Shown: positions 1-64,000 of the stretch, one piece after another
How positions within the stretch are numbered: position 1 is the first letter of the stretch
Layout of the letters: every line of letters begins with the position of its first letter
Translations under genes and position numbers: made by a program
The notes under the pieces: generated by a model
Told to the model about the DNA's origin: nothing
Seen by the model: the letters and a program-made list of their open reading frames with translations, nothing else
Databases searched by the model: none
NCBI GenBank assembly: GCA_947085345.1
Contig: CAMTWC010000016.1
Location: 5,657-69,656, forward strand
From: an uncultured Gammaproteobacteria bacterium
Lineage (GTDB): Bacteria > Pseudomonadota > Gammaproteobacteria > Burkholderiales > Thiobacillaceae
DNA length: 64,000 nucleotides
Direction of reading: 5' to 3'

Positions 1-2
1 AC

Positions 3-515
3 TGGCTGACCGAATTGCCCAACCGCCGGAAATTCGATGAAACCCTGTCGCGGATGTTCCATCAGTCCCAGCGGTTTGCGGAAGAGATCACGCTGGTGCT
101 GTTTGACATCGACCACTTCAAACTGATCAACGACAGCCATGGACATGGTGCCGGGGATCAGGTGTTGCGCGATATCGGCACGCTGCTGCGCCTGCATGTC
201 CGCAAGTCCGATCTGCCTGCGCGTCTGGGGGGCGATGAGTTCGGCGTCATTCTGTACCACACGAATGCAGGGCAGGCCGTGGCGTTTGTCGAGAGCCTCC
301 TGGATGGCGTGCGGGAATATGCATTTGAATACGATGGATTCCGGCTGAATGTCGGCCTCAGTGTCGGCATTGCGCAGTTCGATGTGTCCATGAAGGCCCC
401 CCAGGCGCTCTACTACGCAGCCGACCATGCGCTTTACCACTCCAAGAAGGCCGGGCGTGGCCGTTACAGCGTGTTTTCCGAAGCAATCCATACTCAGGAG
501 AAACAGGCATCATGA
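3..515 (+). CDS. Diguanylate cyclase GGDEF domain, 5'-truncated by the window edge
   Basis: Frame is open from base 3 (W-L-T-E-L-P-N-R-R, the usual D-x-L-T-x-L-x-N-R-R start of the domain); contains LFDIDHFKLINDSHGHGAGD, RLGGDEFG and an RKSD I-site five residues before GGDEF. Confidence 0.93.
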   Translation, partial: WLTELPNRRKFDETLSRMFHQSQRFAEEITLVLFDIDHFKLINDSHGHGAGDQVLRDIGTLLRLHVRKSDLPARLGGDEFGVILYHTNAGQAVAFVESLLDGVREYAFEYDGFRLNVGLSVGIAQFDVSMKAPQALYYAADHALYHSKKAGRGRYSVFSEAIHTQEKQAS

Positions 516-1363
516 AAACAAGGCAGGCATTTCAGACCGTGCTGGCAGCCCTTTTTGCGGGCGCCTCGCTTGCGTCCGCCTGGGCGGCCCCGGCCCCGAA
601 AGCTCCGGCAGCCGAGGTGACCATGGGTTCCGTGGCCATGGATATCCCGGTCGAGATGATCAAGCGCATGAGTGCGCTGACCAATCATCTTGCGCTGAAC
701 ACCCATCTCAATGTCCGCTTCCGGCCATCGCCGAATCTGGGCTCGGCCGTGGAGGATCTGGGCACCGGCCAGACGCAGATTGCCTACCTCACACCGGTGG
801 CCTATATCGAGGCGCGCAAGAAATACGGGGTGATCCCGCTGGTCGCGCCCACCGCCGACGGACGACCGCACTTCGCCCTGGTGATCGGCGTGAAAGCCGG
901 CTCAGGCATCAGCTCGCCGGACGGGCTCAAGGGCAAGCGCTTTGCCTTTGGCGATGAAAAGGCCTTGCTGCAAAGGGCGGCGGTCGAGTCGATGGGGCTG
1001 AAATCCGGCGACTTTTCGGCCTTTGCCTACCTCAAGCATTACGACAACATTGCCAAGGCGGTGCTGGCGGGCGACTTTGACGGCGGCATCCTCAAGGATT
1101 CCATCGCCGACGAGTTCAAGGGCAAGGGTATCGCGGTGGTCGGCAGCACTGCACCGCTGCCTTCGTACATCTTCGCCGTGCACCCCGGCATGCCGGTGAC
1201 GGTGCGCAACCAGTTGCGCGACGCGCTGCTGGCGCTGAACAGGAGCACCCCTGAGCGGGCCGCCACGCTGGAAGCGTTCGACAAGGCCTACGATGGCTTT
1301 GTCGTGGTCGATGACCCCGCCTACGACACGGTGCGCAAGCTGATCCAGCCTTTCCAGAAATAA
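512..1363 (+). CDS. PhnD/SsuA-type (phosphate/phosphonate) periplasmic substrate-binding protein, orphan
   Basis: Signal peptide; family-like motifs IAYLTPVAYIEA, LKGKRFAFGD, YDNIAKAVLAGDFDGG; ATGA overlap with the GGDEF gene; no permease or ATPase adjacent. Confidence 0.8.
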   Translation: MKTRQAFQTVLAALFAGASLASAWAAPAPKAPAAEVTMGSVAMDIPVEMIKRMSALTNHLALNTHLNVRFRPSPNLGSAVEDLGTGQTQIAYLTPVAYIEARKKYGVIPLVAPTADGRPHFALVIGVKAGSGISSPDGLKGKRFAFGDEKALLQRAAVESMGLKSGDFSAFAYLKHYDNIAKAVLAGDFDGGILKDSIADEFKGKGIAVVGSTAPLPSYIFAVHPGMPVTVRNQLRDALLALNRSTPERAATLEAFDKAYDGFVVVDDPAYDTVRKLIQPFQK

Positions 1364-1373
1364 GGCGGCCGGT

Positions 1374-2294
1374 CTACCGGAACAGCCGCCGGGCGGCCGT
1401 CACGCCGCCCAGAACCATCGCCCCCGCCACGATGCCTGCCACCGCATCGATCAACAGCGGGACGAGCACGGCCAGCACGCCGCCGATCGCGGGCAGGGCT
1501 TCCACGGCCTGGACGACGGCGTGGATGATGCCGTGCGCGCCCGGCATGCCGTGAACCAGGATGCCGCCGCCGACCAGGAACATCGCCGCGGTGCCGATGA
1601 CCGAAAGGCCTTTCATCAGAACCGGCGCAGCGGCAAGGATGTGACGCCCCAGCGCGCGTACCCAGCGGGCGGGACGCTGGCTGAGGTAGAGTCCGGCGTC
1701 GTCGAGCTTGACGATCCCGGCGACCAGGCCGTAGACGCCGACGGTCATGACGAGCGCGATGCCGGCGAGCACGGCGACCTGTTTGCCGAAGGACGCTGCG
1801 GCGACGGTGCCGAGGGTGATGACGATGATTTCGGCGGAGAGGATGAAATCGGTGCGGATCGCGCCTTTGATCTTGTCTTTTTCCAGTGCGACCAGATCGA
1901 TCTCAGGATCGGCCATCGCCTGAGCGAGTTCGCTACGATGGGCCTCGGCTTCCTCGCGGTGCAGGAATTTGTGCGCCAGCTTCTCGAACCCCTCAAAACA
2001 GAGAAATGCGCCGCCCAGCATCAACAGCGGCGTTACCGCCCAGGGCGCGAAGGCGCTGATGGCGAGCGCCGCCGGCACCAGTACCGCCTTGTTGACGAGC
2101 GAGCCCCTGGCAACCGCCCACACCACCGGCAGTTCGCGCTCGGCTTTCACCCCTGCGACCTGCTGGGCGTTCAGCGCGAGGTCATCGCCCAGCACGCCGG
2201 CAGTTTTCTTCGCCGCGACCTTGGTCATCACCGACACGTCGTCGAGGATGGTCGCAATGTCGTCGATCAGGGCGAGCAGACTGGCTCCGGCCAT
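1374..2294 (-). CDS. DUF808 family inner-membrane protein (YedI-like)
   Basis: N-terminus [34 protein letters not shown] and [13 protein letters not shown] motifs. Confidence 0.88.
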
Positions 2295-2307
2295 GGTTTG
2301 GGGTGGC

Positions 2308-3372
2308 TCAGTCGCCCAACTGGATCGTGCCGGCTTTTTCGGCGGCGGCGAAATCCAGCATGCGCTGGATCGACAGCCGGGCGCGGGCCCGGATAGACTC
2401 CTCGATCTGGATTTCGTTGCCGCCGTTCTCCAGCACGGCGGCGAGCTTCCTCAGACCGTTCATCGCCATCCACGGGCAGTGCGCGCACGAGACGCAGGTG
2501 GCGCCCTCGCCCGCGGTCGGCGCCTCCAGCAGGATTTTGCCGGGGGCGGCGGCGTGCATCTTGTGGAAGATGCCGTTGTCGGTGGCGACGATGAATTCGG
2601 GATGGGGCAGGGTGCGCACCGCCTCGATCAGCTGGGTGGTCGAGCCGACCACGTCGGCCAGCGCGATCACCGCTTCCGGCGACTCCGGGTGCACCAGCAC
2701 GGCGGCGTTGGGATGCTCGGCGCGCAATTTCTTCAGCGCCTCGGCCTTGAACGCCTCATGCACCACGCACGAGCCCTGCCACAGCAGCATATCGGCGCCG
2801 CTGATGCGGCGCACGTATTCGCCGAGGTGGCGGTCCGGCGCCCACAGGAGCTTGTGGCCCTGCTGGTGCAGGTATTTGACGATCTTGACGGCGATGCCGG
2901 AGGTGACGACCCAGTCGGCGCGCGCCTTCACCGCCGCGCTGGTGTTGGCGTAAACCACCGAAACGCGGTCCGGGTGAGCGTCGCAAAACGCCGCGAACCC
3001 ATCCGCCGGGCAGGCCAGGTCGAGCGAGCAGTCAGCCGCGAGGTCGGGCATGATGACGCGCTTTTCCGGGTTGAGGATCTTGGCCGTCTCGCCCATGAAC
3101 TTGACCCCGGCGACGATCAGCGTCTTCGCCGGGTGGGCGTGGCCGAAGCGCGCCATTTCCAGCGAATCGGACACGCAGCCGCCGGTTTCCTCGGCCAGAT
3201 CCTGCAGGTCGGCCGAGGTGTAGTAATGCGCGACCAGCACCGCATCCTGCTGTTTCATCAGCGCCTTGATGCGCGTTTTCAGCGCCGTGCGCTCGTCGTC
3301 GGTGAGCACTTCCTCCACCATCGGCGGCGGCTGGATCACGGTTCTGAGCGGAACGGGAAAGGCAAGGCTCAT
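2308..3372 (-). CDS. nadA: Quinolinate synthase A
   Basis: [48 protein letters not shown] motifs. Confidence 0.96.
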
Positions 3373-3499
3373 CGGGGCGGCTCGAAGATCGGCAAATGAA
3401 AAGTTTCCAAGTATAGCGCCGCGTGACAGGCGTTTTCACCTGGCAATGACCGGGTTTTTCTGGAGCGAGGCCGGGCTTTTGCCTTATCCTTGCGCCCCT

Positions 3500-4150
3500 A
3501 TGCAACAGCTGCTTCTCGATATCCGCCCGCCCGCCCGGCCCGAACTCGCCCGCTTCGTGGCGGGGCGCAATGTCGAGCTGATGGCGCAGCTTGCGGCCAT
3601 GCTCGACAGCAGGGCGGCCGAGCGCATGGTCTACGTGTGGGGCGCGCCGGGCAGCGGCAAGAGTTACCTGCTGGCGGCCTGGGGTCATGCCTGCCAGACG
3701 CGCGGCATGACGGTCGACTTCAGCGGGCAGCAGGCGGCGCAGGCGGTGATCGCGGATCAGGTGGAAACCTGGACCGAAGCACAGCAGCACGCCGGCTTTG
3801 CCGCGTTCAACCGGGTGCGCGAGGCGGGCGGGCTGTGGCTGGCGGCGGGCAGCGCGGCGCCGGCCGATCTGCCGCTGATGCCGGAATTGCAGACCCGGCT
3901 GGGCTGGGGGCTGGTGTTCCAGCTGCACGGCCTGGACGACGCCGAGAAGCGCGCCGCATTGAGCCAGCACGCCGAAACCCTGGGTTTTCGGCTGGAGCCC
4001 CAGGTGGCGGACTATCTGTTGAACCACACCGCGCGCGACATGCAGAGCCTGCTGCGGGTGCTGGAGGCGCTCGACCGCTTCAGCCTGGAAACGCGGCGTC
4101 CGATCACGCTGCCGCTGCTGCGGCAGTTGCTGGCGGGCGCCAGACCCTGA
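3500..4150 (+). CDS. hda: DnaA regulatory inactivator Hda
   Basis: Starts MQQLLLDI (clamp-binding-like), F-V-A-G-R-N, Walker A WGAPGSGKSYLL, ELQTRLGWG, RDMQSL; start set at ATG 3500. Confidence 0.9.
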   Translation: MQQLLLDIRPPARPELARFVAGRNVELMAQLAAMLDSRAAERMVYVWGAPGSGKSYLLAAWGHACQTRGMTVDFSGQQAAQAVIADQVETWTEAQQHAGFAAFNRVREAGGLWLAAGSAAPADLPLMPELQTRLGWGLVFQLHGLDDAEKRAALSQHAETLGFRLEPQVADYLLNHTARDMQSLLRVLEALDRFSLETRRPITLPLLRQLLAGARP

Positions 4151-4528
4151 TCAGGCCCGGCCTTGCTGCGCCTGCTGGTCGGCGATGTCCTTGTGGACCT
4201 GCGCCATGTCCAGGCCCATCACCTGTTCGATCAGCGAATCGAGCGCCGCGGCGGGCAACGAGCCGGCTTCGGAATACAGGATGACCTGTTCGCGGAACAC
4301 CATCAGCGTGGGAATCGAGCGGATCTGGAAGTAGCCGGCCAGATCCTGCTCGACTTCGGTGTTGACCTTGGCGAAGACGATGTTGGCGTGCTTCTCTGCC
4401 GCAGCCTCGAAAATCGGCGCAAACCCGCGGCAGGGGCCGCACCAGGGCGCCCAGAAGTCGACGATGACGACGTCGTTGCCGTTGATGGTGGATTCGAAAT
4501 TGTCCTGGGTGAGTTCGATGACGGCCAT
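4151..4528 (-). CDS. trxA: Thioredoxin
   Basis: VDFWAPWCGPCR active site, IRSIPTL; start set at ATG 4528 (MAVIELT) with upstream GGCAGGA. Confidence 0.9.
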   Translation of the reverse strand: MAVIELTQDNFESTINGNDVVIVDFWAPWCGPCRGFAPIFEAAAEKHANIVFAKVNTEVEQDLAGYFQIRSIPTLMVFREQVILYSEAGSLPAAALDSLIEQVMGLDMAQVHKDIADQQAQQGRA

Positions 4529-4555
4529 GCGGGTTTCCTGCCAATTGAGTGAAAT

Positions 4556-4585
4556 AAAAAGGCGCGAGGACGAATCCTTCGCGCC
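4556..4585 (-). terminator. Intrinsic terminator 27 nt upstream of the thioredoxin start
   Basis: Minus strand reads GGCGCGAAGGATTCGTCCTCGCGCC then TTTTTATTT. Confidence 0.7.
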
Positions 4586-4698
4586 TGAGTGCCACCCTAT
4601 CACGGATGGCGGGCCTCCGACAATCAGAGGCGACTTATCGGGTAGTTCAGCCTGGCTGCCCCCTACCCCGGTCCAGTCGAAGCCGACTGGCCAGAAAC

Positions 4699-5013
4699 CT
4701 ATTTGGCAAAAGCTTGATGGAACAGCCCCCGCTTTTGCTCGGCCGGTTGGGTGCCGCGCACCATGTTCTGACTGTGCTTGAGATTGCTGCGCACTTCGGC
4801 GCGGTTGACCGCCATGATGAGTTCGGTCGCCAACACACGTGCCTGATGCGGGGTGAGGTTGAGTGCGCAGCCGTGTGATTGCAGCGTCACCTCAACGCGA
4901 TCGCGGCCCTGGGCATCCTCTTTCAGGCTGATGTCCAGGATGTTGCCGGGTTCGAGTTCGATCATCTCGGTTTCTCCTTGCGGTGTCTTTGCATAGGATT
5001 GAGCAGAGTTCAT
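4699..5013 (-). CDS. Hypothetical protein (~100 aa)
   Basis: ORF fills the gap between the RND gene and trx with plausible codon usage; start uncertain, an internal MIELEPG start is possible. Confidence 0.6.
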   Translation of the reverse strand: MNSAQSYAKTPQGETEMIELEPGNILDISLKEDAQGRDRVEVTLQSHGCALNLTPHQARVLATELIMAVNRAEVRSNLKHSQNMVRGTQPAEQKRGLFHQAFAK

Positions 5014-5092
5014 GCCAGTCTCCTGTGACGCCGGATGGCGTGGAAAACCGCATTAAATCAGGCGGGTTTGACGGCTTGATGAAGGCGAGCCG

Positions 5093-5126
5093 CCACCGCC
5101 CTGACGAAGCTTCGTCAGGGCGGTGG
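5093..5126. repeat. Perfect 34-bp palindrome with no spacer
   Basis: CCACCGCCCTGACGAAGCTTCGTCAGGGCGGTGG equals its own reverse complement; lies 9 nt past the RND stop. Confidence 0.9.
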
Positions 5127-5135
5127 GTGATTTCG

Positions 5136-8100
5136 TCAATTCTGGGGGCTGGGGGCGAGCGCTTGGGGTGCGCTGACGGCGGCTGTGCGGTCGCGCGTCA
5201 GCAGGGTATAGGCCACCGGGATCACGAACAGCGTCAGCAGGGTGCCGAGCAGCAAGCCGCCGACGATGACCCAGCCGATGGGCGAGCGCGACTCCGCGCC
5301 GGCGCCGGTGGCGAGTGCCAGCGGCACCGCGCCCAGCACCATCGCTGCGGTGGTCATCAGAATCGGACGCAGGCGCAGGCTGGCGGCCTCGATCACCGCC
5401 TCGACCTTGGGCTTGCCGCGTCCGCGCAACTGGTTGGCGAATTCGACGATCAGGATGCCGTGCTTGGTGATCAGGCCGACCAGCATCACCAGGCCGATCT
5501 GGCTGTAGACGTTGAGGGTGGCGCCGGTGAGCTTCAGCGCCAGCAACGCGCCGGTGGCGGCGAGCGGCACGGTGAGCAGGATGATGAAGGGCGAGACGAA
5601 GCTTTCGAACTGCGCCGCCAGCACCAGATAAATGATGATCAACGCCAGCGCAAAGGTGATCGCCAGCGTCTGTCCGGATTCGCCGAACTCGCGCGACTGG
5701 CCGTCAAGCGCGGTGCGCGCGGTCTTCGGCAGCGTCTCCTTGGCGGCCTGGTCCATGAAGGCGAGGGCCTCGCCCAGCGTGTAGCCGGGCGCGATGTTGG
5801 CCGAGATGATGGCGGCGCGCTGGCGGTCGAAGTGGTTGAGCTCTTTCGGCGCCACGGTTTCAGAGACGGTGACCAGGTTGGACAAAGGCGTCAGGCTGCC
5901 GCCCTGGCCGCGCACATACAGCGCGGTCAGGTCCTGCGGGGTGGCGCGGGCAGCGGGGTCGAGTTGGACAACGACGTTGTACTGCTCGCCCGCCTGCTTG
6001 AAGCGGGTGACCTCGCGCCCGCCGAGCAGGGTTTCCAGGGTGCGCCCGATGGTGTCGACGCCGACCCCCATCTGCGCCGCCTTGTCGCGGTTGATGTCGA
6101 CCTTGAGTTGCGGCTTGTTGAGCTTGAGGTCGGTATCGGCGTTGATGAGGCCCGGATACTCGCGCACCTTCGCCATCAGTGCCTCCACCGCCTTGTCCAG
6201 TTCAGCGTAGCTCGGCGCCTGCACCACGAACTGCAGCGGCGGGTTGCGGAAGCTCTGGCCGAGCGAGGGCGGGTTGATCGGGAAGGCGAGCACGCCCGGC
6301 ATGCCCATGAACATGCGCGGGCCGAGGCTGGCGGTGATGTCCATCTGGCTGCGGGTGCGTTCTTCCCAAGGCTTCAGCATCACGAACGACAGCGAGGTGT
6401 TGACCGGGTTGGGGCGCTCCAACCCCGGCGCCACCACGACGAAGGCGGTGTTCACCTCCGGCACGCTCTGATAAATGCCCTCGAGCTGGCGTGCGTAGCC
6501 GTCGGTGTACTGCAGGGTGGAGCCTTCGGGGGCTAGCATGAAGCCGATGAAAAAGCCGCGATCCTCGGTCGGTGCCAGTTCCGATTTCAGCGATTTCAGG
6601 AGGCCGAACGCGGCGACCGCAACCAGCACGAACACCAGCGCGACGATCAGCGGGTGCCGGACCACCCGTGTCAGGCCGCGGGTATAGCCCCGGTTCAGCC
6701 CGGTCAGCATGCGCTCGCCGAAGTTGAAAATCGCGCCGTGGCGGGTTTCGTGCCGCAGCATCTTGCTCGCCATCATCGGCGTCAGCGTCAACGCGACAAA
6801 ACCGGACACCAGCACCGCCGCCGCCACCGTCATGGCGAATTCGGTGAACAGCTTGCCGGTGTTGCCCTCGGCAAACGCCAGCGGGGCGAACACGGCGACC
6901 AGGGTGAGCGTCATCGCCATCACCGCGAAACCGATTTCCTTGGCGCCCTTGATCGCGGCGTCGAAAGGCGGCATGCCTTCCTCGATGTGGCGGTAGATGT
7001 TTTCCAGCATGACGATGGCGTCGTCGACCACCAGGCCGATCGCCAGCACCAGCCCCAATAGGGTCAGCACGTTGATGGTGAAACCCATCGAATACAGAAA
7101 GATAAAGGCGCCGATCAGCGACACCGGAATGGTGACGAAGGGAATCAGCGTGGCGCGCCAGTTGCGCAGGAACAGGAAGATCACCGCGACCACCAGCACC
7201 ATCGCCTCGATCATGGTGGTGTAGACCGCATCGATCGATTTTTCGATGAAGATCGAGCTGTCGAAGCCGACTTTGAGCTGCATGCCTTCGGGCAGCGCCG
7301 CTTCCAGTCGCGGCAGTTCGGCTTTCACTGCGCGGGCGACTTCCAGCGTGTTGGCGGTGGACTGCTTGACGATGCCCAGACCCACGGCGGCGCGTCCGTT
7401 GACCCGCACGATGTTGCGCTCGTCCTCGGCGCCGACTTCGGCGCGGCCGATGTCGGCCAGCCGCACCAGCGTGCCGCCGCTGTCGCGGAGAATGACGCGC
7501 TCGAATTCGGCCGGGGTTTTCAGGTCGGTCTCGGCCAGCACCGAAAACTCGCGCGTCTGGCTTTCGATGCGGCCGGAGGGCAGTTCGGTGTTCTGGCTCT
7601 TGAGCGCGGTCTCCACGTCCTGCACCGTCACCCCCAGCGCGGCCATGCGGTCGGGGTCGAGCCACACCCGCATGGCGTAGCGGCGCTCGCCGCCGATGAT
7701 GACCGAGGCGACGCCCGGCAGGGTCTTCAACTGGTCGGCCACCACGCGATCGGCGTAGTCGGTGATTTCCAGCGGCGACTGGCGGTCGCTGGAAAACGCC
7801 AGCCAGATGATGGCCTGGGCATCGGCCTCGATCTTGGCGACCACCGGGTCTTCCGCCTCGCTGGGCAGCACGCCGCGCACCCGCGCCACGCGGTCACGGG
7901 TGTCGTTGGCGGCGGCCTCGGGGTCGCGCGACTGGATGAATTCCACCGTGATCTGGCTGACTTCCTCGCGGCTCACCGACTTGATGGTGCGGATGCCCTC
8001 GATGCCCGACAGCGAATCCTCCAGCGCCTTGGTGATCTGGCTTTCCATCACCTCGGCCGAGGCGCCGGGATAGACCGTGCGTACCGAGACCACCGGGGCG

Positions 8101-8222
8101 TCGATGTTGGGGTATTCGCGCACCGGCAGGCGGTCGAAGGCAATCAGCCCGATCAGGATGATGAGCAGGCTCATCACCGTGGCCAGGACCGGGCGGCGGA
8201 TGGAAATGTCGGAGAGGATCAT
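5136..8222 (-). CDS. RND efflux permease, AcrB/AcrD/AcrF family
   Basis: 1028 aa; SIRRPVLATV, LPVREYPNID, GLVVDDAIVMLEN (TM4 DD), GLITKHGILIVEFAN, RLRPILMTT. Confidence 0.96.
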   Translation of the reverse strand: MILSDISIRRPVLATVMSLLIILIGLIAFDRLPVREYPNIDAPVVSVRTVYPGASAEVMESQITKALEDSLSGIEGIRTIKSVSREEVSQITVEFIQSRDPEAAANDTRDRVARVRGVLPSEAEDPVVAKIEADAQAIIWLAFSSDRQSPLEITDYADRVVADQLKTLPGVASVIIGGERRYAMRVWLDPDRMAALGVTVQDVETALKSQNTELPSGRIESQTREFSVLAETDLKTPAEFERVILRDSGGTLVRLADIGRAEVGAEDERNIVRVNGRAAVGLGIVKQSTANTLEVARAVKAELPRLEAALPEGMQLKVGFDSSIFIEKSIDAVYTTMIEAMVLVVAVIFLFLRNWRATLIPFVTIPVSLIGAFIFLYSMGFTINVLTLLGLVLAIGLVVDDAIVMLENIYRHIEEGMPPFDAAIKGAKEIGFAVMAMTLTLVAVFAPLAFAEGNTGKLFTEFAMTVAAAVLVSGFVALTLTPMMASKMLRHETRHGAIFNFGERMLTGLNRGYTRGLTRVVRHPLIVALVFVLVAVAAFGLLKSLKSELAPTEDRGFFIGFMLAPEGSTLQYTDGYARQLEGIYQSVPEVNTAFVVVAPGLERPNPVNTSLSFVMLKPWEERTRSQMDITASLGPRMFMGMPGVLAFPINPPSLGQSFRNPPLQFVVQAPSYAELDKAVEALMAKVREYPGLINADTDLKLNKPQLKVDINRDKAAQMGVGVDTIGRTLETLLGGREVTRFKQAGEQYNVVVQLDPAARATPQDLTALYVRGQGGSLTPLSNLVTVSETVAPKELNHFDRQRAAIISANIAPGYTLGEALAFMDQAAKETLPKTARTALDGQSREFGESGQTLAITFALALIIIYLVLAAQFESFVSPFIILLTVPLAATGALLALKLTGATLNVYSQIGLVMLVGLITKHGILIVEFANQLRGRGKPKVEAVIEAASLRLRPILMTTAAMVLGAVPLALATGAGAESRSPIGWVIVGGLLLGTLLTLFVIPVAYTLLTRDRTAAVSAPQALAPSPQN

Positions 8223-8248
8223 GGGTCAGTCCTTGCGCCGGGTTCGGG

Positions 8249-9292
8249 TCAGCGCTTGCCGGCCTGCATTTTCTTCATCATCTGCGCCGCCTGGTCGAGC
8301 GTGACCACCGGTACGCCCGGCCTCAGCTTGATCTGGCCGTCGAGCACGACGGTGTCGCCCGCCTGCACGCCGGAGACGATTTCAACCCGGCCAGGTTCGC
8401 GCTTGCCCAGCGTGACCTTGCGCAGTTCGGCCTTGCCGTCGACCGCCAGGAAAACGTAGGATCCATCCGGGCGCGGCACGATGACCTGCTCCGGCAGCAG
8501 GATGGCGTGGGTCTTGCCGCCGAGGTCGGCGGTGGCGCGGGCGAACATGCCGGGCTTGAGCGTGCCGGCGGGATTGGCGATGCGCGCGCGTACCCGCACG
8601 TTGCGGCTCACCGGATCGACCACCGGATCGATGGCGTGGACCTTGCCGCTGAAGCTTTGTCTGGGCAGCGCATCAACGGTCAGCTTGATCGGTAGCCCGA
8701 TGCGCACCAGCGACAAATAGGTTTCGGGCACCGGCACTTCCAGTTTCAGGTTGCCGATTGCATCCAGCCGCACCAGATCGCTTCCCTTGCCGACGTAGGC
8801 GCCGGGACTGACCTGGCGCAGCCCGGCCACGGCGGCGAACGGCGCGCGGATCGAGGTCTTGTCGAGCGCCACCTGTTCCTGCCGCAGGCGCGCGCGCTGG
8901 ATGTCGAGATTGGCACGGGCCTCGTCGAGCGCCTGGCGCGAAATGAAATTCTGCGCGACCAGTTCCTCGCTGCGCGTGTAGCGGCTTTCCGCCAGCTTGA
9001 GATCGGCCTGGGCGGCGGCGAGGCGAGCGCGCTGCTCGGCGGAATCGAGCGTCACCAGGATCGCCCCTTTCTTCACCGGCTGACCTTCCTTGAACAGCAG
9101 CTTCTCGATGCGGCCGTCGATTTCCGGGCGCAGCACCACGCTGTCCTCGGCAATCAGCGCGCCCACCGCGTTGACGGTATTCGACACCGGGGTGGCGGCC
9201 ACTTTCATCATGTTGACTGGAATGAAGGGCGGGCCGCCCGCCTGGGCGAAGGCGAGTGCCGGAACGAACAGCAGGAGGAGGATGGCGCGCAT
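8249..9292 (-). CDS. RND membrane fusion protein
   Basis: Lipoyl-like hairpin (EIDGRIEKLLFKEGQPVKKG), IRAPFAAVAG, IDPVVDPVSRNVRVRA, LKPGMFA; directly upstream of the permease. Confidence 0.93.
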   Translation of the reverse strand: MRAILLLLFVPALAFAQAGGPPFIPVNMMKVAATPVSNTVNAVGALIAEDSVVLRPEIDGRIEKLLFKEGQPVKKGAILVTLDSAEQRARLAAAQADLKLAESRYTRSEELVAQNFISRQALDEARANLDIQRARLRQEQVALDKTSIRAPFAAVAGLRQVSPGAYVGKGSDLVRLDAIGNLKLEVPVPETYLSLVRIGLPIKLTVDALPRQSFSGKVHAIDPVVDPVSRNVRVRARIANPAGTLKPGMFARATADLGGKTHAILLPEQVIVPRPDGSYVFLAVDGKAELRKVTLGKREPGRVEIVSGVQAGDTVVLDGQIKLRPGVPVVTLDQAAQMMKKMQAGKR

Positions 9293-9452
9293 GACGGATT
9301 CCGCAAAAAGAACAAAGACGTACGATAGGGGCGCACCTTAGCAGTTCCGTGGCGAAACAAAAACCGCTCGCCAGAGTCAATTTTGGACAGATTATGTAAG
9401 GATTGCGCGTGTGACCCGACTGTTCGATACCACGCTTAACCAGGACACCGCC

Positions 9453-10391
9453 ATGCTGATACGCCCGCCCGCTGACATACCCCCGTCTGCAATCACCCCG
9501 CCCGAAATTTACCGCGACCGCCGCCGCTTCATGCAGGGCATGGGGGCGCTGGCGGCGGGCGCCGCCCTCGGCGTTGCCTCCGATGCCGGCGCTGGCGCCA
9601 AACTGGCCGGCGTGCGCGACAGCGCCTACACGCCGGACGAGAAACGAACGCCGTACCAGGACGTCACCACCTACAACAACTTCTATGAATTCGGTACCGA
9701 CAAGGGCGACCCGGCCGACAGGGCGGGCAGCCTGAAAACCCGTCCGTGGACGGTCGCGGTCGAAGGCGAGGTGCGCCGTCCCCAAACCTGGGACATCGAC
9801 GCGTTGTTGAAACTCGCGCCACTGGAAGAGCGCGTGTACCGCATGCGCTGCGTCGAAGGCTGGTCGATGGTGATCCCCTGGGTAGGGTTTCCCCTGCATG
9901 AACTCATCCGCCGCGCCGAACCCAGCGGCAATGCGAAATACGTCGAATTCATCACACTCAACGACCCCAGACAGATGCCGGGGCAGCGCTCCCGCGTGCT
10001 CGACTGGCCGTATGTCGAAGGCTTGCGGCTGGACGAGGCGATGCATCCGCTGACGCTGCTCGCGGTCGGGCTCTACGGCGAGGTGCTGCCGAACCAGAAC
10101 GGCGCGCCGATCCGGCTGGTGGTGCCTTGGAAGTACGGCTTCAAGAGCGCCAAGTCGATCGTCAAAATCCGTTTCATCGAGAAACAGCCGGTCAGTTCCT
10201 GGATGGCAGCCGCGCCCCGGGAATACGGCTTCTATTCCAACGTCAATCCGCAGGTCGACCATCCGCGCTGGAGCCAGGCGAAGGAGCGCCGCATCGGCGA
10301 ATTCCTCAAGCGCGACACGCTGATGTTCAATGGTTACGGCAACCAGGTTGCGTCTTTGTACCGCGGCATGGACCTGAAAAAGTTCTTCTGA
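9453..10391 (+). CDS. msrP: Methionine-sulfoxide reductase molybdoenzyme catalytic subunit
   Basis: Tat motif [57 protein letters not shown]. Confidence 0.95.
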
Positions 10392-11011
10392 TGGGCACGG
10401 TTCTGCGCAAACCCAAGGCGTGGATTGCGCTGCTGTGCCTGCTGCCGCTGATGCGGCTGATCGTTCTGGGGGTAGGCGGCGGCCTGGGGGCGAATCCCAT
10501 CGAGTTCATCACGCGATCGACCGGCACCTGGACCCTGGTCGGCCTGCTGGTGACCCTGTCCGTCACCCCCTTGCGGCAGCTGAGCGGGCGTGCCGGCCTC
10601 ATCCGCTACCGGCGCATGCTGGGGCTGTTCAGCTTCTTCTATGCCTGCCTGCATTTCGTCACCTACCTCTGGCTTGACCAGTTCTTCGACCCGGCGGCCA
10701 TCGCCCGTGACATCGTCAAACGTCCTTTCATCACCGTCGGTTTCACCGCTTTCGTCCTTCTCATCCCACTTGCTGCGACCTCGAACCACGCCATGATGCG
10801 CCGCCTCGGCCGTCGCTGGCAGTTGCTGCATCGCCTGATTTACCTCATCGCCGTGCTGGGGGTCATCCACTACCTGTGGCTGGTGAAGAAGGATCTCACC
10901 GAACCCCTGATCTATGGCGGAATACTCGCCCTCCTGCTGGCCGTGCGGCTGCCATGGGGCGTGGCCTTGCTGCAGGGCGCCCGCAATCGCTGGGTGCCGG
11001 CCAGATCCTGA
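10391..11011 (+). CDS. msrQ: Methionine-sulfoxide reductase heme-binding membrane subunit
   Basis: LGANPIEFIT, RRMLGLFSFFYACLHF, W-Q-L-LHRLIY; TGA/ATG overlap with msrP. Confidence 0.94.
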   Translation: MGTVLRKPKAWIALLCLLPLMRLIVLGVGGGLGANPIEFITRSTGTWTLVGLLVTLSVTPLRQLSGRAGLIRYRRMLGLFSFFYACLHFVTYLWLDQFFDPAAIARDIVKRPFITVGFTAFVLLIPLAATSNHAMMRRLGRRWQLLHRLIYLIAVLGVIHYLWLVKKDLTEPLIYGGILALLLAVRLPWGVALLQGARNRWVPARS

Positions 11012-11034
11012 ATCTGGCGAGGCGGCGCAGCAAT

Positions 11035-11094
11035 AAAAAACGGGGGACAAGCCCCCGGCCGCGGCACAAAAAAACGGGGGACAAGCCCCCGTTT
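11035..11094 (-). terminator. Two tandem intrinsic terminators for the histone-like gene
   Basis: The 23-nt unit AAAAAACGGGGGACAAGCCCCCG occurs at 11035 and 11069; on the minus strand each is a GC hairpin followed by a U-tract. Confidence 0.85.
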
Positions 11095-11118
11095 CAGATT
11101 GGGCAGTGCCCGACCTGT

Positions 11119-11532
11119 TTAAAGCCCGAACGGCTTGATGACCGGTACCGCCGGTGCGGGTGCAGGTGCCGGAGCCGGCGCGGGTTTGGCGACCGGGGCC
11201 ACTTTCTTCGCAACAGGCTTTTTGGCGGGAGCCGCTTTCTTCGCTACCGGTTTGGCAGCGGGCTTTTTGGCCGGAGCGGCTTTCTTGGCTACGGGCTTTT
11301 TGGCGGCGACTGCCTTTTTAGCCGGGGCGGCCTTTTTGGCTGCCGGCTTGGCGGCGGCTTTCTTGGCCACGGGCTTTTTGGCGGCGACTGCCTTTTTAGC
11401 CGGGGCGGCCTTTTTGGCTGCCGGCTTGGCGGCGGCTTTCTTGGCTACGGGCTTTTTGGCGGCGACTGCCTTTTTAGCCGGGGCGGCCTTTTTGGCTGCC
11501 GGCTTGGCGGCGGGTTTTTTTACTGTTGCCAT
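11119..11532 (-). CDS. Histone H1-like Lys/Ala/Pro-rich nucleoid protein
   Basis: 137 aa made almost entirely of KKPAAK/KKAAPAKK repeats, as in AlgP/BpH2/Hc2-type proteins. Confidence 0.8.
   Translation of the reverse strand: MATVKKPAAKPAAKKAAPAKKAVAAKKPVAKKAAAKPAAKKAAPAKKAVAAKKPVAKKAAAKPAAKKAAPAKKAVAAKKPVAKKAAPAKKPAAKPVAKKAAPAKKPVAKKVAPVAKPAPAPAPAPAPAVPVIKPFGL
11276..11513 (-). repeat. Three tandem copies of a 78-bp coding unit
   Basis: Unit starts at 11276, 11354 and 11432, differing only at GGCTAC vs GGCCAC; encodes KKPVAKKAAAKPAAKKAAPAKKAVAA. Confidence 0.9.
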
Positions 11533-11833
11533 CTATCACTCCTTAGAAGTTGAACACATTCACTCATCACTACAGCTTGAAGCCACGTGCAGTCAGAATT
11601 TGCACTTCCAAAGCGTGGTACCGACAGGCGACCGACTTGCCCGAATCCCGCTAAACACGGGCGATACCGAGGCTCCGCTTGGTGAGCCCCATTCTAGTGA
11701 CTTTTCCTGTGTGTTCAATAAATAGTCAAGGTGACGAGATGATAATTCGATAAAAATTGTCGCAGTCAAGCAAAATGTATTGATACGATACTAAATAAAC
11801 ATCAATTCAGCGACTGGATAGTTTCATTAGAAG

Positions 11834-13078
11834 TCAGTAAGCAAGCCGTTCTCCAGCCATCAGGCTGTCAATTGTTTCGCGCTGACGAATGAGGTGAATT
11901 TCATTCTTGTCGATCAGCACTTCGGCCGCCCGCGGGCGGGAATTGTAGTTCGACGCCATGCTCATACCGTAGGCGCCGGCCGAAAGCAACGCCAGCAGGT
12001 CGCCTTCCTCGATCGCGAGATCGCGCGCAAAGCCAAGAAAATCGCCGGTCTCGCAGATCGGGCCGACGATGTCGTAGCGCTTTTTCGGGATGGGCCGTTC
12101 GTTGACGGCGACGATTTCGTGATACGCCTCGTACAGTGCAGGGCGCATGAGGTCGTTCATCGCCGCATCGACGATGGCGAAGTTCTTGTCCTCGCCCGGC
12201 TTCAGGTACTCGACGCGGCTGAGCAGGAGGCCCGCATTGCCGACCAGCGAGCGTCCGGGTTCCAGCAGCAGCTTCTCGCGGCGGCCGGCAAAGCGCGCCG
12301 CCAGCACGCGGCCATAGGCGGCCAGATCGGGCGGTGTCTCGTCGCGGTAGCGGATGCCGACGCCGCCGCCGAGGTCGATGTGGTGCAGCGTGATGCCTTC
12401 GGCGGCGAGCGCATCGACCAGCGCCAGCACGCGGTCGGCGGCATCGGCCAGCGGCGACAGGTCGGTCAGCTGCGAGCCGATGTGGCAGTCGATGCCGGTG
12501 ATGGCGAGGTTCGGCAGGCTGGCGGCCAGGCGATACAGCGCGGGCGCGTCGGCAATCGGCACGCCGAACTTGTTTTCCTTGAGTCCGGTGGAGATGTAGG
12601 GATGCGTCTTGGGGTCGACGTCGGGGTTGACGCGGAACGACACCGGCGCGACCTTTCCCAGCTCGCCCGCCATGCGGTTGAGCCGGTGCAGTTCGCTGGC
12701 CGATTCGACGTTGAAGCAGAGGATGCCGGCCTCAAGCGCGGCGCGCATCTCGTCCGCCGTCTTGCCGACGCCTGAGAAAACGATTTTATTGGCGTCCCCG
12801 CCGGCGGCCAGCACGCGGGCGAGCTCGCCGCCGGAGACGATGTCGAAGCCGGCGCCAAGCCGGGCGAACAGGTTGAGGATCGCCAGGCTGGCGTTGGCCT
12901 TGACCGCATAGCAGATCAGGTGGGGTGTGTCGGCAAAGGCGTCGGCATAGGCCTGGTAGGCGCTTTCGAGCGCCTGCCGGGAGTAGACATACAGCGGCGT
13001 GCCGAATCGTTCGGCAAGCGTGTCCAGCGCCACGTCCTCAAGATGGAGGCGGCCATCAATGCGATTCAGGGTATTCAA
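11834..13078 (-). CDS. lysA: Diaminopimelate decarboxylase
   Basis: FGTPLYVYS, YAVKAN (PLP lysine), GFDIVSGGEL, HIGSQ, EPGRSLV, GPICETGD, GAYGMSMASNYNSRPR. Confidence 0.97.
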   Translation of the reverse strand: MNTLNRIDGRLHLEDVALDTLAERFGTPLYVYSRQALESAYQAYADAFADTPHLICYAVKANASLAILNLFARLGAGFDIVSGGELARVLAAGGDANKIVFSGVGKTADEMRAALEAGILCFNVESASELHRLNRMAGELGKVAPVSFRVNPDVDPKTHPYISTGLKENKFGVPIADAPALYRLAASLPNLAITGIDCHIGSQLTDLSPLADAADRVLALVDALAAEGITLHHIDLGGGVGIRYRDETPPDLAAYGRVLAARFAGRREKLLLEPGRSLVGNAGLLLSRVEYLKPGEDKNFAIVDAAMNDLMRPALYEAYHEIVAVNERPIPKKRYDIVGPICETGDFLGFARDLAIEEGDLLALLSAGAYGMSMASNYNSRPRAAEVLIDKNEIHLIRQRETIDSLMAGERLAY

Positions 13079-13200
13079 TTGGAAGTCCGTTGCGGTGCGG
13101 GGGGATTTTCGGGAAGATACAGGTCACCCTTGGAGCCGCAGGCCGTCAGACCAAGCCCGCACAGCAACAGGGACACTATATATACGGTGCGCAGTTTCAT
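13075..13200 (-). CDS. lptM: Small outer-membrane lipoprotein LptM/YifL family
   Basis: 41 aa, lipobox LTAC followed by CGSKGDLYLP; sits between lysA and cyaY as in many proteobacteria. Confidence 0.85.
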   Translation of the reverse strand: MKLRTVYIVSLLLCGLGLTACGSKGDLYLPENPPAPQRTSN

Positions 13201-13225
13201 GCGCGAAATGTTAGCACGGGACACC

Positions 13226-13534
13226 ATGACTGAAATTGAATTCAACCAGGCCGCCGGCGCGACCCTGGCCCGCATCGAACAGGTGCTGGAAGACGCCGAT
13301 CTGGATTTCGAGACGCCGGCCGACGGCATCATCGAGGTCGAGTTCGACGACGGCAGCAAGATCATCATCAACCGCCACGGGGTTGCGCGCGAAATCTGGG
13401 TGGCCGCGCGCTCGGGCGGCTTCCACTTCAAGCCGCAGGACGCCGGCTGGGTCGACACCAAAAGCGGCGAGCCGCTGTACGACAAGCTGGCCGCGCTGAT
13501 CGCCGCGCAAGGCGGCGTCATGGTCCGTTTCTGA
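13226..13534 (+). CDS. cyaY: Iron donor protein CyaY (frataxin)
   Basis: MTEIEF, DGIIEVEFDDGSKIIINRH, EIWVAARSGGFHF. Confidence 0.93.
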   Translation: MTEIEFNQAAGATLARIEQVLEDADLDFETPADGIIEVEFDDGSKIIINRHGVAREIWVAARSGGFHFKPQDAGWVDTKSGEPLYDKLAALIAAQGGVMVRF

Positions 13535-13547
13535 AACCTGAACACTT

Positions 13548-14138
13548 TTGAAAAGCCAGGCGCTCACCCTGTTCGATCTGGTCGAGCGGCTGTCGCTCTT
13601 GACCCGGGCCGACTTGCGGCAGGCAGGGGCGGCGCAGGGGCTGCAGCCGGTGCACCTGCAGGTGCTGTTTTATCTCAACCAGGCCAATCGCTTCAGCAAC
13701 ACGCCGCAGGCGCTGACCGAATACCTCGGCCTGACCAAGGGCACGGTATCGCAGACGGTGCTGGTGCTGGCGCGCCGGCGTTTGATTTCGCGCTACGCCG
13801 ATCCTCGCGATGGGCGGGTGGTGCGGCTGATTCTGACCGAGGGCGGCACCAACCTGCTGAAGACGCTGAGCGCCGGGGGCGCCTGGCGCGATATCGTGCA
13901 GACCGCGAGTCCGGCGCGGGTGACATCGGCGATGGTGGTGTTGCGGCAGGTGCTGGCCCAAGTGCAGGCGCAAAGCGGAAAACGCACCTTCGGCGTGTGC
14001 GCGACCTGCCGCCACAACCAGCGGCTGGGACCGCGCAGCTATTTTTGCGGGTTGATGCAGGAAAAGCTTTCCAGCCCCGAGGTGCGGCGGATCTGCCGCG
14101 AGCACGCGCCGCCGGTGCGGATTGAGCCTCCTGCTTAG
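13548..14138 (+). CDS. MarR-family winged-helix regulator with Cys-rich C-terminal extension
   Basis: [13 protein letters not shown]...[16 protein letters not shown]...[13 protein letters not shown]; C-terminal CATC-x12-C-x15-CREH; TTG start 13 nt after cyaY. Confidence 0.8.
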
Positions 14139-15535
14139 ATTCGCTGCCGCGCACGAGCGATGGCCGCGCGCACCTGGGCCGGCGCGGTGCCGCCAAAATG
14201 GTTGCGGGCAGCAAGCGAGCCTTCCAGCGTCAGCACGGCATAGACATCCTCCGCAATGATCGGGCTGAACGCCTGCAATTCTGAAAGCGGCAGATCGGCC
14301 AGATCGCGTCCGCTGGTGTCGGCCGCCCGCACTGCCCGCGCCACGACTTCGTGCGCATCGCGGAAGGGCACCCCCTTTTTCACCAGGTAATCGGCCAGAT
14401 CGGTGGCGGTGGCGAAGCCCTGCATCACCGCGGCACGCATGGCCTCCGGCTTGACCGTCACCCCGCGCAGCATGTCGGCGTAGATCGCCAGGGTGTCGGT
14501 CAGCGTGTCGACGGTGTCGAACAAGGGCTCCTTGTCCTCCTGGTTGTCCTTGTTGTACGCCAGCGGCTGGCCCTTCATCAGGGTCAGCAGGGCGACCAGA
14601 TGGCCGTTGACCCGCCCGGTCTTGCCACGCACCAGTTCGGGCACGTCCGGATTCTTCTTCTGCGGCATGATGGAGGAGCCGGTGCAGAAGCGGTCGGCCA
14701 GGTCGATGAAGCCGAAGCGTGGGCTCATCCACAGGATCAGTTCTTCCGACAGGCGCGACAGGTGGGTCATCACCAAAGCGGCTGCGGCGGTAAATTCGAT
14801 GGCGAAGTCGCGGTCGGAGACGGCGTCGAGCGAGTTCTCGCACACCGCATCGAAGCCGAGCTGGTCGGCGACAAACTGGCGGTCGATCGGGTAGCTGGTG
14901 CCGGCCAGCGCGGCGGCGCCCAGCGGCAGCCGGTTGACGCGGCGGCGGCAGTCGGCCATGCGCTCGGCGTCGCGTGCCAGCATTTCGAAATAGGCCAGGA
15001 GGTGGTGGCCGAAGGTCACCGGTTGCGCCACCTGCAGATGGGTGAAGCCGGGCATCACGGTGTCGGCGTGCTGCTCAGCCAGGTCGACCAGCGAAGCCTG
15101 GCAGGCGCGGAGTCCGCCCAGAATGCGGTCGATCGCGTCGCGCAGGAACAGGCGGATGTCGGTCGCCACCTGGTCGTTGCGCGAGCGCCCGGTGTGCAGG
15201 CGCTTGCCGGCGTCGCCGATTTTCGCGGTCAGCGCGGCTTCGATGTTGAGATGGACGTCTTCCCTGTCCAGCGACCAGTTGAATTGCCCGGCGCGGATAT
15301 CGGCCAGCAGCTCGTCCATGCCGCGCCGGATCGAGTCGAGATCCTCCTTGGACAGCACCCCGACGTGGTGCAACATGGCGGCGTGCGCCAGCGAACCCTG
15401 AATATCGAATTCGGCCAGCCGATAATCGAAGGGAATCGACGCGGTGTAGCGTTTGACGATTTCGGAAACCGGCTCGGAAAACCGGCCGGACCAGGCGGCG
15501 GGCGCGCCGCCCGGCGGCGTCGATGACGTGCTCAT
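14135..15535 (-). CDS. argH: Argininosuccinate lyase
   Basis: [52 protein letters not shown]. Confidence 0.97.
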
Positions 15536-15549
15536 GGGGCAAACGGGGA

Positions 15550-16596
15550 ATGAAAAGAAAGAATCATAACAACCGGCAGGTCGAATTGCCGAACTTCTGT
15601 CACCTGGGAGTAAACCTGCGCATCGCGCTGACGGTGGAAGCGGTACTGGTGGCCGGGGTGGCGGCGCGCGCGCCGGATGCGCCGTCGTTCTGGGCGGAAT
15701 TCGTCGCGCTGTCGGCGCTGGCGCAGCCGGCGCTGCTGCTGACCCTGCTGGCGCTGTGCGCGGGGGGGCGCTGGCTGCGCAGCCAGCCCTATCGGCAGGG
15801 CGTCGGATTCACGCTGGCGCTGGGCATGATCGTGCCGCTGCTGACGGCGCTGTGGCTGAGCCCGCTGGTGGCCGGGTCGCAGCCGGTTCCGCTGGCCGGC
15901 GTGGCCGTCTTTGCCTTGCTGACCGGCGCAGGCCTCTTGGCCTACTTCAATCTGCGCGCCCGCGCGCTGTCGCCCGCCATCACCGAGGCGCGGCTGCAGG
16001 CCCTGCAGGCACGCATCCGTCCGCATTTCCTGTTCAACAGCCTGAACGCCGTGCTGTCGCTGGTGCGCAGCGACCCGCGCCGCGCCGAGCGGGCGCTGGA
16101 AAACATGGCCGACCTGTTCCGCGCGCTGATGGGCAACGCCCGCCAGCTGACCCCGCTGGAAGACGAGGTGGCGCTCACCCGCGCCTATCTGGAACTGGAG
16201 CAGCTGCGCCTGGGCGATCGCCTGCAGGTGGCCTGGCACATCAAGAAAATGCCGGGCGACGCGCTGATTCCGCCGCTGGTCATCCAGCCGCTGGTGGAAA
16301 ACGCGGTGTATCACGGCATCGAACCGCTGGCGGAGGGCGGCGAAATCAGCCTCAACATCTATCGCAGCGCCGACAAGGTGCACATCGTGGTGCGCAACCC
16401 GATCGCCACCGACGCCAGCCATCACAAGGGCAACCGCATCGCGCTGGACAATATCCGGGAACGCCTGCTGCTGCATTTCGACCTCGACGCCCAGCTCAAG
16501 TTGGAGCCTCTGGGTGCCGTTTATCAGGTGCACATTGTCATTCCCTATACCCGTGAACGCACCCAACCCGCCCCTGCGCGTCCTCATCGTCGATGA
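15550..16596 (+). CDS. algZ: LytS/AlgZ(FimS)-type membrane sensor kinase
   Basis: N-terminal TM segments, [40 protein letters not shown]; divergent from argH as in the Pseudomonas argH-fimS-algR locus. Confidence 0.82.
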
Positions 16597-17317
16597 CGAG
16601 GCGCCCGCACGCCATCGCTTGCGCGATGTGCTGGCGGATTGTTTCGCCGAACTGCCGGTCGACATCGTTGGCGAAGCCGACAGTGGGCTGGATGCGCTGA
16701 ACCAGGTGCAGCAGCAGCCGGTTGACGTGGTGCTGCTCGATATCCGCATGCCCGGGATGGATGGTCTGGAATGCGCCGCCCACCTCAATCGCCTGGCGGC
16801 ACCGCCCGCCATCATCTTCAGCACGGCCTACGATGCCTATGCCTGCCAGGCATTCGATCTGAATGCCGTTGACTATCTGTTGAAGCCGGTGCGCGCCGAC
16901 CGTCTGGTGCGCGCCCTGTCGCGGGCGCACCGGTTGACTGCGACGGCCCTCGATCACCTGCGCGAGGCGCACCCCAAGGCGCGCACGCACCTGTCGGTCA
17001 ACGAGAAAGGCCGCATCGTGCTGATCCCGGTGGCGGACATCCTCTACCTCAAGGCGGAACTTAAATATGTCACCGTGCGCACCCCTGCCCGCGAATTCCT
17101 CATCGAGGAATCGCTCACCCGGCTCGAGAGCGAATTCGGCGAAGCCTTCCTGCGCATCCATCGCAACTGCCTGGTCGCCGGCGCGCGCATCCGCGAAATC
17201 GGCAAGCTGCCCGGCGAGGACGACGGCCATTTTCTGCGGCTGGACGGGCTGGACGAGCGCTTGATGGTGAGCCGGCGCCAGTACTCCGCCCTGCGCGAAA
17301 GAGTCAGGGATTTTTAG
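16553..17317 (+). CDS. algR: LytTR-family response regulator (AlgR-like)
   Basis: [47 protein letters not shown]; GTG start at 16553 chosen, uncertain. Confidence 0.85.
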   Translation: MNAPNPPLRVLIVDDEAPARHRLRDVLADCFAELPVDIVGEADSGLDALNQVQQQPVDVVLLDIRMPGMDGLECAAHLNRLAAPPAIIFSTAYDAYACQAFDLNAVDYLLKPVRADRLVRALSRAHRLTATALDHLREAHPKARTHLSVNEKGRIVLIPVADILYLKAELKYVTVRTPAREFLIEESLTRLESEFGEAFLRIHRNCLVAGARIREIGKLPGEDDGHFLRLDGLDERLMVSRRQYSALRERVRDF

Positions 17318-17408
17318 GGCGCTGCGGCCTGTTGAACTGACACGAGCAGGATCTGAAATCCCGGCAAAAACAGCAATTCCAGCGATCAAGCACGGTTTTT
17401 ACCCCGGT

Positions 17409-17469
17409 TTGTTGAAAGTAATTTACTTATATATCAACAAGTTGTGCCGCATCTACAACTAAAGTTGTA
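17409..17469. promoter_or_regulatory. AT-rich regulatory region with an IHF consensus site and palindromes
   Basis: TATCAACAAGTTG at 17432-17444 matches WATCAANNNNTTR; TACAACT-AA-AGTTGTA at 17454-17469; TTGTTGA (17409) and TCAACAA (17434) are inverted repeats. Confidence 0.6.
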
Positions 17470-17479
17470 TAGCCAAAAT

Positions 17480-17595
17480 TGGATCCCCTTCGTAGGATGC
17501 ACATGCTTGCTGTTTGCGCTGCAGGCAGGAAGTTCTCCGCAATGAGGGGGTGTCTCCTCCGTTCCGCCGGGTTCGCAAGAGCCCGGCATTTTTTT
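17480..17595 (+). ncRNA. Candidate trans-acting sRNA with an anti-SD motif (UGUCUCCUCC) and intrinsic terminator
   Basis: TGTCTCCTCC at 17551-17560, then GCCGGGTTC-GCAA-GAGCCCGGC hairpin (17566-17587) and T7; no gene lies between algR and this terminator; 5' end estimated. Confidence 0.6.
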
Positions 17596-17619
17596 GCCCG
17601 CGCTCGGTATCATGGCAGC

Positions 17620-18177
17620 ATGAAAAACGACATCCCGGACCTCACCGAAACCGAACTGGCCAGCGAAACCGTCTTCAAGGGCAGGCTGATGCACGTCAAA
17701 TGCGACCGCGTGCGCCTGCCTGATGGCCGCGAATCGACGCGCGAATACATCGTCCATCCCGGCGCCGTCGTCGTCATCCCGGTGTTCGACAACGGCGACC
17801 TGCTGCTGGAACGCCAGCACCGCTACCCGCTGCACCGCGATTTCATCGAGCTGCCGGCAGGCAAGATCGACCCCGGCGAGGACGACCTCACCTGCGCCAA
17901 GCGCGAACTGGAAGAGGAAACCGGCTATACGGCGGGCGAATGGCGCGAAGTCACCACCATCTACCCCTGCATCGGCTATTCGGACGAGCGACTGGCGTTC
18001 TATCTGGCGCGTGGGCTCACGGAAGGCAACCACGGGCGCGACCATGACGAATTCCTGGAAATTCTGCGGGTGCCGTTCGGCGAGGCGATGCAATGGGTGA
18101 AGGACGGCCGCATCTGCGAGACCAAGACCGTGATCGGGCTGTTCTGGCTGGAGAAACTGTTGGGTCAGGGCTGGTGA
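17620..18177 (+). CDS. Nudix hydrolase, ADP-ribose pyrophosphatase-like
   Basis: REYIVHPGAVVV, Nudix box GKIDPGEDDLTCAKRELEEETGY; start set at ATG 17620. Confidence 0.9.
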   Translation: MKNDIPDLTETELASETVFKGRLMHVKCDRVRLPDGRESTREYIVHPGAVVVIPVFDNGDLLLERQHRYPLHRDFIELPAGKIDPGEDDLTCAKRELEEETGYTAGEWREVTTIYPCIGYSDERLAFYLARGLTEGNHGRDHDEFLEILRVPFGEAMQWVKDGRICETKTVIGLFWLEKLLGQGW

Positions 18178-19526
18178 GGCGTGCTATTTCCCAAGCGTTC
18201 GCGTAAATCCGGCGCAGGATAGAACACCCGTTTGCGGCCGCCATGCAGAGTTTCGGTCAGCAAACCCTGGGCGGCAAGCGCGAGCAAATCACCACGGGCG
18301 GTAGCGTAGGCGACCTGATGCGAACGCTGGTGGCTTTCGATAGTGAAATATTCATCGGGGCGCTTCAGCGCATGAGAGAGCAATGCGGTTTGCCGGCGAT
18401 TCAATTGCTTGTCGCGCGTATGCAAGTTTCTAAGTTGCGCGCTTAGTCGGGTTTGCTCGCGTTGCTTTTGCTCAAGATAATCGTAGAGTGCAGCAAGACC
18501 GTCCAGGATGACGCGGGTTTGATACAGCAAAAAATAAGTGGTATCACCTGCATCGGTTTCAGTGAGCAAATAGGCGCGCGCGTACTGTGTTGGTGCTTTC
18601 CTAAGGATGCGCGAAATCGACAGGTACTCTGTCAGCCAATAGCCTTGCCGGGCCATATACCAATAAAACAGGGTGCGCGCCGTTCTGCCGTTGCCGTCGG
18701 CGAAGGGGTGGTCGTAGCCGATCATGAAATGCAGCAGGATGGCGCGCACGACGGGATGGATAAAATTGCCCTCTGAAACCGGAGCATTGGCAAAATCACA
18801 AATCTTTTGCAGGCGTTCAGGGATCTCGCGCGCCAGCGGTGGACGGTGGAGCACCAGCCTTTCGTCGTTCGGCGCGACAACTTCGATATCGTCACGCGTG
18901 CGTAAACGTCCACAATCTTCCGGATATTCCAGCGTGTCTTGGGTCAGAACGCGCTGCAATTCGATGACATGTGCCGGCTCCAGCTTACCTTCACATAGGG
19001 TGCGAATCGTCCGCATCGCCTCGAAGTTGTTGAAAATCATCCGCTCGCTGAGAGTGCGGGGTTTGCGTCCTTCGCGAAGCATGGTTTCAGCGACCCTGCG
19101 CTCGGTGGATGCGCCTTCGAGTTGACTGGAGGTGATGGCCTCCTCGATCAGGCTACCCATCAGATAGCGCCCTTGCTCGGCACGCAGCGCGGCGTTATCG
19201 CTTCCACTGGGTATTAACCCAGCACCCCGGTCGATCTCGTGCAGGTTTTTCAACAAGGGCTCGGGCAAACTGTAATTGAACGGTTTGCCGTGTTTGTCCT
19301 GAAAAGGTAACTCCTGAGCGCTACTGCTGCGCGCCATGCGCAAAGCAAGCCACCAAGTTTTGTGATTGAGTCCTTCGGGCGGCGAACGGTGTCGCAGTTC
19401 GTCCCAGTGCAAGTATTGCCCATTCGCCAAGGGGCCGAGATTGAGTAGGGGAAACCGGGACAGCATCTCGGGGGTTACTGCCATCATCAGTTCATCGATG
19501 GACGGCGAGGATAGCGGGATTCTCAT
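18165..19526 (-). CDS. Fic-domain protein with C-terminal helix-turn-helix
   Basis: Canonical HPFADGNGRTAR motif, EEAITSSQLEGA, C-terminal HQVAYATARGDLLALAAQGLL; noticeably more AT-rich than its neighbours. Confidence 0.9.
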   Translation of the reverse strand: MRIPLSSPSIDELMMAVTPEMLSRFPLLNLGPLANGQYLHWDELRHRSPPEGLNHKTWWLALRMARSSSAQELPFQDKHGKPFNYSLPEPLLKNLHEIDRGAGLIPSGSDNAALRAEQGRYLMGSLIEEAITSSQLEGASTERRVAETMLREGRKPRTLSERMIFNNFEAMRTIRTLCEGKLEPAHVIELQRVLTQDTLEYPEDCGRLRTRDDIEVVAPNDERLVLHRPPLAREIPERLQKICDFANAPVSEGNFIHPVVRAILLHFMIGYDHPFADGNGRTARTLFYWYMARQGYWLTEYLSISRILRKAPTQYARAYLLTETDAGDTTYFLLYQTRVILDGLAALYDYLEQKQREQTRLSAQLRNLHTRDKQLNRRQTALLSHALKRPDEYFTIESHQRSHQVAYATARGDLLALAAQGLLTETLHGGRKRVFYPAPDLRERLGNSTPHQP

Positions 19527-19529
19527 GGA

Positions 19530-19610
19530 TTACTATCAAATTGATGATGATTGATAGTAATTGATACGTCGTCAATTATCAATTTGATTGAAATTGATAA
19601 TAATTGATAG
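19530..19610. promoter_or_regulatory. Operator-like AT-rich array upstream of the Fic gene
   Basis: TTACTATCAA (19530) and TTGATAGTAA (19551) form a perfect 10-bp inverted repeat; ATTGAT recurs at 19540, 19550, 19560, 19593 and 19603. Confidence 0.55.
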
Positions 19611-19635
19611 TGCGCGGCTTCGCGGCTGTGCACAT

Positions 19636-23319
<3,684 letters not shown>

Positions 23320-23417
23320 GGCAGGGAATTAACTGGGCAATCGCGCATTATATTCGGTTGGCGCCAGGCCTTCCGGCGATGCTATGGTGTAGGTATCGAG
23401 CCTAACCGGTGCCTGCC

Positions 23418-23804
23418 ATGAAACATCTTGAGCCTACCGAAGCGCATGCCTTTTTACAGGCGCGCCCTGAAGCGGTATTCATTGACTGCCGCTCGGAAAT
23501 CGAATATCTGTTCGTCGGCCACCCCGTGGGGGCGATCCACATCGCCTGGCAGGACGGCCCTGACTGGGATGTGAATCCAGATTTTCTCGGCCACGCGCGC
23601 AAGGCGGCGTCGGTCAACCGTCCGGTGGTGCTGATCTGCCGCTCGGGCCGCCGTTCGGTGGATGCCGGGCGTTATCTCGAAAAATACGGCTTCCCCGAGG
23701 TGTACAACGTGCTGCACGGGTTTGAGGGCGACATGGATGAGTCGCACCATCGCAGCACGAAAAACGGCTGGCGGTTTGACGGCCTGCCTTGGGAACAGAC
23801 TTGA
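23418..23804 (+). CDS. Single-domain rhodanese/sulfurtransferase
   Basis: FIDCRSEIEYLFVGHP, LICRSGRRS active loop, YNVLHGFEGD, GWRFDGLPWEQ. Confidence 0.9.
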   Translation: MKHLEPTEAHAFLQARPEAVFIDCRSEIEYLFVGHPVGAIHIAWQDGPDWDVNPDFLGHARKAASVNRPVVLICRSGRRSVDAGRYLEKYGFPEVYNVLHGFEGDMDESHHRSTKNGWRFDGLPWEQT

Positions 23805-23814
23805 GTTTGTTTAT

Positions 23815-23843
23815 CCGCGAAGTACGCGAAGGCCACGAAGAAA
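23815..23843 (+). repeat. Solitary arm of three short direct repeats (CGCGAAG, CGCGAAG, CACGAAG)
   Basis: CCGCGAAGTACGCGAAGGCCACGAAGAAA with 9-nt period; same architecture as the arms of the 45652-45771 element, but no partner arm is nearby. Confidence 0.4.
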
Positions 23844-23999
23844 GACGCTGGAATCGGCCGGGTTCAGCCCTTTGGCTGTGTGAGGAAGCATTCATGCGAG
23901 CATGACCCTGATGCGGTTGACCGTTACGATCCTGCAGGGCCAGAACCTTGGGCCGTTGGAGTAAATGTCGTGAGCCTGACGCTTGCAGCAAGCAAACGT

Positions 24000-24626
24000 A
24001 TGCAGTCGCGTGGGGAAGAAATCGCGAACAGCCTCAGTCACGGATTCGGGCTGGTCGCGGCACTCGTGGCAACGCCGTTCCTGATACTGCATGCGGTACG
24101 GCAGGGCGAGGTGGGGTTCATTGTCGGCGCGAGTATCTTCGCCGCGACCATGGTGCTGCTGTACCTTGCCTCCACGCTTTATCACGCGCTGCCGGCCGGC
24201 CGCGCCAAGGGGGTGTTTCGGGTCATCGAGCACGCCGCGATCTTTCTTCTCATCGCGGGGACGTACACCCCGTTCAGCCTGGGGGTGCTGCATGGCGCAT
24301 GGGGCTGGACGCTGCTCGGCCTGGTATGGGGTCTTGCCGCGGCCGGGGTGGTGCTGAAGGCATTGAACCGGATGGCCCATCCCATTCTTTCCACCGGCCT
24401 GTATCTGCTCATGGGCTGGCTCATAGTGATCGCCGCTCAACCCTTGTCTGCCCGCGTGCCCGTATCCGGGCTGCTATGGCTGGTCGCCGGCGGCCTGGCT
24501 TACACGCTGGGGGTGATTTTCTTTGCGTTCGATTCGCGCCTGCGATACGGCCATTTCATCTGGCATCTGTTCGTCATGGCGGGCACCGCCTGCCATTACT
24601 TCGCCGTGCTCGGGTATGCGGTCTGA
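24000..24626 (+). CDS. Hemolysin III / PAQR family membrane protein (TrhA/YqfA-like)
   Basis: EEIANSLSHG, STLYHA, EHAAIFLLIAGTYTPF, HFIWHLFV. Confidence 0.92.
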   Translation: MQSRGEEIANSLSHGFGLVAALVATPFLILHAVRQGEVGFIVGASIFAATMVLLYLASTLYHALPAGRAKGVFRVIEHAAIFLLIAGTYTPFSLGVLHGAWGWTLLGLVWGLAAAGVVLKALNRMAHPILSTGLYLLMGWLIVIAAQPLSARVPVSGLLWLVAGGLAYTLGVIFFAFDSRLRYGHFIWHLFVMAGTACHYFAVLGYAV

Positions 24627-24635
24627 GAAAGCCAC

Positions 24636-24914
24636 TCAGCTTCTACGCAGCCTGCGCCCGATCTGCCAAACCACCCAGCCGCGCTGCAGCCATGTGCCGA
24701 CGCGTCGTGGGCGCAAGGCTACAAGCAGGAGCGCGGCACCCACCATCAAGGCGGGGTGGCGTCTGACGTAGCGAAGCGCCGCGATCCCCCGGTCGGCCAG
24801 GGCCAGGCGCGCACGCCACGGCGCCAGGTCGTGTGCCAGCGCGGTTCGCTGGGCCGCGGCGCGCGCCACCAGTTGGCGGCGACGCTCGGCCAGGCGGGTC
24901 AATTTTCTGTTCAT
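24636..24914 (-). CDS. YqjK-like protein
   Basis: Basic, Arg/Leu-rich, third gene of an elaB-yqjE-yqjK type operon with ATGA-type overlap. Confidence 0.75.
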   Translation of the reverse strand: MNRKLTRLAERRRQLVARAAAQRTALAHDLAPWRARLALADRGIAALRYVRRHPALMVGAALLLVALRPRRVGTWLQRGWVVWQIGRRLRRS

Positions 24915-25303
24915 GATCCGGTGGTGAGATGCTGCTTATCCTTGGACAATTCGGCCAGGCTCGCCTCGAACAGCCGCGGCCGGGTTCGGGTTTTATGCAT
25001 GGCGAACCACGCCGTCCCGGCGCCGGCTATCAGAAAAAGTCCGGTCAACCCAGCCAGCGCCACGAGCCGGTGTGTCTCCCAGAAGGCGACCACGATCAGC
25101 AGCGCCAGCAGCAGCACGCCCACGCCCATGAAAAAAAGCGCGACCTGCACCAGCAGCAGGAGCGTGATCAGATGCTCACGCTCCTCGGCGATGTCCGTGG
25201 ACAACAACTCGAGACGGGTGTGGACAATGCCGATCAGGCTGGCCGACAGCGTTTTCAGGGATTCGAACAATCCCCCCGCTGCATGTGATTCCTCAGCCAT
25301 CAC
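24911..25303 (-). CDS. YqjE / phage-holin superfamily III membrane protein
   Basis: TRLELLSTDIAEER, two TM helices, RLFEASLAELSKD. Confidence 0.85.
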   Translation of the reverse strand: MMAEESHAAGGLFESLKTLSASLIGIVHTRLELLSTDIAEEREHLITLLLLVQVALFFMGVGVLLLALLIVVAFWETHRLVALAGLTGLFLIAGAGTAWFAMHKTRTRPRLFEASLAELSKDKQHLTTGS

Positions 25304-25307
25304 CCGC

Positions 25308-25643
25308 TTAGCGGCGCCCGATCAGCAGGCCGATCACCACGCCGACGCTTGCAGCGATCCCAATGGCTTGCCACGGATGGACGTGGACATATTCGTCCGT
25401 CGCCTTGGCGGCAGCCTTGGTTCGCGCCAGCAGCGCTTCCTCCGCATCGATCATTTTTGCTTTTGCGGCAGAGAGCGACTCAAGCACCTTGGCGCGCGTT
25501 GCCGCCATCGCTTCGCCGCTCTGGCCGGCCGTGGCCTTCAGCAGGGCTTCCGCATCGGCTACCACCACCTTGAAATCGTGGATCAACTGCTCTTTCGTCA
25601 CGTCGGCCGGATCGGTTTCGACCGATAGATTCTTGGTGCTCAT
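25308..25643 (-). CDS. DUF883 / ElaB-YqjD family membrane-anchored ribosome-binding protein
   Basis: ADAEALLKATA, TDEYVHVHPWQAIGIAASVGVVIGLLIGRR; start set at ATG 25643. Confidence 0.9.
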   Translation of the reverse strand: MSTKNLSVETDPADVTKEQLIHDFKVVVADAEALLKATAGQSGEAMAATRAKVLESLSAAKAKMIDAEEALLARTKAAAKATDEYVHVHPWQAIGIAASVGVVIGLLIGRR

Positions 25644-25989
25644 GGATATTTTTCCTTTCGTTAGAAGAACAAACACTCGAATGACGACCTCAGACACCCT
25701 TAAACTTAGACACTCCTGAACCCAATGGCAAATGGCTTGCCTGAGCCTGCTTTTCGTTCAATCCGGTCAACCTGATGGACTGGAGTGGGGTGGGATGCGT
25801 GGCCAGCCGCTTCTGCGGAGCCGCGTCTTCGTCTATTGCGATGACCAGCGCGCTTCGTTCCGGCATGTCATGCGGGAGGATTTCAGGAAATGAAGTCCCG
25901 ACAAGGCGCATCGCGTTGAACGGGGGCGCCAGACCGGCACAGCCGCGGCCGGAAGTTGTATCCGGCAGCGGCCCGCGGTCAGCTATCGC

Positions 25990-26304
25990 TCACTTGAGCC
26001 GCATGTCGTTCTTGACGGCTGTCACGCCCTTGACGCTGCGCGCAAGGCTGACTGCCTTGCTGATATCGGCCTGGGAATTGACAAAGCCGCTCAGCTGAAC
26101 CACGCCCTTGAAGGTCTCGACGTTGATCTCGGCCGATTTCAGGCTGGGTTCGTTGAAAATCGCTGCCTTCACCTTGGTGGTGATGACGGCGTCGTCGATA
26201 TACTCGCCGGTACCCGCTTGCTGGGAAGTCGATGCGCATCCGACGACGGACACCAGCGTAATGGCCAGGAAAAGTGCGGAAAGCGTTTTGCTGAATTGGT
26301 TCAT
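25990..26304 (-). CDS. BON-domain lipoprotein (OsmY-like)
   Basis: Lipobox VVGC, IDDAVITTKVKA, INVETFKGVVQLSGFV, VKGVTAVKNDMRLK. Confidence 0.92.
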   Translation of the reverse strand: MNQFSKTLSALFLAITLVSVVGCASTSQQAGTGEYIDDAVITTKVKAAIFNEPSLKSAEINVETFKGVVQLSGFVNSQADISKAVSLARSVKGVTAVKNDMRLK

Positions 26305-26420
26305 GATTGACTCCAGAGGTAAGTGAAACAGGGACGACTTGATTCGGGATTCCTATCGACAAGCCAGAGCGACCAGAGCCCAATGGGCCACGCCCGCACG
26401 GATGTCTGGACCTCGATCAC

Positions 26421-26463
26421 AGCATAGCGACCAGGATGGGTGCGGTCGGTACGGTGGCGCACA
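26421..26463 (-). promoter_or_regulatory. CRP-like site plus -10 hexamer driving the BON gene
   Basis: Minus strand TGTGCG-CCAC-CGTACC (26448-26463), 21-nt gap, then TATGCT (26421-26426) preceded by C. Confidence 0.7.
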
Positions 26464-26534
26464 TAGTGCAGTGTGGACTGCCGCAAGATTTTTCTTGCGG
26501 AGGGTTGAGCCGGAATCATGCTTACGCGAATGCC

Positions 26535-26960
26535 TTAACGATTAGGCCCATGATCACGATCGTTGCCGTGGCGGTCGTTCTGGTTGCCGCGACGATCGTC
26601 CCTGTGCCCGTCACGGCGGTCATCGCGATGTTGTTTCTGATAATTCGGAACGTACTCGCGGCTGTACCAGTCGTTTTGCACAAAGTAGACGCGTTCGCCG
26701 CAGGCGTTGTACTCGCGGCAGTGTTTGCGCCAGTTCCTGGCATGACCAGGGGGCACATGCAGGTAGATCGGCGGGCGGCTCGCCGCTACCCGCTGGATGA
26801 CTCGTGGCTCCCGATAGATAATGCGTGGCGGCGGATAGCCGCCGATGTCGATCTGGCCATAGAAGCCGGGCTGACCGATGCTGATGGACACCCCGACATC
26901 GGCCGCGAGTGCCGGAACGGTGGCGGCGGCCAGTGCGGCTGCGAAGAGTGAGCGTTTCAT
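26535..26960 (-). CDS. Secreted Pro/Arg-rich hypothetical protein
   Basis: Signal peptide MKRSLFAAALAAATVPALA, then DVGVSISIGQPGFYGQIDIG, YLHVPPGH, Asp/Arg/His-rich tail; start set at ATG 26960. Confidence 0.8.
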   Translation of the reverse strand: MKRSLFAAALAAATVPALAADVGVSISIGQPGFYGQIDIGGYPPPRIIYREPRVIQRVAASRPPIYLHVPPGHARNWRKHCREYNACGERVYFVQNDWYSREYVPNYQKQHRDDRRDGHRDDRRGNQNDRHGNDRDHGPNR

Positions 26961-27106
26961 ATTGAGGCTCCTGTGAGTAGTTGTCGTGCTTACATGCGTG
27001 AGGGTGTTGCCGCAGATCGGGACGCCGCTACAGCGGAAGGGAATCAGCGCCAGCCTGAAGTCTCCGCCGAAGGGCGGTCTTGTTCCGTGCGTAACTGCTT
27101 GCGATA

Positions 27107-27149
27107 AGACTACGCGAACACCGCCACCCAATCTGTGCGCTAGCGCACG
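27107..27149 (-). promoter_or_regulatory. CRP-like site plus -10 hexamer driving the Pro-rich protein gene
   Basis: TGTGCG-CTAG-CGCACG (27134-27149), 21-nt gap, minus-strand TAGTCT (27107-27112). Confidence 0.72.
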
Positions 27150-27183
27150 CAGGATCATTGGCGATCCTGCGCGGTCGCCTCCA

Positions 27184-27226
27184 TGTTCGCCAGCGCACTG
27201 AACGGTGCGCGGCATTCGCCTATGCT
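27184..27226 (+). promoter_or_regulatory. CRP-like site plus -10 hexamer driving the collagen-like lipoprotein operon
   Basis: TGTTCG-CCAG-CGCACT (27184-27199), 21-nt gap, TATGCT (27221-27226) preceded by C. Confidence 0.72.
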
Positions 27227-27324
27227 GTCGATCTTCCGGGTGCGACATCTCAAGTCGAGCCGGTTCTCTCGCGGATGGCTCGACGCCCTCCGTGCCACGA
27301 TGTATCTCTTGCCAAGGATTGACC

Positions 27325-27576
27325 ATGAACCATACGCTACTGATTTCCACACTGCTCGCAACGCTGAGCCTGGCTGCTTGTGACAGGCCGACCGTGGTCA
27401 CGGTGCCCGCCGCGCCCGTCGCGGTTCCCGGCCCCGCGGGTCCGCAGGGTGCCACCGGCAGCCAGGGTGCAACCGGCTATCAGGGCAACGAGGGTGTCCA
27501 GGGCGAGGCCGGCAAGTCAGGCGATGGCACCACGGTGATCGTGGTGCCGGCCGAGGCTGCTGCGCCGACGAACTGA
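27325..27576 (+). CDS. Small lipoprotein with collagen-like Gly-X-Y repeats
   Basis: Lipobox LAAC; 11 consecutive GXY triplets from GPA to GDG; start set at ATG 27325. Confidence 0.8.
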   Translation: MNHTLLISTLLATLSLAACDRPTVVTVPAAPVAVPGPAGPQGATGSQGATGYQGNEGVQGEAGKSGDGTTVIVVPAEAAAPTN

Positions 27577-27604
27577 ATCCACTTGCCCATTCGAGGCGCG
27601 CCTC

Positions 27605-27761
27605 ATGTTGGGAACTATACCGTTGGCCGTTCTGATCCTGATGCTGCTCGGCGCCGTTCCGCGTTGGGCTCATAGCCGGAATTGGGGCTACGGCCGCCAG
27701 TGGCGGACTGGGTTTGCTGGTGGCCGTCGACATCGTGCTGCTGCTGATGGGGCGGCTGTGA
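27605..27761 (+). pseudogene. DUF3309 family small membrane protein with a +1 frameshift
   Basis: MLGTIPL...HSRNWGYG; removing one base after GGC TAC GGC restores PSGGLGLLVAVDIVLLLMGRL-stop (51 aa). Confidence 0.75.
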
Positions 27762-27826
27762 CGAGCCGTCGCGCGCTGCGGTCCGGCTGATGTGACCCTG
27801 CACAGCGCCGGGTTGATGGAGGATTG

Positions 27827-29237
27827 ATGGTTGCAGGAACCCTGAAGTCGGCGCATCTGCGGCATTGGCCAGCCGCAGCCCTGCTCGTACTGACTGGTTG
27901 CAGCAGCCTGCCGACCATCGTGCCCGACCTGGCCCGGCGCCCCGGCCCGCCCGTGCAACTGGAAGGGGCGCGCGGCGCGCTATCGGCCGCGCACAGCAAG
28001 GCAATCCTCGACCGGCTGGAAAACCGCAGCCAGGAAACCGGCATCTTCGACCACCACCTGGCGCGCGAAGAGGCCATCGTCGGCAGCCCGCTGACCGCCG
28101 GCAACCAGGTGCGGTTGCTGCAGGACGGCCCGGCCACCTACCAGGCGATGTACGCAGCCATCATGGCGGCCCGGGACCATATCAACATGGAAACCTACAT
28201 CCTGGACGACGACGAAGTCGGCCAGCGCTTTGCGCAGGCACTGATCACCAAGCAGGGGCAGGGCGTGCAGGTCAATCTCATCCGTGACAGCGTGGGCACC
28301 CTCGGCACACCGGCGGCCTTCTTCCAGCAACTGACCGACAGCGGCGTCCAGGTGCTCGAATTCAACCCCATCAACCCCCTGGTGTCGCGCAAGGAATGGA
28401 CGTTGAATCAGCGCGACCACCGCAAGCTGCTGATTGTCGACGGACACACGGCGTTTCTCGGCGGGATCAACATCAGCGGCGTCTACTCCGGTGGCTCGTT
28501 CCGCTTCGGTTCGCGAGCGAAGCCCGACGAGGGGGCAGAGCCTGGCCTTGCTTGGCGCGATACCGACCTGCAACTGCAGGGGCCGGTGGTGGCCGAGTTC
28601 CAGAAGCTGTTCCTCGCGACCTGGGAAAACCAGAAGGGCGAGCCGCTGCCCGGGAAGAACTACTTTCCGCCGCCCGAGCACGCGGGCCCGCACCTGGTGC
28701 GCGCGATCGGCAGTTCGCCCGACGAATCCTTCAGCCTGATTTATGCCACGCTGCTCTCGGCCATCGCCAGCGCGGAAGTCAGCGTGAATATCACCAATGC
28801 GTATTTTGCCCCCGACCCGCAGCTGCTCGACGCGCTCGAAGCGGCCGCCCGGCGTGGCGTCGGCGTGACCTTAGATTCTGCCGAGCCAGACCGATTCCTG
28901 GCTGGTGTTCCATGCCGGACGCAACTACTACGACCGGCTGCTGCGAGCGGGGGTGAAAATCCACGAGCGGCGCGGCGTGATCCTGCATTCCAAGACCGCG
29001 CTGATCGACGGCGTCTGGGCCACGGTCGGCTCGACCAACCTCGACTGGCGCAGTTTCCTGCACAACCACGAACTGAACGCGGTGGTGCTGGGGCCGGAAT
29101 TTGGAAAACAGGTGCAGGCGATGTTCGACAAGGATCTCGCAGCGTCCGACGCGATCATGCTCGAGCAATGGCAGCGCCGGGCGCTCGATCTGCGCCTCAC
29201 GGAATGGTTCGCCCGGGTCTGGGAGTATTGGCTGTAG
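27827..29237 (+). pseudogene. cls: Cardiolipin synthase (ClsB-like PLD) split by a +1 frameshift near 28874
   Basis: First HKD (RDHRKLLIVDG) is in one frame, second (LHSKTALIDG...VGSTNLD) in another; deleting one base in TTAGATT restores GVTLILPSQTDSWLVFHAG. Confidence 0.85.
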
Positions 29238-29299
29238 CCAGGACGGCCAGTTCCATCGTTCCCTTGCGACCGGCCGCCGGGCTGGATGATTAGCGCGAT

Positions 29300-30198
29300 G
29301 TCTGCTGACGCAGATATTCACTCCGTTTCATATCGAAATAGGCGGTTCGGTCCACTTCGCGCAATTGGCAGGGGGGATTGCCCGGTGTCGGTGAACCAGC
29401 TTTGCAGGCGTTTCTGGAGCTGCAAAGGCGGCGGTGTGGCCAATGCGCCAAGATTAGGCGTCGATGGCGAGGTAATAGCGCATGGTGTTGCGTTCCACCA
29501 CGCCACGCATGCCGCCGATATATTCAGGCTGGCCGCTGGATTGCCTGCCGACCTGGGTGAATCCCACCTTGCGCTTCCAATGGTCGCGAGGTAAGTCTTC
29601 ATGGCAAGTCGCCCAGCCATTCCGTAATCATACGAATAGGTGAGATGCAGAAAGGTCCGGCCGTTTCCAACGGGGACGGCTTGCAGCTGGATGCGATAGT
29701 TGCGGGTACTCAGCGGTCCCCCTGCGCATTGAGCTGGATCGCCAAGTAATTCGCTGTCGCCGCGGTGACGCGATAGGCGCATTCGATGGGATAGGTATCC
29801 CGGATGGGCTGAGGGGTTTTCTTGCCGATGCTGGCTGATAGGACGGTGGTGGCCTGGTCGGTCGTGGCACGGCGGTACTTGGTGTTGATATGCAGGATCG
29901 GCACGTCGCACCAGTGCTACGGGCCGTTGAGTGCCGCACTGACGGTGGACGGGTAATCGACCAGGGCATAGATATCGCCTTTCAAATCGTTGGACAATTC
30001 GAAAGAGTCGAGGGAGAGCGCCCGCCGAAACGGGCTGTGATGGAGTTGCTCACCCAGCGACGCGTATTTGGCGTGGAGGGATGCGGCGGAATGCGTTCCC
30101 GGCACGGAGGCAAAGGCCAGCCCCGTGCTGGAAAACGCGATCCAGGCGAGCAACAGTCGCGTCAGCCAGGCCAATGGGGTTGCCCAAGTGTGGTTCAT
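29300..30198 (-). pseudogene. Decayed exported hypothetical protein (one nonsense codon and several frameshifts)
   Basis: Signal peptide from ATG 30198; in-frame TAG at 29917-29919 followed by same-frame HWCDVPILHINTKY; later segments (GPLSTRNYRI...FLHLTYSY, KVGFT...VERNTMRYYLAID, LQKRLQSWF) lie in changing frames; 3' end approximate. Confidence 0.7.
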
Positions 30199-30318
30199 CA
30201 ATATATGTCCTTTTGCACGATGATGTGGGCTGCAGGTAGTTCTGTTGCGGCCGCGGATAGTCGTCGATGTCTGGGTGGCCATCTAAAAACGGGTTGGCCG
30301 AGGACCCGCACAGCCCTG

Positions 30319-30947
30319 TCACGTATTGTTCAGCGGCCCCGCACCCGTCCGGCCGATCATGGCGAGAAACTCGCGCCGGGTTGAGCCATTCGAGCGGAAG
30401 GCGCCCAGCATGCGGCTGGTCACCATGGCCACGCCCGGCTTGTGCACGCCGCGCGTGGTCATGCACTGATGTGACCCCTCGATCACCACCGCGTCCCCTT
30501 TCGGCTGCAACACGTCGTTGAGCGTATCGGCGATCTGCACTGTCATTCTTTCCTGGATCTGGAGACGTTTGGCATAGATGTCGACCAGGCGGGCAAGCTT
30601 GGAGATGCCCACCACCCGGTGGTCGGGGAGGTAGGCAACGTGCGCCTTGCCGATGATGGGCACCATGTGGTGCTCGCAATGGCTTTCGAAGCGGATGTCG
30701 GTCATGACGATCATTTCGTCGTAGCCATCCACTTCGGAGAAGGTACGCGACAGAACCTGCGCCGGATCGTCGAGATAGCCGGCGAAGAATTCCTCGTAAG
30801 ACCGCACGACGCGCGCCGGGGTGTCGAGCAGGCCCTCGCGGGTCGGGTCGTCACCTGCCCAGCGGATCAGGGTGCGCACCGCATTCTCGGCGGCCTCGCG
30901 ATCGGGCCGGGCCGGGGCTTCGGGGGGGCAAGCGGGATGGAGGCCAT
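30319..30947 (-). pseudogene. folE: GTP cyclohydrolase I, probably frameshifted in a 5' C7 tract
   Basis: [37 protein letters not shown]; SD-preceded ATG at 30947 is one base out of frame across the G7 run at 30922-30928; in-frame GTG 30879 would clip REAAENAV. Confidence 0.7.
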
Positions 30948-31105
30948 GCGGTCTATCCTTTCCTGTTCAAGCAAGTGGGTGAGCAGACGGCGTGCAGCCG
31001 CACCGGCTCGTCTAGCGGCATTACTGGAGCCACTTCAATAGCTGCCTGCAGTGCAGGCAGGCTTCGGACGTGTCCATAGCCGTTCTATGCAGCAATCAAG
31101 ATTCT

Positions 31106-34100
31106 TCAGCTCAGAACAACCTCGACATGGTGCTCCCGGCGGTCGTCCACCAGGGGGATCACGCCTTGCGGTCGTCCTGCGCCAGCGACGCTGGCGTCAT
31201 ATACCAGGGCGCCGTCCACCGTCACGCGGATCACGTGTCCCGATTGTTCACCGATGCGTCTGATGGTGATGTGGTGGACGGTCTCGCGATAGCGGTAGTG
31301 GATTGTGTACACGTCCCAATGGGCCGGGACGCACGGCGCAATGCGCAGATGGTCCACTTCCAGGTGCAGGCCCAGCAGGGTTTCCACGGTCAGCCGGTAC
31401 ATCCAGCCCGCCGCCCCGGTGTACCAGGTCCAGCCGCCGCGGCCGGTGTGCGGCGACGCGCCATAGATGTCCGCGCACATGACGTAGGGTTCGACCTTGT
31501 AGCGTTCGATGGCCTCGGGCGTGTTGCCGTGATTGACGGGATTGAGCATGGCGAAGCATTCCCACGCGCGTTCCGCGTTACCCATCATGGCAAAAGCCAT
31601 CGTGGTCCAGATCGCGGCATGGGTATATTGGCCGCCGTTCTCGCGGACGCCGGGCACGTAGCCCTTGATGTAGCCGGGCTCCAGGTCTGATGTATCGAAA
31701 GGCGGGTCGAGCAGCTGGATCAGTTGCGCATCGCGCCGCACCAGGCGCTGGTCCACTGCTGCCATCGCCTGGCGGGCCCGCACGGGGTCGCCGCCGTTGG
31801 AGATGACCGCCCAGCTCTGGCTGATCGAATCGATCTGGCATTCGTCGTTGGCGGACGATCCCAGGGGGGTGCCGTCGTCGAACCAGGCGCGCCGATACCA
31901 GGCACCATCCCAGGCTTGGGCCTCGATGTTGGTGCGCAGCAGTGCCGCCTGGTCGCTGCACACCTCGGCAAAGGCTGCGTCGCCCCGGCCACGCGCCAGG
32001 CCGGCAAACAGATCCAGGTTCTCGACCAGGAACCACGCCAGCCACACGCTCTCGCCCTTGCCATCGCGACCGACGAGATTCATGCCGTCGTTCCAGTCGC
32101 CACAGCCCATCAGCGGCAATTGATGTGCACCGAAACGCAGACCGTGTTTGATGGCACGCACGCAATGCTCATAGAGGCTGGCCGCTTCGGGCGAGCGCTG
32201 CGGCTGGTCGTAGTAAGCCTCCTCTTCCGGATTCAACTCGCGTCCCTCCAGGAAATGGATGGGCTCGTCGAGCACGCCCGTATCGCCGGTCGCCCGCACA
32301 TAACGACAGCTTGCATACGGCAGCCACAGATAGTCGTCGGAGAAATGGGTGCGTACGCCCTGTCCGTTGGGCGGGTGCCACCAGTGTTGCACGTCGCCCT
32401 TGAGGAACTGGCGCCCGGCGCAGCGGATCAACTGCTCGCGGGCAAGCCACGGTGTCGCATGGATCAGCGCCATGGTGTCCTGCAATTGATCGCGGAACCC
32501 GTAGGCGCCGCCGGACTGGTAATAGCCACTGCGCCCCCACAGCCTGCAGGACAGGGTCTGATAGACCAGCCAGCCGTTGGCCAGCACGTTCAGCGCAGGG
32601 TCCGGCGTGTCCACATTCACCGCGCCCAGGGTGCGGTTCCAGTGTTCCCACACCGTTTCCAGTGCCTGCCGCGCGCTCGCCCGCCCGCTGAATCGCTGGA
32701 TGAGCTGCCGCGCTTCGTCGGCGTTGCGGGCCGCGCCGAATACGAACACGATCTCGCGCGTTTGTCCGGCGGCCAGTTCGATCCGGCTCTGTATCGCGGC
32801 GCACGGATCCAGGCCGGCCCCGGTCTTGCCCGACAAGCGCGTGCGGCGCATCGCCGCCGGGCTGGCCAGCGAGCCGTTGCGGCCGATGAACTCGGTCCGG
32901 CTTCCGCTCACCGACCGCTCGCGCTCGCTGACCTGCGCAAACACCACCCGGTTGGCGCATTCGCGGCCATAGGCATTGCGGGCAAACAGCGCCCCGGTGT
33001 GCGGATCCGTTTCGGTGACGATGTGCATCAGATTGGCGTGTCGCCACTCGCCGAGCACCAGTTCCCAATACCCGGTCAGCGACAGGCTGCGCGCGCGCTT
33101 CGACTGGTTGTGCAGCTTGACCACCAGGAACTTCACCGGTGCGTCCATGGCGACATAGGTGAACAGTTCCGAGGCGATGCCGGCCTCAAAGTGTTCGAAC
33201 ACGCTGTAGCCGAACCCGTGCCGGCACACGTAGCCTGAGCGGCCGCGGGCGGGCAGGGGCGTCGGCGACCAGAACGCACCCGTTTCCTCGTCGCGGATGT
33301 AGAGCGCCTCGCCGCTGCTGTCGGAGAGCGGGTCATTGTGCCAGGGGGTCAGCCGGAACTCGTGCGCGTTTTCCGCCCAGGTATAGGCGCTGCCGCTCTC
33401 GCTGACGACCGTGCCGATGTGCGGGCTGGCGATCACGTTGACCCACGGCGCCGGCGTGTTCTGACCGGGTTCGAGGGTGACGACGTATTCGTGCCCGTCG
33501 GGCGTGAAGCCGCCCAGGCCGTTGCTGAAAATGCGATCGCGCGCTGCCAGCGGATACACCGGTTCGGTGGTCGCCTGCTGCGAGGGCTCCAGGCGGTCCG
33601 ACGCACGCTCTGCCGACACGCGGCGTTCCACCTGCTCGATCAGGGTCTCGGCGGTATCGCTGAAGACGATGCGGGCGACCGTCTGCAGCAGAACCCGCTC
33701 GTCCTCGGAAAGCTCTTCTGCACGCCGCACGAAGACACCGCCCGGTTTGTCGATCACCTGCGCTTCGGGCCCCGCGTTGATCAGCCCCATGATCAGGTCT
33801 TGCAGCACCGCCCGGTAGCCCGAGAAATCCTCGTTCACGATCACCAGGTCGGCGGTCAGGCCCTTCATTCGCCAATAGGCATGGGCTTGCAGCACCTGCT
33901 TGACCCGGTCGATGCGTTTGATGTCGCCGATGTGCAGCAGGACGATCGGCAGATCGCCCGAGATGGCAAAGCGCCACAGCCCGGACTGCCCCAGCTGGTT
34001 GCGGGCGATGATGCCGGGCGCGGCGCGGCGCAGGCCATTGCCGTAGATGACGGAGTTGGCCAGACGGCCAAAGACCTGTGCGTCGGCTTCGGTGGCGTTG

Positions 34101-37100
34101 AGGTGGCGCAGCACCTCCTGGCTCTGGAACCAGGCCATTTCAAACGCGCGCTCGACGAAGTGGCGGTCGCAATATTTATCGAGCAGCACCAATGCGGCCT
34201 CGCGCGTGTCCGCGACCCCGGAGATGATCTGCACGGTGGCCGATTCGTCGGGTGAGAGGGTCAGGGTGCGGCGGATCGCCACGATGGGATCGAGCACCGA
34301 CCCCTCGGTGTTCGACAACGGCGGGCTGTCGCGGCTGTCCAGAACCAGCGGGTTGGCAGGCGTGCGGCCACGCCCGATGAAGCGGGCGCGGTCGGTCTCG
34401 TAGGACGGTTCATCGGCCACCGCGCCCGGTGCGGCCAGCAGGTGAAACATCCATGGCACCTGCTCGCCCGGCATGCGGGGACGCCGTGTGCAGAGGATCG
34501 CCTGGCGCTCGGGCAGGATTTCGGTCTGCACGAACAGATTGCTGAACGAGCGATGCGCCAGGTCGGCATTCAACGGCGCCAGCACCACTTCCGCGTAACT
34601 CGTCACCTCGATGTGACGGAGCCGCGACGACTGGTTGGTGAGCGTGACACGACGGATTTCGACGTCGTCTTCAGGGGACACGCTGATCTCGGTGTGCGCT
34701 TCGATCGCCTGATCGCGCCGCCGGTATTCGGCGCGCGCCTGCACGAAGATCGCCTCGTAGTGATCGGCACGGCGCAGGGTCGGTTGATGCGCAGTCGACC
34801 AATACCGCCCGCTGTCGCGGTCGCGCAGGTAAATGAAGGTGCCCCAGCCATCGGAGGTGGCGTCCTCGCGCCAACGGGTGACGGCGAGGTCGCGCCAGCG
34901 GCTGTAACTGCCGCCGGCATGGGTCGCCATGACGTGGTAGCGGCCGTTCGACAACAGGTGAACTTCAGGGATCGGCGTGTTCGGTTCGGTGAACACGCGC
35001 ATGATCGCGCCGACGTCCGCGCTGGGGGGGCGTGCGGCGGCACTCACTTCGGCCGCGTGCGGGTGCAGGGTGGCGCCCTTCTTCGGCACCCGCTCCTGCA
35101 GCAACAACTCCGTTGCCCGGGCGAGCGGGTCGGACATGAAGCGGCGCTGCATCGGCTGGTTGAGCAATACATGCGCAAAGGCCAACAGGCTCATGCCCTG
35201 GTGATGCGCCATGAACGACCGCACGATGGCGTGAGGCTTGCCGCGCGGCACCCGCGATGGCGTGTAATCGACCGCCTCGTAGAAGCCGTAGGCGCCTAGA
35301 AAGCCATGATCGGACAGCGTCTGCAGGTTGCGGCACGCTTCCCGCGGCATCACCGTCAGCGCCAGTGCGCTGGCGTAGGGCGCGATGACCAGATCGTCCC
35401 CCAGTCCGCGCTTGAAGCCCAGCCCCGGCACGCCGAACGCCCGGTATTGGTAGACCTGGTGCATGTCGGTGGCGTTGTAGCAGGACTCGGAAATCCCCCA
35501 GGGGACCGCGCGTTGCCGGCCGTATTCGATCTGGCGCGACACCGCGGCCTTGCAGGTCTGTTCCAGCAGGGTGTTCGCGTAACTCGGCATGATCAGCTGC
35601 GGCATCAGGTACTCGAACATCGAGCCGCTCCACGAAATCAGGCTCACATCGCCGCCATGACTGGTCAGCAGGCGGCCAAGCGAGAACCAGTGCTTCTGCG
35701 GCACCTGTCCCTGCGCGATGAGCAGAAAACTGGCCAGGCGTGCTTCCGATGCCAGCAGGTCGTAGCAGGTTGGATCGCGTCGCCGTTCGCCGACGTCGTA
35801 GCCGATGGCCAGCAGGCCGCACGCAGCATCGTAGAGAAATTCGAAATCCATCGCCGCCAGTGCGCGACAACGATTCATCAGATCATCGATGATGGCGAGC
35901 TGCGTCAGCGCGCCTGTGCCTGCCGCATGCGCGCCGGCCAGTTCCATCCGTGTGGGGATGACGCTGAAGTGCTGCGGATCGGGTACGAGCAATTCAAGCT
36001 CGTCCCGAAGGGCGCGGGATTGCTGGTCGAATGCCTGCGCCCAGTAAGCCAGTTCGCCATCGATATCCGATGGCAGCCATGCAACCAGCACTCCGCCGAT
36101 GCGGTGAATCTCGTTCAGCGCGCTGGCGGTGGCAGTCAGCGTTTGCGGCGGTCCGTCCAGCGTGAATGCGCGGAGGATATCCCGCAGCAAGCTGATCTTT
36201 TTCGCAAGCCCGGGGGCGGGAGAGGCGGGCACGTGTTCGGCCAGAACCTGCAGGGTGTCCTGCAGCCCCTGGAGCGCGTTGGACGACAGCACCGGCTGAT
36301 TTTTCAACTCGGCCAGCCCCGCCTGCAGGGTGAGCAGACTGCCGGCCAGGTTGCCGCTGTCCACCGACGAGACGTATTGCGGGTGGAGCGGTTGCAGCGT
36401 GCGGGTGTCGTACCAGTTGTAAAAATGGCCACGGTAGCGTTCCAGTTTTTCCATCGAGGCCAGGGTGTTGCCGACGCGCCGCAGGCATTCTCCGGCCGTG
36501 ATATAACCGAAATCGACCGCCGCCAGGTCGGCCAGCAGCGACATGCCCATGTTGGTGGGCGAGGTGCGCGAGGCGATGGCCGGCGCCGGATATTCCTGGA
36601 AGTTGTCGGGCGGCAGCCAGTTGTCCTCTGGCCCGACGAAATCCGTGAAATAGCGCCAGGTGCGTCGGGCCGATGCCCGCAGGAACGCACGCTGATCGAC
36701 GCTCAGGTCCGGAGCGGGGGACACCAGCGGCCGGCTGATCCACCAGCCGATGACGGGCGACACCAGCCACAGCAACAGAATGGGCGCAGAAAAAATCCAT
36801 TCCACTGGCGGACGGGTCCAGGCCAGCGCCACGCCCAGCGCTGCCGCGAGAACCGGCGCGATCCACATCTCCCGGAAAAAATCGGCCAGTGACCGGCGTG
36901 CGTTGCGGCGTGCGTAGGCGGGCAGTTGCCACAGCAGCAAGCCGCGTCGCGTGAACAGCATCCGCACCCCCGAGCGCAGGATCGCCCCCAGGCCTATCAG
37001 CGTGTCGTAGGGCAAAAAGGCCAGGGTCAGCAGGGCGAGCGCGATCGGGTGGCCCGCGGATTTGCCGGTCAGACTCAGGTGCACCAGCCAGTCGCGTTCC

Positions 37101-39772
37101 TCAGGCTTGCGAATGAGTTCGATCACGGTGGACAGCAGGGTGGGCAGGAACATCACCGCAACGACTAGCAGGGTCCAGAACCACTCGGGTCCCGGACCCA
37201 ACAGCCATCCCCCTGCCAGCAAGGCGAGCAGCGACGGCGGCACGAGGCTGCGTCGCAGGTTGTCGAAAAGCTTCCACCGCGACAGGGCCGAGAGCGGGTT
37301 CGCCTGCCGCTTCGCCTTCGCTCCATTTTGCCCAGGCGGTCCCGGCACGCGCGGCAGCAGCCAGCCGGCAAGCTGCCAGTCGCCGCGTATCCAGCGATGG
37401 CGCCGGCTGGCCTCGATGGTGACACTGGCCGGATGTTCTTCGATGAGGTCGACATCGGTCACCAGTGCCGAACGCGCATAGCCGCTTTCCAGCAAATCGT
37501 GACTGAGGATGAGATTCTCCGGAAAGCGTCCGTCGACGGCTTGTCGAAACGCATCTACGTCGTAGATGCCCTTGCCGATGAACGAGCCTTCCCCGAAAAC
37601 ATCCTGGTAGACATCCGAAACCTCGCGCGTGTAGGGGTCTAGCCCCGAGTCGCCCGCGAACAGTCTGGTAAAGCGTGACTGGCCTGCACTGGTCAGGCTG
37701 ATCGAGGCGCGCGGTTGCAGGATCGCGTAGCCTTCGCCTATACGCCCCTTGCCGGCATCGTAGACCGGGCGATTGAGCGGATGCGCCAGATTGCCGACCA
37801 GGGTGCGTGCCGCGTCGCGCGGCAGTTGCGTGTCGGTATCCAGGGTGATGACGTACCGGATCGAAGCAAGAAGGGAGGTATCCCCGACAATGTCCGAGAA
37901 GGCCGTGTGCGCCCCGCCCCTGAGCCGGGCATTGAACTGTTCCAGCTTGCCGCGCTTGCGCTCATAGCCCATCCACACCTGCTCGAATGGATTCCACACC
38001 CGGGGCCGGTGAAACAGATAGAAGATGCACGGGCGATCGTCGCGGTAGGTCGCGTTGAGTGCTTCGACCGCGGCGCGCGCGTGGGCGAGCAAGGCCGCGT
38101 CGTCCGGCAGCGTTTGCTCGGGCGCGTCGCGGAAATCGGTCAGCAGGGCAAAGAACAGATTGAGATCGCGATTGCCGAGATAGCGGATCTCCATCGCTTC
38201 GAGCAGATCATCGACGTCCTGCGGGCTTGCCAGCAGGGTGGGGACGATCACCATGGTGCGATGGGCATCCGGGATCCCCGTGGAAAAATCCAGTCGCGGC
38301 AACGCGCGCGGCGGCAGGGTGAGCGTGACCAGCAGATTCACCAGCGGGACGGCCAGCGCGGAGGCGCCGATGATGAGGGGAAGTGCAAAAAACCAGACCC
38401 GCCCGTCGCCCGGATCGAAGCCGCCGAGAGCGGACAGAACGATCGCTGTCGCCAGTGCAGTCAGCAAGAGAATGGGACCGAGGTATAGAGGCAGCCGGAC
38501 ATGCCGGCTCGTTCGGCTGATCCGGGATTTCCACGACGGCCGGCAGCGGACCGCACGCTCCAGACGCTGCCGCCCCCGGTCGATCAGATAGTAGCCGACA
38601 TGCGCGCTGCGGTCGCGGATACCCCGTTGCGCGGCAGCCGCCTGCGCGAGAACAATGACTTCGCGTGCCACCGCCATTTCGCCGCACGTGCTGCCGCGCG
38701 CCACATCCTCGATGACATGCCGGTAGCGGTCGCGGGTGGCGAAATCCTGGCTGGCGTACATCGCCATCGGGTCTTCGCGCAAGGTCTGTTCGACGACACT
38801 GAGCGACTCGACGTAATGCTTCCAGTCCATGGCGCCGATGAAACGCAGGCTGCCGATGCTGTTGGCGATGGAAATCTGGTTGGCCGCGGCCGTTCGACCG
38901 GCCGCCTCCGACAATTCGGTTGCGGTCACCCCCTGTTCGTGCAGTTTTTGCTCGACCCAGGTTTGAACGAAGGCCATGGCGGGGCCCTGAGCCTGGAGCC
39001 GGTCGTAAAACTCCTCCACAAACGGCGCAGTCAGCGGCACATCGGCATTGGCAAACTCGGCCAGCAGCTGGATCAGCTGTTTCGGTTCGCTTTCGGCCGC
39101 GGCGAGCATGCGGTCTGCCCAGGTGATGGCCGCATCCCGCTCCTCGCGCCGCTGGGCGATACGCACCCCGACGCGGCGCAGGTTTTCCAGCAGCGCCAGC
39201 TGCAGCATGATCGGGAAGGCCCACAATTCGCCCAGCTTCAAGGATTCGACAGTCTGGTAGGCGGCGATGAACCGGGTGGCGTTGTCGCTGTCGACGCGGC
39301 CGTCCATGTGGGAGATCAATTCCAGCGCCAGGTCGTAGATGCGGGGGAAGCCGGCCGACAGGCCATCGGCCAGTCGCGGCAACTGCCGGCTGTATCCGCG
39401 CGGCAGATGCCGGCGCGCCAGACCGATCTGCTGCTCGATCAGATAGAAATTGTCGAGCAGCCAGGCCTCTGCCGGCACGATCCGTTGTCCCGGCGTCGCG
39501 GCGGCAGTGACGACGTCATAGGCCGCCAGCAGAACCTGCGCATTGTCCGCCAGCCGCGGCAGCAACCTGTCCGGCTCCGGACGGGGATCGATTCGATGCT
39601 GGCCTGCCAGGGTGACCGCGTGACGCTTCAGCTGCTCGATGCTGAACAGCTCCGAACGCAACAATTCGGTATCCCGGTCGTGACGCAGCGCGTTCCGCGT
39701 GCGTGAAGGAAATCCGAGCTCTTTAATGTCGATGACCTTCTCCTTGCTCGAACTCGGGGTGATCAGCGGCAC
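31106..39772 (-). CDS. ndvB: Cyclic beta-1,2-glucan synthase (NdvB/ChvB/Cgs; GT84 plus GH94)
   Basis: 2888 aa; [83 protein letters not shown]. Confidence 0.92.
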
Positions 39773-40011
39773 TGGCCTGATGAGAGGTGCCCGGCGAGCA
39801 CGCCGGGCACGTTTTGCCTGTTGATTCGATCGCGATTTTTTTGCGCTGTTATGGCAGGGATTGAGGGCGTCGGGGTGGAACTGGACAAAATCCGTTATGC
39901 GACTGCCCGGAATTGTATGTCCTGTCTTTCAGCTGCGGCAGCACCATCCATCATGACCGGCAGCCGCCTTGCGATCCCAGCCAGGCTTGTGGCGGTCAGG
40001 AGAAACGGCGA

Positions 40012-40224
40012 CTACTTGCGCATAAAAAGCAGAAACGCGCCTGCTGCTATTGCACCCACGCCGGCCCAGACGGGGATGTTTACGGTCTCCTTGTCCTTGA
40101 TCGACAGCTCGATCGGACCCAGCTTGGCCTCGTGCGTGTCCTTGGTATAGGTGAACCCGCCATACAATAAACCGAGACCGCCGGCCACGATCAGCACGAT
40201 GCCCAACATTTTGACTGCATTCAT
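40012..40224 (-). CDS. DUF3185-like small membrane protein
   Basis: 70 aa, LGIVLIVAGGLGLLYGGFTYTKDTH...IPVWAGVG; start set at ATG 40224. Confidence 0.75.
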   Translation of the reverse strand: MNAVKMLGIVLIVAGGLGLLYGGFTYTKDTHEAKLGPIELSIKDKETVNIPVWAGVGAIAAGAFLLFMRK

Positions 40225-40350
40225 TTCATCTTCTCCAGTAGGGATGTACGTGATTCGTGCCACAGGCGACGGGGAAGCCGGGTAGAAAGCACGCGTAACC
40301 AGCCGCATCGCCCTACCCGGCAGCTCCCAGCATAGAATACTTCCAGGTCG

Positions 40351-40497
40351 TTACAGACTTCGGCCCTGAATGACACGCACCAGGATCACCACGATCGCGA
40401 TGACCAGAAGGATGTGAATCAGCCCGCCCATGGTGTATGAGGTGACCAGGCCAAGCAGCCAGAGGATGATCAGGATAATTGCAAGGGTTTGTAACAT
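40351..40497 (-). CDS. Lmo0937-family small membrane protein
   Basis: 48 aa MLQTLAIILIILWLLGLVTSYTMGGLIHILLVIAIVVILVRVIQGR. Confidence 0.85.
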   Translation of the reverse strand: MLQTLAIILIILWLLGLVTSYTMGGLIHILLVIAIVVILVRVIQGRSL

Positions 40498-40600
40498 GTT
40501 TTCTGCTCCAGATAAGGGGTGTTTTTGTCGCGGAGCCAGCCATCCGCCGAGTGACCGCGATGCGCCGACCAGGTGGAGCCGGCGCATCGCATGTCGAATA

Positions 40601-40816
40601 TCATTTGCCGACTTCGTGGCCGATGACGCCGCCGACAGCCGCGCCGCCCACGGTTCCGACTGCGCTGCCGCCCGTCAGGACGGCACCGCCGATGGCGCCG
40701 ACCCCTGCACCGACTGCGGTGTTTTTGTCCTGCGACGACATGTTGGCACATCCGCCCAAGCCGAGCAGGAGGCTCGCGGAAACGGTAACTAGTGTGAGTT
40801 GCTGTATGGTTTTCAT
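40601..40816 (-). CDS. Glycine-zipper 2TM lipoprotein (OsmB-like)
   Basis: Lipobox LGGC, TAVGAGVGAIGGAVLTGGSAVGTVGGAAVGGVIGHEV. Confidence 0.88.
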   Translation of the reverse strand: MKTIQQLTLVTVSASLLLGLGGCANMSSQDKNTAVGAGVGAIGGAVLTGGSAVGTVGGAAVGGVIGHEVGK

Positions 40817-40961
40817 GGCATTCCTTTGAGGAGCATGGTTTGGAAGTGGCGCATCGGCAAACCCTTGCCGGGCAAGCACTGTGCTTCGCCAGGCGCGCGG
40901 TTTTTAGTGTGGCGCCTGGTCGCGGTGCAGACGCCGCACACATGCGGGCCCCGATGATTCA

Positions 40962-41004
40962 AGCTTAGGGGGCGCTGCCGTCGCCGTCTGTCTGCCAGCG
41001 CACA
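40962..41004 (-). promoter_or_regulatory. CRP-like site plus -10 hexamer driving the glycine-zipper/Lmo0937/DUF3185 genes
   Basis: Minus strand TGTGCG-CTGG-CAGACA (40989-41004), 21-nt gap, TAAGCT (40962-40967) preceded by C. Confidence 0.72.
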
Positions 41005-41040
41005 TAACGCAGGCAGCGCGCCCATCAAAGGGCTACTCCG

Positions 41041-41796
41041 TCACTCAGGGACGGCGTGGGTCGGACTGTCACCGCCCTGGCGGTATCTCACATCGCACAG
41101 CAGACGGTTCAGTTCCGTCTTCACCACGGCGTAGCACTCGCAGACGCGGGTTTCCAGTCCGGCGCGATCCAGCACCGCGATGTGACCGCGGCGGTAACTG
41201 ATGACACCCGCATGCTGCAATTTCCCGGCAGCCTCGGTGATGCCTTCGCGGCGCACGCCGAGCATGTTGGCGATCAGTTCCTGCGTCATGACCAATTCGT
41301 TCGAGGGCAATCGATCCAGCGTCAGCAACAGCCAGCGGCACAGTTGTTGTTCCACCGAATGGTGCCGATTGCACACCGCGGTCTGCGACATCTGTGTCAT
41401 CAACGCCTGGGTGTAGCGCAGCAACAAGCGCTGCAGCAAGCCGGCGCGATTGAATTCCTGCAACAGCTTGCGGCTCTCCAGCCGATAAGCGTGTCCCGCG
41501 GTCTGCACCACGGCCGAGCTGGAGGTGGTGTCGCCGCCCATGAACAACGACACGCCGACGACGCCCTCGTTGCCCACGCCCGCGGATTCGGACGAAGCGC
41601 CAGACTCCATGACGTAGTGCAGTGAGACGATGGCGGAGGTGGGGAAATAGGCGTGCCGCAAGTGGCTGCCGGGCTCGTAGAGCATTTCACCGAGCGGCAG
41701 CTGGACCCATTCCAGATGCGCGACCAGGAGGTCGAATTCCGCCGCGGGCAGGGCGGCGAGAAGATGGTTCTGGCTTGGATGATGGGGTGTGGCCAT
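41041..41796 (-). CDS. Crp/Fnr-family transcriptional regulator
   Basis: QNHLLAALP, cNMP-binding-like beta region (AYFPTSAIVSL, VGNEGVVG), HSVEQQLCRWLL, HTH MTQELIANMLGVRREGITEAAGKL. Confidence 0.92.
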   Translation of the reverse strand: MATPHHPSQNHLLAALPAAEFDLLVAHLEWVQLPLGEMLYEPGSHLRHAYFPTSAIVSLHYVMESGASSESAGVGNEGVVGVSLFMGGDTTSSSAVVQTAGHAYRLESRKLLQEFNRAGLLQRLLLRYTQALMTQMSQTAVCNRHHSVEQQLCRWLLLTLDRLPSNELVMTQELIANMLGVRREGITEAAGKLQHAGVISYRRGHIAVLDRAGLETRVCECYAVVKTELNRLLCDVRYRQGGDSPTHAVPE

Positions 41797-41820
41797 TGCT
41801 GATGGTAGCGTTGCTGCGTT

Positions 41821-42645
41821 CTACTTTTTAGCGGTGATTTCCACCCCGATGCCGCGGTAACCGATAAAGCGGCAGGACTGGGTGAACATCGGTTCGCCGC
41901 TGACCCTGAACCGCTGGTGCGAGCCATTGGCATTGACGCGGCTGTATATGAAATCAAGGAAGGGCTGGCGGGCGGCAATGGTGGCCTGAAGATAGGCCCG
42001 CTCTTCCTCGTTCCAGCCCGTGACATGACCGTCGGCGGCTTCCCCCGTAAGGGCGCCGACACGGATGCCGAGCATCTCCAGGACCGGGCCGGAAACCTTG
42101 GTGAAATTCATGTTCTCGTCCTGCTCCCAGTACCAGTCGGAGGCCAGTTCGGTCAGGCTGCGATAGCGCGCTTCACTTTCGCGTAATTCGGCGGTCCGCT
42201 CCCGCACTGTCTGTTCCAGTACCTGGTTGTAATGGTCGAGTTTCTTGTATAGCAGACGTACCTCCAGCATGTTATGGATGCGTGCCCTGGCTTCGACCAG
42301 GTCGAACGGCTTGCTGATGAAATCCTTGGCGCCGGCCTGCAAAGCACGCAGCTTGTGGCCGGGCTGGGCGGTGATCACAAGGACCGGCAGGTAGCCGTCG
42401 GCTTCGTTGGTCTTGAGGCCTTCCATCACCTGGAACCCATCCATACCGGGCATCTGCAGGTCGAGCAGGATCAGGTCGTAGTGGTTCTTGCGATGCAGCG
42501 CGAACACCTCGCGCGGATTCATGGTCGAGTCAACGTTGACGTAGCCGGCTTCACTCAGCATCTGCGCGAGCAGCATGACGTTGGGTTCCTGGTCGTCGAC
42601 GATCAGAATGCTGGCGTTCAGCATTTCCGACTCGTTCAGCATCAT
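41821..42645 (-). CDS. Response regulator: REC, coiled coil and PAS, no output domain
   Basis: ILIVDDQ, LLDLQMPGMDG, DFISKPF, ERTAELRESEARYR, DWYWEQD PAS, ends shortly after YRGIG. Confidence 0.85.
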   Translation of the reverse strand: MMLNESEMLNASILIVDDQEPNVMLLAQMLSEAGYVNVDSTMNPREVFALHRKNHYDLILLDLQMPGMDGFQVMEGLKTNEADGYLPVLVITAQPGHKLRALQAGAKDFISKPFDLVEARARIHNMLEVRLLYKKLDHYNQVLEQTVRERTAELRESEARYRSLTELASDWYWEQDENMNFTKVSGPVLEMLGIRVGALTGEAADGHVTGWNEEERAYLQATIAARQPFLDFIYSRVNANGSHQRFRVSGEPMFTQSCRFIGYRGIGVEITAKK

Positions 42646-44360
42646 GTTTGATCCTTTTTTGCTGCGCGGTTCGCTGGGGTTTTTGCGTGGGTCAATGCCA
42701 CATCCAGTGCATCCAGGAAGGAATTGACCTTGATCGGCTTGGTCAGGTAATTGAAAAACCCGGCCGCGAGGGCTTGCTCGATGTCACTGGCCAGGGCATT
42801 GGCGCTCAACGCGATGATCGGAATATGCGCCGTCATCGGGTCCGCGCGCAGGATGGTCATGGCTTCGACGCCGCTGATGCCGGGAAGGTTGATGTCCATC
42901 AAAATCACCTCCGGCTGATAAGCGCGCGCGAACTCGATGCCGAGGTTGCCGTCCGCCACGGAGAGCAGCCGCAGGTCGGGGCGGCGCGCAATGATTTGCT
43001 CGACCAGTTCCAGATTATCCGGATTGTCCTCGACGTAGAGCAGGGTACGCAGCGGGGTGCCATCCGGCAAGCGCGGCTGCCGCAGTGCCGCATCCGGGTC
43101 TTCCTGGACAGCAAGATGCGGCGCCGCGGTCAGGCCCAATTCCACCCAGAACACGCTGCCCGTGCCGACGGTGCTGTCCACGCCGATGACGCCCCCCATC
43201 AGCTCGACCAGCCGTTTGGTCACCACCAGGCCGATGCCCGTGCCTTCCTCTGTGCCAGTCTCCTTGCCGAGCCGGTTGAACGGCTGGAACAACTGCGCAA
43301 GCTGGTCCGGCGCCAGCCCTGCACCGGTGTCGCGGACGCTGATGCGGATCGAATCCGGCGGGCACGGGATGCACTCCACGTCCACCGTGCCGCCCGGCTT
43401 GTTGTACTTGATGGCGTTGAACAGCAGATTGATCAGAACCTGTTTGAGCCGGGTCCGGTCGGCTTTGACAAAGAAAGGTGTCCTGAAGCGCGGAAAGCTC
43501 ATGCCGATGCCGCGCTTCTGGGCCTGCGGCTCAATCATGGCCCGGCATTCGAGCATGACATCGGCCAGCGAGACGGGCTCCTGCGACAGCGTCACCTTGC
43601 CCGACTCGATCAGCGCGAGATCGAGGATTTCGTTGATCAGTTCCAGCAGGTACCAACCGCCCTTCAGAATCTGGTCGAGGCTGCGCTGCTGAATAAGGGT
43701 CGGTTGCGGCGTTCCGGATTCCATGAGCTGGGCGAAACCAAGGATCGCATTGAGTGGTGTGCGCAGTTCATGGCTCATGCCGGAGAGAAAGTCAGATTTT
43801 GCGCGGTTGGCTTTGTCTGCCGCGGCCATCGCCTCGTTCAGCTTCGCTTCGACCTGCTTGCGCACTGAGTTGTCGGTGCCGATCAAGAGGTAGCCGATGA
43901 GCGCGTCATGGTCATCGCGCAGCGCCGTGATCGACACGTTGGCGTCAAAGCGGCTGCCATTCTTGCGGATGATGGTCGTCTCGTAGACGTCGTAGACGTC
44001 CTCGATTCCGCGCGACGCCTTGAAAGCCAATGCCTCGAAGCCGGGCGCGATGGGGGTGGCGAGTTCGATGCTCAGCGCCTGCGCGCGTGCCATCACGTCC
44101 TGCGGATCATGCATCTCGCTTGGACTGATCCGGTTCACGACTTCAGCGGCGTCGTAGCCCAGCAAGCGCTCGGCGCCGACATTGAATAGCTGGATGATGC
44201 CTTTCTCGTCGGTGGCGATGATCGCGAAATTGGCGCTGGTGAGGATTGCGTTCTGCAAGGCCCCCGTTTTAAGCAAGGCCTCCTGGCGCTGCGTTTCGCT
44301 GCTGCCTGTCGCCTTGCCGACAGCGTCGACAAGGGCGGAAGCGTTTCCTGTTTCGGACAT
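42642..44360 (-). CDS. Cytoplasmic PAS hybrid histidine kinase
   Basis: N-terminal PAS (IIATDEKGIIQLFNVGAERLLGY), H-box MSHELRTPLNAI, NLLFNAIKYN, DTGAGL, GTGIGL, C-terminal REC (LYVEDN, ILMDINLPG, YLTKP); no TM segment. Confidence 0.92.
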   Translation of the reverse strand: MSETGNASALVDAVGKATGSSETQRQEALLKTGALQNAILTSANFAIIATDEKGIIQLFNVGAERLLGYDAAEVVNRISPSEMHDPQDVMARAQALSIELATPIAPGFEALAFKASRGIEDVYDVYETTIIRKNGSRFDANVSITALRDDHDALIGYLLIGTDNSVRKQVEAKLNEAMAAADKANRAKSDFLSGMSHELRTPLNAILGFAQLMESGTPQPTLIQQRSLDQILKGGWYLLELINEILDLALIESGKVTLSQEPVSLADVMLECRAMIEPQAQKRGIGMSFPRFRTPFFVKADRTRLKQVLINLLFNAIKYNKPGGTVDVECIPCPPDSIRISVRDTGAGLAPDQLAQLFQPFNRLGKETGTEEGTGIGLVVTKRLVELMGGVIGVDSTVGTGSVFWVELGLTAAPHLAVQEDPDAALRQPRLPDGTPLRTLLYVEDNPDNLELVEQIIARRPDLRLLSVADGNLGIEFARAYQPEVILMDINLPGISGVEAMTILRADPMTAHIPIIALSANALASDIEQALAAGFFNYLTKPIKVNSFLDALDVALTHAKTPANRAAKKDQT

Positions 44361-44481
44361 GGTGGGGTTCCGTGAAAAGCGTACGACGATCCGGGGGGAA
44401 GGCTACGCTTGTTTTGGGCAACAAAACAATGGGGCCGCCGCAGTCGGACAAGAAACCGGGTTTCTCCAAGGTTGAGCCTGG

Positions 44482-44524
44482 ATCATCGCGGGCTTTCACA
44501 TGATTTTCTGTGCGCTGGCACACA
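44482..44524 (-). promoter_or_regulatory. CRP-like site plus weak -10 driving the kinase/regulator/Crp operon
   Basis: TGTGCG-CTGG-CACACA (44509-44524), 21-nt gap, minus-strand GATGAT (44482-44487). Confidence 0.6.
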
Positions 44525-44601
44525 TAAGCCGGTCGGGCCCGGGTCGCCACGATTTTCGACCGTTGCGGCCTGAAAGCCGATTTCTGTGCGTGGTTAGGCT
44601 G

Positions 44602-45633
44602 CTAGCCCAGCGACACCCCCATCCAGGCGCCAATGAAATACGTCGCCAGCCCCGCCACCCCGCCGATGCCGAGCATGCGTAGGCCGCAGAGCATGGCGTG
44701 GCGGCCGGTGAACAGGCTCATGCTGGCGCCGACGGCGAACAGGCCCAGCGCTGTGAGCGCAATCGAGGCGGCGAGCGCTTCGCCGTGGCCGAACAGGAAC
44801 GGCGCCAGCGGCAGGGCTGCGCCGGCGGTGAAGGCGGCGAACGACGAGCTTGCCGCCACCCAGGGCGAACCGAGTTCGTCGGGGTTGAGCCCGAGCTCCT
44901 CGCGCGCCAGCGTGTCCAATGCGCGCTCCGGGTCCTGCATCAGGGTGTCGGCCACGCGCCGCGCCTCGTCCGCCGGCATGCCCTTGGCGGCGTAGATCAG
45001 CGCCAGTTCGGCGGCCTCTTCTTCCGGGTAGGTTTCCAGTTCGTCGCGTTCAAGGCCGATCTGGTATTGGAACATTTCGCGCTGCGCGCGCACTGACACG
45101 TATTCGCCCGCTGCCATCGAGAATGCGCCCGCCAGCAGGCCGGCCACGCCAGTCAGCACGATGACCGACGGCTCCTGCGCCGCGCCGGCGACGCCGTAGA
45201 TCAGCGCGGCATTCGATACCAGGCCGTCGTTGACGCCGAACACGCCGGCACGCAGGGCATTGCCGGCGGCGCCGTTCCGGTGGTGCTTGCCGATGTCGTC
45301 GCGTTTGAGCGGCATGGGATGCGGCGGTGCATGCGAATAGAGCACCATGCCGCGCACCTTCATTGCCGCCAGCACGCCGCGCATGGCGTGCGGCTTGAAG
45401 GTGCGGGTGAGGCGGGCAACCACGCGGGTGCGCAGGTCGGGCCGGAATGCAGCCGGTGCTTCGCCGCCGTTTTCCACGATGGCATTCAGCCAGATGTCGG
45501 CCTGCTTGTCGGCGGCCTGCGCCAGCTCGTCAAACAGCGCCGCGCGCGGGGTGCCGCGTTCGCAGTCGGCCACCACGCGATAGAGCCAGGCCGAGCGCTT
45601 TTCCTCCTGCCAGGATTCGTATGGGTCGCTCAT
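44602..45633 (-). CDS. VIT1/CCC1 family transporter with N-terminal ferritin/rubrerythrin-like domain
   Basis: LRAGVFGVNDGLVSN, AGAFSMAAGEYVSV, REELGL; N-terminal EEKRSAWLY helix; start set at ATG 45633. Confidence 0.88.
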   Translation of the reverse strand: MSDPYESWQEEKRSAWLYRVVADCERGTPRAALFDELAQAADKQADIWLNAIVENGGEAPAAFRPDLRTRVVARLTRTFKPHAMRGVLAAMKVRGMVLYSHAPPHPMPLKRDDIGKHHRNGAAGNALRAGVFGVNDGLVSNAALIYGVAGAAQEPSVIVLTGVAGLLAGAFSMAAGEYVSVRAQREMFQYQIGLERDELETYPEEEAAELALIYAAKGMPADEARRVADTLMQDPERALDTLAREELGLNPDELGSPWVAASSSFAAFTAGAALPLAPFLFGHGEALAASIALTALGLFAVGASMSLFTGRHAMLCGLRMLGIGGVAGLATYFIGAWMGVSLG

Positions 45634-45651
45634 TTTGTAAAAAATGCTTGA

Positions 45652-45771
45652 ACCACAGAGGCACAGAGGCACAGAGAAGAGACACGTTGAATGCGATGCG
45701 CTACGTGACCACCCAATCCAGAGTAAGCAGCGAATCGAAGGGGTTTCTCTGTGCCTCTGTGTCTCTGTGGT
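45652..45771. repeat. 120-bp non-autonomous inverted-repeat element (REP/MITE-like)
   Basis: 27-bp arms ACCACAGAGGCACAGAGGCACAGAGAA (45652) and TTCTCTGTGCCTCTGTGTCTCTGTGGT (45745), one mismatch, 66-nt spacer; each arm has three CACAGAG units. Confidence 0.85.
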
Positions 45772-45784
45772 GAGAGTTCGTTAT

Positions 45785-47275
45785 TCATGCGGCTCCCCGG
45801 CGGTATTGAATGGCCTCGGCAAGATGCGCGGAAGTAATGGCGTCGCTGCCGGCCAGATCGGCCACGCTGCGCGCCAGCTTGAGCACGCGGTGGTAGGCGC
45901 GCGCCGACAGGTTCAAGCGGACAATCGCCTGCTTCAGCAGGGCTTCGCTGGCCGCATCCAGCGTGCAGTGCCGGTCGATTTCCTGCGTGCCGAGCGCGGC
46001 GTTGGGTTTGCCCTGGCGCTGCATCTGGCGCTCGCGTGCAGCCTGCGCCCGTTCGCGGATGGTGGTACTGGGTTCGCCCGCGCCGGCCTGCATCAGTTCG
46101 TCCTGCGTCAGCGCCGGCACGCTGATCTGGATGTCGATGCGGTCGAGCAGCGGCCCGGAAATGCGCCCGCGGTAGCGAGCGATCTGGTCCGGCGTGTCGC
46201 GGCATGCCTGGGTAGGGTGACCGAGGGAACCGCAGGGGCAGGGGTTCATTGCGGCGACGAGCTGGAAACACGCCGGGAAATCCGCCTGCCGCGCCGCGCG
46301 CGAAATCGTGATGCGGCCGGTTTCCAGCGGTTCGCGCAGCACTTCCAGCACCTGCCGTGAAAACTCCGGCAGCTCGTCGAGAAACAGCACGCCGTGATGC
46401 GCCAGCGAAATCTCGCCCGGGCGCGGATTGCTGCCGCCGCCCACCAGCGCCACCGCGGAGGCGGTGTGGTGCGGCGCGCGGAAGGGGCGGCGGCGCCAGT
46501 GCTCGAAGCGGAAACCGCCGTTGAGCGAGGCGACGGCGGCGGCTTCCAGCGCCTCGGCCTCGTCCATCGCCGGCAGGATGCCGGGAATGCGCGCGGCGAG
46601 CATCGACTTGCCGGTGCCGGGCGGACCCGCCATCAGCACCGAGTGGCCGCCCGCGGCGGCGACCTCGAGCGCACGCTTGGTGGCGGCCTGGCCCTTGACG
46701 TCGGTGAAGTCGGGATAGTCCGGCACCGCAGCCGTCGGGTCCGATACGGGTTCGAGGAGCGTGCCCTGGCCAGCCAGCCATGCGCACACCTCCAGCAGGC
46801 TGGCCGCGCCGAGCGTGTCGACGCCGCTGGCCAGTGCGGCTTCGCCGGCCGACACTGCGGGCAGCACCAGCAGCCGGCCGGCGCTGCGGGTGGCCAGCGC
46901 CATCGCCAGCGCGCCGCGCACCGGCCGCAACTCTCCGGTCAACGCCAGTTCGCCGGCGAATTCGGTTTGCTTGAACTTGTCGGCGGGAATCTGGCCGGAG
47001 GCAGCAAGAATCGCCAGCGCGATCGGCAGATCGAAGCGCCCGGATTCCTTGGGCAGATCGGCCGGGGCGAGGTTCACCGTGATGCGGCGCGCCGGGAATT
47101 CGAAGCGCGCGTTCTGGATCGCCGCGCGTACGCGGTCGCGTGCTTCCTTCACCTCGGTTTCCGGCAGGCCCACCAAAGTAAACGCCGGCAAGCCGTTGGC
47201 CAGATGCGCCTCGACCACCACCTCGGGTGCGTCCATGCCGTTCAATGCACGGCTCTTGACGACGGCGACGGCCAC
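45785..47275 (-). CDS. comM: ComM/YifB Mg-chelatase-like AAA+ ATPase
   Basis: RITVNLAPADLPKESGRFDLPIA, GPPGTGKSMLA, RPGEISLAHHGVLFLDELPEF, MNPCPCG, LSARAYHR. Confidence 0.95.
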   Translation of the reverse strand: MAVAVVKSRALNGMDAPEVVVEAHLANGLPAFTLVGLPETEVKEARDRVRAAIQNARFEFPARRITVNLAPADLPKESGRFDLPIALAILAASGQIPADKFKQTEFAGELALTGELRPVRGALAMALATRSAGRLLVLPAVSAGEAALASGVDTLGAASLLEVCAWLAGQGTLLEPVSDPTAAVPDYPDFTDVKGQAATKRALEVAAAGGHSVLMAGPPGTGKSMLAARIPGILPAMDEAEALEAAAVASLNGGFRFEHWRRRPFRAPHHTASAVALVGGGSNPRPGEISLAHHGVLFLDELPEFSRQVLEVLREPLETGRITISRAARQADFPACFQLVAAMNPCPCGSLGHPTQACRDTPDQIARYRGRISGPLLDRIDIQISVPALTQDELMQAGAGEPSTTIRERAQAARERQMQRQGKPNAALGTQEIDRHCTLDAASEALLKQAIVRLNLSARAYHRVLKLARSVADLAGSDAITSAHLAEAIQYRRGAA

Positions 47276-47539
47276 TTAGCCTTCTTCGCGCTGCTGCTTT
47301 TCCAACTCGGCCAGGCGCGCTTCCAGTTGCGCCAGCTTCTCGCGCGTGCGCGCCAGCACGTCGGTCTGCACGTCGAATTCCTCGCGGCTCACCATGTCGA
47401 GCTTGCCGAGCATCGAGGTCACGCCGGCCTTGAGGTTCTGTTCGATGTCTTTCGCGGGCGACTGCTTCAGCACCTCGCCCAGCTTGTTGGCCAGATCGTT
47501 GATGAAAGCGGGATTGGGGAATTTTGGATTCGGGTTCAT
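47276..47539 (-). CDS. ubiK: Ubiquinone biosynthesis accessory factor
   Basis: KLDMVSREEFDVQTDVLARTREKLAQLEARLAELE; conserved position between comM and glnK. Confidence 0.9.
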   Translation of the reverse strand: MNPNPKFPNPAFINDLANKLGEVLKQSPAKDIEQNLKAGVTSMLGKLDMVSREEFDVQTDVLARTREKLAQLEARLAELEKQQREEG

Positions 47540-47609
47540 GGCGACCTCCAGTCAAGCTGGGAGTGTAGCAAGCCCTGCGTGCGTGGCGTAACGGGCAGCA
47601 TGCTACGGC

Positions 47610-47734
47610 GGCACAAATAGTGTGCATGACGTTTTTATGGCGCACCATGAAAGTGCGGTCTATGCTGGGTTTTGCGGTGTGCAAAATCTAACTATATGTT
47701 TTTTATGAAAATAAAATCTGGCACAGCTTATGCT
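47610..47734 (+). promoter_or_regulatory. sigma54 promoter with tandem NtrC-like sites
   Basis: TGGCACAGCTTATGCT (GG 47720-21, N10, GC 47732-33); GGCACAAATAGTGTGCA (47610) and CGCACCATGAAAGTGCG (47641) resemble TGCACC-N5-GGTGCA, 31 bp apart; AT-rich spacer between. Confidence 0.82.
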
Positions 47735-47779
47735 CAGCATGGGGTGCAATTTTGCGCGCCTTCATTTTGGGAGAAGTTC

Positions 47780-48532
47780 ATGAAAAAACTAGTACACGCT
47801 TTGGTTTTGACCGGTTTGGTGGGCGCGCCCACTTTTGCGCTGGCGGCTGAACCCGCTTCGCCCCATACCCTGACGGGCAACATTACGCTGACCTCGGATT
47901 ACATTTTCCGGGGGGTGTCACAGACCCAGAATGGCCCGGCTATCCAGGGTGGGTTCGACTATGCGCATTCCAGTGGTTTCTACGCAGGTACCTGGGCCTC
48001 CAACGTTGATTGGGTTTCCCAGGGGTACAAAACAAACAACAGCATGGAGATCGATCTCTATGGCGGCTACAAGGGATCGGTGGGTGATGTTGGTTATGAC
48101 GTTGGCGCCATTACCTACTATTACCCCGGCGACAGAATCCCTGGCACCGCAAGCCCCGATACCACTGAAATCTATCTGGGCGCGAGCTGGAAATTTCTAA
48201 GCCTGAAGTATAGCCATGTCGTTTCGAAAAATTTCATCGGCTGGGTGGGGGCGGGTGGCTCGGATACCCGCAACAGTAACTACCTCGAACTGAATGCCAG
48301 CTACGACCTCGGCAGCGGCTGGGGGGTGATGGGTCATGTGGGTCACCAGAAGGTCAAAAACCTGAGCGGCGCCGACTATACGGACTGGAAAATCGGCGTG
48401 AGCAAGGATATCGGTTTCGGCGTCGTTTCTCTGGCCTACTCCGACACGGATGCCAATACCGGTTTGTACACCCTGGGTGGCGAGACAATTGCGGACGGTC
48501 GCGCTTTCCTGTCCTTTTCCAAGTCCTTCTAA
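47780..48532 (+). CDS. TorF-family putative outer-membrane beta-barrel (NlmA-like, first gene of the glnK-amtB operon)
   Basis: Signal peptide, LTSDYIFRGVSQT, IQGGFDY, EIDLYGGY, terminal SKSF. Confidence 0.85.
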   Translation: MKKLVHALVLTGLVGAPTFALAAEPASPHTLTGNITLTSDYIFRGVSQTQNGPAIQGGFDYAHSSGFYAGTWASNVDWVSQGYKTNNSMEIDLYGGYKGSVGDVGYDVGAITYYYPGDRIPGTASPDTTEIYLGASWKFLSLKYSHVVSKNFIGWVGAGGSDTRNSNYLELNASYDLGSGWGVMGHVGHQKVKNLSGADYTDWKIGVSKDIGFGVVSLAYSDTDANTGLYTLGGETIADGRAFLSFSKSF

Positions 48533-48952
<420 letters not shown>

Positions 48953-48962
48953 GGAGATGGAC

Positions 48963-50378
48963 ATGAAAAAACTATTTGCTTCGTTGGGCCTGATGTTTGC
49001 CCTGTTGTCTCCCGGCCTGACGCTGGCGCAGGATGCTGCTGCCCCGGTGGAAGAAACCGCAGTGGTCGAAACGGTTGAAGCCGTCGCAGCGGAAGCGCCT
49101 GTCGCTGAAGTGGCTCCGGCCGGGGAAGCCGCCGCGCCCGTGCCAGACAAGGGCGACACGACCTGGATGATGGTTTCCACCCTGCTGGTGATCCTGATGA
49201 TCATTCCGGGTGTGGCGCTGTTCTATGGCGGCCTGGTGCGTGCCAAGAACATGCTGTCGGTGCTGACCCAGGTGATGGCGATCTTCTGTCTGATCGCGAT
49301 CCTGTGGGCGGTGTACGGCTACTCGCTGGCCTTCGGCGATGGCGGCAGCATGAACTGGGCGATCGGCGATCTCTCGAAGATGTTCCTCGCCGGCATCACG
49401 CCCGACAGCACCGCGGCGACCTTCAGCGACGGCGTGGTGATTCCCGAATTCACCTTCGTCGCCTTCCAGCTGACCTTTGCCGCCATCACCGTGGCGCTGA
49501 TCGTCGGCGGCCTGGCCGAGCGGGTGAAGTTCTCCGCGCTCCTGGTGTTCGCGGTGCTGTGGTTCACCTTCTCCTACCTGCCGATCGCGCACATGGTGTG
49601 GGCAACGGGCGGCTACCTGTTCGAAGCGGGCGACCTCGACTTCGCGGGCGGCACCGTGGTGCACATCAACGCCGGTATCGCCGCGCTGGTCGGTGCCATC
49701 GTGCTGGGCAAGCGCATCGGCTACGGCCGTGATGCGATGCCGCCGCACAGCCTGCCGATGACCATGATCGGCGCCTCGCTGCTGTGGGTGGGCTGGTTCG
49801 GCTTCAACGCCGGCTCCAACCTGGAAGCCACCGGCGGCGCTGCGCTCGCCTTCATCAACACCATCCTCGCCACCGCTGCGGCGGGCCTCGCCTGGATGTT
49901 CGCCGAGTGGATGCTGCGCGGCAAGCCCTCCATGCTGGGCGTGGCGTCGGGCGTGGTGGCCGGTCTGGTCGCGATCACCCCGGCGGCCGGCCTGGTCGGC
50001 CCGATGGGCGGCATCGTCCTCGGCGCGGTCGCCGGCGTGGTCTGCCTGTGGGGCGTCACCGGCCTGAAAAAGATGCTGGGCTACGACGACTCGCTCGACG
50101 TCTTCGGTATCCATGGCATCGGCGGCATCATCGGCGCCATCGGCACTGGCATCTTCGTGTCGCCGGCGCTGGGCGGCGTGGGCGTCGATGGCTACTCGAT
50201 GGCCGGCCAGGTGGTGACGCAGGCGACCGGCGTGCTGATCACCATCGTGTGGTCGGGTGTGGTGAGCCTGGTGGCGTTCAAGCTGATCGACATGACCATG
50301 GGTCTGCGCGTCAGCGAAGAGCAGGAACGCGAAGGCCTTGACACCGCCAGCCACGGCGAGCGGGCCTACAACGCGTAA
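48963..50378 (+). CDS. amtB: Ammonium transporter
   Basis: PGVALFYGGLVRAKN, FQLTFA, DFAGGTVVHINAG, LWVGWFGFNAGS, DDSLDVFGIHG. Confidence 0.97.
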   Translation: MKKLFASLGLMFALLSPGLTLAQDAAAPVEETAVVETVEAVAAEAPVAEVAPAGEAAAPVPDKGDTTWMMVSTLLVILMIIPGVALFYGGLVRAKNMLSVLTQVMAIFCLIAILWAVYGYSLAFGDGGSMNWAIGDLSKMFLAGITPDSTAATFSDGVVIPEFTFVAFQLTFAAITVALIVGGLAERVKFSALLVFAVLWFTFSYLPIAHMVWATGGYLFEAGDLDFAGGTVVHINAGIAALVGAIVLGKRIGYGRDAMPPHSLPMTMIGASLLWVGWFGFNAGSNLEATGGAALAFINTILATAAAGLAWMFAEWMLRGKPSMLGVASGVVAGLVAITPAAGLVGPMGGIVLGAVAGVVCLWGVTGLKKMLGYDDSLDVFGIHGIGGIIGAIGTGIFVSPALGGVGVDGYSMAGQVVTQATGVLITIVWSGVVSLVAFKLIDMTMGLRVSEEQEREGLDTASHGERAYNA

Positions 50379-50405
50379 GTCATCTCCCTTTCTCCGAAGG
50401 ATCTT

Positions 50406-50432
50406 GGGGCGCTCTGCAGGGCGCCCCTTTTT
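50406..50432 (+). terminator. Intrinsic terminator after amtB
   Basis: GGGGCGC-TCTGCAGG-GCGCCCC followed by TTTTT. Confidence 0.8.
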
Positions 50433-50472
50433 ATTGGGCGCTGTTCGCGCATGCCGTGCGTCAGGATCGTGC

Positions 50473-50622
50473 AGAACCGTTTTGGTGCACGACGGATCAC
50501 GCTTGCACCAATGCGGATCGGATTGCGGCACGGCGTGCCGCGGATCGGTCCGGGCACACCCAGAAACCCTCTTCCAATACATATGCTTGCGCGATTTGAC
50601 AGACTCTGGCACAGCCGTTGCT
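50473..50622 (+). promoter_or_regulatory. sigma54 promoter with tandem NtrC-like sites for the guanidine operon
   Basis: Consensus TGGCAC-AGCCG-TTGCT at 50607-50622; AGAACCGTTTTGGTGCA (50473) and TGCACCAATGCGGATCG (50504), each with one perfect half-site, 31 bp apart. Confidence 0.85.
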
Positions 50623-50676
50623 TTTGGTAGAACAACGGGAAAAGCGGCGCATTGTCGACCGCAAGAACCGCAAATG

Positions 50677-50773
50677 TGCAGCTAGGGTTCCGGTCTCGTT
50701 CGAGATGTCTGGTCCGAGAGCTGCCGGCACCGCCGAAGGCGGGGCTCCACGGAGGGACAAAAGCCCGGGAGAG
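50677..50773 (+). ncRNA. Guanidine-I (ykkC-yxkD) riboswitch
   Basis: P1 GCAGCT/AGCTGC, CTAGGGTTCCG, TCTGGTCCGAGAG, CACGGAGGGACAAAAGCCCGGGAG are hallmark segments; upstream of guanidine transport and catabolism genes. Confidence 0.95.
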
Positions 50774-50831
50774 TGCGATCGCGCGACGCTTTCTCCGGAA
50801 TTGACCTTGACCTTCCAACCAGGAGCCTTAC

Positions 50832-51818
50832 ATGAATATCGCGCGCCTTACCCGTACTCTCATCGTCAGTATCGGTTTTGCCCTGCTGACGCAACCCATG
50901 ACGGCGCAAGCCGAAGTCAAGATCGGCGTGTCCGACTGGCCGGGCTGGGTGGCCTGGTACGTCGCCGAGCAGAAGGGCTTCTTCAAGAAGCACGGCGCCG
51001 ACGTCAAGCTGGTCTGGTTCGCCAACTACACCGATTCGATCAGCGCCCTGTCGGCCGGCCAGGTCGACGGCAATTCGCAGACCTGGGGCGACACCATGGC
51101 GCCGCTGGCCAAGGGCGTGGCGCTGAAGACCATCCTGGTCAACGACAACTCGGCCGGCAACGACGCGCTGATGGTGGGTCCGAAGATCAAGTCGTTCAAG
51201 GACCTGAAGGGCAAGAAAGTCGCGCTGGAGGAATACAGCGTGTCGCACTTCCTGCTCACCATGGCGTTGAACAAGAATGGCATGACGCTGAAGGACGTGC
51301 AGGTGGTGAACCTCTCCGCCGGCGATGCCGCCGCCGCCTTCATGGCCGGCCGCGTGGATGCCGCCGTGGTGTGGAACCCGTGGGTGAACACCATCCAGGC
51401 CAGCGGCAAGGGCAAGCCGCTCTTCACCTCGGCCGACGTGCCGGGCATGGTGCCCGACCTGCTGGTGGTGCAGGAAAAATCGCTCAAGGCCAAGCGCAAG
51501 GACTTCATCGGCATGGTCAAGGCCTGGTACGACGTCGAAGCCTTCCTGCGCAGCAACCCGGATGAAGCGACGAAGATCATGGCCAAGGTCGTCGGTATGG
51601 ATGCGAAGGAATACAAGGTCTTCCTGCCGGGAACCAAGTTCTTCGACCAGCAGGCCAACCTCAGGGCTTTCGGCCCGGCGACCGATCCCACTTCGCTGCT
51701 GGGCGTGGCGCCGACCATTTCCAGGTTCCTGCTCGACAACAAGCTGATGGAAGGCAAGGTCGACTTCGCCAAAGGGATCGATGCCTCGCTGGTGAAGGAA
51801 GTGGCCGGCGTCAAGTAA
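50832..51818 (+). CDS. ABC transporter substrate-binding protein (SsuA/THI5-like), predicted guanidine
   Basis: Signal peptide, IGVSDWPGW, DNSAGNDAL, DAAVVWNPW; first gene under the guanidine-I riboswitch. Confidence 0.88.
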   Translation: MNIARLTRTLIVSIGFALLTQPMTAQAEVKIGVSDWPGWVAWYVAEQKGFFKKHGADVKLVWFANYTDSISALSAGQVDGNSQTWGDTMAPLAKGVALKTILVNDNSAGNDALMVGPKIKSFKDLKGKKVALEEYSVSHFLLTMALNKNGMTLKDVQVVNLSAGDAAAAFMAGRVDAAVVWNPWVNTIQASGKGKPLFTSADVPGMVPDLLVVQEKSLKAKRKDFIGMVKAWYDVEAFLRSNPDEATKIMAKVVGMDAKEYKVFLPGTKFFDQQANLRAFGPATDPTSLLGVAPTISRFLLDNKLMEGKVDFAKGIDASLVKEVAGVK

Positions 51819-51840
51819 TAAGTAATAGGGAGACGTGACA

Positions 51841-52662
51841 ATGCCATCCAGATCCGGCACCCGGCCGCGCCGCCCCGGCATGTGGTCCATCCGTGGACCG
51901 TTTGCCAGGAATCAGTACTGGCTATTCGCCGCGCTCGGGCTGCTGGTGCCGCTGGGCCTGTGGTGGTTCGTGTCGAGTGGGGCGGCAGTGGACAAGGTGT
52001 TCCTGCCCGGCCCGGCCGACGTGTTCAACCGGCTGGTCACCTGGTACACGGAAGACGATCTGATGTCCGACATGGGCATCAGCATCTACCGCGTCACCGT
52101 CGGCTTCCTCGTCTCGGCCACCCTCGCGCTGCCGCTGGCGCTGATGATCGGCACCTTCCGTCCGGTGCAGGCGATGCTGGAACCGCTCACCGACTTCATC
52201 CGCTACATGCCGGCGGTGGCTTTCATTCCGCTGGTGATGCTGTGGGTGGGGATCGAGGAGTCGTCCAAGATCGCCATCATCTTCATCGGCACCTTTTTCC
52301 AGATGGTGCTGATGATGGCCGAGGATGTGCGCCGCGTGCCGCTGGCGCAGATCGAGGCGGCGCAGACCATGGGGGCACAGAAGGGCGAGACCATCAAGCT
52401 GGTGATCTTCCAGGCCGCCAGGCCGGCGCTGCTCGACACCCTGCGCGTCACCATGGGCTGGGCCTGGACCTATCTGGTGGTGGCCGAGCTGGTCGCCGCC
52501 AATTCCGGCCTCGGCTACTCGATTCTGAAGGCGCAGCGCTTTTTGCAGACCGACAAGATTTTCGTCGGCATCATCCTGATCGGGCTCATCGGCCTGGTCA
52601 TGGATCAGCTGTTCCGCCTCGCGCACCGCAAGGCCTTCCCCTGGCTGTATCTAAAATCATGA
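51841..52662 (+). CDS. ABC transporter permease
   Basis: FLPGPADV, EPLTDFIRYMPAVAFIPL, EAAQTMGA, WAWTYLVVAELVAA; start uncertain (51835, 51841 or 51880). Confidence 0.92.
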   Translation: MPSRSGTRPRRPGMWSIRGPFARNQYWLFAALGLLVPLGLWWFVSSGAAVDKVFLPGPADVFNRLVTWYTEDDLMSDMGISIYRVTVGFLVSATLALPLALMIGTFRPVQAMLEPLTDFIRYMPAVAFIPLVMLWVGIEESSKIAIIFIGTFFQMVLMMAEDVRRVPLAQIEAAQTMGAQKGETIKLVIFQAARPALLDTLRVTMGWAWTYLVVAELVAANSGLGYSILKAQRFLQTDKIFVGIILIGLIGLVMDQLFRLAHRKAFPWLYLKS

Positions 52663-53498
52663 CCATGCCGAAAATTTCCACCCAGCATGTCGGCAAGGTG
52701 TTCGGCGAAGGCCGCCACCAGGTCGAAGCGCTGAAGGACGTCAGCCTCGACATCGCCGACAACGAATTCGTCACCTTCGTCGGCGCCTCCGGCTGCGGCA
52801 AGTCGACGCTCCTGCGCATCATCGGCGGGCTTGAATACCACACGGCGGGCGAAGTCCTGGTCGACAACCAGGCCATCCTGGGCCCGGGTGCCGACCGTGC
52901 CATGGTGTTCCAGCACTACAGTCTCTATCCCTGGCTCAAGGTGATGGAGAACATCAAGTTCAGCCGCCGCCTGAAGCATGGCCGCGAGAACATCAACGAG
53001 GCCGACGTCGAGGCCGCCTCTGGGCGCGCCGATGCGTTGCTCGCCCTGATGGGCCTCACCGCCGCGGCGGAGGCCTGGCCCAACCAGCTCTCCGGCGGCA
53101 TGCAGCAGCGTGTCGCCATTGCCCGCGCGCTGATGGGGCGGCCGGAGATCCTGCTGATGGACGAGCCCTTTGGCGCACTCGACGCACAGACGCGCGAGGT
53201 GATGCACGACCTCATCCTGCACGTGCACCGGCTGGAAAAGCCCACGCTCGCCTTCGTCACCCATGACGTCGAGGAGGCGATCTACCTGGCCGATCGCGTC
53301 GTGCTGATGGCGCCGCGCCCCGGCCGCATCGACACCATCTACCAGGTGCCGCTGCCCGCCGAGCGCGAGCAGGACATGAAGCACAGCCCGGAATTCCTGC
53401 GCCTGAAAAAGGAAATCCTTGCCCGCATCCGCGAGACCTCGGGCATGAAGACCGATCAGGGCATGCTGGATCAGTTGAATCTCACGACCGCGGCTTGA
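52659..53498 (+). CDS. ABC transporter ATP-binding protein
   Basis: GASGCGKSTLL, LSGGMQQRVAIARAL, LLMDEPFGALD, FVTHDVEEA; ATGA overlap with the permease. Confidence 0.95.
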   Translation: MTMPKISTQHVGKVFGEGRHQVEALKDVSLDIADNEFVTFVGASGCGKSTLLRIIGGLEYHTAGEVLVDNQAILGPGADRAMVFQHYSLYPWLKVMENIKFSRRLKHGRENINEADVEAASGRADALLALMGLTAAAEAWPNQLSGGMQQRVAIARALMGRPEILLMDEPFGALDAQTREVMHDLILHVHRLEKPTLAFVTHDVEEAIYLADRVVLMAPRPGRIDTIYQVPLPAEREQDMKHSPEFLRLKKEILARIRETSGMKTDQGMLDQLNLTTAA

Positions 53499-53528
53499 AC
53501 CGGCACTCATTCATCGACTGGACATCAC

Positions 53529-54266
53529 ATGGCACAAACGCTTAATCCCTTGCCACCCGACTTGTTTCTCTGGGAAGAGCTGCTTCCAGGCGGCTGTCAC
53601 TGGTCGGGCATCCTGCGCCGCGGCAACGCGCTCCGGCTCGCCGATCTGACCGGCCGCGCCAACGTCTCGGCGCTGTTCTATAACGCCGAGGAAAAACTCG
53701 AGCGCTACAACATGGCCGACACGCTCAAGGCGCAGCACACCGCGCACCTCACGACGGGCCATGTCTGCTATTCCGACATGGGGCACGTGCTGTGCTCGGT
53801 GGTCAACGATAGCTGCGGCTGGCACGACACGATGTGCGGCACCAGCAACGCCGGGACGGTCAGGGCGAAGTACGGCGAAGCGACCTATCAGACCCACCGC
53901 AACGCCATGCACCGCAACGGGCGCGACGGCCTGCTGATCGAACTCGGCAAGTGGGGACTGGGCAAGCGCGACGTGGTGCCGAACGTGAATTTCTTCAGCA
54001 AGGTGGTGGCCGACGAGGCCGGCCGGCTGCATTTCGACGAAGCGAATTCGCGTCCCGGCGCCTACGTCGACCTGCGTTTCGAAATGAACGTGCTGGTCGT
54101 GCTCTCCGCCGCGCCGCACCCGCTCGATCCGCGCCCCGACTATGCGCCGGGCGACGTCATGCTGACCGCGTGGAAGGCCGGCACGCCGGGTGCGGACGAC
54201 ACCTGCCGCAACGCCTGCGCGGAAAACCAGCGCGGCTTCTATCAAACCGAAATCCTGTACCGCTGA
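53529..54266 (+). CDS. cgdA: Carboxyguanidine deiminase subunit (urea carboxylase-associated protein, DUF1989)
   Basis: [40 protein letters not shown]; first of two DUF1989 paralogs before the carboxylase. Confidence 0.82.
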
Positions 54267-54274
54267 GGCCAGAC

Positions 54275-54934
54275 ATGAGCACCTTCAACCTTGTCGAAAG
54301 CCCTTTTGATCCCAAGCAGGCCATCGTCGATGCCGTTGTCAACGCCGGCGACCCGTGGATCCACGAAATCAAGAAGGGCCAGATCTTCCGCATCCTCGAC
54401 CTCGAAGGCAACCAGGCGGTCGACACGCTGTTCTACAACGCCCGCGCCCCCGAGGAACGCTACAGCGCCGCCGACACCGTGCGCGCGCAGGGTGCGCTCT
54501 ATCTCACCGCCGGCACCCAGCTGATGTCGACCGAGGGCAGGGCGATGCTGACGATTACCGCCGACACCTGCGGCCGCCACGACACGCTCGGCGGCGCCTG
54601 CTCGTGCGAGAGCAACGCCGTGCGCTACGCGCTCGACAAGCGGCCGATGCATTCCTGCCGTGACAGCTTCCTGCATGCGCTCGCGCACTACGACGGCGGG
54701 CTCACCAAGCGCGACATCACCAGCAACATCAACTTCTTCATGAACGTGCCGGTGACGCGTGAGGGCGGCCTGACCTTCGCCGACGGCGTGTCGGCGCCCG
54801 GCAAATATGTGGAAATGCGCGCCGAGATGGACGTGCTGTGCCTGATCTCCAACTGCCCTCAGCTCAACAATCCGTGCAACGCCTACAACCCGACGCCGGT
54901 CCGGGTGCTGATCTGGGACGCGCCCAAACAATAA
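54275..54934 (+). CDS. cgdB: Carboxyguanidine deiminase subunit (urea carboxylase-associated protein, DUF1989)
   Basis: [55 protein letters not shown]. Confidence 0.85.
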
Positions 54935-54941
54935 AACCTGA

Positions 54942-54985
54942 CGGCGGGACGCCCCGCCGCGGAGACTGCACGCGGGACGACCCGC
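54942..54985 (+). ncRNA. Guanidine-II (mini-ykkC)-like riboswitch internal to the operon
   Basis: CGGCGGG-ACGC-CCCGCCG (54942-54959), 12-nt linker, GCGGG-ACGA-CCCGC (54972-54985), immediately followed by the SD AAGGA and ATG 54999; first loop ACGC deviates from ACGR. Confidence 0.7.
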
Positions 54986-54998
54986 AAGGAAGCAAAAC

Positions 54999-57900
54999 AT
55001 GTTCGACAAGGTTCTCATCGCCAACCGCGGCGCCATCGCCTGCCGCATCATCCGCACCCTGCGCACGATGGGGGTGAAATCGGTCGCCGTCTATTCCGAG
55101 GCCGACCGTCATTCGCTGCACGTGCGCCTCGCCGACGAGGCTGTCGAGATCGGACCGGCGCCGGCGGCGCAGAGCTACCTGCGCGCCGAGAAGATTCTCG
55201 AAGCGGCCAAGGCCACCGGCGCCCAGGCGATCCATCCGGGCTACGGCTTCCTTTCCGAGAACCCCGGCTTCGCTGAGGACTGCGCGGCAGCGGGCATCGC
55301 CTTCATCGGGCCGAGTCCTGCGCAGATGCGCGCCTTCGGCCTCAAGCACACCGCGCGCGACCTGGCCGAGCACAACAAGGTGCCGCTGCTGCCGGGTTCC
55401 GGCCTGCTCGCGGACGCCGGCCACGCCCAGGCCGAGGCCGCGCGCATCGGCTACCCGGTGATGCTGAAGAGCACCGCCGGCGGCGGCGGCATCGGCATGC
55501 GCTTGATCTGGAGCGCCGACGAACTGGTCGAAGCCTTCCAGTCGGTCGAGCGGCTGGCCCGCGCCAACTTCAAGGAGGCCGGCATTTTTCTCGAAAAATA
55601 CGTCGAGCGCGCGCGCCATATCGAAGTGCAGATCTTCGGCGACGGCCGCGGCCACGTGGTCGCGCTGGGCGAGCGCGATTGCTCGGTGCAGCGTCGCAAC
55701 CAGAAAGTGATCGAGGAAACCCCCGCACCCGGCCTCACCGACATGCAACGTGAGCAATTGCGCGCTACCGCGGTGCGCCTGGGCGAGGCCGTCGGCTACC
55801 GCTCCGCCGGCACCGTCGAATTCGTGTACGACACCTTGAGCGGCGCGTTCTATTTCCTGGAAGTGAACACGCGCCTGCAGGTCGAGCACGGCGTCACCGA
55901 GGAAGTCACCGGCGTCGATCTGGTCGAGTGGATGGTGAAGGAGGCTGCCGGCGAGCTGGACTTGTCCGGCTTCAGGGCCGAACCCAAGGGCGCGTCCATG
56001 CAGGTGCGCCTCTACGCCGAAGACCCGGGCAAGGATTTCCAGCCCGCCGCCGGCGTATTGACCGAAGTGGTGTTTCCGGCCGACGCCCGCATCGAAACCT
56101 GGGTCGAGCGCGGTTCCGACGTGTCGCCGTTCTACGACCCCATGGTCGCCAAGATCATCGTCAAGGGCAGCGACCGTGCCGAGGCGCTGGCCAAGATGCA
56201 GCGGGTGCTCGCGCACACACGCGTCGCCGGCATCGAGACCAACCTCGGTTACCTCGCCCAGATCGTGCGCGACGCGGTGTTCAGGGAGGGGCGCCAGACC
56301 ACGCGCTACCTCAACGCCTTCCACTACCGCCCGGCGACCCTCGACGTCATCGAGCCCGGCGTGCAGAGCAGCATCCAGGACTGGCCGGGACGCACCGGTT
56401 ACTGGGACGTCGGCGTGCCGCCCTCCGGTCCGATGGATGCGCTGGCGCTGCGCCTCGCCAATAAACTGGCGGGCAATGAAGAGGGTGCGGCTGGACTGGA
56501 ACTGACGGTGGCCGGCCCCACGCTGCGCTTCAACTGCGACAGCGTGATCGCGCTGGCCGGCGCCGATATGGGCGCCGAACTCGAGGGACAGCCGCTCGCC
56601 AACTGGGCCGCGCATGCGGTGAAGGCCGGCTCGCTGCTGAAACTGGGTGCCATCAGGGACACCGGCTGTCGCGCCTACCTCGCGGTGCGCGGCGGCTTCG
56701 ACGTGCCGGATTATCTCGGCAGCAAAGCCACCTTCACCCTCGGCCAGTTCGGCGGCCATGCCGGGCGCACGTTGCGGGCCGGCGACGTGCTGCATATCCC
56801 GCCCGTCACCCCGGCGGACGCCGGGGTCCAGTTGAACGCACTGGATACCGGCATTCACCCGCAAGGGGTAGGCCATGGTTGTAAAGCCGCTGAAGCGGCA
56901 ACAACCATGCACCGCCGGTATGACGATCCTCCCGCCTACACCCACGCCTGGGAAATCGGCGTGCTGTACGGCCCGCACGGCGCACCGGACTTCTTTACCG
57001 ACGCCGACATCGACATGTTCTTTTCCACCGACTGGGAAGTGCATTACAACTCCAGCCGCACCGGCGTACGGTTAATCGGCCCGCGCCCGCAGTGGGCGCG
57101 CAAGGACGGTGGCGAGGCCGGCCTGCATCCGTCCAACATCCACGACAACGCCTACGCCATCGGCGCGGTCGACTTCACCGGCGACATGCCGGTGATCCTC
57201 GGCCCGGACGGCCCCAGCCTCGGCGGCTTCGTCTGCCCCGCCACCATCGTGCAGGCCGAGCTGTGGAAGATGGGCCAGCTGCGCCCCGGTGACACCGTAC
57301 GTTTCAAGCGCCTGAGCCAGACGCAGGCTGAGCAGATGGAAGCGGAGCAGGATGCCGCCATCGCGACCCTGTCATTCCGGGCTGCGACCCGGAATCCAGA
57401 AATTAGACTGGACCCCGGCACAGGCCGGAATGACGACGAACTCGCCGAACCCGTCCTCCACCGCATCCCCGAAACCGACAACCCCGTCGCCGTGGCCTAC
57501 CGCCGCGCCGGCGACAAATATCTGCTGGTCGAATATGGCCCGCTGGTGCTCGACCTTAACCTGCGCTTCCGCGTGCACGCGCTGATGACCCGGCTGCAGG
57601 CCGATTCCGTGCCGGGCATCCTCGACCTTACCCCCGGCATTCGTTCGCTGCAGGTGCACTACGACTCGCGCGTGCTGCCGCTGCAGAAGCTGATGGAGTT
57701 GCTGCTGGCGGCGGAAAAGGCGCTGCCCGCCATCGAGGACATGCAGGTGCCCACCCGCATCGTACATATCCCGCTGTCGTGGGACGATGCCGCCACGCGG
57801 CTGGCGATCGAGAAATACATGCAGTCGGTGCGCAAGGACGCGCCCTGGTGCCCGAGCAACATCGAGTTCATCCGCCGCATCAACGGACTGGACAGCATCG

Positions 57901-58709
57901 ACGAGGTGAAGCGCATCGTCTTCGACGCCAGCTACCTGGTGCTGGGTTTGGGCGACGTCTATCTAGGCGCGCCGGTGGCGACGCCGGTCGACCCGCGCCA
58001 TCGTCTCGTCACCACCAAATACAACCCCGCCCGCACCTGGACCCCGGAAAACGCCGTCGGCATCGGCGGCGCCTACCTATGCGTCTACGGCATGGAAGGC
58101 CCCGGCGGCTACCAGTTTGTCGGCCGCACCCTGCAGATGTGGAACCGCTGGCGAGCAACCCGAGACTTCACCGGCGGCAAGCCGTGGCTGCTGCGTTTCT
58201 TCGACCAGGTGCGCTTCTTCCCGGTGAGCGAGGCCGAGCTTTTGAAAATCCGCGAGGACTTCCCGCTCGGGCGCTACCAATTGAAGGTGGAGGAAACCAC
58301 CTTCAGCCTGCGCGACTACAACACCTTCCTCGCCGACAACGCCGAGTCCATCGCCGCCTTCAAGGCGCGGCAACAGGCCTCGTTCGACGCCGAGCGCGAA
58401 CGCTGGCGCGCGAGCGGCCAGGCCGAATACGCCAGCGACATCACCGTCGCCGAAGCCTCCACCGACAGCGAACTCGACCTGCCCGAAAACGGCCGCGCCG
58501 TTGCCAGCCACGTCGCCGGCAATGTCTGGAAGGTGGAAGTCGAAGAGGGCGCCGAAGTGAAGCAGGGCGATCCGCTCGTCATCGTCGAATCGATGAAGAT
58601 GGAGTTCGCCGTGCTGGCGCCGTGCGATGGCCGCATCCACAAGGTGTTCTGCCGCGAAGGCGGGCAGGTGAGCGCCGGGCAGGATTTGCTGGTGTTGGTG
58701 AGCGAGTGA
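54999..58709 (+). CDS. uca: Biotin-dependent urea/guanidine carboxylase
   Basis: BC domain (LIANRGAIA, HPGYGFLSEN, ERDCSVQRRNQK, EVNTRLQVEH), CT domain (HDNAYAIG, GPSLGGFVCP, KYNPARTWTP, GPGGYQ), biotin site ESMKME. Confidence 0.96.
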   Translation: MFDKVLIANRGAIACRIIRTLRTMGVKSVAVYSEADRHSLHVRLADEAVEIGPAPAAQSYLRAEKILEAAKATGAQAIHPGYGFLSENPGFAEDCAAAGIAFIGPSPAQMRAFGLKHTARDLAEHNKVPLLPGSGLLADAGHAQAEAARIGYPVMLKSTAGGGGIGMRLIWSADELVEAFQSVERLARANFKEAGIFLEKYVERARHIEVQIFGDGRGHVVALGERDCSVQRRNQKVIEETPAPGLTDMQREQLRATAVRLGEAVGYRSAGTVEFVYDTLSGAFYFLEVNTRLQVEHGVTEEVTGVDLVEWMVKEAAGELDLSGFRAEPKGASMQVRLYAEDPGKDFQPAAGVLTEVVFPADARIETWVERGSDVSPFYDPMVAKIIVKGSDRAEALAKMQRVLAHTRVAGIETNLGYLAQIVRDAVFREGRQTTRYLNAFHYRPATLDVIEPGVQSSIQDWPGRTGYWDVGVPPSGPMDALALRLANKLAGNEEGAAGLELTVAGPTLRFNCDSVIALAGADMGAELEGQPLANWAAHAVKAGSLLKLGAIRDTGCRAYLAVRGGFDVPDYLGSKATFTLGQFGGHAGRTLRAGDVLHIPPVTPADAGVQLNALDTGIHPQGVGHGCKAAEAATTMHRRYDDPPAYTHAWEIGVLYGPHGAPDFFTDADIDMFFSTDWEVHYNSSRTGVRLIGPRPQWARKDGGEAGLHPSNIHDNAYAIGAVDFTGDMPVILGPDGPSLGGFVCPATIVQAELWKMGQLRPGDTVRFKRLSQTQAEQMEAEQDAAIATLSFRAATRNPEIRLDPGTGRNDDELAEPVLHRIPETDNPVAVAYRRAGDKYLLVEYGPLVLDLNLRFRVHALMTRLQADSVPGILDLTPGIRSLQVHYDSRVLPLQKLMELLLAAEKALPAIEDMQVPTRIVHIPLSWDDAATRLAIEKYMQSVRKDAPWCPSNIEFIRRINGLDSIDEVKRIVFDASYLVLGLGDVYLGAPVATPVDPRHRLVTTKYNPARTWTPENAVGIGGAYLCVYGMEGPGGYQFVGRTLQMWNRWRATRDFTGGKPWLLRFFDQVRFFPVSEAELLKIREDFPLGRYQLKVEETTFSLRDYNTFLADNAESIAAFKARQQASFDAERERWRASGQAEYASDITVAEASTDSELDLPENGRAVASHVAGNVWKVEVEEGAEVKQGDPLVIVESMKMEFAVLAPCDGRIHKVFCREGGQVSAGQDLLVLVSE
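56804..56925. repeat. Palindromic REP-like element read in frame inside uca, with a nested hairpin
   Basis: CGTCA...TGACG ends; CCCCGGC-GGAC-GCCGGGG, TCCAG/CTGGA, TACCGGC...GCCGGTA; right loop holds CATGGTTGT...GCCGC-TGAA-GCGGC...ACAACCATG. Confidence 0.8.
57371..57434. repeat. Second palindromic REP-like element read in frame inside uca
   Basis: Perfect 10-bp terminal IR GTCATTCCGG/CCGGAATGAC; ATTCCGGG-CTGCGA-CCCGGAAT, TCCAG/CTGGA, CCGGC-ACAG-GCCGG. Confidence 0.85.
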
Positions 58710-58719
58710 GGCGCGCAGC

Positions 58720-60513
58720 ATGAATGTCTCGCTCGACATCGCCAGCCTGCGCCGCCTGTATCAGTCCGGCGAACTCATTCCGCTTAAACTGGTGGAAGAT
58801 TTGCTTGCCCGTCTGGCCGGCGAGGACTCCCACCGCATCTGGATCACCCGCCTCGATGCTGACGCCCTGCGCGCCTACGCCCGCAAGCTCGAAGGCCAGG
58901 ACATCGCGAGCCTGCCGCTCTACGGCATCCCCTTCGCCATCAAGGACAACATCGACCTCGCCGGCCTGCCCACCACCGCCGCCTGCCCCGAGTATGCGTA
59001 CACGCCGGAGCGGCACGCCACCGTCGTGCAGCGCCTGATCGACGCCGGCGCCATTGCCATCGGCAAGACCAACCTCGACCAGTTCGCCACAGGCCTCAAT
59101 GGCACCCGCTCGCCCTACGGCGCCTGCCGCAACGCCTTCAACCCCGACTACATCTCCGGCGGCTCCAGCTCCGGCTCGGCGGTGGCGGTGGCGCTCGGGC
59201 TGGCGAGCTTCTCGCTCGGCACCGACACCGCCGGCTCCGGCCGCGTGCCCGCCGCGTTCAACAACCTCGTCGGCCACAAGCCGAGCTGCGGCGCGCTGTC
59301 CACACGCGGCGTGGTTCCCGCCTGCCGCTCGCTCGATGCGGTGTCGATCTTCGCGCTCACCGCCGAGGACGCCGAGCGCGTGCTGGTGGTCGCCGCCGGC
59401 TTCGATGCCGACGATGAATATTCGCGTCCGCTTGCACCGCACGGTTTCGACTTCGGCCGCGCAGCCAATTTCAGATTCGGCGTGCCGACGCAAAAGGATC
59501 TGGAATTCTTCGGCAACGCCGACGCGGAAAGACTGTTCGGCGAGGCGGTGGCACGCATGCAGGCGCTGGGCGGCACGCCAATCGCAGTCGACCTCGCCCC
59601 CTTCCTGGAAACCGCGCGCCTGCTCTACGGCGGCCCCTGGGTCGCCGAGCGCTACCTCGCCATCCGCGACTTCTTCGACGCGCAGTCCGACAAAGTCTTC
59701 CCGCCGGTGCGCGACATCATCGCCGGCGGCCGCGATATCAGCGCCGCCGACACCTTCGCCCATCTCTACAGGCTGCGCGCGGCCAAGCGTGTATGCGATG
59801 CGGTGTGGAACGACATCGACGTCATGCTCACCCCCACCGCCGGGACGATCTATCGCATCGATGAAATGCAGGCCGACCCCATCCGCCTCAATTCCAATCT
59901 CGGCTATTACACCAACTTCATGAACCTGCTCGACCTCGCCGCCACCGCCGTGCCGGCCGGGTTCCAGAATGACGGCCTGCCGTTCGGCGTCACCCTCATC
60001 GCGCCGCCGCATCAGGACGGCCCGCTGCTGCATCTGGCTTCCAGAATGCAGCAGGCGCTCGGTGGCAGGCTGGGCGCCACCACACATGCGCTGCCGCCTG
60101 CCGAGTCGCTGAATCTGCTGCCGGACGGCCAGGTGCGCGTTGCCGTCGTCGGCGCCCATCTCAGCGGCTTGCCGCTCAACCATCAACTCACGGAGCGCAA
60201 TGCGCGTCTGGTAGCCACGACGCAGACCGCGCCGGCCTACCGCTTCTACGCCCTGTCCGACGGCAAGCGCCCCGGCCTCATCAAAGTCCAGGAAGGCGGC
60301 GCCACCATCGCCTGCGAAGTATGGGAAATGCCTGCCGGCCAGTTCGGTTCCTTCGTCGCCGGCATCCCCGCGCCGCTCGGCATCGGCAAGCTGGAACTGG
60401 CCGATGGCTCCGTCGTGAACGGGTTCATCTGCGAAGGCATCGGCGTCGCCGATGCACAGGACATTACGGAATACGGGGGGTGGAAGGCGTGGTTGGCAGG
60501 GCGTGGGAAATGA
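58720..60513 (+). CDS. atzF: Allophanate hydrolase (amidase signature)
   Basis: IKDNID, GKTNLDQFATGL, GGSSSGS, LGTDTAGSGRVPA, YYTNFMNLLD, C-terminal VAVVGAHLSGLPLN domain. Confidence 0.95.
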   Translation: MNVSLDIASLRRLYQSGELIPLKLVEDLLARLAGEDSHRIWITRLDADALRAYARKLEGQDIASLPLYGIPFAIKDNIDLAGLPTTAACPEYAYTPERHATVVQRLIDAGAIAIGKTNLDQFATGLNGTRSPYGACRNAFNPDYISGGSSSGSAVAVALGLASFSLGTDTAGSGRVPAAFNNLVGHKPSCGALSTRGVVPACRSLDAVSIFALTAEDAERVLVVAAGFDADDEYSRPLAPHGFDFGRAANFRFGVPTQKDLEFFGNADAERLFGEAVARMQALGGTPIAVDLAPFLETARLLYGGPWVAERYLAIRDFFDAQSDKVFPPVRDIIAGGRDISAADTFAHLYRLRAAKRVCDAVWNDIDVMLTPTAGTIYRIDEMQADPIRLNSNLGYYTNFMNLLDLAATAVPAGFQNDGLPFGVTLIAPPHQDGPLLHLASRMQQALGGRLGATTHALPPAESLNLLPDGQVRVAVVGAHLSGLPLNHQLTERNARLVATTQTAPAYRFYALSDGKRPGLIKVQEGGATIACEVWEMPAGQFGSFVAGIPAPLGIGKLELADGSVVNGFICEGIGVADAQDITEYGGWKAWLAGRGK

Positions 60514-60540
60514 CTGCAAACAACATCTATCGCAGTTGTT

Positions 60541-60765
60541 TCAATACACCCATTCCTCATGCCGCACGGGCAATTGATTGAGCTGATCCCGGCACAGCCG
60601 CCAGCTCGGCATGAATTGATCCATCAGCGCGACGAAGCGCGCGTTGTGTGTCGGTTCGAGGAGGTGCGTCATTTCATGCACCACAATATATTCGAGACAC
60701 TCGCGCGGTTTCCTGGCCAGGTCGGTGTTGAGGCGGATGCTCTGTTTGGCTGAATTGCAGCCTCC
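60541..60765 (-). pseudogene. 3' fragment of an M48/YgjP-like metallopeptidase
   Basis: My minus-strand translation: GGCNSAKQSIRLNTDLARKPRECLEYIVVHEMTHLLEPTHNARFVALMDQFMPSWR...EEWVY-stop (HExxH); no N-terminal half; absent from the ORF track. Confidence 0.8.
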
Positions 60766-60823
60766 CTGGAATATAGACGTCCTTGCCGCCCACGGGCGTT
60801 GCGGTTAAGCGGGACGAATAAGA

Positions 60824-60844
60824 AAGCGCGCCATTGGCGCGCTT
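60824..60844 (-). terminator. Probable terminator after yajG
   Basis: AAGCGCGCC-ATT-GGCGCGCTT hairpin with TCTT following on the minus strand. Confidence 0.55.
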
Positions 60845-60914
60845 GTCGAAAGCAGCGTCTCAACGCAGGCGAGCGGTGCCGTGTGCAGGCTGCACCCGCC
60901 CCGCGATGCCGGGT

Positions 60915-61535
60915 TTATTTCGAAGCCGCTGTCGATCCGGACGACGCCAGCAGGGCGGACAGGAAGGCCTGGTCTTCGAACAGGGTTTTCAGGCCGCTTT
61001 CGAGCGCGCGCTCCAGCGCGATTTTGGCGTTGTTGCCGCTCGCGAGTTGCGTGTTCTTCTCCATGCCCTGGGCGATGATCTGCTTCGAGAACAGCAGCGC
61101 ACCGCTCTTCGATTTCACGATGACCGACAGGTTCAGGTCGGCCACGGCATCGCCGGCAAAGAAGCCGATTTTGTGATCGTTGTAGAAGCGGGTGATGTCG
61201 GCGGCGATACTGACGAGCGCCGCATCCGAACCAAGCTGGAAGCCTCGGGCCTGAAGCTCTTTCTCGATGGCCTTGCGGACGGTGACGGCGACATCCTCGG
61301 CGGCGGTGATGGGCGCCATCTCCATGCCGTAGCCGTTCTTCTTGCTGCTGACCTTGCTCTTGTCCAGCCGCTGGTCGGCGACCTGCACGTTCACGGCAAC
61401 GGTGTCAGCTCCCGCGATTCTGGAAACGCCCGCCTGCTGGGTGTAATTGAGCTCGACCTGCTCGGTAGTGAGCGCGCAGCCGGACAGGCTGGCGACGGCC
61501 ACGCAGCAAGCGAAGGTCAGTGCGTTTGCTTTCAT
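60915..61535 (-). CDS. YajG-family lipoprotein
   Basis: Lipobox LSGC, VNVQVADQR, VRKAIEKELQARGF, LERALESGLKTLFED. Confidence 0.75.
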   Translation of the reverse strand: MKANALTFACCVAVASLSGCALTTEQVELNYTQQAGVSRIAGADTVAVNVQVADQRLDKSKVSSKKNGYGMEMAPITAAEDVAVTVRKAIEKELQARGFQLGSDAALVSIAADITRFYNDHKIGFFAGDAVADLNLSVIVKSKSGALLFSKQIIAQGMEKNTQLASGNNAKIALERALESGLKTLFEDQAFLSALLASSGSTAASK

Positions 61536-61756
61536 TTTTCTTCCCCCTGATGAATGAACAACGCTGAAACCATTTTCAGCGCGGCCATTATGCGTGTCCG
61601 GCCCGCTGATTCACAAGCGCATAAGCACGCCACCCGTTGCGGCCGCTGGGTACTTGTCTCAGATGCCACCGAGCGCGCAGATTGCCTTCATCATGCCGAT
61701 GAGTACTGCGTCGCCGTTCAGGATTGCTGCGCCACCGCGGAAGCAATAGGCGACGG

Positions 61757-61978
61757 CTATTGCGCCAAACAGAGTGGGGACGCCCATGAGGAGGGCCAAC
61801 TCCAGTTTCCAGGGATCTGCGGGGTTGTCGTCGCCCCGAGGACGGCGCCTTTCACCACGTCCGGAAGAGCGGTCTGCAGCTTTTCATGGAGGGCCTTTTG
61901 CACGCTGTCCGTGATGGCGTTGCTGACCTGCGGGTTCTGCATCGCGGCGATTACCGCGCTCTTGATTTCATCCGGCAT
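61757..61978 (-). CDS. Hypothetical small protein
   Basis: 73-aa ORF MPDEIKSAV... with SD GGAGG; overlaps the end of the SRPBCC ORF. Confidence 0.45.
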   Translation of the reverse strand: MPDEIKSAVIAAMQNPQVSNAITDSVQKALHEKLQTALPDVVKGAVLGATTTPQIPGNWSWPSSWASPLCLAQ

Positions 61979-62570
61979 GGCGTCCTCCCTGTGTGGTTTT
62001 TCTGGCATGGCGGGGTCGACTAAAGCGGCCGGCTGCGTTTTCCGGTTCCCGCGAATTTCTGCTGCCGCCCAACTCGGAAAACGGCTCGAAGCTGACCACC
62101 CGGCTCGCGAGGCGGGCATTGAGCCTGTGCGCCAGGGCTTCGCCGCCGCGCCGCATGATACCGTCATGGTTCCACTTGAACAGGGGGCGCGCCAACGGCG
62201 CCAGCAGGTTCATCCAGGCCGGCGTGGTGCGTACCTGCCAGTCGAAGCGTACGTGCGTCACGCGGCCGTCGGTGGTGAAGGACCAGCGGCCGCGGCCTTC
62301 CACGTCGCCGCTCGCGATGCCCTCGACAACGGCCAGGCGCTCGGCGTGGACCACGCGAATATCGAACGTCAGCCGATAGGGCAGGTGTCCCCGCCAGGTG
62401 TAGCGGCGCACGCTGCCGATGCCGCGGGGGTCGCCCGGGGCGAGTTCCTCGACGCGTTCCACATTGCGCCACCACTGCGGCCAGTTCAGGGAATGGGAGA
62501 TGGCCTCGCAGACCGCATCGATCGGCGCTTCGATGCACCAGACGGTGACCAGGCGGTATTCCATTTTCAT
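61968..62570 (-). CDS. SRPBCC/polyketide cyclase-like (START fold) protein
   Basis: YRLVTVWCIEAP, WPQWWRNVERV, ASGDVEGRGRW, WNHDGIMRRG; C-terminal ~45 aa look like read-through. Confidence 0.8.
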   Translation of the reverse strand: MKMEYRLVTVWCIEAPIDAVCEAISHSLNWPQWWRNVERVEELAPGDPRGIGSVRRYTWRGHLPYRLTFDIRVVHAERLAVVEGIASGDVEGRGRWSFTTDGRVTHVRFDWQVRTTPAWMNLLAPLARPLFKWNHDGIMRRGGEALAHRLNARLASRVVSFEPFSELGGSRNSREPENAAGRFSRPRHARKTTQGGRHAG

Positions 62571-63199
62571 TCCCTTCCGGGATCGAACAGGGTTTCCGCC
62601 ATCGTGGCATTGATTTCCAGGGCGTGCATCGTGACGGTCTCGATGACGGCATCCGCCTGGTTGCTGCTGATCACCTTGAGCGGGAACTGGCTTGCCGTGT
62701 CCAGCCACAGTTCATAGCGGTGCACCCCGGCAACTGCCTGCCCCGGCGCGCCGGTCACCACCAGATGCAGGGCGGTGCGGCCGTCCAGGCGTGCCTCGCC
62801 CACCACCTCCGCCCGGCCCTGCTGCAGCAGGGCGCTGACATTCTCGAACAGCGCCCCGACATCCGACTTGTCCACGGATTGACCGCCCGGGCTGCGGATG
62901 AGCGGGTTGCGCGGATTCAGGCTGAGTTCCGGGAAGCGGCCGGCGCCAAACGGCCACACGCGCACGCGCCGGGTGATCGGGCTGTAGACCAGCACCGCGC
63001 CCGCATGCGGGCGGATGAACTCCATGCGCACAAAGCCGGGCTTCCGGTAGTAATAGCGGATATGGTCCTCGCCCGCGGCATGGGAGGAGCGGAGGGTGAC
63101 CTGGTAGGTCTCGACCGTGCGGTAATGCTCGATGGCGTCATCCAGCGGCGCCAGGCGAGTTGCGGTGAGTGCGGCGGCCAGCATCAGGGCGGCGAGCAT
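62567..63199 (-). CDS. LolA-like exported protein
   Basis: Signal peptide, YRKPGFVRMEFIRPHAGAVLVY, GEARLDGR, LWLDTASQFPLKVI. Confidence 0.65.
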   Translation of the reverse strand: MLAALMLAAALTATRLAPLDDAIEHYRTVETYQVTLRSSHAAGEDHIRYYYRKPGFVRMEFIRPHAGAVLVYSPITRRVRVWPFGAGRFPELSLNPRNPLIRSPGGQSVDKSDVGALFENVSALLQQGRAEVVGEARLDGRTALHLVVTGAPGQAVAGVHRYELWLDTASQFPLKVISSNQADAVIETVTMHALEINATMAETLFDPGRE

Positions 63200-63201
63200 C
63201 G

Positions 63202-63615
63202 CTATTCCACCACGAGCACGCCTTCCATGCCCTTCTCGCGGTGGCTTTCAAGAAACAGCAGCCTGTTCCTGCAATAAAACGGATAGCTGCCGGCGGCGGT
63301 GGGGGTGAAGCGGATGGTTTTGATCTGGCTCGACAGGCTTTCATCGACCGCGATGCCCGTCTCGGGCGCCTGGATGACGAAGCTGTGTGGAATCAGACTC
63401 CGGCCCACGCTGACCGCCAACTCGACCGGCACATTCGACTTCACGATCACCCGCCTGGGCTTGAAGAAATAGGACCCGCCTTCAATCCTGACGCGCTGCA
63501 CGCCATCGGCGGCGATGGCGGCCCGATGAGTTTCCTCGCCGGAAGCGTCGGCACGGCAGGTGCCGTATCCGGCAAGCGCAAAGCAGCACATCAACACTGT
63601 CAGGGCGTATTTCAT
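63202..63615 (-). CDS. Periplasmic cupredoxin-domain protein
   Basis: Signal peptide, FFKPRRVIV, PHSFVI, GSYPFYC...SHREKGMEGVLVV (His/Cys/His/Met type-1 Cu-like). Confidence 0.8.
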   Translation of the reverse strand: MKYALTVLMCCFALAGYGTCRADASGEETHRAAIAADGVQRVRIEGGSYFFKPRRVIVKSNVPVELAVSVGRSLIPHSFVIQAPETGIAVDESLSSQIKTIRFTPTAAGSYPFYCRNRLLFLESHREKGMEGVLVVE

Positions 63616-63880
63616 GGTCGGAAGCGGCGGAATTGCTGGGGCCGGCCGCCTGGCAGCCGCAAATTGCCGCGTGTGAACATTGAATTACTCAATCTAGTAT
63701 GCATTTCGCGCAACCCTAGCTGCGCGGCGGCATCGCTGCATTTGTCAGGCTTTCCCCCTTGGCGAGCCGCCGCCGGATTTACAATGGATTGTTCGACCAC
63801 CGGTGGTCGTCGCGCCGGGGACTCAACGATTCCCGGCCTGCGTGCCACGATGAAATTCTGAAGCTTGCAAGATGAACGGC

Positions 63881-64000
63881 ATGTTGAAAAAGACGATTGT
63901 GGGCAGCGCGATGGCCGCGGCGCTGGTTCTTCCCGCACTGGCCGACAGGCCGGCGGGCAGCCGGCAGGCGGCGAAGGAAAGACTGGGCCAGGCGCTCTTC
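63881..64000 (+). CDS. N-terminus of a probable di-heme cytochrome c peroxidase/MauG-family protein, truncated by the window edge
   Basis: Signal peptide MLKKTIVGSAMAAALVLPALA followed by KERLGQALF, matching the LG-x-x-LF(FD) motif. Confidence 0.55.
   Translation, partial: MLKKTIVGSAMAAALVLPALADRPAGSRQAAKERLGQALF

What the first reader, a model, noticed from the sequence alone, without database searches (positions are those of the whole stretch)
26421..44524. Self-contained Crp/Fnr-type stress regulon: variant CRP box TGTGCG-N4-CGCACA at five promoters with identical geometry
Seen: five intergenic 16-mers (26448, 27134, 27184, 40989, 44509; 10-11 or 10 of 12 consensus positions) each lie exactly 21 nt upstream of a hexamer on the strand of the downstream gene (TATGCT, TAGTCT, TATGCT, TAAGCT, GATGAT), four preceded by C. 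Known: this spacing matches class II CRP activation (site centred near -41.5); C-TAnnCT is the RpoS-type -10; in CRP, R180 and E181 read TGTG while R185 reads the next pair. The local Crp protein has GVRREGITE versus CRP GCSRETVGR, keeping R-E but with Glu at the R185 position, which fits TGTGA changing to TGTGC. Targets are BON, glycine-zipper, collagen-like and Lmo0937/DUF3185/DUF3309 small envelope proteins plus the regulator's own operon. Inference: a general/osmotic-stress activator system that I do not recognise as described.
Basis: partly seen in the sequence, partly recalled or inferred. Interest (0 to 1): 0.88.

Follow-up and report, generated by a model that had tools for sequence, protein, structure and literature searches.

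The report
Crp-family stress regulon promoter box
Six promoters in this Thiobacillus genome share a 20-bp box at a fixed distance from the -10 element. It is very probably the binding site of an unstudied Crp-family activator encoded next door, which appears to switch on small envelope and stress proteins and its own operon. The whole module is shared, box included, by hundreds of other proteobacteria and some plasmids.

Summary
All five 16-mers lie at the stated coordinates, each exactly 21 nt upstream of a -10-like hexamer on the strand of the downstream gene.

The bare 16-mer is not enriched in the window (8 found, 7.7 expected). The full architecture is. A matrix trained only on other genomes picks six sites in this 2.86-Mb genome at 30-36 bits: the five reported and one more before an OmpA-like gene. 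Unrelated sequence scores 17 bits or less.

Around 99 orthologues of the local Crp, the box plus 21 nt plus TAnnnT occurs 110 times, against about 6 at other spacings.

Consensus: TA-TGTGCGC-YA-GCGCACA-GAC-N17-(C)TAnnCT. This puts the site centre at -41.5, the class II position.

Box and Crp co-occur perfectly in near-complete relatives (16/16 against 0/13). Burkholderia orthologues with Glu184 changed to Ser have lost G at the matching box position (0/18 against 68/142).

Recurrent targets are BON, CsbD, glycine-zipper, OmpA-like, DUF883 and DUF3309 proteins and the regulator's own genes.

RpoS dependence is not supported as obligatory. cAMP binding is unlikely. The signal is unknown.

No description was found in the literature, and no binding or transcription-start data exist.

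The parts
44509..44524 (-). Box 5 (TGTGTGCCAGCGCACA in gene orientation), the promoter of the kinase/REC-PAS/Crp operon. This is the autoregulatory site.
   Evidence: Matrix score 30.9 bits. In relatives, 28 boxes precede kinase genes and 36 precede crp genes.
44482..44487 (-). -10-like hexamer GATGAT, 21 nt from box 5. Predicted +1 near 44475.
   Evidence: The start site is inferred, not mapped.
42642..44360 (-). Soluble hybrid histidine kinase: PAS, HisKA, HATPase and REC domains.
   Evidence: Pfam. Found near crp in 65 of 99 loci.
41821..42645 (-). Response regulator with REC and PAS domains and no DNA-binding domain. It overlaps the kinase gene by 4 bp.
   Evidence: Pfam. Found within the fetched locus of crp in 80 of 99 loci, in most of them directly upstream of crp, at 64-88% identity.
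41041..41796 (-). Crp/Fnr-family regulator with recognition helix VRREGITEA. Proposed binder of the box.
   Evidence: Pfam cNMP_binding plus HTH_Crp_2. AF2 model with pLDDT 87; best PDB neighbours are Mtb CRP, GlxR, FNR and NtcA. Co-occurrence with the box. Helix-box covariation.
40989..41004 (-). Box 4 (TGTGCGCTGGCAGACA in gene orientation), just downstream of the crp stop codon.
   Evidence: 36.3 bits. The same promoter is conserved in same-genus relatives, with a diverged spacer.
40962..40967 (-). -10 hexamer TAAGCT. Predicted +1 near 40955.
40601..40816 (-). Glycine-zipper 2TM lipoprotein, first gene behind box 4.
   Evidence: Pfam PF05433. 15 box-driven homologues in relatives.
40351..40500 (-). 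DUF5670 (Lmo0937-type) small membrane protein.
   Evidence: Pfam. 6 box-driven homologues.
40012..40224 (-). 70-aa two-TM protein.
   Evidence: Only a weak DUF202 hit. 3 box-driven homologues.
31106..39772 (-). 2888-aa GH94 / cyclic-glucan-synthase-like giant protein, directly downstream of the box 4 operon. A probable island member. Box-dependent transcription is not shown.
   Evidence: Translation. Homologues lie in the same island as crp on P. aeruginosa pKLC102 and Burkholderia plasmids. No own box found.
27184..27199 (+). Box 3 (TGTTCGCCAGCGCACT).
   Evidence: 30.2 bits.
27221..27226 (+). -10 hexamer TATGCT. Predicted +1 near 27233.
27325..27790 (+). Collagen-like lipoprotein (27325-27576) and DUF3309 protein (27605-27790) behind box 3. 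A PLD-family gene (27824-29293) may follow in the same unit.
   Evidence: Pfam. 4 box-driven DUF3309 genes in relatives.
27134..27149 (-). Box 2 (CGTGCGCTAGCGCACA in gene orientation), divergent from box 3. The two centres are 50 bp apart.
   Evidence: 32.8 bits.
27107..27112 (-). -10 hexamer TAGTCT. Predicted +1 near 27100.
26535..26960 (-). 141-aa secreted protein of unknown family, behind box 2.
   Evidence: Translation. No Pfam or NCBIfam hit. 3 box-driven homologues.
26448..26463 (-). Box 1 (TGTGCGCCACCGTACC in gene orientation).
   Evidence: 35.1 bits.
26421..26426 (-). -10 hexamer TATGCT. Predicted +1 near 26414.
24911..26304 (-). Likely operon behind box 1: BON/OsmY-like (25990-26304), a 73-aa ORF (25690-25911), DUF883/ElaB-YqjD-like (25308-25697) and a YqjE-like Phage_holin_3_6 protein (24911-25303).
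   Evidence: Pfam and NCBIfam. 22 box-driven BON genes and 5 DUF883 genes in relatives. BON orthologues occur only in genomes that have the box.

Best explanation
The 41041-41796 protein is a cAMP-independent member of the Crp/Fnr superfamily. As a dimer it binds the 20-bp box TA-TGTGCGC-YA-GCGCACA-GA.

The box is centred 41.5 bp upstream of the predicted start site and overlaps a residual -35 (GAC). From there the protein would activate transcription by contacting RNA polymerase, as CRP does at class II promoters.

In this genome it would drive six promoters:
- BON/DUF883/YqjE-like operon
- a 141-aa secreted protein
- collagen-like lipoprotein and DUF3309
- glycine-zipper/DUF5670/70-aa operon, possibly running on into the GH94 giant gene
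- an OmpA-like protein on another contig
- its own kinase/REC-PAS/Crp operon (positive autoregulation)

Regulator, boxes and targets together form an accessory, horizontally mobile envelope and general-stress module.

Shown by computation: the architecture, its conservation, co-occurrence with the regulator, the recurrent target set, and covariation between helix and box. Inferred: binding, activation rather than repression, start sites, the stress role, and the input signal. The signal could come through the PAS kinase and REC-PAS protein, or through an invariant Cys/His set in Crp itself.
For: (1) Geometry. Around 99 orthologues (1.31 Mb), box + N21 + TANNNT occurs 110 times, against 1-18 at other spacings. 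When sites are selected by the box alone, A at -11 and T at -7 emerge at spacing 21 (139 sites) far more often than at 22 (27) or elsewhere. The promoter-proximal flank is asymmetric (G-A-C), matching positions 3-5 of TTGACA with a 17-bp spacer.

(2) Independent detection. A matrix trained on other genomes separates exactly six sites in this genome (30-36 bits). Apart from reverse readings of those same sites (20.5 bits or less), nothing else exceeds 17.2 bits.

(3) Clustering. 305 sites of 20 bits or more lie in 84 of the 99 loci, at a median of 50-160 nt before start codons.

(4) Co-occurrence in 41 relatives. 20 of 20 genomes with an orthologue have box hits at E of 0.01 or better. Only 3 of 21 without one do, and all three are 70-87% complete assemblies. 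Among genomes at least 90% complete it is 16/16 against 0/13, p = 1.5e-8.

(5) Autoregulation. 36 boxes precede crp genes and 28 precede the kinase operon.

(6) Footprint. In same-genus genomes the box and -10 are kept while the spacer diverges.

(7) Covariation. Orthologues with RREG(I/V)TE have G at box position 4 in 68 of 142 sites and C at position 13 in 75 of 142. Burkholderia orthologues with RRSGVTE have 0 of 18 and 0 of 18 (p = 2e-5 and 5e-6). This is the base pair that CRP E181 reads.

(8) Family. CRP fold and domains.
Against: - There is no binding or expression evidence and no mapped start site.
- The bare 16-mer is not enriched in the window.
- The covariation rests on one lineage (Burkholderia), so it is effectively a single evolutionary event.
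- A site overlapping -35 could also serve a repressor.
- The kinase and REC-PAS genes are absent from the pKLC102 and Burkholderia islands, so they cannot be the universal input.
- Target functions are known only as family names.
- Three incomplete relatives have boxes but no detectable crp.
Confidence: 0.8

Rival explanations
1. The box is an operator. The Crp protein represses these promoters by occluding the -35 region and releases them under stress.
For: The site overlaps the -35 position. Some Crp/Fnr proteins act as repressors at such positions (general knowledge).
Against: A repressor does not need one exact spacing. Here spacing 21 dominates in several hundred promoters across classes. 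The -35 is reduced to GAC, and no promoter in the region reaches a sigma-70 consensus score, as expected of activator-dependent promoters. Positive autoregulation at the same geometry is common.
Confidence: 0.1
2. Another factor binds the box, either an unrecognised DNA-binding protein of the island or a host factor. The Crp gene is merely a co-inherited passenger or target.
For: Co-occurrence cannot separate genes that travel together. Three incomplete assemblies have boxes but no detected crp.
Against: Crp is the only DNA-binding protein shared by the Thiobacillus, pKLC102 and Burkholderia versions of the island. The box has the TGTG-N8-CACA frame of the family. The E184S change goes with loss of G:C at exactly the position predicted from the CRP code.
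Confidence: 0.06
3. The promoters are primarily RpoS promoters. (C)TAnnCT would be read by sigma-S, with Crp as a co-activator, making the module a branch of the RpoS regulon.
For: C precedes the hexamer in about 45% of sites and C is the fifth hexamer base in about 57%. The genome has a true RpoS. The target families (OsmY-like BON, CsbD, ElaB/YqjD-like, OsmB-like) are RpoS-dependent in E. coli (general knowledge).
Against: Near-complete genomes G030, G037 and G038 have regulator and boxes but no RpoS above the family cut-off, while every Crp-less genome of the same genus (Thiobacillus) still has RpoS. In a 64% G+C genome, G/C at the unconstrained -10 positions is expected for sigma-70 promoters too.
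Confidence: 0.3
4. The matches are chance G+C-rich palindromes or copies of a dispersed repeat.
For: The 16-mer with 2 mismatches or fewer occurs as often as in shuffled sequence.
Against: The spacing to the -10 is fixed, the sites are oriented toward genes, the spacers are not conserved, and the box is conserved at orthologous promoters.
Confidence: 0.01

Closest known systems
E. coli CRP (CAP) at class II promoters such as galP1
   Same: Same fold and domain order. Dimer site in the TGTG-N8-CACA frame. The Arg-Glu pair is kept in the recognition helix. The site is centred at -41.5, overlapping -35.
   Different: About 17% identity. The cAMP contacts are missing: by the HMMER alignment to GlxR, the Glu and Arg of the phosphate-binding cassette are Val and Thr/Ser. 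Box specificity sits further inward (GT-n-CG, extended to TGTGCGC). There is Glu where CRP has Arg185. The regulon is small envelope and stress proteins, not catabolism.
SdrP (TTHA1359) of Thermus thermophilus
   Same: A CRP/FNR-family protein described as a class II activator, with sites adjacent to or overlapping -35, that responds to stress rather than to cAMP (PMC8465061).
   Different: Its helix is VRETVTK and its site is TGTRA-N6-TYACA, close to CRP's. Its targets are different. It is not a close relative by sequence and does not appear among the PDB sequence hits.
NtcA of cyanobacteria, with its co-activator PipX
   Same: A structural neighbour. NtcA lacks Glu at the CRP-181 position and binds GTA-N8-TAC, which parallels the Burkholderia Ser184 variants that bind GTACG-N4-CGTAC. 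PipX shows that a small protein can co-activate a Crp-family factor, a possible model for the REC-PAS protein.
   Different: NtcA senses 2-oxoglutarate and controls nitrogen genes. No PipX homologue is present here. A REC-PAS/Crp contact is speculation.
Low-oxygen-activated (lxa) locus of Burkholderia cenocepacia
   Same: A self-contained stress island with a shared promoter motif at 17 intergenic points, Crp-family regulators next to a response regulator and a kinase (BCAM0287-0289), and BON-type and other stress proteins (PMC3721108).
   Different: The lxa motif is Anr/Fnr-like (TGA-N6-TCA) and its regulators are Anr-related. The B. cenocepacia orthologue of the present Crp lies in a different island, with no USP or REC genes.
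FixLJ-FixK and MrpAB-MrpC (two-component systems paired with a Crp-family regulator)
   Same: A sensor kinase and a response regulator encoded with, and acting upstream of, a Crp-family regulator that autoregulates (general knowledge).
   Different: FixJ and MrpB bind DNA and act on transcription of the crp-like gene. Here the response regulator has a PAS domain and no DNA-binding output.
General stress regulons of RpoS (Enterobacteria) and EcfG (Alphaproteobacteria)
   Same: The same kinds of targets: OsmY/BON, CsbD, DUF883 (ElaB/YqjD), glycine-zipper lipoproteins and small membrane proteins.
   Different: Those regulons are defined by an alternative sigma factor. This one is defined by an activator box upstream of a group-1/2-type -10.

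Membership tests
Crp/Fnr superfamily | N-terminal cNMP-binding-type beta-roll followed by a C-terminal Crp-type helix-turn-helix | tested here: met
   PF00027 (E = 2e-8) and PF13545 (E = 2e-14).
Crp/Fnr superfamily | CRP-like three-dimensional fold | tested here: met
   AF2 model with pLDDT 87.4 and pTM 0.84. Foldseek gives Mtb CRP, GlxR, FNR and NtcA at E about 1e-11 to 1e-12 and TM about 0.7.
Crp/Fnr superfamily | Palindromic DNA site with half-sites in the TGTG-N8-CACA / TTGA-N6-TCAA frame, read by the recognition helix | tested here: met
   Logo from 110 sites. The E184S change goes with loss of G:C at box positions 4 and 13. Binding itself was not tested.
Class II Crp-dependent promoters | Site centred near -41.5 relative to the mapped transcription start | tested here: inconclusive
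   The distance to the -10 hexamer is exactly as expected.
cAMP receptor proteins (CRP, Vfr, GlxR) | Phosphate-binding cassette with the conserved Glu and Arg that hold cAMP | tested here: not met
   In the HMMER alignment to GlxR the positions are Val and Thr. Orthologues read G(I/V)SLFMGG(D/E)TTPS(S/R)A.
FNR/Anr oxygen sensors | N-terminal cysteine cluster for a [4Fe-4S] centre, an E--SR recognition helix and a TTGAT-N4-ATCAA box | tested here: not met
   There is no Cys before residue 142. The helix is RREGITE and the box is TGTGCGC-N2-GCGCACA.
RpoS regulon | Promoters depend on sigma-S, and the system is found only where RpoS exists | tested here: not met
   RpoS is present here. G030, G037 and G038 have Crp and boxes without an RpoS above the cut-off. 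Dependence in this organism cannot be tested with these tools.

The most novel reading that the evidence does not exclude
This would be a third kind of bacterial general stress switch, beside RpoS and the EcfG/SigB partner-switch systems. It would be a horizontally mobile module whose master regulator is a cAMP-independent Crp-family activator, not a sigma factor.

In most lineages a soluble PAS hybrid kinase and an output-less REC-PAS protein would control Crp, with REC-PAS acting on Crp by protein contact, as PipX does on NtcA. Alternatively the signal would enter through an invariant Cys/His set in Crp (C142, H145, H146, C219, C221).

The module travels with its own promoters on plasmids and integrative elements, including P. 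aeruginosa pKLC102 and Burkholderia plasmids.
Probability: 0.3. Interest if true: 0.8.

Novelty: new variant of a known kind. Interest (0 to 1): 0.66.

Why it matters
If confirmed, this names the regulator, the DNA site and the core targets of a stress response that is widespread and apparently unstudied.

How widespread:
- 61 plasmids or chromids carry an orthologue

It would also explain how dozens of small 'domain of unknown function' envelope proteins are co-regulated: DUF3309, DUF5670, DUF883, DUF3096, BON, CsbD and glycine zippers.

It gives a clean natural example of the Crp recognition code (Glu184 with G:C, Ser184 with A:T).

It shows a complete regulon, promoters included, moving between genomes as one unit.

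Every element is directly testable with standard methods.

Tried and rejected
- **Enrichment of the plain 16-mer.** Not significant. Significance appears only with the spacing and the extended consensus.
- **Sigma-54 reading of TGGCGCACATAGTGCA at box 1.** Rejected. It points at a convergent gene and the other sites lack GG-N10-GC (reading).
- **Terminator and promoter consensus scans.** These did not define operon ends. No sigma-70 consensus promoter is present.
- **Literature.** Searches for the box, for Crp with CsbD/BON/DUF883, and for a betaproteobacterial stress Crp found nothing relevant.
- **Identity with the B. cenocepacia lxa system.** Rejected. That motif is TGA-N6-TCA, and the orthologue's locus holds no USP or REC genes. 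The lxa supplement is not held.
- **Bcam1349 as a relative.** The paper gives no motif, so this is undecided.
- **Helix-box covariation among the 99 close orthologues.** Uninformative, because the helix is nearly invariant. It became informative only with the Burkholderia Ser184 variants.
- **Shifted spacings and weak sites in this genome.** Only two doubtful extras turned up: C46:6941 and C24:9722.
- **Distances between the invariant Cys and His residues.** Model coordinates are not exposed to scripts, so these could not be measured.

Full report
**1. Observation**

Each is followed, toward the downstream gene, by exactly 21 nt and then TATGCT, TAGTCT, TATGCT, TAAGCT or GATGAT. Four of these hexamers are preceded by C.

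The bare 16-mer is not more frequent than chance: 8 in the window against 7.7 expected. The combination is. In the whole 2.86-Mb assembly (the window is C16:5657-69656), 16-mer + N21 + TANNNT occurs 5 times, against at most 1 at any other spacing from 10 to 34. This count revealed a sixth site on contig C109, position 836. That site drives an OmpA-family protein.

**2. Genes**

Pfam and NCBIfam confirm the annotation.
- Box 1: BON/OsmY-like, a 73-aa ORF, DUF883 (ElaB/YqjD-like) and a YqjE-like protein.
- Box 2: a 141-aa secreted protein of unknown family.
- Box 3, divergent from box 2: a collagen-like lipoprotein and DUF3309, possibly also a PLD-family protein.
- Box 4, just after the crp stop codon: a glycine-zipper lipoprotein, DUF5670 and a 70-aa two-TM protein. 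A 2888-aa GH94 giant gene follows.
- Box 5: a soluble PAS hybrid kinase, a REC-PAS response regulator without a DNA-binding domain, and the Crp-family regulator.

The organism is a Thiobacillus, judging by the best protein relatives.

**3. The architecture is conserved far beyond this genome**

Orthologues of the Crp protein at 69-85% identity were fetched from 80 species genomes of Beta- and Gammaproteobacteria. These include Thiobacillus, Rhodoferax, Massilia, Undibacterium, Accumulibacter, Gallionella, Methylobacter, Crenothrix and Arenimonas. A further 19 loci came from unnamed relatives.

In these 99 loci (1.31 Mb), the 16-mer (3 mismatches or fewer) + N21 + TANNNT occurs 110 times. Other spacings give 1-18, typically about 6.

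The logo is T-A-TGTGCGC-(T/C)A-GCGCACA-G-A-C, then 17 unconserved bases, then (C)TAnnCT. The promoter-proximal flank breaks the palindrome: it has G where symmetry predicts T, followed by C. This reproduces GAC of a TTGACA -35 hexamer with a 17-bp spacer. That places the box centre at -41.5.

When sites are chosen by the box alone, A (64%) and T (65%) emerge at the -11 and -7 positions. Spacing 21 (139 sites) far exceeds 22 (27) and all others.

A matrix built only from these foreign sites scores the six sites of this genome at 30.2-36.3 bits. Unrelated sequence scores 17.2 or less. The same matrix finds 305 sites of 20 bits or more in 84 of the 99 loci. They lie at a median of 50-160 nt before start codons.

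At the promoter just downstream of crp, same-genus genomes keep the box and -10 while the spacer diverges.

**4. Regulon content**

The first ORFs behind the 305 sites cluster as follows:

| Downstream gene | Sites |
|---|---|
| Crp-family genes | 36 |
| the PAS kinase operon | 28 |
| BON | 22 |
| CsbD | 20 |
| glycine-zipper lipoproteins | 15 |
| OmpA-family | 15 |
| a 203-aa lipoprotein | 9 |
| DUF5670 | 6 |
| a large predicted sensor protein (family not checked) | 6 |
| DUF883 | 5 |
| DUF6600 | 5 |
| DUF3309 | 4 |

These are the families that make up the RpoS and EcfG general stress regulons elsewhere (general knowledge). The stress role is therefore an inference from family names.

**5. 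Who binds the box**

(a) Co-occurrence. A sequence-only model was built from sites of named species genomes and searched in 41 relatives. All 20 genomes with an orthologue have hits at E of 0.01 or better. Only 3 of 21 without one do, and those three are 70-87% complete assemblies. Among genomes at least 90% complete the split is 16/16 against 0/13, p = 1.5e-8.

(b) Targets follow the regulator. BON orthologues (63% identity or more) occur only in genomes with boxes. Crp-less complete genomes have only 43-48% paralogues. Regulator, sites and targets are therefore gained and lost together.

(c) Family fit. The protein has the Crp domains and a confident CRP-like model. It keeps the Arg-Glu pair of the CRP recognition helix. 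The helix VRRE(G/S)(I/V)TEA is nearly invariant in 116 orthologue matches.

(d) Covariation. Orthologues on Burkholderia plasmids and chromids (65-70% identity) carry RRSGVTE instead, that is, Glu184 changed to Ser. I used a pattern that leaves box positions 4 and 13 free.
- Ser184 loci: G at position 4 in 0 of 18 unique sites (A in 16) and C at position 13 in 0 of 18.
- Glu184 loci: 68 of 142 and 75 of 142.
- p = 2e-5 and 5e-6.

In CRP, Glu181 reads the G:C pair at the corresponding half-site position. NtcA has no Glu there and binds GTA-N8-TAC (general knowledge). This is one lineage, so one evolutionary event, but it is the predicted change at the predicted place.

**6. What the protein probably does not do**

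The Glu and Arg that hold cAMP in CRP and GlxR are Val and Thr here. They are not conserved as such in orthologues, so cAMP sensing is unlikely.

There is no N-terminal Cys cluster, no E--SR helix and no TTGAT box, so it is not an FNR or Anr.

In 36 orthologues, C142, R144, H145, H146, C219, E220 and C221 are invariant and C153 nearly so. They lie at the end of the dimerisation helix and at the start of a C-terminal extension. A redox or metal site is possible. I could not measure distances in the model.

**7. Input**

The REC-PAS gene lies within the fetched locus of crp in 80 of 99 loci, in most of them directly upstream of crp. The kinase gene is found in 65 of 99. Both receiver domains have the usual acidic pocket and phospho-acceptor Asp (reading).

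Because the response regulator has no DNA-binding output, an effect on Crp by protein contact is the simplest idea. This is speculation.

The pKLC102 and Burkholderia versions of the island lack both genes. The two-component pair is therefore an add-on, not the universal input.

**8. Sigma factor**

The genome has a true RpoS. The -10 shows C before the hexamer in about 45% of sites and C at its fifth base in about 57%.

Three near-complete relatives with regulator and boxes have no RpoS above the family cut-off, while every Crp-less genome of the same genus still has one. RpoS dependence is possible here but cannot be a general requirement.

**9. Mobility**

Orthologues sit on 61 plasmids or chromids.

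One is the conjugative P. aeruginosa element pKLC102. There crp lies next to a GH94 giant gene, with four boxes nearby.

Several are Burkholderia plasmids, where crp lies among genes for BON, CsbD, DUF3309, DUF3096, glycine-zipper, YSC84, PRC-barrel, Spy/CpxP, a fatty-acid desaturase, transketolase, phosphoglucomutase and a 2888-aa 'glucoamylase family' protein. Insertion sequences and Tn3 transposases are scattered through these islands.

The recurrence of the giant GH94 gene makes the window's 31106-39772 gene a likely island member. It has no box of its own here.

**10. Literature and earlier notes**

No paper describing this box or this Crp subfamily was found.

The nearest published analogues:
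- The lxa locus of B. cenocepacia, an island with Crp-family regulators next to a response regulator and kinase, and a shared motif. That motif is Anr-type (PMC3721108).
- SdrP of Thermus, a stress-responsive class II Crp-family activator with a CRP-like site (PMC8465061).

Earlier notes of this scan report the same kind of box in three other genomes. I treated them as leads. The tests above were run independently here.

**11. Verdict**

The core interpretation is supported by several independent computational tests. The RpoS link and the Glu-for-Arg185 argument remain open.

This is a new variant of a known kind: a Crp-family class II activator with new specificity, a new regulon and an unusual signalling partner set. 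It is widespread and mobile, and no experiment has yet been done on it.

Noticed in passing
G000 contig C109:807-854 (-), outside the window: A sixth box of the regulon (TGTTCGCCAGCGCACG-N21-TATCCT) drives an OmpA-family protein with a Pro/Ala-rich linker. A CheY-like receiver gene lies divergently.
   Followed up: partly
window 41041-41796 (protein residues 142-153 and 219-221): Across 36 orthologues, C142, R144, H145, H146, C219, E220 and C221 are invariant and C153 nearly so. This could be a redox or metal site at the hinge and the C-terminal extension.
   Followed up: partly
window 31106-39772 (-): A 2888-aa GH94 / cyclic-glucan-synthase-like gene lies beside the regulon. Giant homologues (43-50% identity) lie in the same island as the Crp orthologue on P. 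aeruginosa pKLC102 and on Burkholderia plasmids.
   Followed up: partly
loci L013, L014, L016-L018, L021, L039, L055, L066, L069, L086, L090, L095, L100: A second Crp paralogue class (under 50% identity, helix RRVG(V/I)TK) usually lies just downstream of the main crp. It is itself preceded by the main box, which suggests a two-step regulator cascade. It is absent from this genome.
   Followed up: partly
G000 contig C122:9494-10327 (+): A second RpoS-like sigma gene scores 355 bits, just under the family cut-off. It is present only in G000, G003 and G009 among 41 relatives.
   Followed up: no
window 39787-39810: A perfect 10-bp G+C-rich hairpin (GTGCCCGGCG-N4-CGCCGGGCAC) with no T-run lies between the 70-aa gene and the start of the GH94 gene. 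Its role is unknown.
   Followed up: no
G000 contigs C46:6941 (-) and C24:9722 (+): Two weak extra candidates. One is a box-like site with spacing 20 to TATGCT (20.4 bits). The other is a good box (22.4 bits) with no -10.
   Followed up: no
L112-L117 (Burkholderia plasmids): The Burkholderia versions of the island are interspersed with IS5, IS21, IS256 and Tn3 transposases and HicB antitoxin genes. They also add PRC-barrel, YSC84, Spy/CpxP, DUF3096, slipin, Nramp, cation:proton antiporter, tkt and pgm genes.
   Followed up: no

What the first reader, a model, noticed from the sequence alone, without database searches (positions are those of the whole stretch)
54935..55001. Second, different guanidine riboswitch class (guanidine-II-like) inside the operon, gating the carboxylase
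Seen: in the 64-nt cgdB-uca gap, two GC hairpins with ACGC and ACGA tetraloops 12 nt apart, the second abutting the AAGGA SD. Known: guanidine-II riboswitches are tandem ACGR hairpins that kiss on ligand binding, act on translation and have lower affinity than guanidine-I. Inference: two-threshold control, with transporter and deiminase induced first and the large ATP/biotin-consuming carboxylase only at higher guanidine. The ACGC loop is a non-canonical variant.
Basis: partly seen in the sequence, partly recalled or inferred. Interest (0 to 1): 0.72.

Follow-up and report, generated by a model that had tools for sequence, protein, structure and literature searches.

The report
Guanidine-II riboswitch before guanidine carboxylase
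The two small hairpins in front of the carboxylase gene are a genuine guanidine-II (mini-ykkC) riboswitch inside a guanidine-I-headed guanidine-degradation operon, an arrangement published in 2017, so it is real but ordinary apart from an unusual pyrimidine in one loop.

Summary
Window 54942-54985 (+) holds hairpin P1 (CGGCGGG-ACGC-CCCGCCG), a 12-nt linker and hairpin P2 (GCGGG-ACGA-CCCGC). P2 abuts the Shine-Dalgarno (SD) sequence AAGGAAG, 13 nt before the carboxylase ATG at 54999.

It is a guanidine-II riboswitch. Rfam RF01068 gives only 25.4 bits against a cut-off of 32. A model built from 43 orthologous elements outside the genus gives 43.2 bits (E 1.5e-6 over the whole genome; next hit 20.7 bits). 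Of 81 cgdB-uca junctions examined, 55 carry the same tandem hairpins just upstream of the start codon. Loop-to-loop spacing is 27-34 nt. Eleven of 13 stem pairs show compensatory changes. Thirteen of 14 relatives tested pass the Rfam cut-off at that position.

A guanidine-I aptamer (89.9 bits) heads the operon. This dual-riboswitch architecture was described in 2017 and again in 2025.

The one unusual point is loop position 4. Pyrimidines (ACGC or ACGU) recur in this Thiobacillus genus but are rare elsewhere, and they push the Rfam score of several of these elements below the cut-off or out of detection.

The parts
54942..54959 (+). P1 hairpin of the guanidine-II aptamer: 7-bp stem CGGCGGG/CCCGCCG with tetraloop ACGC (54949-54952). 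Loop position 4 is a pyrimidine instead of the consensus purine.
   Evidence: Sequence; RF01068 alignment; custom model R1; P1 stem pairs covary in 54 orthologues.
54960..54971 (+). Linker of 12 nt, CGGAGACUGCAC. It is nearly identical across the genus and AGACUGCA is shared with L010.
   Evidence: Loop-to-loop spacing is 28 nt here and 27-34 nt in 54 relatives.
54972..54985 (+). P2 hairpin of the guanidine-II aptamer: 5-bp stem GCGGG/CCCGC with canonical tetraloop ACGA (54977-54980).
   Evidence: 98.5% of cells paired; 4 of 5 pairs with compensatory changes.
54986..55001 (+). Shine-Dalgarno AAGGAAG (54986-54992) directly after P2, a 6-nt spacer, and the uca start codon ATG (54999-55001).
   Evidence: In relatives the distance from the P2 loop to the ATG is mostly 15-26 nt.
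54927..54941 (+). 5' tail, covering the last cgdB codons, the stop and 7 nt more. CCU (54937-54939) and AACA could pair weakly with AGG of the SD and UGUU at the start codon, forming a candidate P0-like helix. This is not statistically supported.
   Evidence: MFE structure; duplex test z = -0.2.
50671..50773 (+). Guanidine-I aptamer at the head of the operon.
   Evidence: RF00442, 89.9 bits against a cut-off of 63, E 7.7e-15.
50832..53498 (+). ABC importer genes: NMT1/SsuA-type binding protein 50832-51818, permease 51835-52662, ATPase 52659-53498.
   Evidence: Pfam and NCBIfam; ATGA overlap read.
53529..54934 (+). cgdA (53529-54266) and cgdB (54275-54934): DUF1989 / UAAP1 and UAAP2, the carboxyguanidine deiminase subunits.
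   Evidence: PF09347 at 218 and 235 bits; TIGR03425 and TIGR03424 above cut-off; start of cgdB.
54999..58709 (+). uca, a 1236-aa biotin-dependent urea/guanidine carboxylase. This is the gene gated by the guanidine-II element.
   Evidence: TIGR02712 at 1921.7 bits; Pfam domain set.
58720..60513 (+). Allophanate hydrolase gene, 10 nt after uca and probably translationally coupled to it.
   Evidence: TIGR02713 at 810.6 bits; Amidase plus AH_C domains.

Best explanation
Window 54942-54985 is a guanidine-II (mini-ykkC) riboswitch aptamer in the 64-nt intercistronic gap between cgdB and the guanidine carboxylase gene uca. It lies in an operon whose leader carries a guanidine-I riboswitch. Shown here: the two hairpins, their homology with canonical guanidine-II elements at the same place in many Proteobacteria, stem covariation, invariant ACG loop nucleotides with closing G-C pairs, and a fixed position just upstream of the SD and start codon. 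Inferred from published work on the family: each loop binds one guanidinium ion. The C and G of the two loops pair with each other (a kissing complex), which sets P1 and P2 end to end. This pulls the 5' tail away from the SD and start region, so ribosomes can initiate on uca and, by coupling, on the allophanate hydrolase gene. The result would be guanidine-dependent control of the carboxylase at translation, on top of the guanidine-I control at the operon's head. The C at P1 loop position 4 sits at the flipped-out stacking position. It probably modulates sensitivity rather than abolishing function.
For: The anatomy was read, and the pattern is unique in the window (0 of 100 shuffles). RF01068 aligns end to end at 25.4 bits and is the best hit in the genome. 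Model R1, built only from 43 non-genus orthologues, gives 43.2 bits, E 1.5e-6 genome-wide, with the next hit at 20.7 bits. Of 81 cgdB-uca junctions, 55 carry tandem GACGNC hairpins with loop-to-loop spacing of 27-34 nt, and P2 ends mostly 15-26 nt before the ATG. Thirteen of 14 relatives pass the Rfam cut-off at the same position (34.6-53.4 bits), and 13 of 14 have guanidine-I upstream on the same strand. For covariation, 92.7% of cells are paired against 72.9% in shuffles and at most 48% with slid partners; 11 of 13 pairs show compensatory changes, reached by 0 of 500 shuffles. The gene context is the complete guanidine carboxylase pathway. No +-strand terminator or sigma70-like promoter lies in the gap. 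Literature: PMC5558903, PMC12186494, PMC5486947, PMC10351892.
Against: The Rfam score is below the gathering cut-off (25.4 against 32). The P1 loop is ACGC. [quoted passage not shown] No anti-SD or P0 helix is detectable above chance, either here or across 54 relatives (mean z about 0), so the expression platform is not demonstrated.
Confidence: 0.85

Rival explanations
1. Two-threshold control. Here guanidine-II has a clearly higher switching concentration than guanidine-I. The importer and CgdAB would come on first, and the ATP- and biotin-consuming carboxylase only at higher guanidine.
For: Both riboswitch classes are present in one operon. Loop position 4 is known to tune KD from 59 to 264 µM (A versus G; PMC9300104), so a pyrimidine might raise it further. 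The in-vivo K1/2 of the P. aeruginosa switch is about 2 mM (PMC10351892). Import first would raise internal guanidine, acting as a feed-forward step.
Against: [quoted passage not shown] CgdAB acts after the carboxylase, so inducing it earlier brings no benefit. Nothing here measures thresholds. The published view is simply dual transcriptional and translational control (PMC5558903).
Confidence: 0.25
2. A decaying or ligand-insensitive remnant. The pyrimidine at P1 loop position 4 weakens the loop-loop stack so that the element no longer switches, and uca is translated constitutively (or poorly) once the mRNA is made.
For: A purine at position 4 is part of both the bioinformatic and the biochemical consensus (PMC10351892). 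Several genus members carry ACGC or ACGU loops. Twenty-six of 81 junctions lack the element entirely, so it is dispensable in some lineages.
Against: All ligand-contacting nucleotides (A, C and G of the loops and the closing G-C pairs), both stems and the spacing are intact in every genus member, including those with Y loops. Position 4 points away from the binding pocket (PMC5558903). Y loops occur in at least two separate clades. A decaying element would be expected to accumulate stem mismatches as well.
Confidence: 0.1
3. Generic intercistronic GC hairpins, acting as an mRNA stabiliser, an RNase barrier or a REP-type repeat, with no ligand sensing. Alternatively, a minus-strand intrinsic terminator formed by P1 plus the downstream T-run.
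For: The terminator scan flags P1 on the minus strand (GCGGCGGGGCGTCCCGCCGT followed by CAGGTTTTAT). REP-like hairpin insertions do occur in this gap in relatives.
Against: The ACG loops are invariant and the closing pairs conserved across 54 divergent sequences while the stems covary. The element is unique in the genome, not repeated. No gene on the minus strand needs a terminator here, and the A-rich 5' flank is not conserved in relatives.
Confidence: 0.03

Closest known systems
Guanidine-II riboswitch (mini-ykkC, Rfam RF01068), e.g. the Pseudomonas aeruginosa, Gloeobacter violaceus and E. coli sugE elements
   Same: Two tandem GC-rich hairpins with ACG-N tetraloops closed by G-C pairs. The linker falls within the published 7-40 nt range. 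The element sits directly before the SD and start codon of a guanidine-related gene, and the stems covary.
   Different: The P1 loop is ACGC rather than ACGR. The Rfam score is below the cut-off. The element is intercistronic, 7 nt after the stop codon of the preceding gene, not in a 5' leader. No recognisable anti-SD was found.
Dual guanidine-I / guanidine-II guanidine-assimilation operons (Sherlock et al. [quoted passage not shown]
   Same: Guanidine-I lies ahead of the ABC importer and carboxyguanidine deiminase genes. Guanidine-II lies immediately ahead of the guanidine carboxylase and allophanate hydrolase genes.
   Different: The host is a chemolithoautotrophic Thiobacillus. The guanidine-I platform here has no U-tract terminator. 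A sigma54-type promoter motif lies upstream.
Tandem riboswitch arrangements in general (e.g. tandem glycine aptamers, two-input tandem riboswitches)
   Same: More than one ligand-sensing RNA governs one transcription unit, and the two guanidine-II sites bind cooperatively.
   Different: Here two unrelated folds sense the same ligand at two different places in the operon and probably at two levels of expression.

Membership tests
Guanidine-II riboswitch (RF01068) | Two tandem stem-loops joined by a 7-40-nt linker | tested here: met
   P1 54942-54959, 12-nt linker, P2 54972-54985.
Guanidine-II riboswitch (RF01068) | Invariant A-C-G at loop positions 1-3 and conserved G-C closing pairs in both hairpins (the ligand-contacting and kissing nucleotides) | tested here: met
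   GGG-ACG-N-CCC in both hairpins. These columns are invariant in 54 orthologues.
Guanidine-II riboswitch (RF01068) | Purine at loop position 4 in both loops (ACGR consensus) | tested here: not met
   P2 is ACGA and meets it. P1 is ACGC and does not. This is a consensus feature rather than an absolute one: 3 of about 33 elements in a 401-genome sample of the order have one Y loop, and 5 of 12 elements from this Thiobacillus group (11 same-genus genomes including the window, plus L009) do.
Guanidine-II riboswitch (RF01068) | Score at or above the Rfam gathering cut-off (32 bits) | tested here: not met
   The window scores 25.4 bits. The near-identical L094 (ACGG) scores 30.8 and L093 (ACGA) 32.5. 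The deficit therefore comes from the loop C together with a genus-wide architecture that scores near the cut-off even with a purine loop. Independent model R1 gives 43.2 bits, E 1.5e-6 genome-wide.
Guanidine-II riboswitch (RF01068) | Stem covariation supporting both helices | tested here: met
   Eleven of 13 pairs show compensatory changes, 92.7% of cells are paired, and 0 of 500 shuffles reach this. Caveat: the rows were chosen requiring at least 3 of the 4 loop-proximal pairs.
Guanidine-II riboswitch (RF01068) | Location next to the ribosome-binding site of a guanidine-related gene (carboxylase or Gdx exporter) | tested here: met
   The SD abuts P2 and the uca ATG is 13 nt after P2. The same placement is seen in 55 of 81 junctions.
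Guanidine-II riboswitch (RF01068) | Orthology with elements that pass the family cut-off | tested here: met
   Thirteen of 14 relatives score 34.6-53.4 bits at the same junction. Same-genus L092, L093, L096 and L097 score 32.5-40.4 bits.
Guanidine-II riboswitch (RF01068) | Cooperative, selective guanidinium binding and an ON effect on translation | not testable with these tools
   This needs in-line probing or a reporter assay.
Dual guanidine-I + guanidine-II carboxylase-pathway operon | Guanidine-I aptamer ahead of the importer and cgdAB genes, with guanidine-II ahead of the carboxylase and allophanate hydrolase genes on the same strand | tested here: met
   RF00442 scores 89.9 bits at 50671-50773. 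Gene order. The same layout is seen in 13 of 14 relatives.

The most novel reading that the evidence does not exclude
In this Thiobacillus genus the fourth loop nucleotide of guanidine-II hairpins has repeatedly become a pyrimidine: ACGC in the window and L090, ACGU in L091, in both loops of L098, and in P2 of L099. This could be an adaptive tuning knob that raises the switching threshold or alters cooperativity for the costly carboxylase. With two self-complementary ACGU loops, it might allow a four-pair, partly ligand-independent kissing complex. Together with a guanidine-I platform that lacks a terminator, the operon might be split into two purely translational guanidine-gated units under a sigma54 promoter.
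Probability: 0.2. Interest if true: 0.45.

Novelty: new member of a known kind. Interest (0 to 1): 0.25.

Why it matters
This does not change what is known about guanidine riboswitches. The fold, the ligand, the target gene and the guanidine-I plus guanidine-II operon layout are all published.

It has practical value for annotation. Cut-off-based Rfam annotation misses the element in this genome and in about 7 of 11 same-genus genomes, so guanidine-responsive control of the carboxylase is under-called in Thiobacillus.

It also supplies two natural variants the mutational literature has not examined. One is a set of pyrimidine variants at loop position 4. The other is a relative with a 143-nt structured insertion in the linker. 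Both could be used to study how sensitivity and cooperativity of this very small switch are tuned.

Tried and rejected
1. Anti-SD or P0 helix. I ran a duplex-energy test of the 5' tail against the 3' tail, and of the linker against the 3' tail, in 54 elements against shuffled tails. Mean z was about 0. The window's own candidate (CCU/AGG plus AACA/UGUU) has z = -0.2. No general expression-platform pairing could be shown.

2. Internal promoter or terminator. No sigma70-like promoter appears anywhere in 50400-60800, and no +-strand terminator lies in the gap. The only 'terminator' is P1 read on the minus strand, which I reject as chance.

3. A second guanidine-II element in the genome. The next hits score at most 20.7 bits and lie in coding sequence, so I reject this.

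4. RNA-seq evidence for co-transcription.

5. Sherlock et al. 2017 (Biochemistry) could not be read. Its content is cited only through PMC5558903 and PMC5486947.

6. A tree of flanking DNA was built to count independent R-to-Y changes. The genus clade is mostly unresolved, and the automatic loop labels in that script were wrong because they caught a coding GACGCG. Only the topology was used, with loop states taken.

7. The Asp/Asn residue that separates guanidine from urea carboxylases (K. lactis position 1330, PMC11410670) was not mapped, because no residue-level HMM alignment was available.

Full report
**Observation**

- The cgdB stop codon is at 54932-54934 and the uca ATG at 54999.
- P1 spans 54942-54959: CGGCGGG, loop ACGC, CCCGCCG.
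- A 12-nt linker follows.
- P2 spans 54972-54985: GCGGG, loop ACGA, CCCGC.
- The Shine-Dalgarno (SD) sequence AAGGAAG directly abuts P2.

This is more than chance would give. The pattern GGGACGNCCC-N(8-30)-GGGACGNCCC occurs once in the window and in none of 100 shuffles. The segment folds better than all 200 shuffles, with z = -3.24. The two-hairpin centroid (-28.0 kcal/mol) is about as stable as an extended hairpin (-28.8 kcal/mol) in which P1 strands pair with P2 strands. That alternative is expected when two hairpins have nearly the same sequence.

**Context**

Pfam and NCBIfam give one same-strand gene series:
- a guanidine-I aptamer at 50671-50773 (RF00442, 89.9 bits against a cut-off of 63);
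- an NMT1/SsuA-type binding protein at 50832-51818;
- a permease at 51835-52662;
- an ATPase at 52659-53498, with an ATGA overlap;
- cgdA at 53529-54266 and cgdB at 54275-54934 (DUF1989, UAAP1 and UAAP2);
- urea/guanidine carboxylase at 54999-58709 (TIGR02712, 1921.7 bits);
- allophanate hydrolase at 58720-60513.

This is the complete guanidine carboxylase pathway. All other intercistronic gaps are 30 nt or shorter, or overlap. Only the cgdB-uca gap is long, and the element fills it.

**Is it a guanidine-II riboswitch?**

Rfam RF01068 aligns end to end but scores 25.4 bits, below the 32-bit cut-off. It is nevertheless the best hit in the 2.86-Mb genome.

Comparative evidence settles the question. 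I fetched 80 loci encoding CgdB relatives from Thiobacillaceae, Gallionellaceae, Sulfuricellaceae, Methylophilaceae, Burkholderiaceae, Ectothiorhodospiraceae, Halomonas and others. I also fetched 10 same-genus loci. The findings are as follows.
- Of 81 cgdB-uca junctions (window included), 55 carry two GACGNC-cored hairpins just upstream of the uca start.
- Loop-to-loop spacing is 27-34 nt, with one exception at 171 nt.
- The P2 loop ends mostly 15-26 nt before the ATG.
- Junctions without the element mostly have very short gaps or overlapping genes.
- Of 14 relatives scanned with Rfam, 13 pass the RF01068 cut-off at this position (34.6-53.4 bits), and 13 have guanidine-I upstream on the same strand.

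In a 54-sequence alignment (A1) the ACG loop bases and the closing G-C pairs are invariant, while the stems vary. Of the cells, 92.7% form standard pairs. Shuffles give 72.9%, and slid partners at most 48%. Eleven of 13 pairs show compensatory changes, and 0 of 500 shuffles reach the observed values. One caveat applies: rows were selected for at least 3 of the 4 loop-proximal pairs, but the outer pairs were not selected and they covary most.

A covariance model built only from the 43 non-genus sequences scores the window element at 43.2 bits, E 1.5e-6 over the whole genome. The next hit scores 20.7 bits. The element is therefore a homologue of canonical guanidine-II riboswitches at the orthologous position.

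**Why the Rfam score is low**

Same-genus elements identical to the window except at P1 loop position 4 score as follows.

| Element | P1 loop | Rfam bits |
|---|---|---|
| L093 | ACGA | 32.5 |
| L094 | ACGG | 30.8 |
| L091 | ACGU | 27.6 |
| L090 | ACGC | 27.2 |
| Window | ACGC | 25.4 |

L098 and L099, which carry ACGU in P2, give no hit at E of 1 or less. The pyrimidine costs about 3-7 bits. The genus-wide architecture scores near the cut-off even with a purine loop. About 7 of 11 genus elements are invisible to cut-off-based annotation.

**Mechanism**

The following steps are shown here: the structure, its conservation, its placement at the ribosome-binding site, and its co-occurrence with guanidine-I and the pathway genes.

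The following steps are inferred from the literature.
- Each ACGR loop binds one guanidinium ion.
- The loop C and G form intermolecular pairs with the partner loop, and the position-4 purines flip out and stack on each other (PMC5558903).
- Binding is cooperative, with a Hill coefficient of about 1.4 and an affinity of about 50 µM (PMC5486947).
- The class acts only on translation.
- In the P. aeruginosa switch the real platform is a helix between the 5' and 3' tails, which dimerisation pulls apart. Direct SD sequestration is dispensable there (PMC10351892).

In the window the only candidate for such a helix is weak: CCU with AGG, and AACA with UGUU. Neither it nor its counterparts in 54 relatives exceed shuffled controls. 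The expression platform therefore remains inferred.

No terminator or sigma70-type promoter lies in the gap.

**Comparison with what is known**

The architecture is published. [quoted passage not shown] 2017)' (PMC5558903). A 2025 review describes importer plus carboxyguanidine deaminase under guanidine-I, with carboxylase plus allophanate hydrolase immediately downstream under guanidine-II, in three enterobacteria (PMC12186494).

Reported in-vitro affinities of the two classes are similar. The deiminase also acts after the carboxylase, so inducing it first gives no gain. It remains a testable sub-hypothesis.

**What is slightly unusual**

Loop position 4 is the one departure from the consensus. 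Loop states as P1/P2 in this Thiobacillus group (11 same-genus genomes including the window, plus L009) are below.

| Element | P1 / P2 position 4 |
|---|---|
| Window | C / A |
| L090 | C / A |
| L091 | U / A |
| L098 | U / U |
| L099 | A / U |
| L092 | A / A |
| L093 | A / A |
| L095 | A / A |
| L094 | G / A |
| L009 | G / A |
| L096 | G / G |
| L097 | A / G |

- That is 6 pyrimidines in 24 loops within this group, against 1 in 86 loops among the other relatives. Fisher p is 4e-4, not corrected for phylogeny.
- In an even sample of 401 genomes of the order, only 3 of about 33 riboswitch-like matches carry a Y loop: the window, a Sulfuricellaceae genome, and one other.
- The P2 U states of L098 and L099 lie in different, well-supported clades, so the change arose more than once.
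- The stems and ACG bases stay intact in all of these elements.

Published mutagenesis finds a purine preferred at this site (PMC10351892). A versus G shifts KD between 59 and 264 µM (PMC9300104), but pyrimidines have not been characterised. My reading is that position 4 is weakly constrained in this lineage and may tune sensitivity. Adaptive tuning is possible but unproven.

**Verdict**

The arrangement is already known. This is a new, sub-threshold member of the family with a minor loop variant. Interest is low to moderate.

Noticed in passing
L009:5697-5840 (Thiobacillus denitrificans UBA4768): The guanidine-II element of the closest relative has a 143-nt insertion in the P1-P2 linker. The insertion folds into one long self-contained hairpin (whole region z -7.75), leaving P1 and P2 only a few nt from its base. 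It matches Rfam sX9 (RF02228, 45.4 bits) on the minus strand and is probably a REP/MITE-like repeat. The linker is far beyond the published 7-40 nt, and Rfam misses the riboswitch there.
   Followed up: partly
L098:1514-1559, L099:1613-1660, L091:1665-1710, L090:1614-1659 (same-genus genomes): Guanidine-II loops with a pyrimidine at position 4: ACGU in both loops of L098, in P2 of L099 and in P1 of L091, and ACGC in L090. GGGACGUCCC is a perfect palindrome, so two ACGU loops could in principle form four rather than two kissing pairs.
   Followed up: partly
window 50607-50621: A sigma54-type -24/-12 motif, TGGCAC-N5-TTGC, lies about 50 nt upstream of the guanidine-I aptamer. This suggests nitrogen-regulated transcription of the operon. 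Another first-stage note also flagged it.
   Followed up: partly
window 50774-50831: The guanidine-I expression platform has a hairpin (CCGGGAGAG...CUUUCUCCGG) but no U-tract, so it is not a classic intrinsic terminator. The MFE structure pairs aptamer 3' bases (CUCC, GGAGGG) with the SD region of the binding-protein gene (z -1.2, not significant). Guanidine-I may act on translation here.
   Followed up: partly
G002 and G024 (loci L098, L097), between the cgdB stop and P1: Same-genus genomes carry extra segments of about 85-150 nt between cgdB and the riboswitch (split BLAST matches). This intercistronic gap appears to be a landing site for repeat elements.
   Followed up: no
G078 contigs C73, C97, C118 and G381:C51: Arrays of 27-nt tandem repeats, GGGACGCCCCGCAGGAAGTCCCCTTGG, matched the hairpin pattern. 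They are unrelated to the riboswitch and their nature is unknown.
   Followed up: no
window 52659-52662: The ABC ATPase start ATG overlaps the permease stop (ATGA), which indicates translational coupling within the importer genes.
   Followed up: yes

What the first reader, a model, noticed from the sequence alone, without database searches (positions are those of the whole stretch)
56804..57434. Two palindromic repeat elements translated in frame within the carboxylase gene
Seen: both share the layout GTCA-hairpin-TCCAG-spacer-CTGGA-hairpin-TGAC, yet enter in different reading frames without stops. They encode VTPADAGVQLNALDTGIHPQGVGHGCKAAEAATTMHRRYD (about residues 603-642) and SFRAATRNPEIRLDPGTGRND (about 792-812), both in apparent linker regions of the carboxyltransferase part. 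The first has a further hairpin nested in its right loop. Known: Rickettsia palindromic elements insert in frame into proteins, and GTCATTCC...GGAATGAC repeats resemble Neisseria dRS3-type elements. Inference: selfish repeats creating new peptide segments in a functional enzyme, with two independent hits in one gene.
Basis: partly seen in the sequence, partly recalled or inferred. Interest (0 to 1): 0.72.

Follow-up and report, generated by a model that had tools for sequence, protein, structure and literature searches.

The report
Translated REP repeats in carboxylase linkers
Two copies of a small hairpin-forming selfish DNA repeat sit in frame in two floppy linkers of a Thiobacillus guanidine/urea carboxylase and appear to be read as extra peptide; this behaviour is already described for such repeats, though these two linkers have been colonised repeatedly in related species.

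Summary
Window 56805-56924 and 57371-57434 are two copies, in opposite orientation, of a CGTC-tagged REP dimer. This Thiobacillus genome holds about 34 loci (48 hairpin units) of the family. Only these two lie inside a coding region.

They sit in frame (aa 603-642 and 792-812) in the two hypervariable linkers of the carboxyltransferase part of a riboswitch-controlled urea/guanidine carboxylase. The first element is composite: a 57-nt copy of a second, genus-wide hairpin repeat (family B) is nested in its right hairpin loop.

Same-genus orthologues lacking the elements are 35-40 aa shorter. Other Thiobacillus genomes share one or both elements at the same junctions. The gene is under purifying selection (dN/dS 0.10-0.15).

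Among 58 orthologues, 14 have an expanded linker 1 and 14 an expanded linker 2. Nearly all expansions are palindromic repeats, from at least four families.

In-frame CGTC/GTAG REPs, including double hits in one gene, are in print (Di Nocera et al. 2013). That paper equates CGTC-1 with Neisseria dRS3 and Rickettsia RPE-6. This is therefore a new member of a known kind. The modest additions are the recurrent "slot" use, the nested composite, and slower-than-neutral change of parts of the elements. Translation and enzyme activity were not tested.

The parts
54999..58709 (+). Host gene: biotin-dependent urea/guanidine carboxylase, 1236 aa (biotin carboxylase, carboxyltransferase subdomains A-B and C-D, biotinyl carrier)
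   Evidence: ORF; Pfam domains; NCBIfam TIGR02712 urea carboxylase, 1921 bits against a cut-off of 1304; 3VA7 homologue; dN/dS 0.10-0.15
56805..56924 (+). Element 1: composite repeat, a family A REP dimer (63 nt) carrying a nested family B copy (57 nt). Read in frame as aa 603-642 in the linker between CT subdomains A and B
   Evidence: (nhmmer E = 9e-11)
56805..56831 (+). Element 1, left REP unit: (C)GTC tag, 8-bp stem ACCCCGGC/GCCGGGGT, 4-nt loop, CCA tail
   Evidence: With the preceding C and the next bases (34 nt in all) it is 100% identical to the intergenic copy C18:58670-58703
56832..56840 (+). Element 1 spacer (TTGAACGCA)
   Evidence: Spacers are 8-14 nt in other copies
56841..56855 (+). 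Element 1, right REP unit, 5' half (CTGGA-TACCGGC-ATT)
   Evidence: L044 has the uninterrupted unit CTGGATACCGGCATCCGCCGGTATGAC
56856..56912 (+). Family B copy (57 nt, two hairpins) nested in the loop of the right REP unit; encodes about 19 aa (HPQGVGHGCKAAEAATTMH)
   Evidence: nhmmer E = 8.5e-18; fold; about 22 copies in the genome; present in 36 of 41 genus genomes
56913..56924 (+). Element 1, right REP unit, 3' half (C-GCCGGTA-TGAC; CGTC tag on the complementary strand)
57371..57434 (-). Element 2: family A REP dimer in the opposite orientation. Read in frame on the + strand as aa 792-812, in the linker between CT_A_B and CT_C_D. Units are 57371-57399 and 57408-57434; spacer is 57400-57407
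   Evidence: I8; nhmmer minus strand, E = 1e-6

Best explanation
Two copies of a small non-autonomous palindromic repeat have landed, in separate events, in the two hypervariable inter-subdomain linkers of the carboxyltransferase part of a Thiobacillus urea/guanidine carboxylase.

The repeat is a dimer of CGTC-tagged REP hairpins. It belongs to the same superfamily as Neisseria dRS3 and Rickettsia RPE-6.

The net length change kept the reading frame, and the frame used has no stop. The elements are therefore carried along as 21 and 40 extra linker residues, and the enzyme stays under normal purifying selection.

The first element also carries a 57-nt copy of a second, genus-wide hairpin repeat inside one hairpin loop. 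This A::B composite form also exists elsewhere in this genome and in other genomes.

Shown here:
- membership of the repeat family;
- insertion relative to orthologues;
- linker location;
- intact frame;
- purifying selection on the host gene.

Inferred:
- that the peptides are actually made;
- that they are tolerated rather than useful;
- that the elements keep exchanging sequence with other genomic copies by gene conversion.

How the family moves is unknown, and no dedicated transposase was found.
For: Family: profile hits at both sites. There are 48 hairpin units in this genome against 0 for the reversed-pattern control. Other genus genomes hold 0-46 units.

Location of other copies: all other loci lie outside coding sequence by codon-usage scoring and ORF inspection.

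Insertion: G004, G008, G001, G016 and G006 orthologues (91-92% aa identity) lack both segments. G002 has both at the same junctions. L044 and L056 carry the plain 63-nt dimer in linker 1. L044 and L017 carry a longer form in linker 2.

Linkers: the sites fall between conserved blocks where the 44-sequence alignment has no consensus. They align to gapped, unconserved stretches of the yeast enzyme 3VA7. Element 2 lies between Pfam CT_A_B (ends at 770) and CT_C_D (starts at 834). The AlphaFold model has pLDDT below 50 at both inserts.

Selection: dN/dS is 0.10-0.15 for carriers, against 0.09-0.12 in comparisons with or between non-carriers.

Context: the gene sits in an intact guanidine-I-riboswitch operon.

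Literature: PMC3733652 describes CGTC and GTAG REPs inside ORFs. Dimers there encode 20-30 aa, some ORFs carry two inserts, and CGTC REPs lack a dedicated transposase.
Against: The AlphaFold model is mediocre (mean pLDDT 67.6). It also scores conserved core segments low, so the low confidence at the inserts is weak evidence of exposure.

The insertions are not clean. In carriers the native linker codons are partly replaced, and no target-site duplication is visible.

Parts of the elements change much more slowly than neutral sites. Family B differs at 1 of 57 positions between G000 and G002, and the left arm of element 2 at 0 of 35, against 24% at four-fold sites. Pure 'tolerated junk' does not predict this.

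The gene tree of the Thiobacillus core is unresolved, so gains, losses and recombination cannot be counted.
Confidence: 0.88

Rival explanations
1. The embedded hairpins are kept because they do something: at the mRNA level (pausing ribosomes between subdomains, or a processing or stability site inside a riboswitch-controlled operon) or at the DNA level. The peptides would be a by-product.
For: Family B differs at 1 of 57 nt between G000 and G002, with no synonymous change. The flanking family A part differs at 16 of 63, and four-fold sites of the gene at 24%. The left arm of element 2 is identical over 35 nt between G000 and G002, and over its first 31 nt it is identical in L017 and one base different in L044. 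Hairpin stems change by paired switches (CC..GG to TA..TA) that keep pairing. The folds are very stable.
Against: Most congeners do without the elements. Different lineages hold unrelated repeat families at the same two places. The stem variants are exactly those circulating among intergenic copies. One arm is 34/34 identical to an intergenic copy. The same A::B composite, with the same B variant, occurs in another species. Gene conversion from a conserved pool therefore explains both the conservation and the paired switches.
Confidence: 0.12
2. The two linkers are 'slots'. A resident hairpin repeat is itself the landing site, or recombination partner, for the next repeat. That would explain why the same two places are occupied again and again and why repeats nest in each other.
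For: 14 of 58 orthologues have an expanded linker 1 and 14 an expanded linker 2, from at least four families. Lineages often carry the same family in both linkers (A+A in G000, G002, L044 and L048; the C6TTT..AAAG6 family in both in L026, L041 and L046). Family B sits in the same loop position of family A in the Uca gene, in C37 and in G009. It is also nested in GTAG REPs in G003 and in other B copies in C22. Both coding copies of family A in this genome are in this one gene.
Against: A permissive linker plus a selection filter gives the same pattern without any targeting. Family A junctions differ by 6-24 nt between lineages. Only 2 of 16 full family B copies have a flanking stem, against 10% of random sites. 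No intermediate with remnants of one family flanking another was identified with confidence.
Confidence: 0.3
3. Artefact or decay: the elements are mis-assemblies of a metagenome bin, or the gene is a decaying pseudogene that merely remains open.
For: The genome is a 124-contig draft, and repeats are classic mis-assembly sites.
Against: The same insertions at the same junctions occur in independent assemblies (G002, L044, L056, L017). The ORF is full length with all domains. dN/dS is 0.10-0.15. The operon is intact.
Confidence: 0.02

Closest known systems
Intragenic CGTC-tagged REPs, family CGTC-1 (Di Nocera, De Gregorio and Rocco 2013, BMC Genomics 14:522, PMC3733652). That paper equates CGTC-1 with Neisseria dRS3 and Rickettsia conorii RPE-6
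   Same: The units have a CGTC (or TGTC) tag, an 8-bp stem, a 4-nt loop and a CCA tail. They form inverted dimers. Copies are mostly intergenic, with a few in frame inside known proteins. Dimers encode 20-30 aa, double inserts in one ORF are described, and no dedicated transposase is known.
   Different: Host and gene are new: Thiobacillus and urea/guanidine carboxylase, neither mentioned in that paper's main text. The stem core is CCGG rather than the CCC/GGG of dRS3. One unit starts AC rather than AT. One insert is a nested composite with a second repeat family. The same two linkers are occupied by several families across related species.
Rickettsia palindromic elements (RPE-1 and others; recalled from Ogata et al. 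2000 and cited within PMC3733652)
   Same: Selfish palindromic repeats inserted in frame in functional genes and tolerated in surface or linker regions.
   Different: RPE-1 is longer (about 100-150 bp) and unrelated in sequence. In Rickettsia many genes are hit, whereas here only one gene in the genome carries family A in frame.
Neisseria dRS3 repeats / NIMEs
   Same: Hairpin of the form GTCATTCC(C/G)..N..(G/C)GGAATCCAG. The copy in the Parasulfuritortus orthologue (L088) reads ATTCCCGCCTTCGCGGGAAT, which fits the dRS3 consensus exactly.
   Different: In this window the sixth base is G rather than C (ATTCCGG..CCGGAAT). Neisseria copies cluster in intergenic mosaic arrays (PMC3733652). From my own recollection they also serve as prophage attachment sites. 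Neither was seen or tested here.
REPINs served by RAYT transposases (recalled: Bertels and Rainey 2011; discussed in PMC3733652)
   Same: Two inverted REP hairpins with a short spacer that can fold into one long hairpin.
   Different: The tag is CGTC, not GTAG. The one full-length RAYT-like gene in the genome (C41:5797-6534) is not flanked by family A. A second, 51-aa fragment hit was not examined.

Membership tests
CGTC-tagged REP, family CGTC-1 (PMC3733652) | Terminal CGTC tag (TGTC and CCTC variants allowed) | tested here: met
   Element 1 has cCGTCACC at the left and TCGTCATA on the complement at the right. Element 2 has TGTCATTC at the left and GTCGTCATT on the complement at the right. 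Genomic copies start CGTCAC/CGTCAT.
CGTC-tagged REP, family CGTC-1 (PMC3733652) | 8-bp stem, usually starting AT; 4-nt loop; short CCA tail | tested here: met
   Genomic consensus is CGTC-A(C/T)(C/T)CCGGC-GAAA-GCCGG(G/A)(G/A)T-CCA-G. Element 1 left unit is ACCCCGGC-GGAC-GCCGGGGT-CCA. Deviations: some stems start AC, and the left unit of element 2 has a 6-nt loop.
CGTC-tagged REP, family CGTC-1 (PMC3733652) | Multi-copy, dispersed, mostly intergenic, often as inverted dimers | tested here: met
   34 loci and 48 units, against 0 for the control pattern. Most units occur in inverted pairs with 8-14 nt spacers. Apart from the two copies in this gene, all loci are non-coding.
CGTC-tagged REP, family CGTC-1 (PMC3733652) | No dedicated flanking tyrosine transposase | tested here: met
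   PF01797 gives one full-length hit (C41) and one 51-aa fragment hit (C64:15962-16084). The flanks of the C41 gene show no family A. The fragment hit lies 1.3 kb from a family A copy (C64:14594-14662) and was not looked into. Other transposase classes were not screened.
Neisseria dRS3 | Consensus ATTCCC-N8-GGGAAT | tested here: not met
   In the window the hairpins read ATTCCGG..CCGGAAT or ACCCCGG..CCGGGGT. An exact dRS3-type unit occurs only in a relative's orthologue (L088). This is a related variant, not dRS3 proper.
Rickettsia palindromic elements (RPE) | In-frame insertion of a palindromic repeat into conserved protein genes | tested here: met
   This is a likeness in behaviour only. Sequence relatedness to RPE-6 rests on the published classification and was not tested here.
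REPIN / RAYT system | GTAG-tagged REP doublets with a cognate RAYT gene flanked by the same REPs | tested here: not met
   The tag is CGTC. The full-length RAYT-like gene at C41 lacks family A flanks.
MITE (classical) | Terminal inverted repeats plus target-site duplication | tested here: inconclusive
   Terminal inverted repeats are present (GTCATTCCGG...CCGGAATGAC, I8). No duplication is visible when filled and empty sites are compared, but the native linker is too diverged to be sure.
Urea carboxylase (TIGR02712) / guanidine carboxylase | Full-length match over the cut-off, with operon partners UAAP1/UAAP2 and allophanate hydrolase behind a guanidine-I riboswitch | tested here: met
   Substrate preference (guanidine or urea) is not testable with these tools.

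The most novel reading that the evidence does not exclude
The two carboxylase linkers are repeat 'slots'. Once a hairpin repeat is resident, it acts as landing pad or recombination partner for further repeats. Unrelated families would then replace and nest in one another at the same codons across Thiobacillus and its relatives. The embedded copies would be kept close to the genomic pool by gene conversion, which would also explain their slower-than-neutral change. If so, linker length and sequence of a conserved enzyme are driven by the repeat content of each genome rather than by point mutation.
Probability: 0.3. Interest if true: 0.55.

Novelty: new member of a known kind. Interest (0 to 1): 0.35.

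Why it matters
The case shows how selfish hairpin repeats can lengthen and rewrite the interdomain linkers of a conserved metabolic enzyme without breaking it. It offers an unusually dense natural series: 58 orthologues, at least four repeat families, and the same two sites. That series could be used to ask whether such sites are merely permissive or actively targeted.

For annotation, it warns that odd 20-40 aa stretches in Thiobacillus proteins may be repeat-derived. Examples are ..VTPADAGVQ.., ..SFRRKPES.., ..PPFAKGG.. and ..GEGWGEG...

It does not change what is known about the principle, which is in print.

Tried and rejected
1. Rfam search of 56500-57700 at E up to 10 found only chance hits. 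Neither element is a described RNA family.
2. I looked for a cognate RAYT. One full-length RAYT-like gene exists, but family A does not flank it.
3. A gene tree meant to count gains and losses left the Thiobacillus core unresolved (bootstrap mostly below 70). G000 is equally distant from carriers and non-carriers in every segment, so no count is given.
4. I tested whether family B generally inserts into hairpin loops. Only 2 of 16 copies have flanking stems, so this is not supported as a general rule.
5. AlphaFold on the carboxyltransferase part gave a mediocre model. It was used only as weak support.
7. Candidate 'in-frame' copies elsewhere (C24, C57, C77, C37, C18, C93, C8) turned out to lie in spurious high-GC open frames, or upstream of real starts.

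Full report
**What is there.** The window lies in a 2.86-Mb, 64% G+C draft genome. Titles of related records place it in Thiobacillus. ORF 54999-58709 (+) encodes a 1236-aa biotin carboxylase. It contains biotin-carboxylase, CT_A_B, CT_C_D and biotinyl domains and matches NCBIfam 'urea carboxylase' far above its cut-off. The gene follows a guanidine-I riboswitch (50671-50773), an ABC transporter and the UAAP1/UAAP2 pair, and it precedes allophanate hydrolase. From the literature as I recall it, enzymes in this arrangement prefer guanidine. Substrate preference was not tested here.

**Check of the observation.** Both elements are present as described.
- Element 1 is 56805-56924 (120 nt, aa 603-642).
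- Element 2 is 57371-57434 (64 nt, aa 792-812).
- Both fold far better than shuffled controls (z = -6.0 and -6.6).
- A profile built from twelve other genomic copies finds both in a whole-genome search (E = 9e-11 and 1e-6). It places them on opposite strands.

**The repeat family (A).** Intergenic copies read CGTC-A(C/T)(C/T)CCGGC-GAAA-GCCGG..T-CCAG, then 8-14 nt, then the inverted partner ending GAATGACG. This is a dimer of hairpin units, each with a CGTC tag, an 8-bp stem, a 4-nt loop and a CCA tail.
- A pattern for one unit finds 48 units in this genome. The reversed control finds none.
- Forty other genomes of the genus hold 0 to 46 units.
- Non-carriers of the gene insertions (G004, G006, G008, G016) have 0-1 units.
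- Such patchy abundance is what a mobile family shows.

**Only the carboxylase carries family A inside coding sequence.** Of 34 loci, only the two in this gene have strong codon-usage signal in one continuous frame on both flanks. Long open frames across other copies are spurious high-GC frames, or the copies lie upstream of the real start codons. Being stop-free is not remarkable in itself, because 24-64% of intergenic copies are open in any given frame.

**Insertion relative to orthologues.** Same-genus orthologues at 91-92% identity (G001, G004, G006, G008, G016) are 1198-1201 aa long and lack both segments. G002 has both at the same junctions. Among 80 further loci:
- L044 and L056 carry a plain 63-nt dimer in linker 1.
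- L044 and L017 carry a longer, three-unit form in linker 2.
- L056 lacks element 2.
- L017 has a different repeat in linker 1.

The two elements are therefore separate events. The assembly is also confirmed by independent genomes. In carriers, part of the native linker is replaced, and no target duplication is visible.

**The nested repeat (B).** Window 56856-56912 is a 57-nt two-hairpin repeat.
- It has about 22 copies in this genome, and stems covary between copies.
- It occurs in 36 of 41 genus genomes.
- It sits in the loop of the right unit of element 1.
- The same composite, with B at the same loop position, occurs upstream of a FemAB-like gene on C37 and in another species (G009). The G009 copy also carries the same CCATGG stem variant of B as the carboxylase copy. 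The composite therefore appears to be a propagating subfamily.
- B does not generally sit in hairpin loops: only 2 of 16 copies do.
- In G003, however, B is nested in GTAG-type REPs, and on C22 it is nested in other B copies.

**Location in the protein.** Element 1 lies between carboxyltransferase subdomains A and B. Homologues such as PxpC and allophanate hydrolase subunit 2 match in two stretches that end at about residue 601 and resume after the insert. Element 2 lies between Pfam CT_A_B (ends at 770) and CT_C_D (starts at 834). In a 44-sequence alignment these are the only long stretches without consensus. They align to gapped, unconserved parts of yeast urea carboxylase 3VA7. The AlphaFold model gives pLDDT below 50 at both inserts. 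It is mediocre overall (mean 67.6), so this is weak support.

**Selection.** For the carboxyltransferase part without the linkers, dN/dS is 0.10-0.15 between carriers. It is 0.09-0.12 in comparisons that involve non-carriers. The host gene is under ordinary purifying selection.

**How the embedded copies evolve.** I compared G000 with G002.
- The family A part of element 1 differs at 16 of 63 positions. This is about the 24% seen at four-fold degenerate sites.
- Family B differs at 1 of 57 positions, and the left arm of element 2 at 0 of 35.
- At the four-fold-site rate, 1 of 57 has a probability of about 4e-6 (my arithmetic).
- Stems switch between CC..GG and TA..TA forms on both sides at once.
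- The variants are those seen in intergenic copies, and one arm is 34/34 identical to an intergenic copy on C18.

I take gene conversion with the genomic pool as the likeliest cause. A function of the hairpins is the rival. The data do not decide between them.

**A recurrent pattern.** In 58 aligned orthologues, 14 have an expanded linker 1 and 14 an expanded linker 2. Nearly all expansions are palindromic repeats.
- Family A occurs in at least three clades, with different junctions and stem variants (G000 group, L048/L043, L088).
- A C6TTTN3AAAG6 family translates as PPF.KGG. Its host genomes hold 4-115 hairpin sites each, against 0 in G000 and G008.
- A GTAG-tagged REP has 5-11 units in its hosts.
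- A GGGGAGGGTTGGGGAGAGGG family translates as GEGWGEG. It has 1-9 copies under a strict pattern, which is weaker support.
- Several genomes carry the same family in both linkers.

Either these linkers are simply the most permissive places, or resident repeats attract the next ones. I put the second reading at about 0.3.

**Comparison with what is known.** Di Nocera et al. 2013 (PMC3733652) define GTAG- and CGTC-tagged REP superfamilies and equate CGTC-1 with Neisseria dRS3 and Rickettsia RPE-6. They report REPs inside known ORFs: dimers encoding 20-30 aa, double inserts in one ORF, and clusters encoding 43-82 aa. They note that CGTC REPs lack a dedicated transposase, and they suggest that the inserts lie in flexible linkers. 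Family A meets the CGTC-1 features, with minor deviations. It is not dRS3 proper, because the stem core is CCGG rather than CCC/GGG. It is not a RAYT-served REPIN either. Earlier notes of this scan list several comparable in-frame REP cases and one 'slot' idea. I used them as leads only.

**Verdict.** The finding is real and correctly interpreted, but it is a new member of a known kind. The parts worth keeping are the dense comparative series at two fixed linkers, the nested A::B composite, and the unexplained conservation of parts of the embedded repeats. Translation and enzyme activity remain untested.

Noticed in passing
window 50671-50773 (+), with genes to 60513: A guanidine-I riboswitch (Rfam RF00442, 89.9 bits) heads an operon of ABC transporter, UAAP1/UAAP2, the carboxylase and allophanate hydrolase. 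The 'urea carboxylase' is therefore probably a guanidine carboxylase.
   Followed up: partly
G000 contig C37:67200-67321 (outside the window): A second family A::B composite, with B at the same hairpin-loop position, lies just upstream of the likely start of a FemAB-like gene. A third composite, carrying the same B variant, is in another species (L099 = G009:C99:8040-8320).
   Followed up: partly
G000 contigs C22:2407-2521 and C22:29484-29598; L100, L101 (G003): Family B copies are nested inside other B copies and inside GTAG-type REPs (TGTAGGAGC[B]CGGCGCCCTCGCCGCGAT). The two C22 arrays are near-identical, which suggests a larger duplicated unit.
   Followed up: no
G000 contig C46:2376-2442: A family A dimer sits immediately upstream of an ORF that starts MAAKD (GGAGTAAATT-ATG). 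This resembles a groES-groEL spacer, that is, a repeat inside an operon.
   Followed up: no
G000 contig C41:5797-6534: A RAYT-like Y1 transposase gene (PF01797, 47 bits) has no family A or B repeats at its flanks. Short direct repeats (TAATCGTGACCC(T/C)ATTTCC) lie just downstream of it.
   Followed up: partly
L017 and L024, linker 1 (locus coordinates about 3480-3590): A GTAG-tagged REP dimer (GTAGGAGCGGCCTCCAGGCCGCGATC ... inverted copy) is translated in frame as VGAASRPRSS..DRGLEAAPTG, in the same linker that holds family A in the window.
   Followed up: partly
L026/L041, L046, L095, L028, L043 (both linkers): A palindromic element of about 100 nt built on CCCCCCTTTGAAAAAGGGGGG...CCCCCCTTTTGCAAAGGGGGG is translated in frame as PPFEKGG..PPFAKGG. 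It is sometimes present in both linkers of one gene. Host genomes hold up to 115 hairpin sites.
   Followed up: partly
window 54864-57044 (-) and other long antisense ORFs: Long open frames antisense to the carboxylase (for example 726 aa) are high-GC artefacts with arginine/alanine-rich junk translation. They are not genes.
   Followed up: partly
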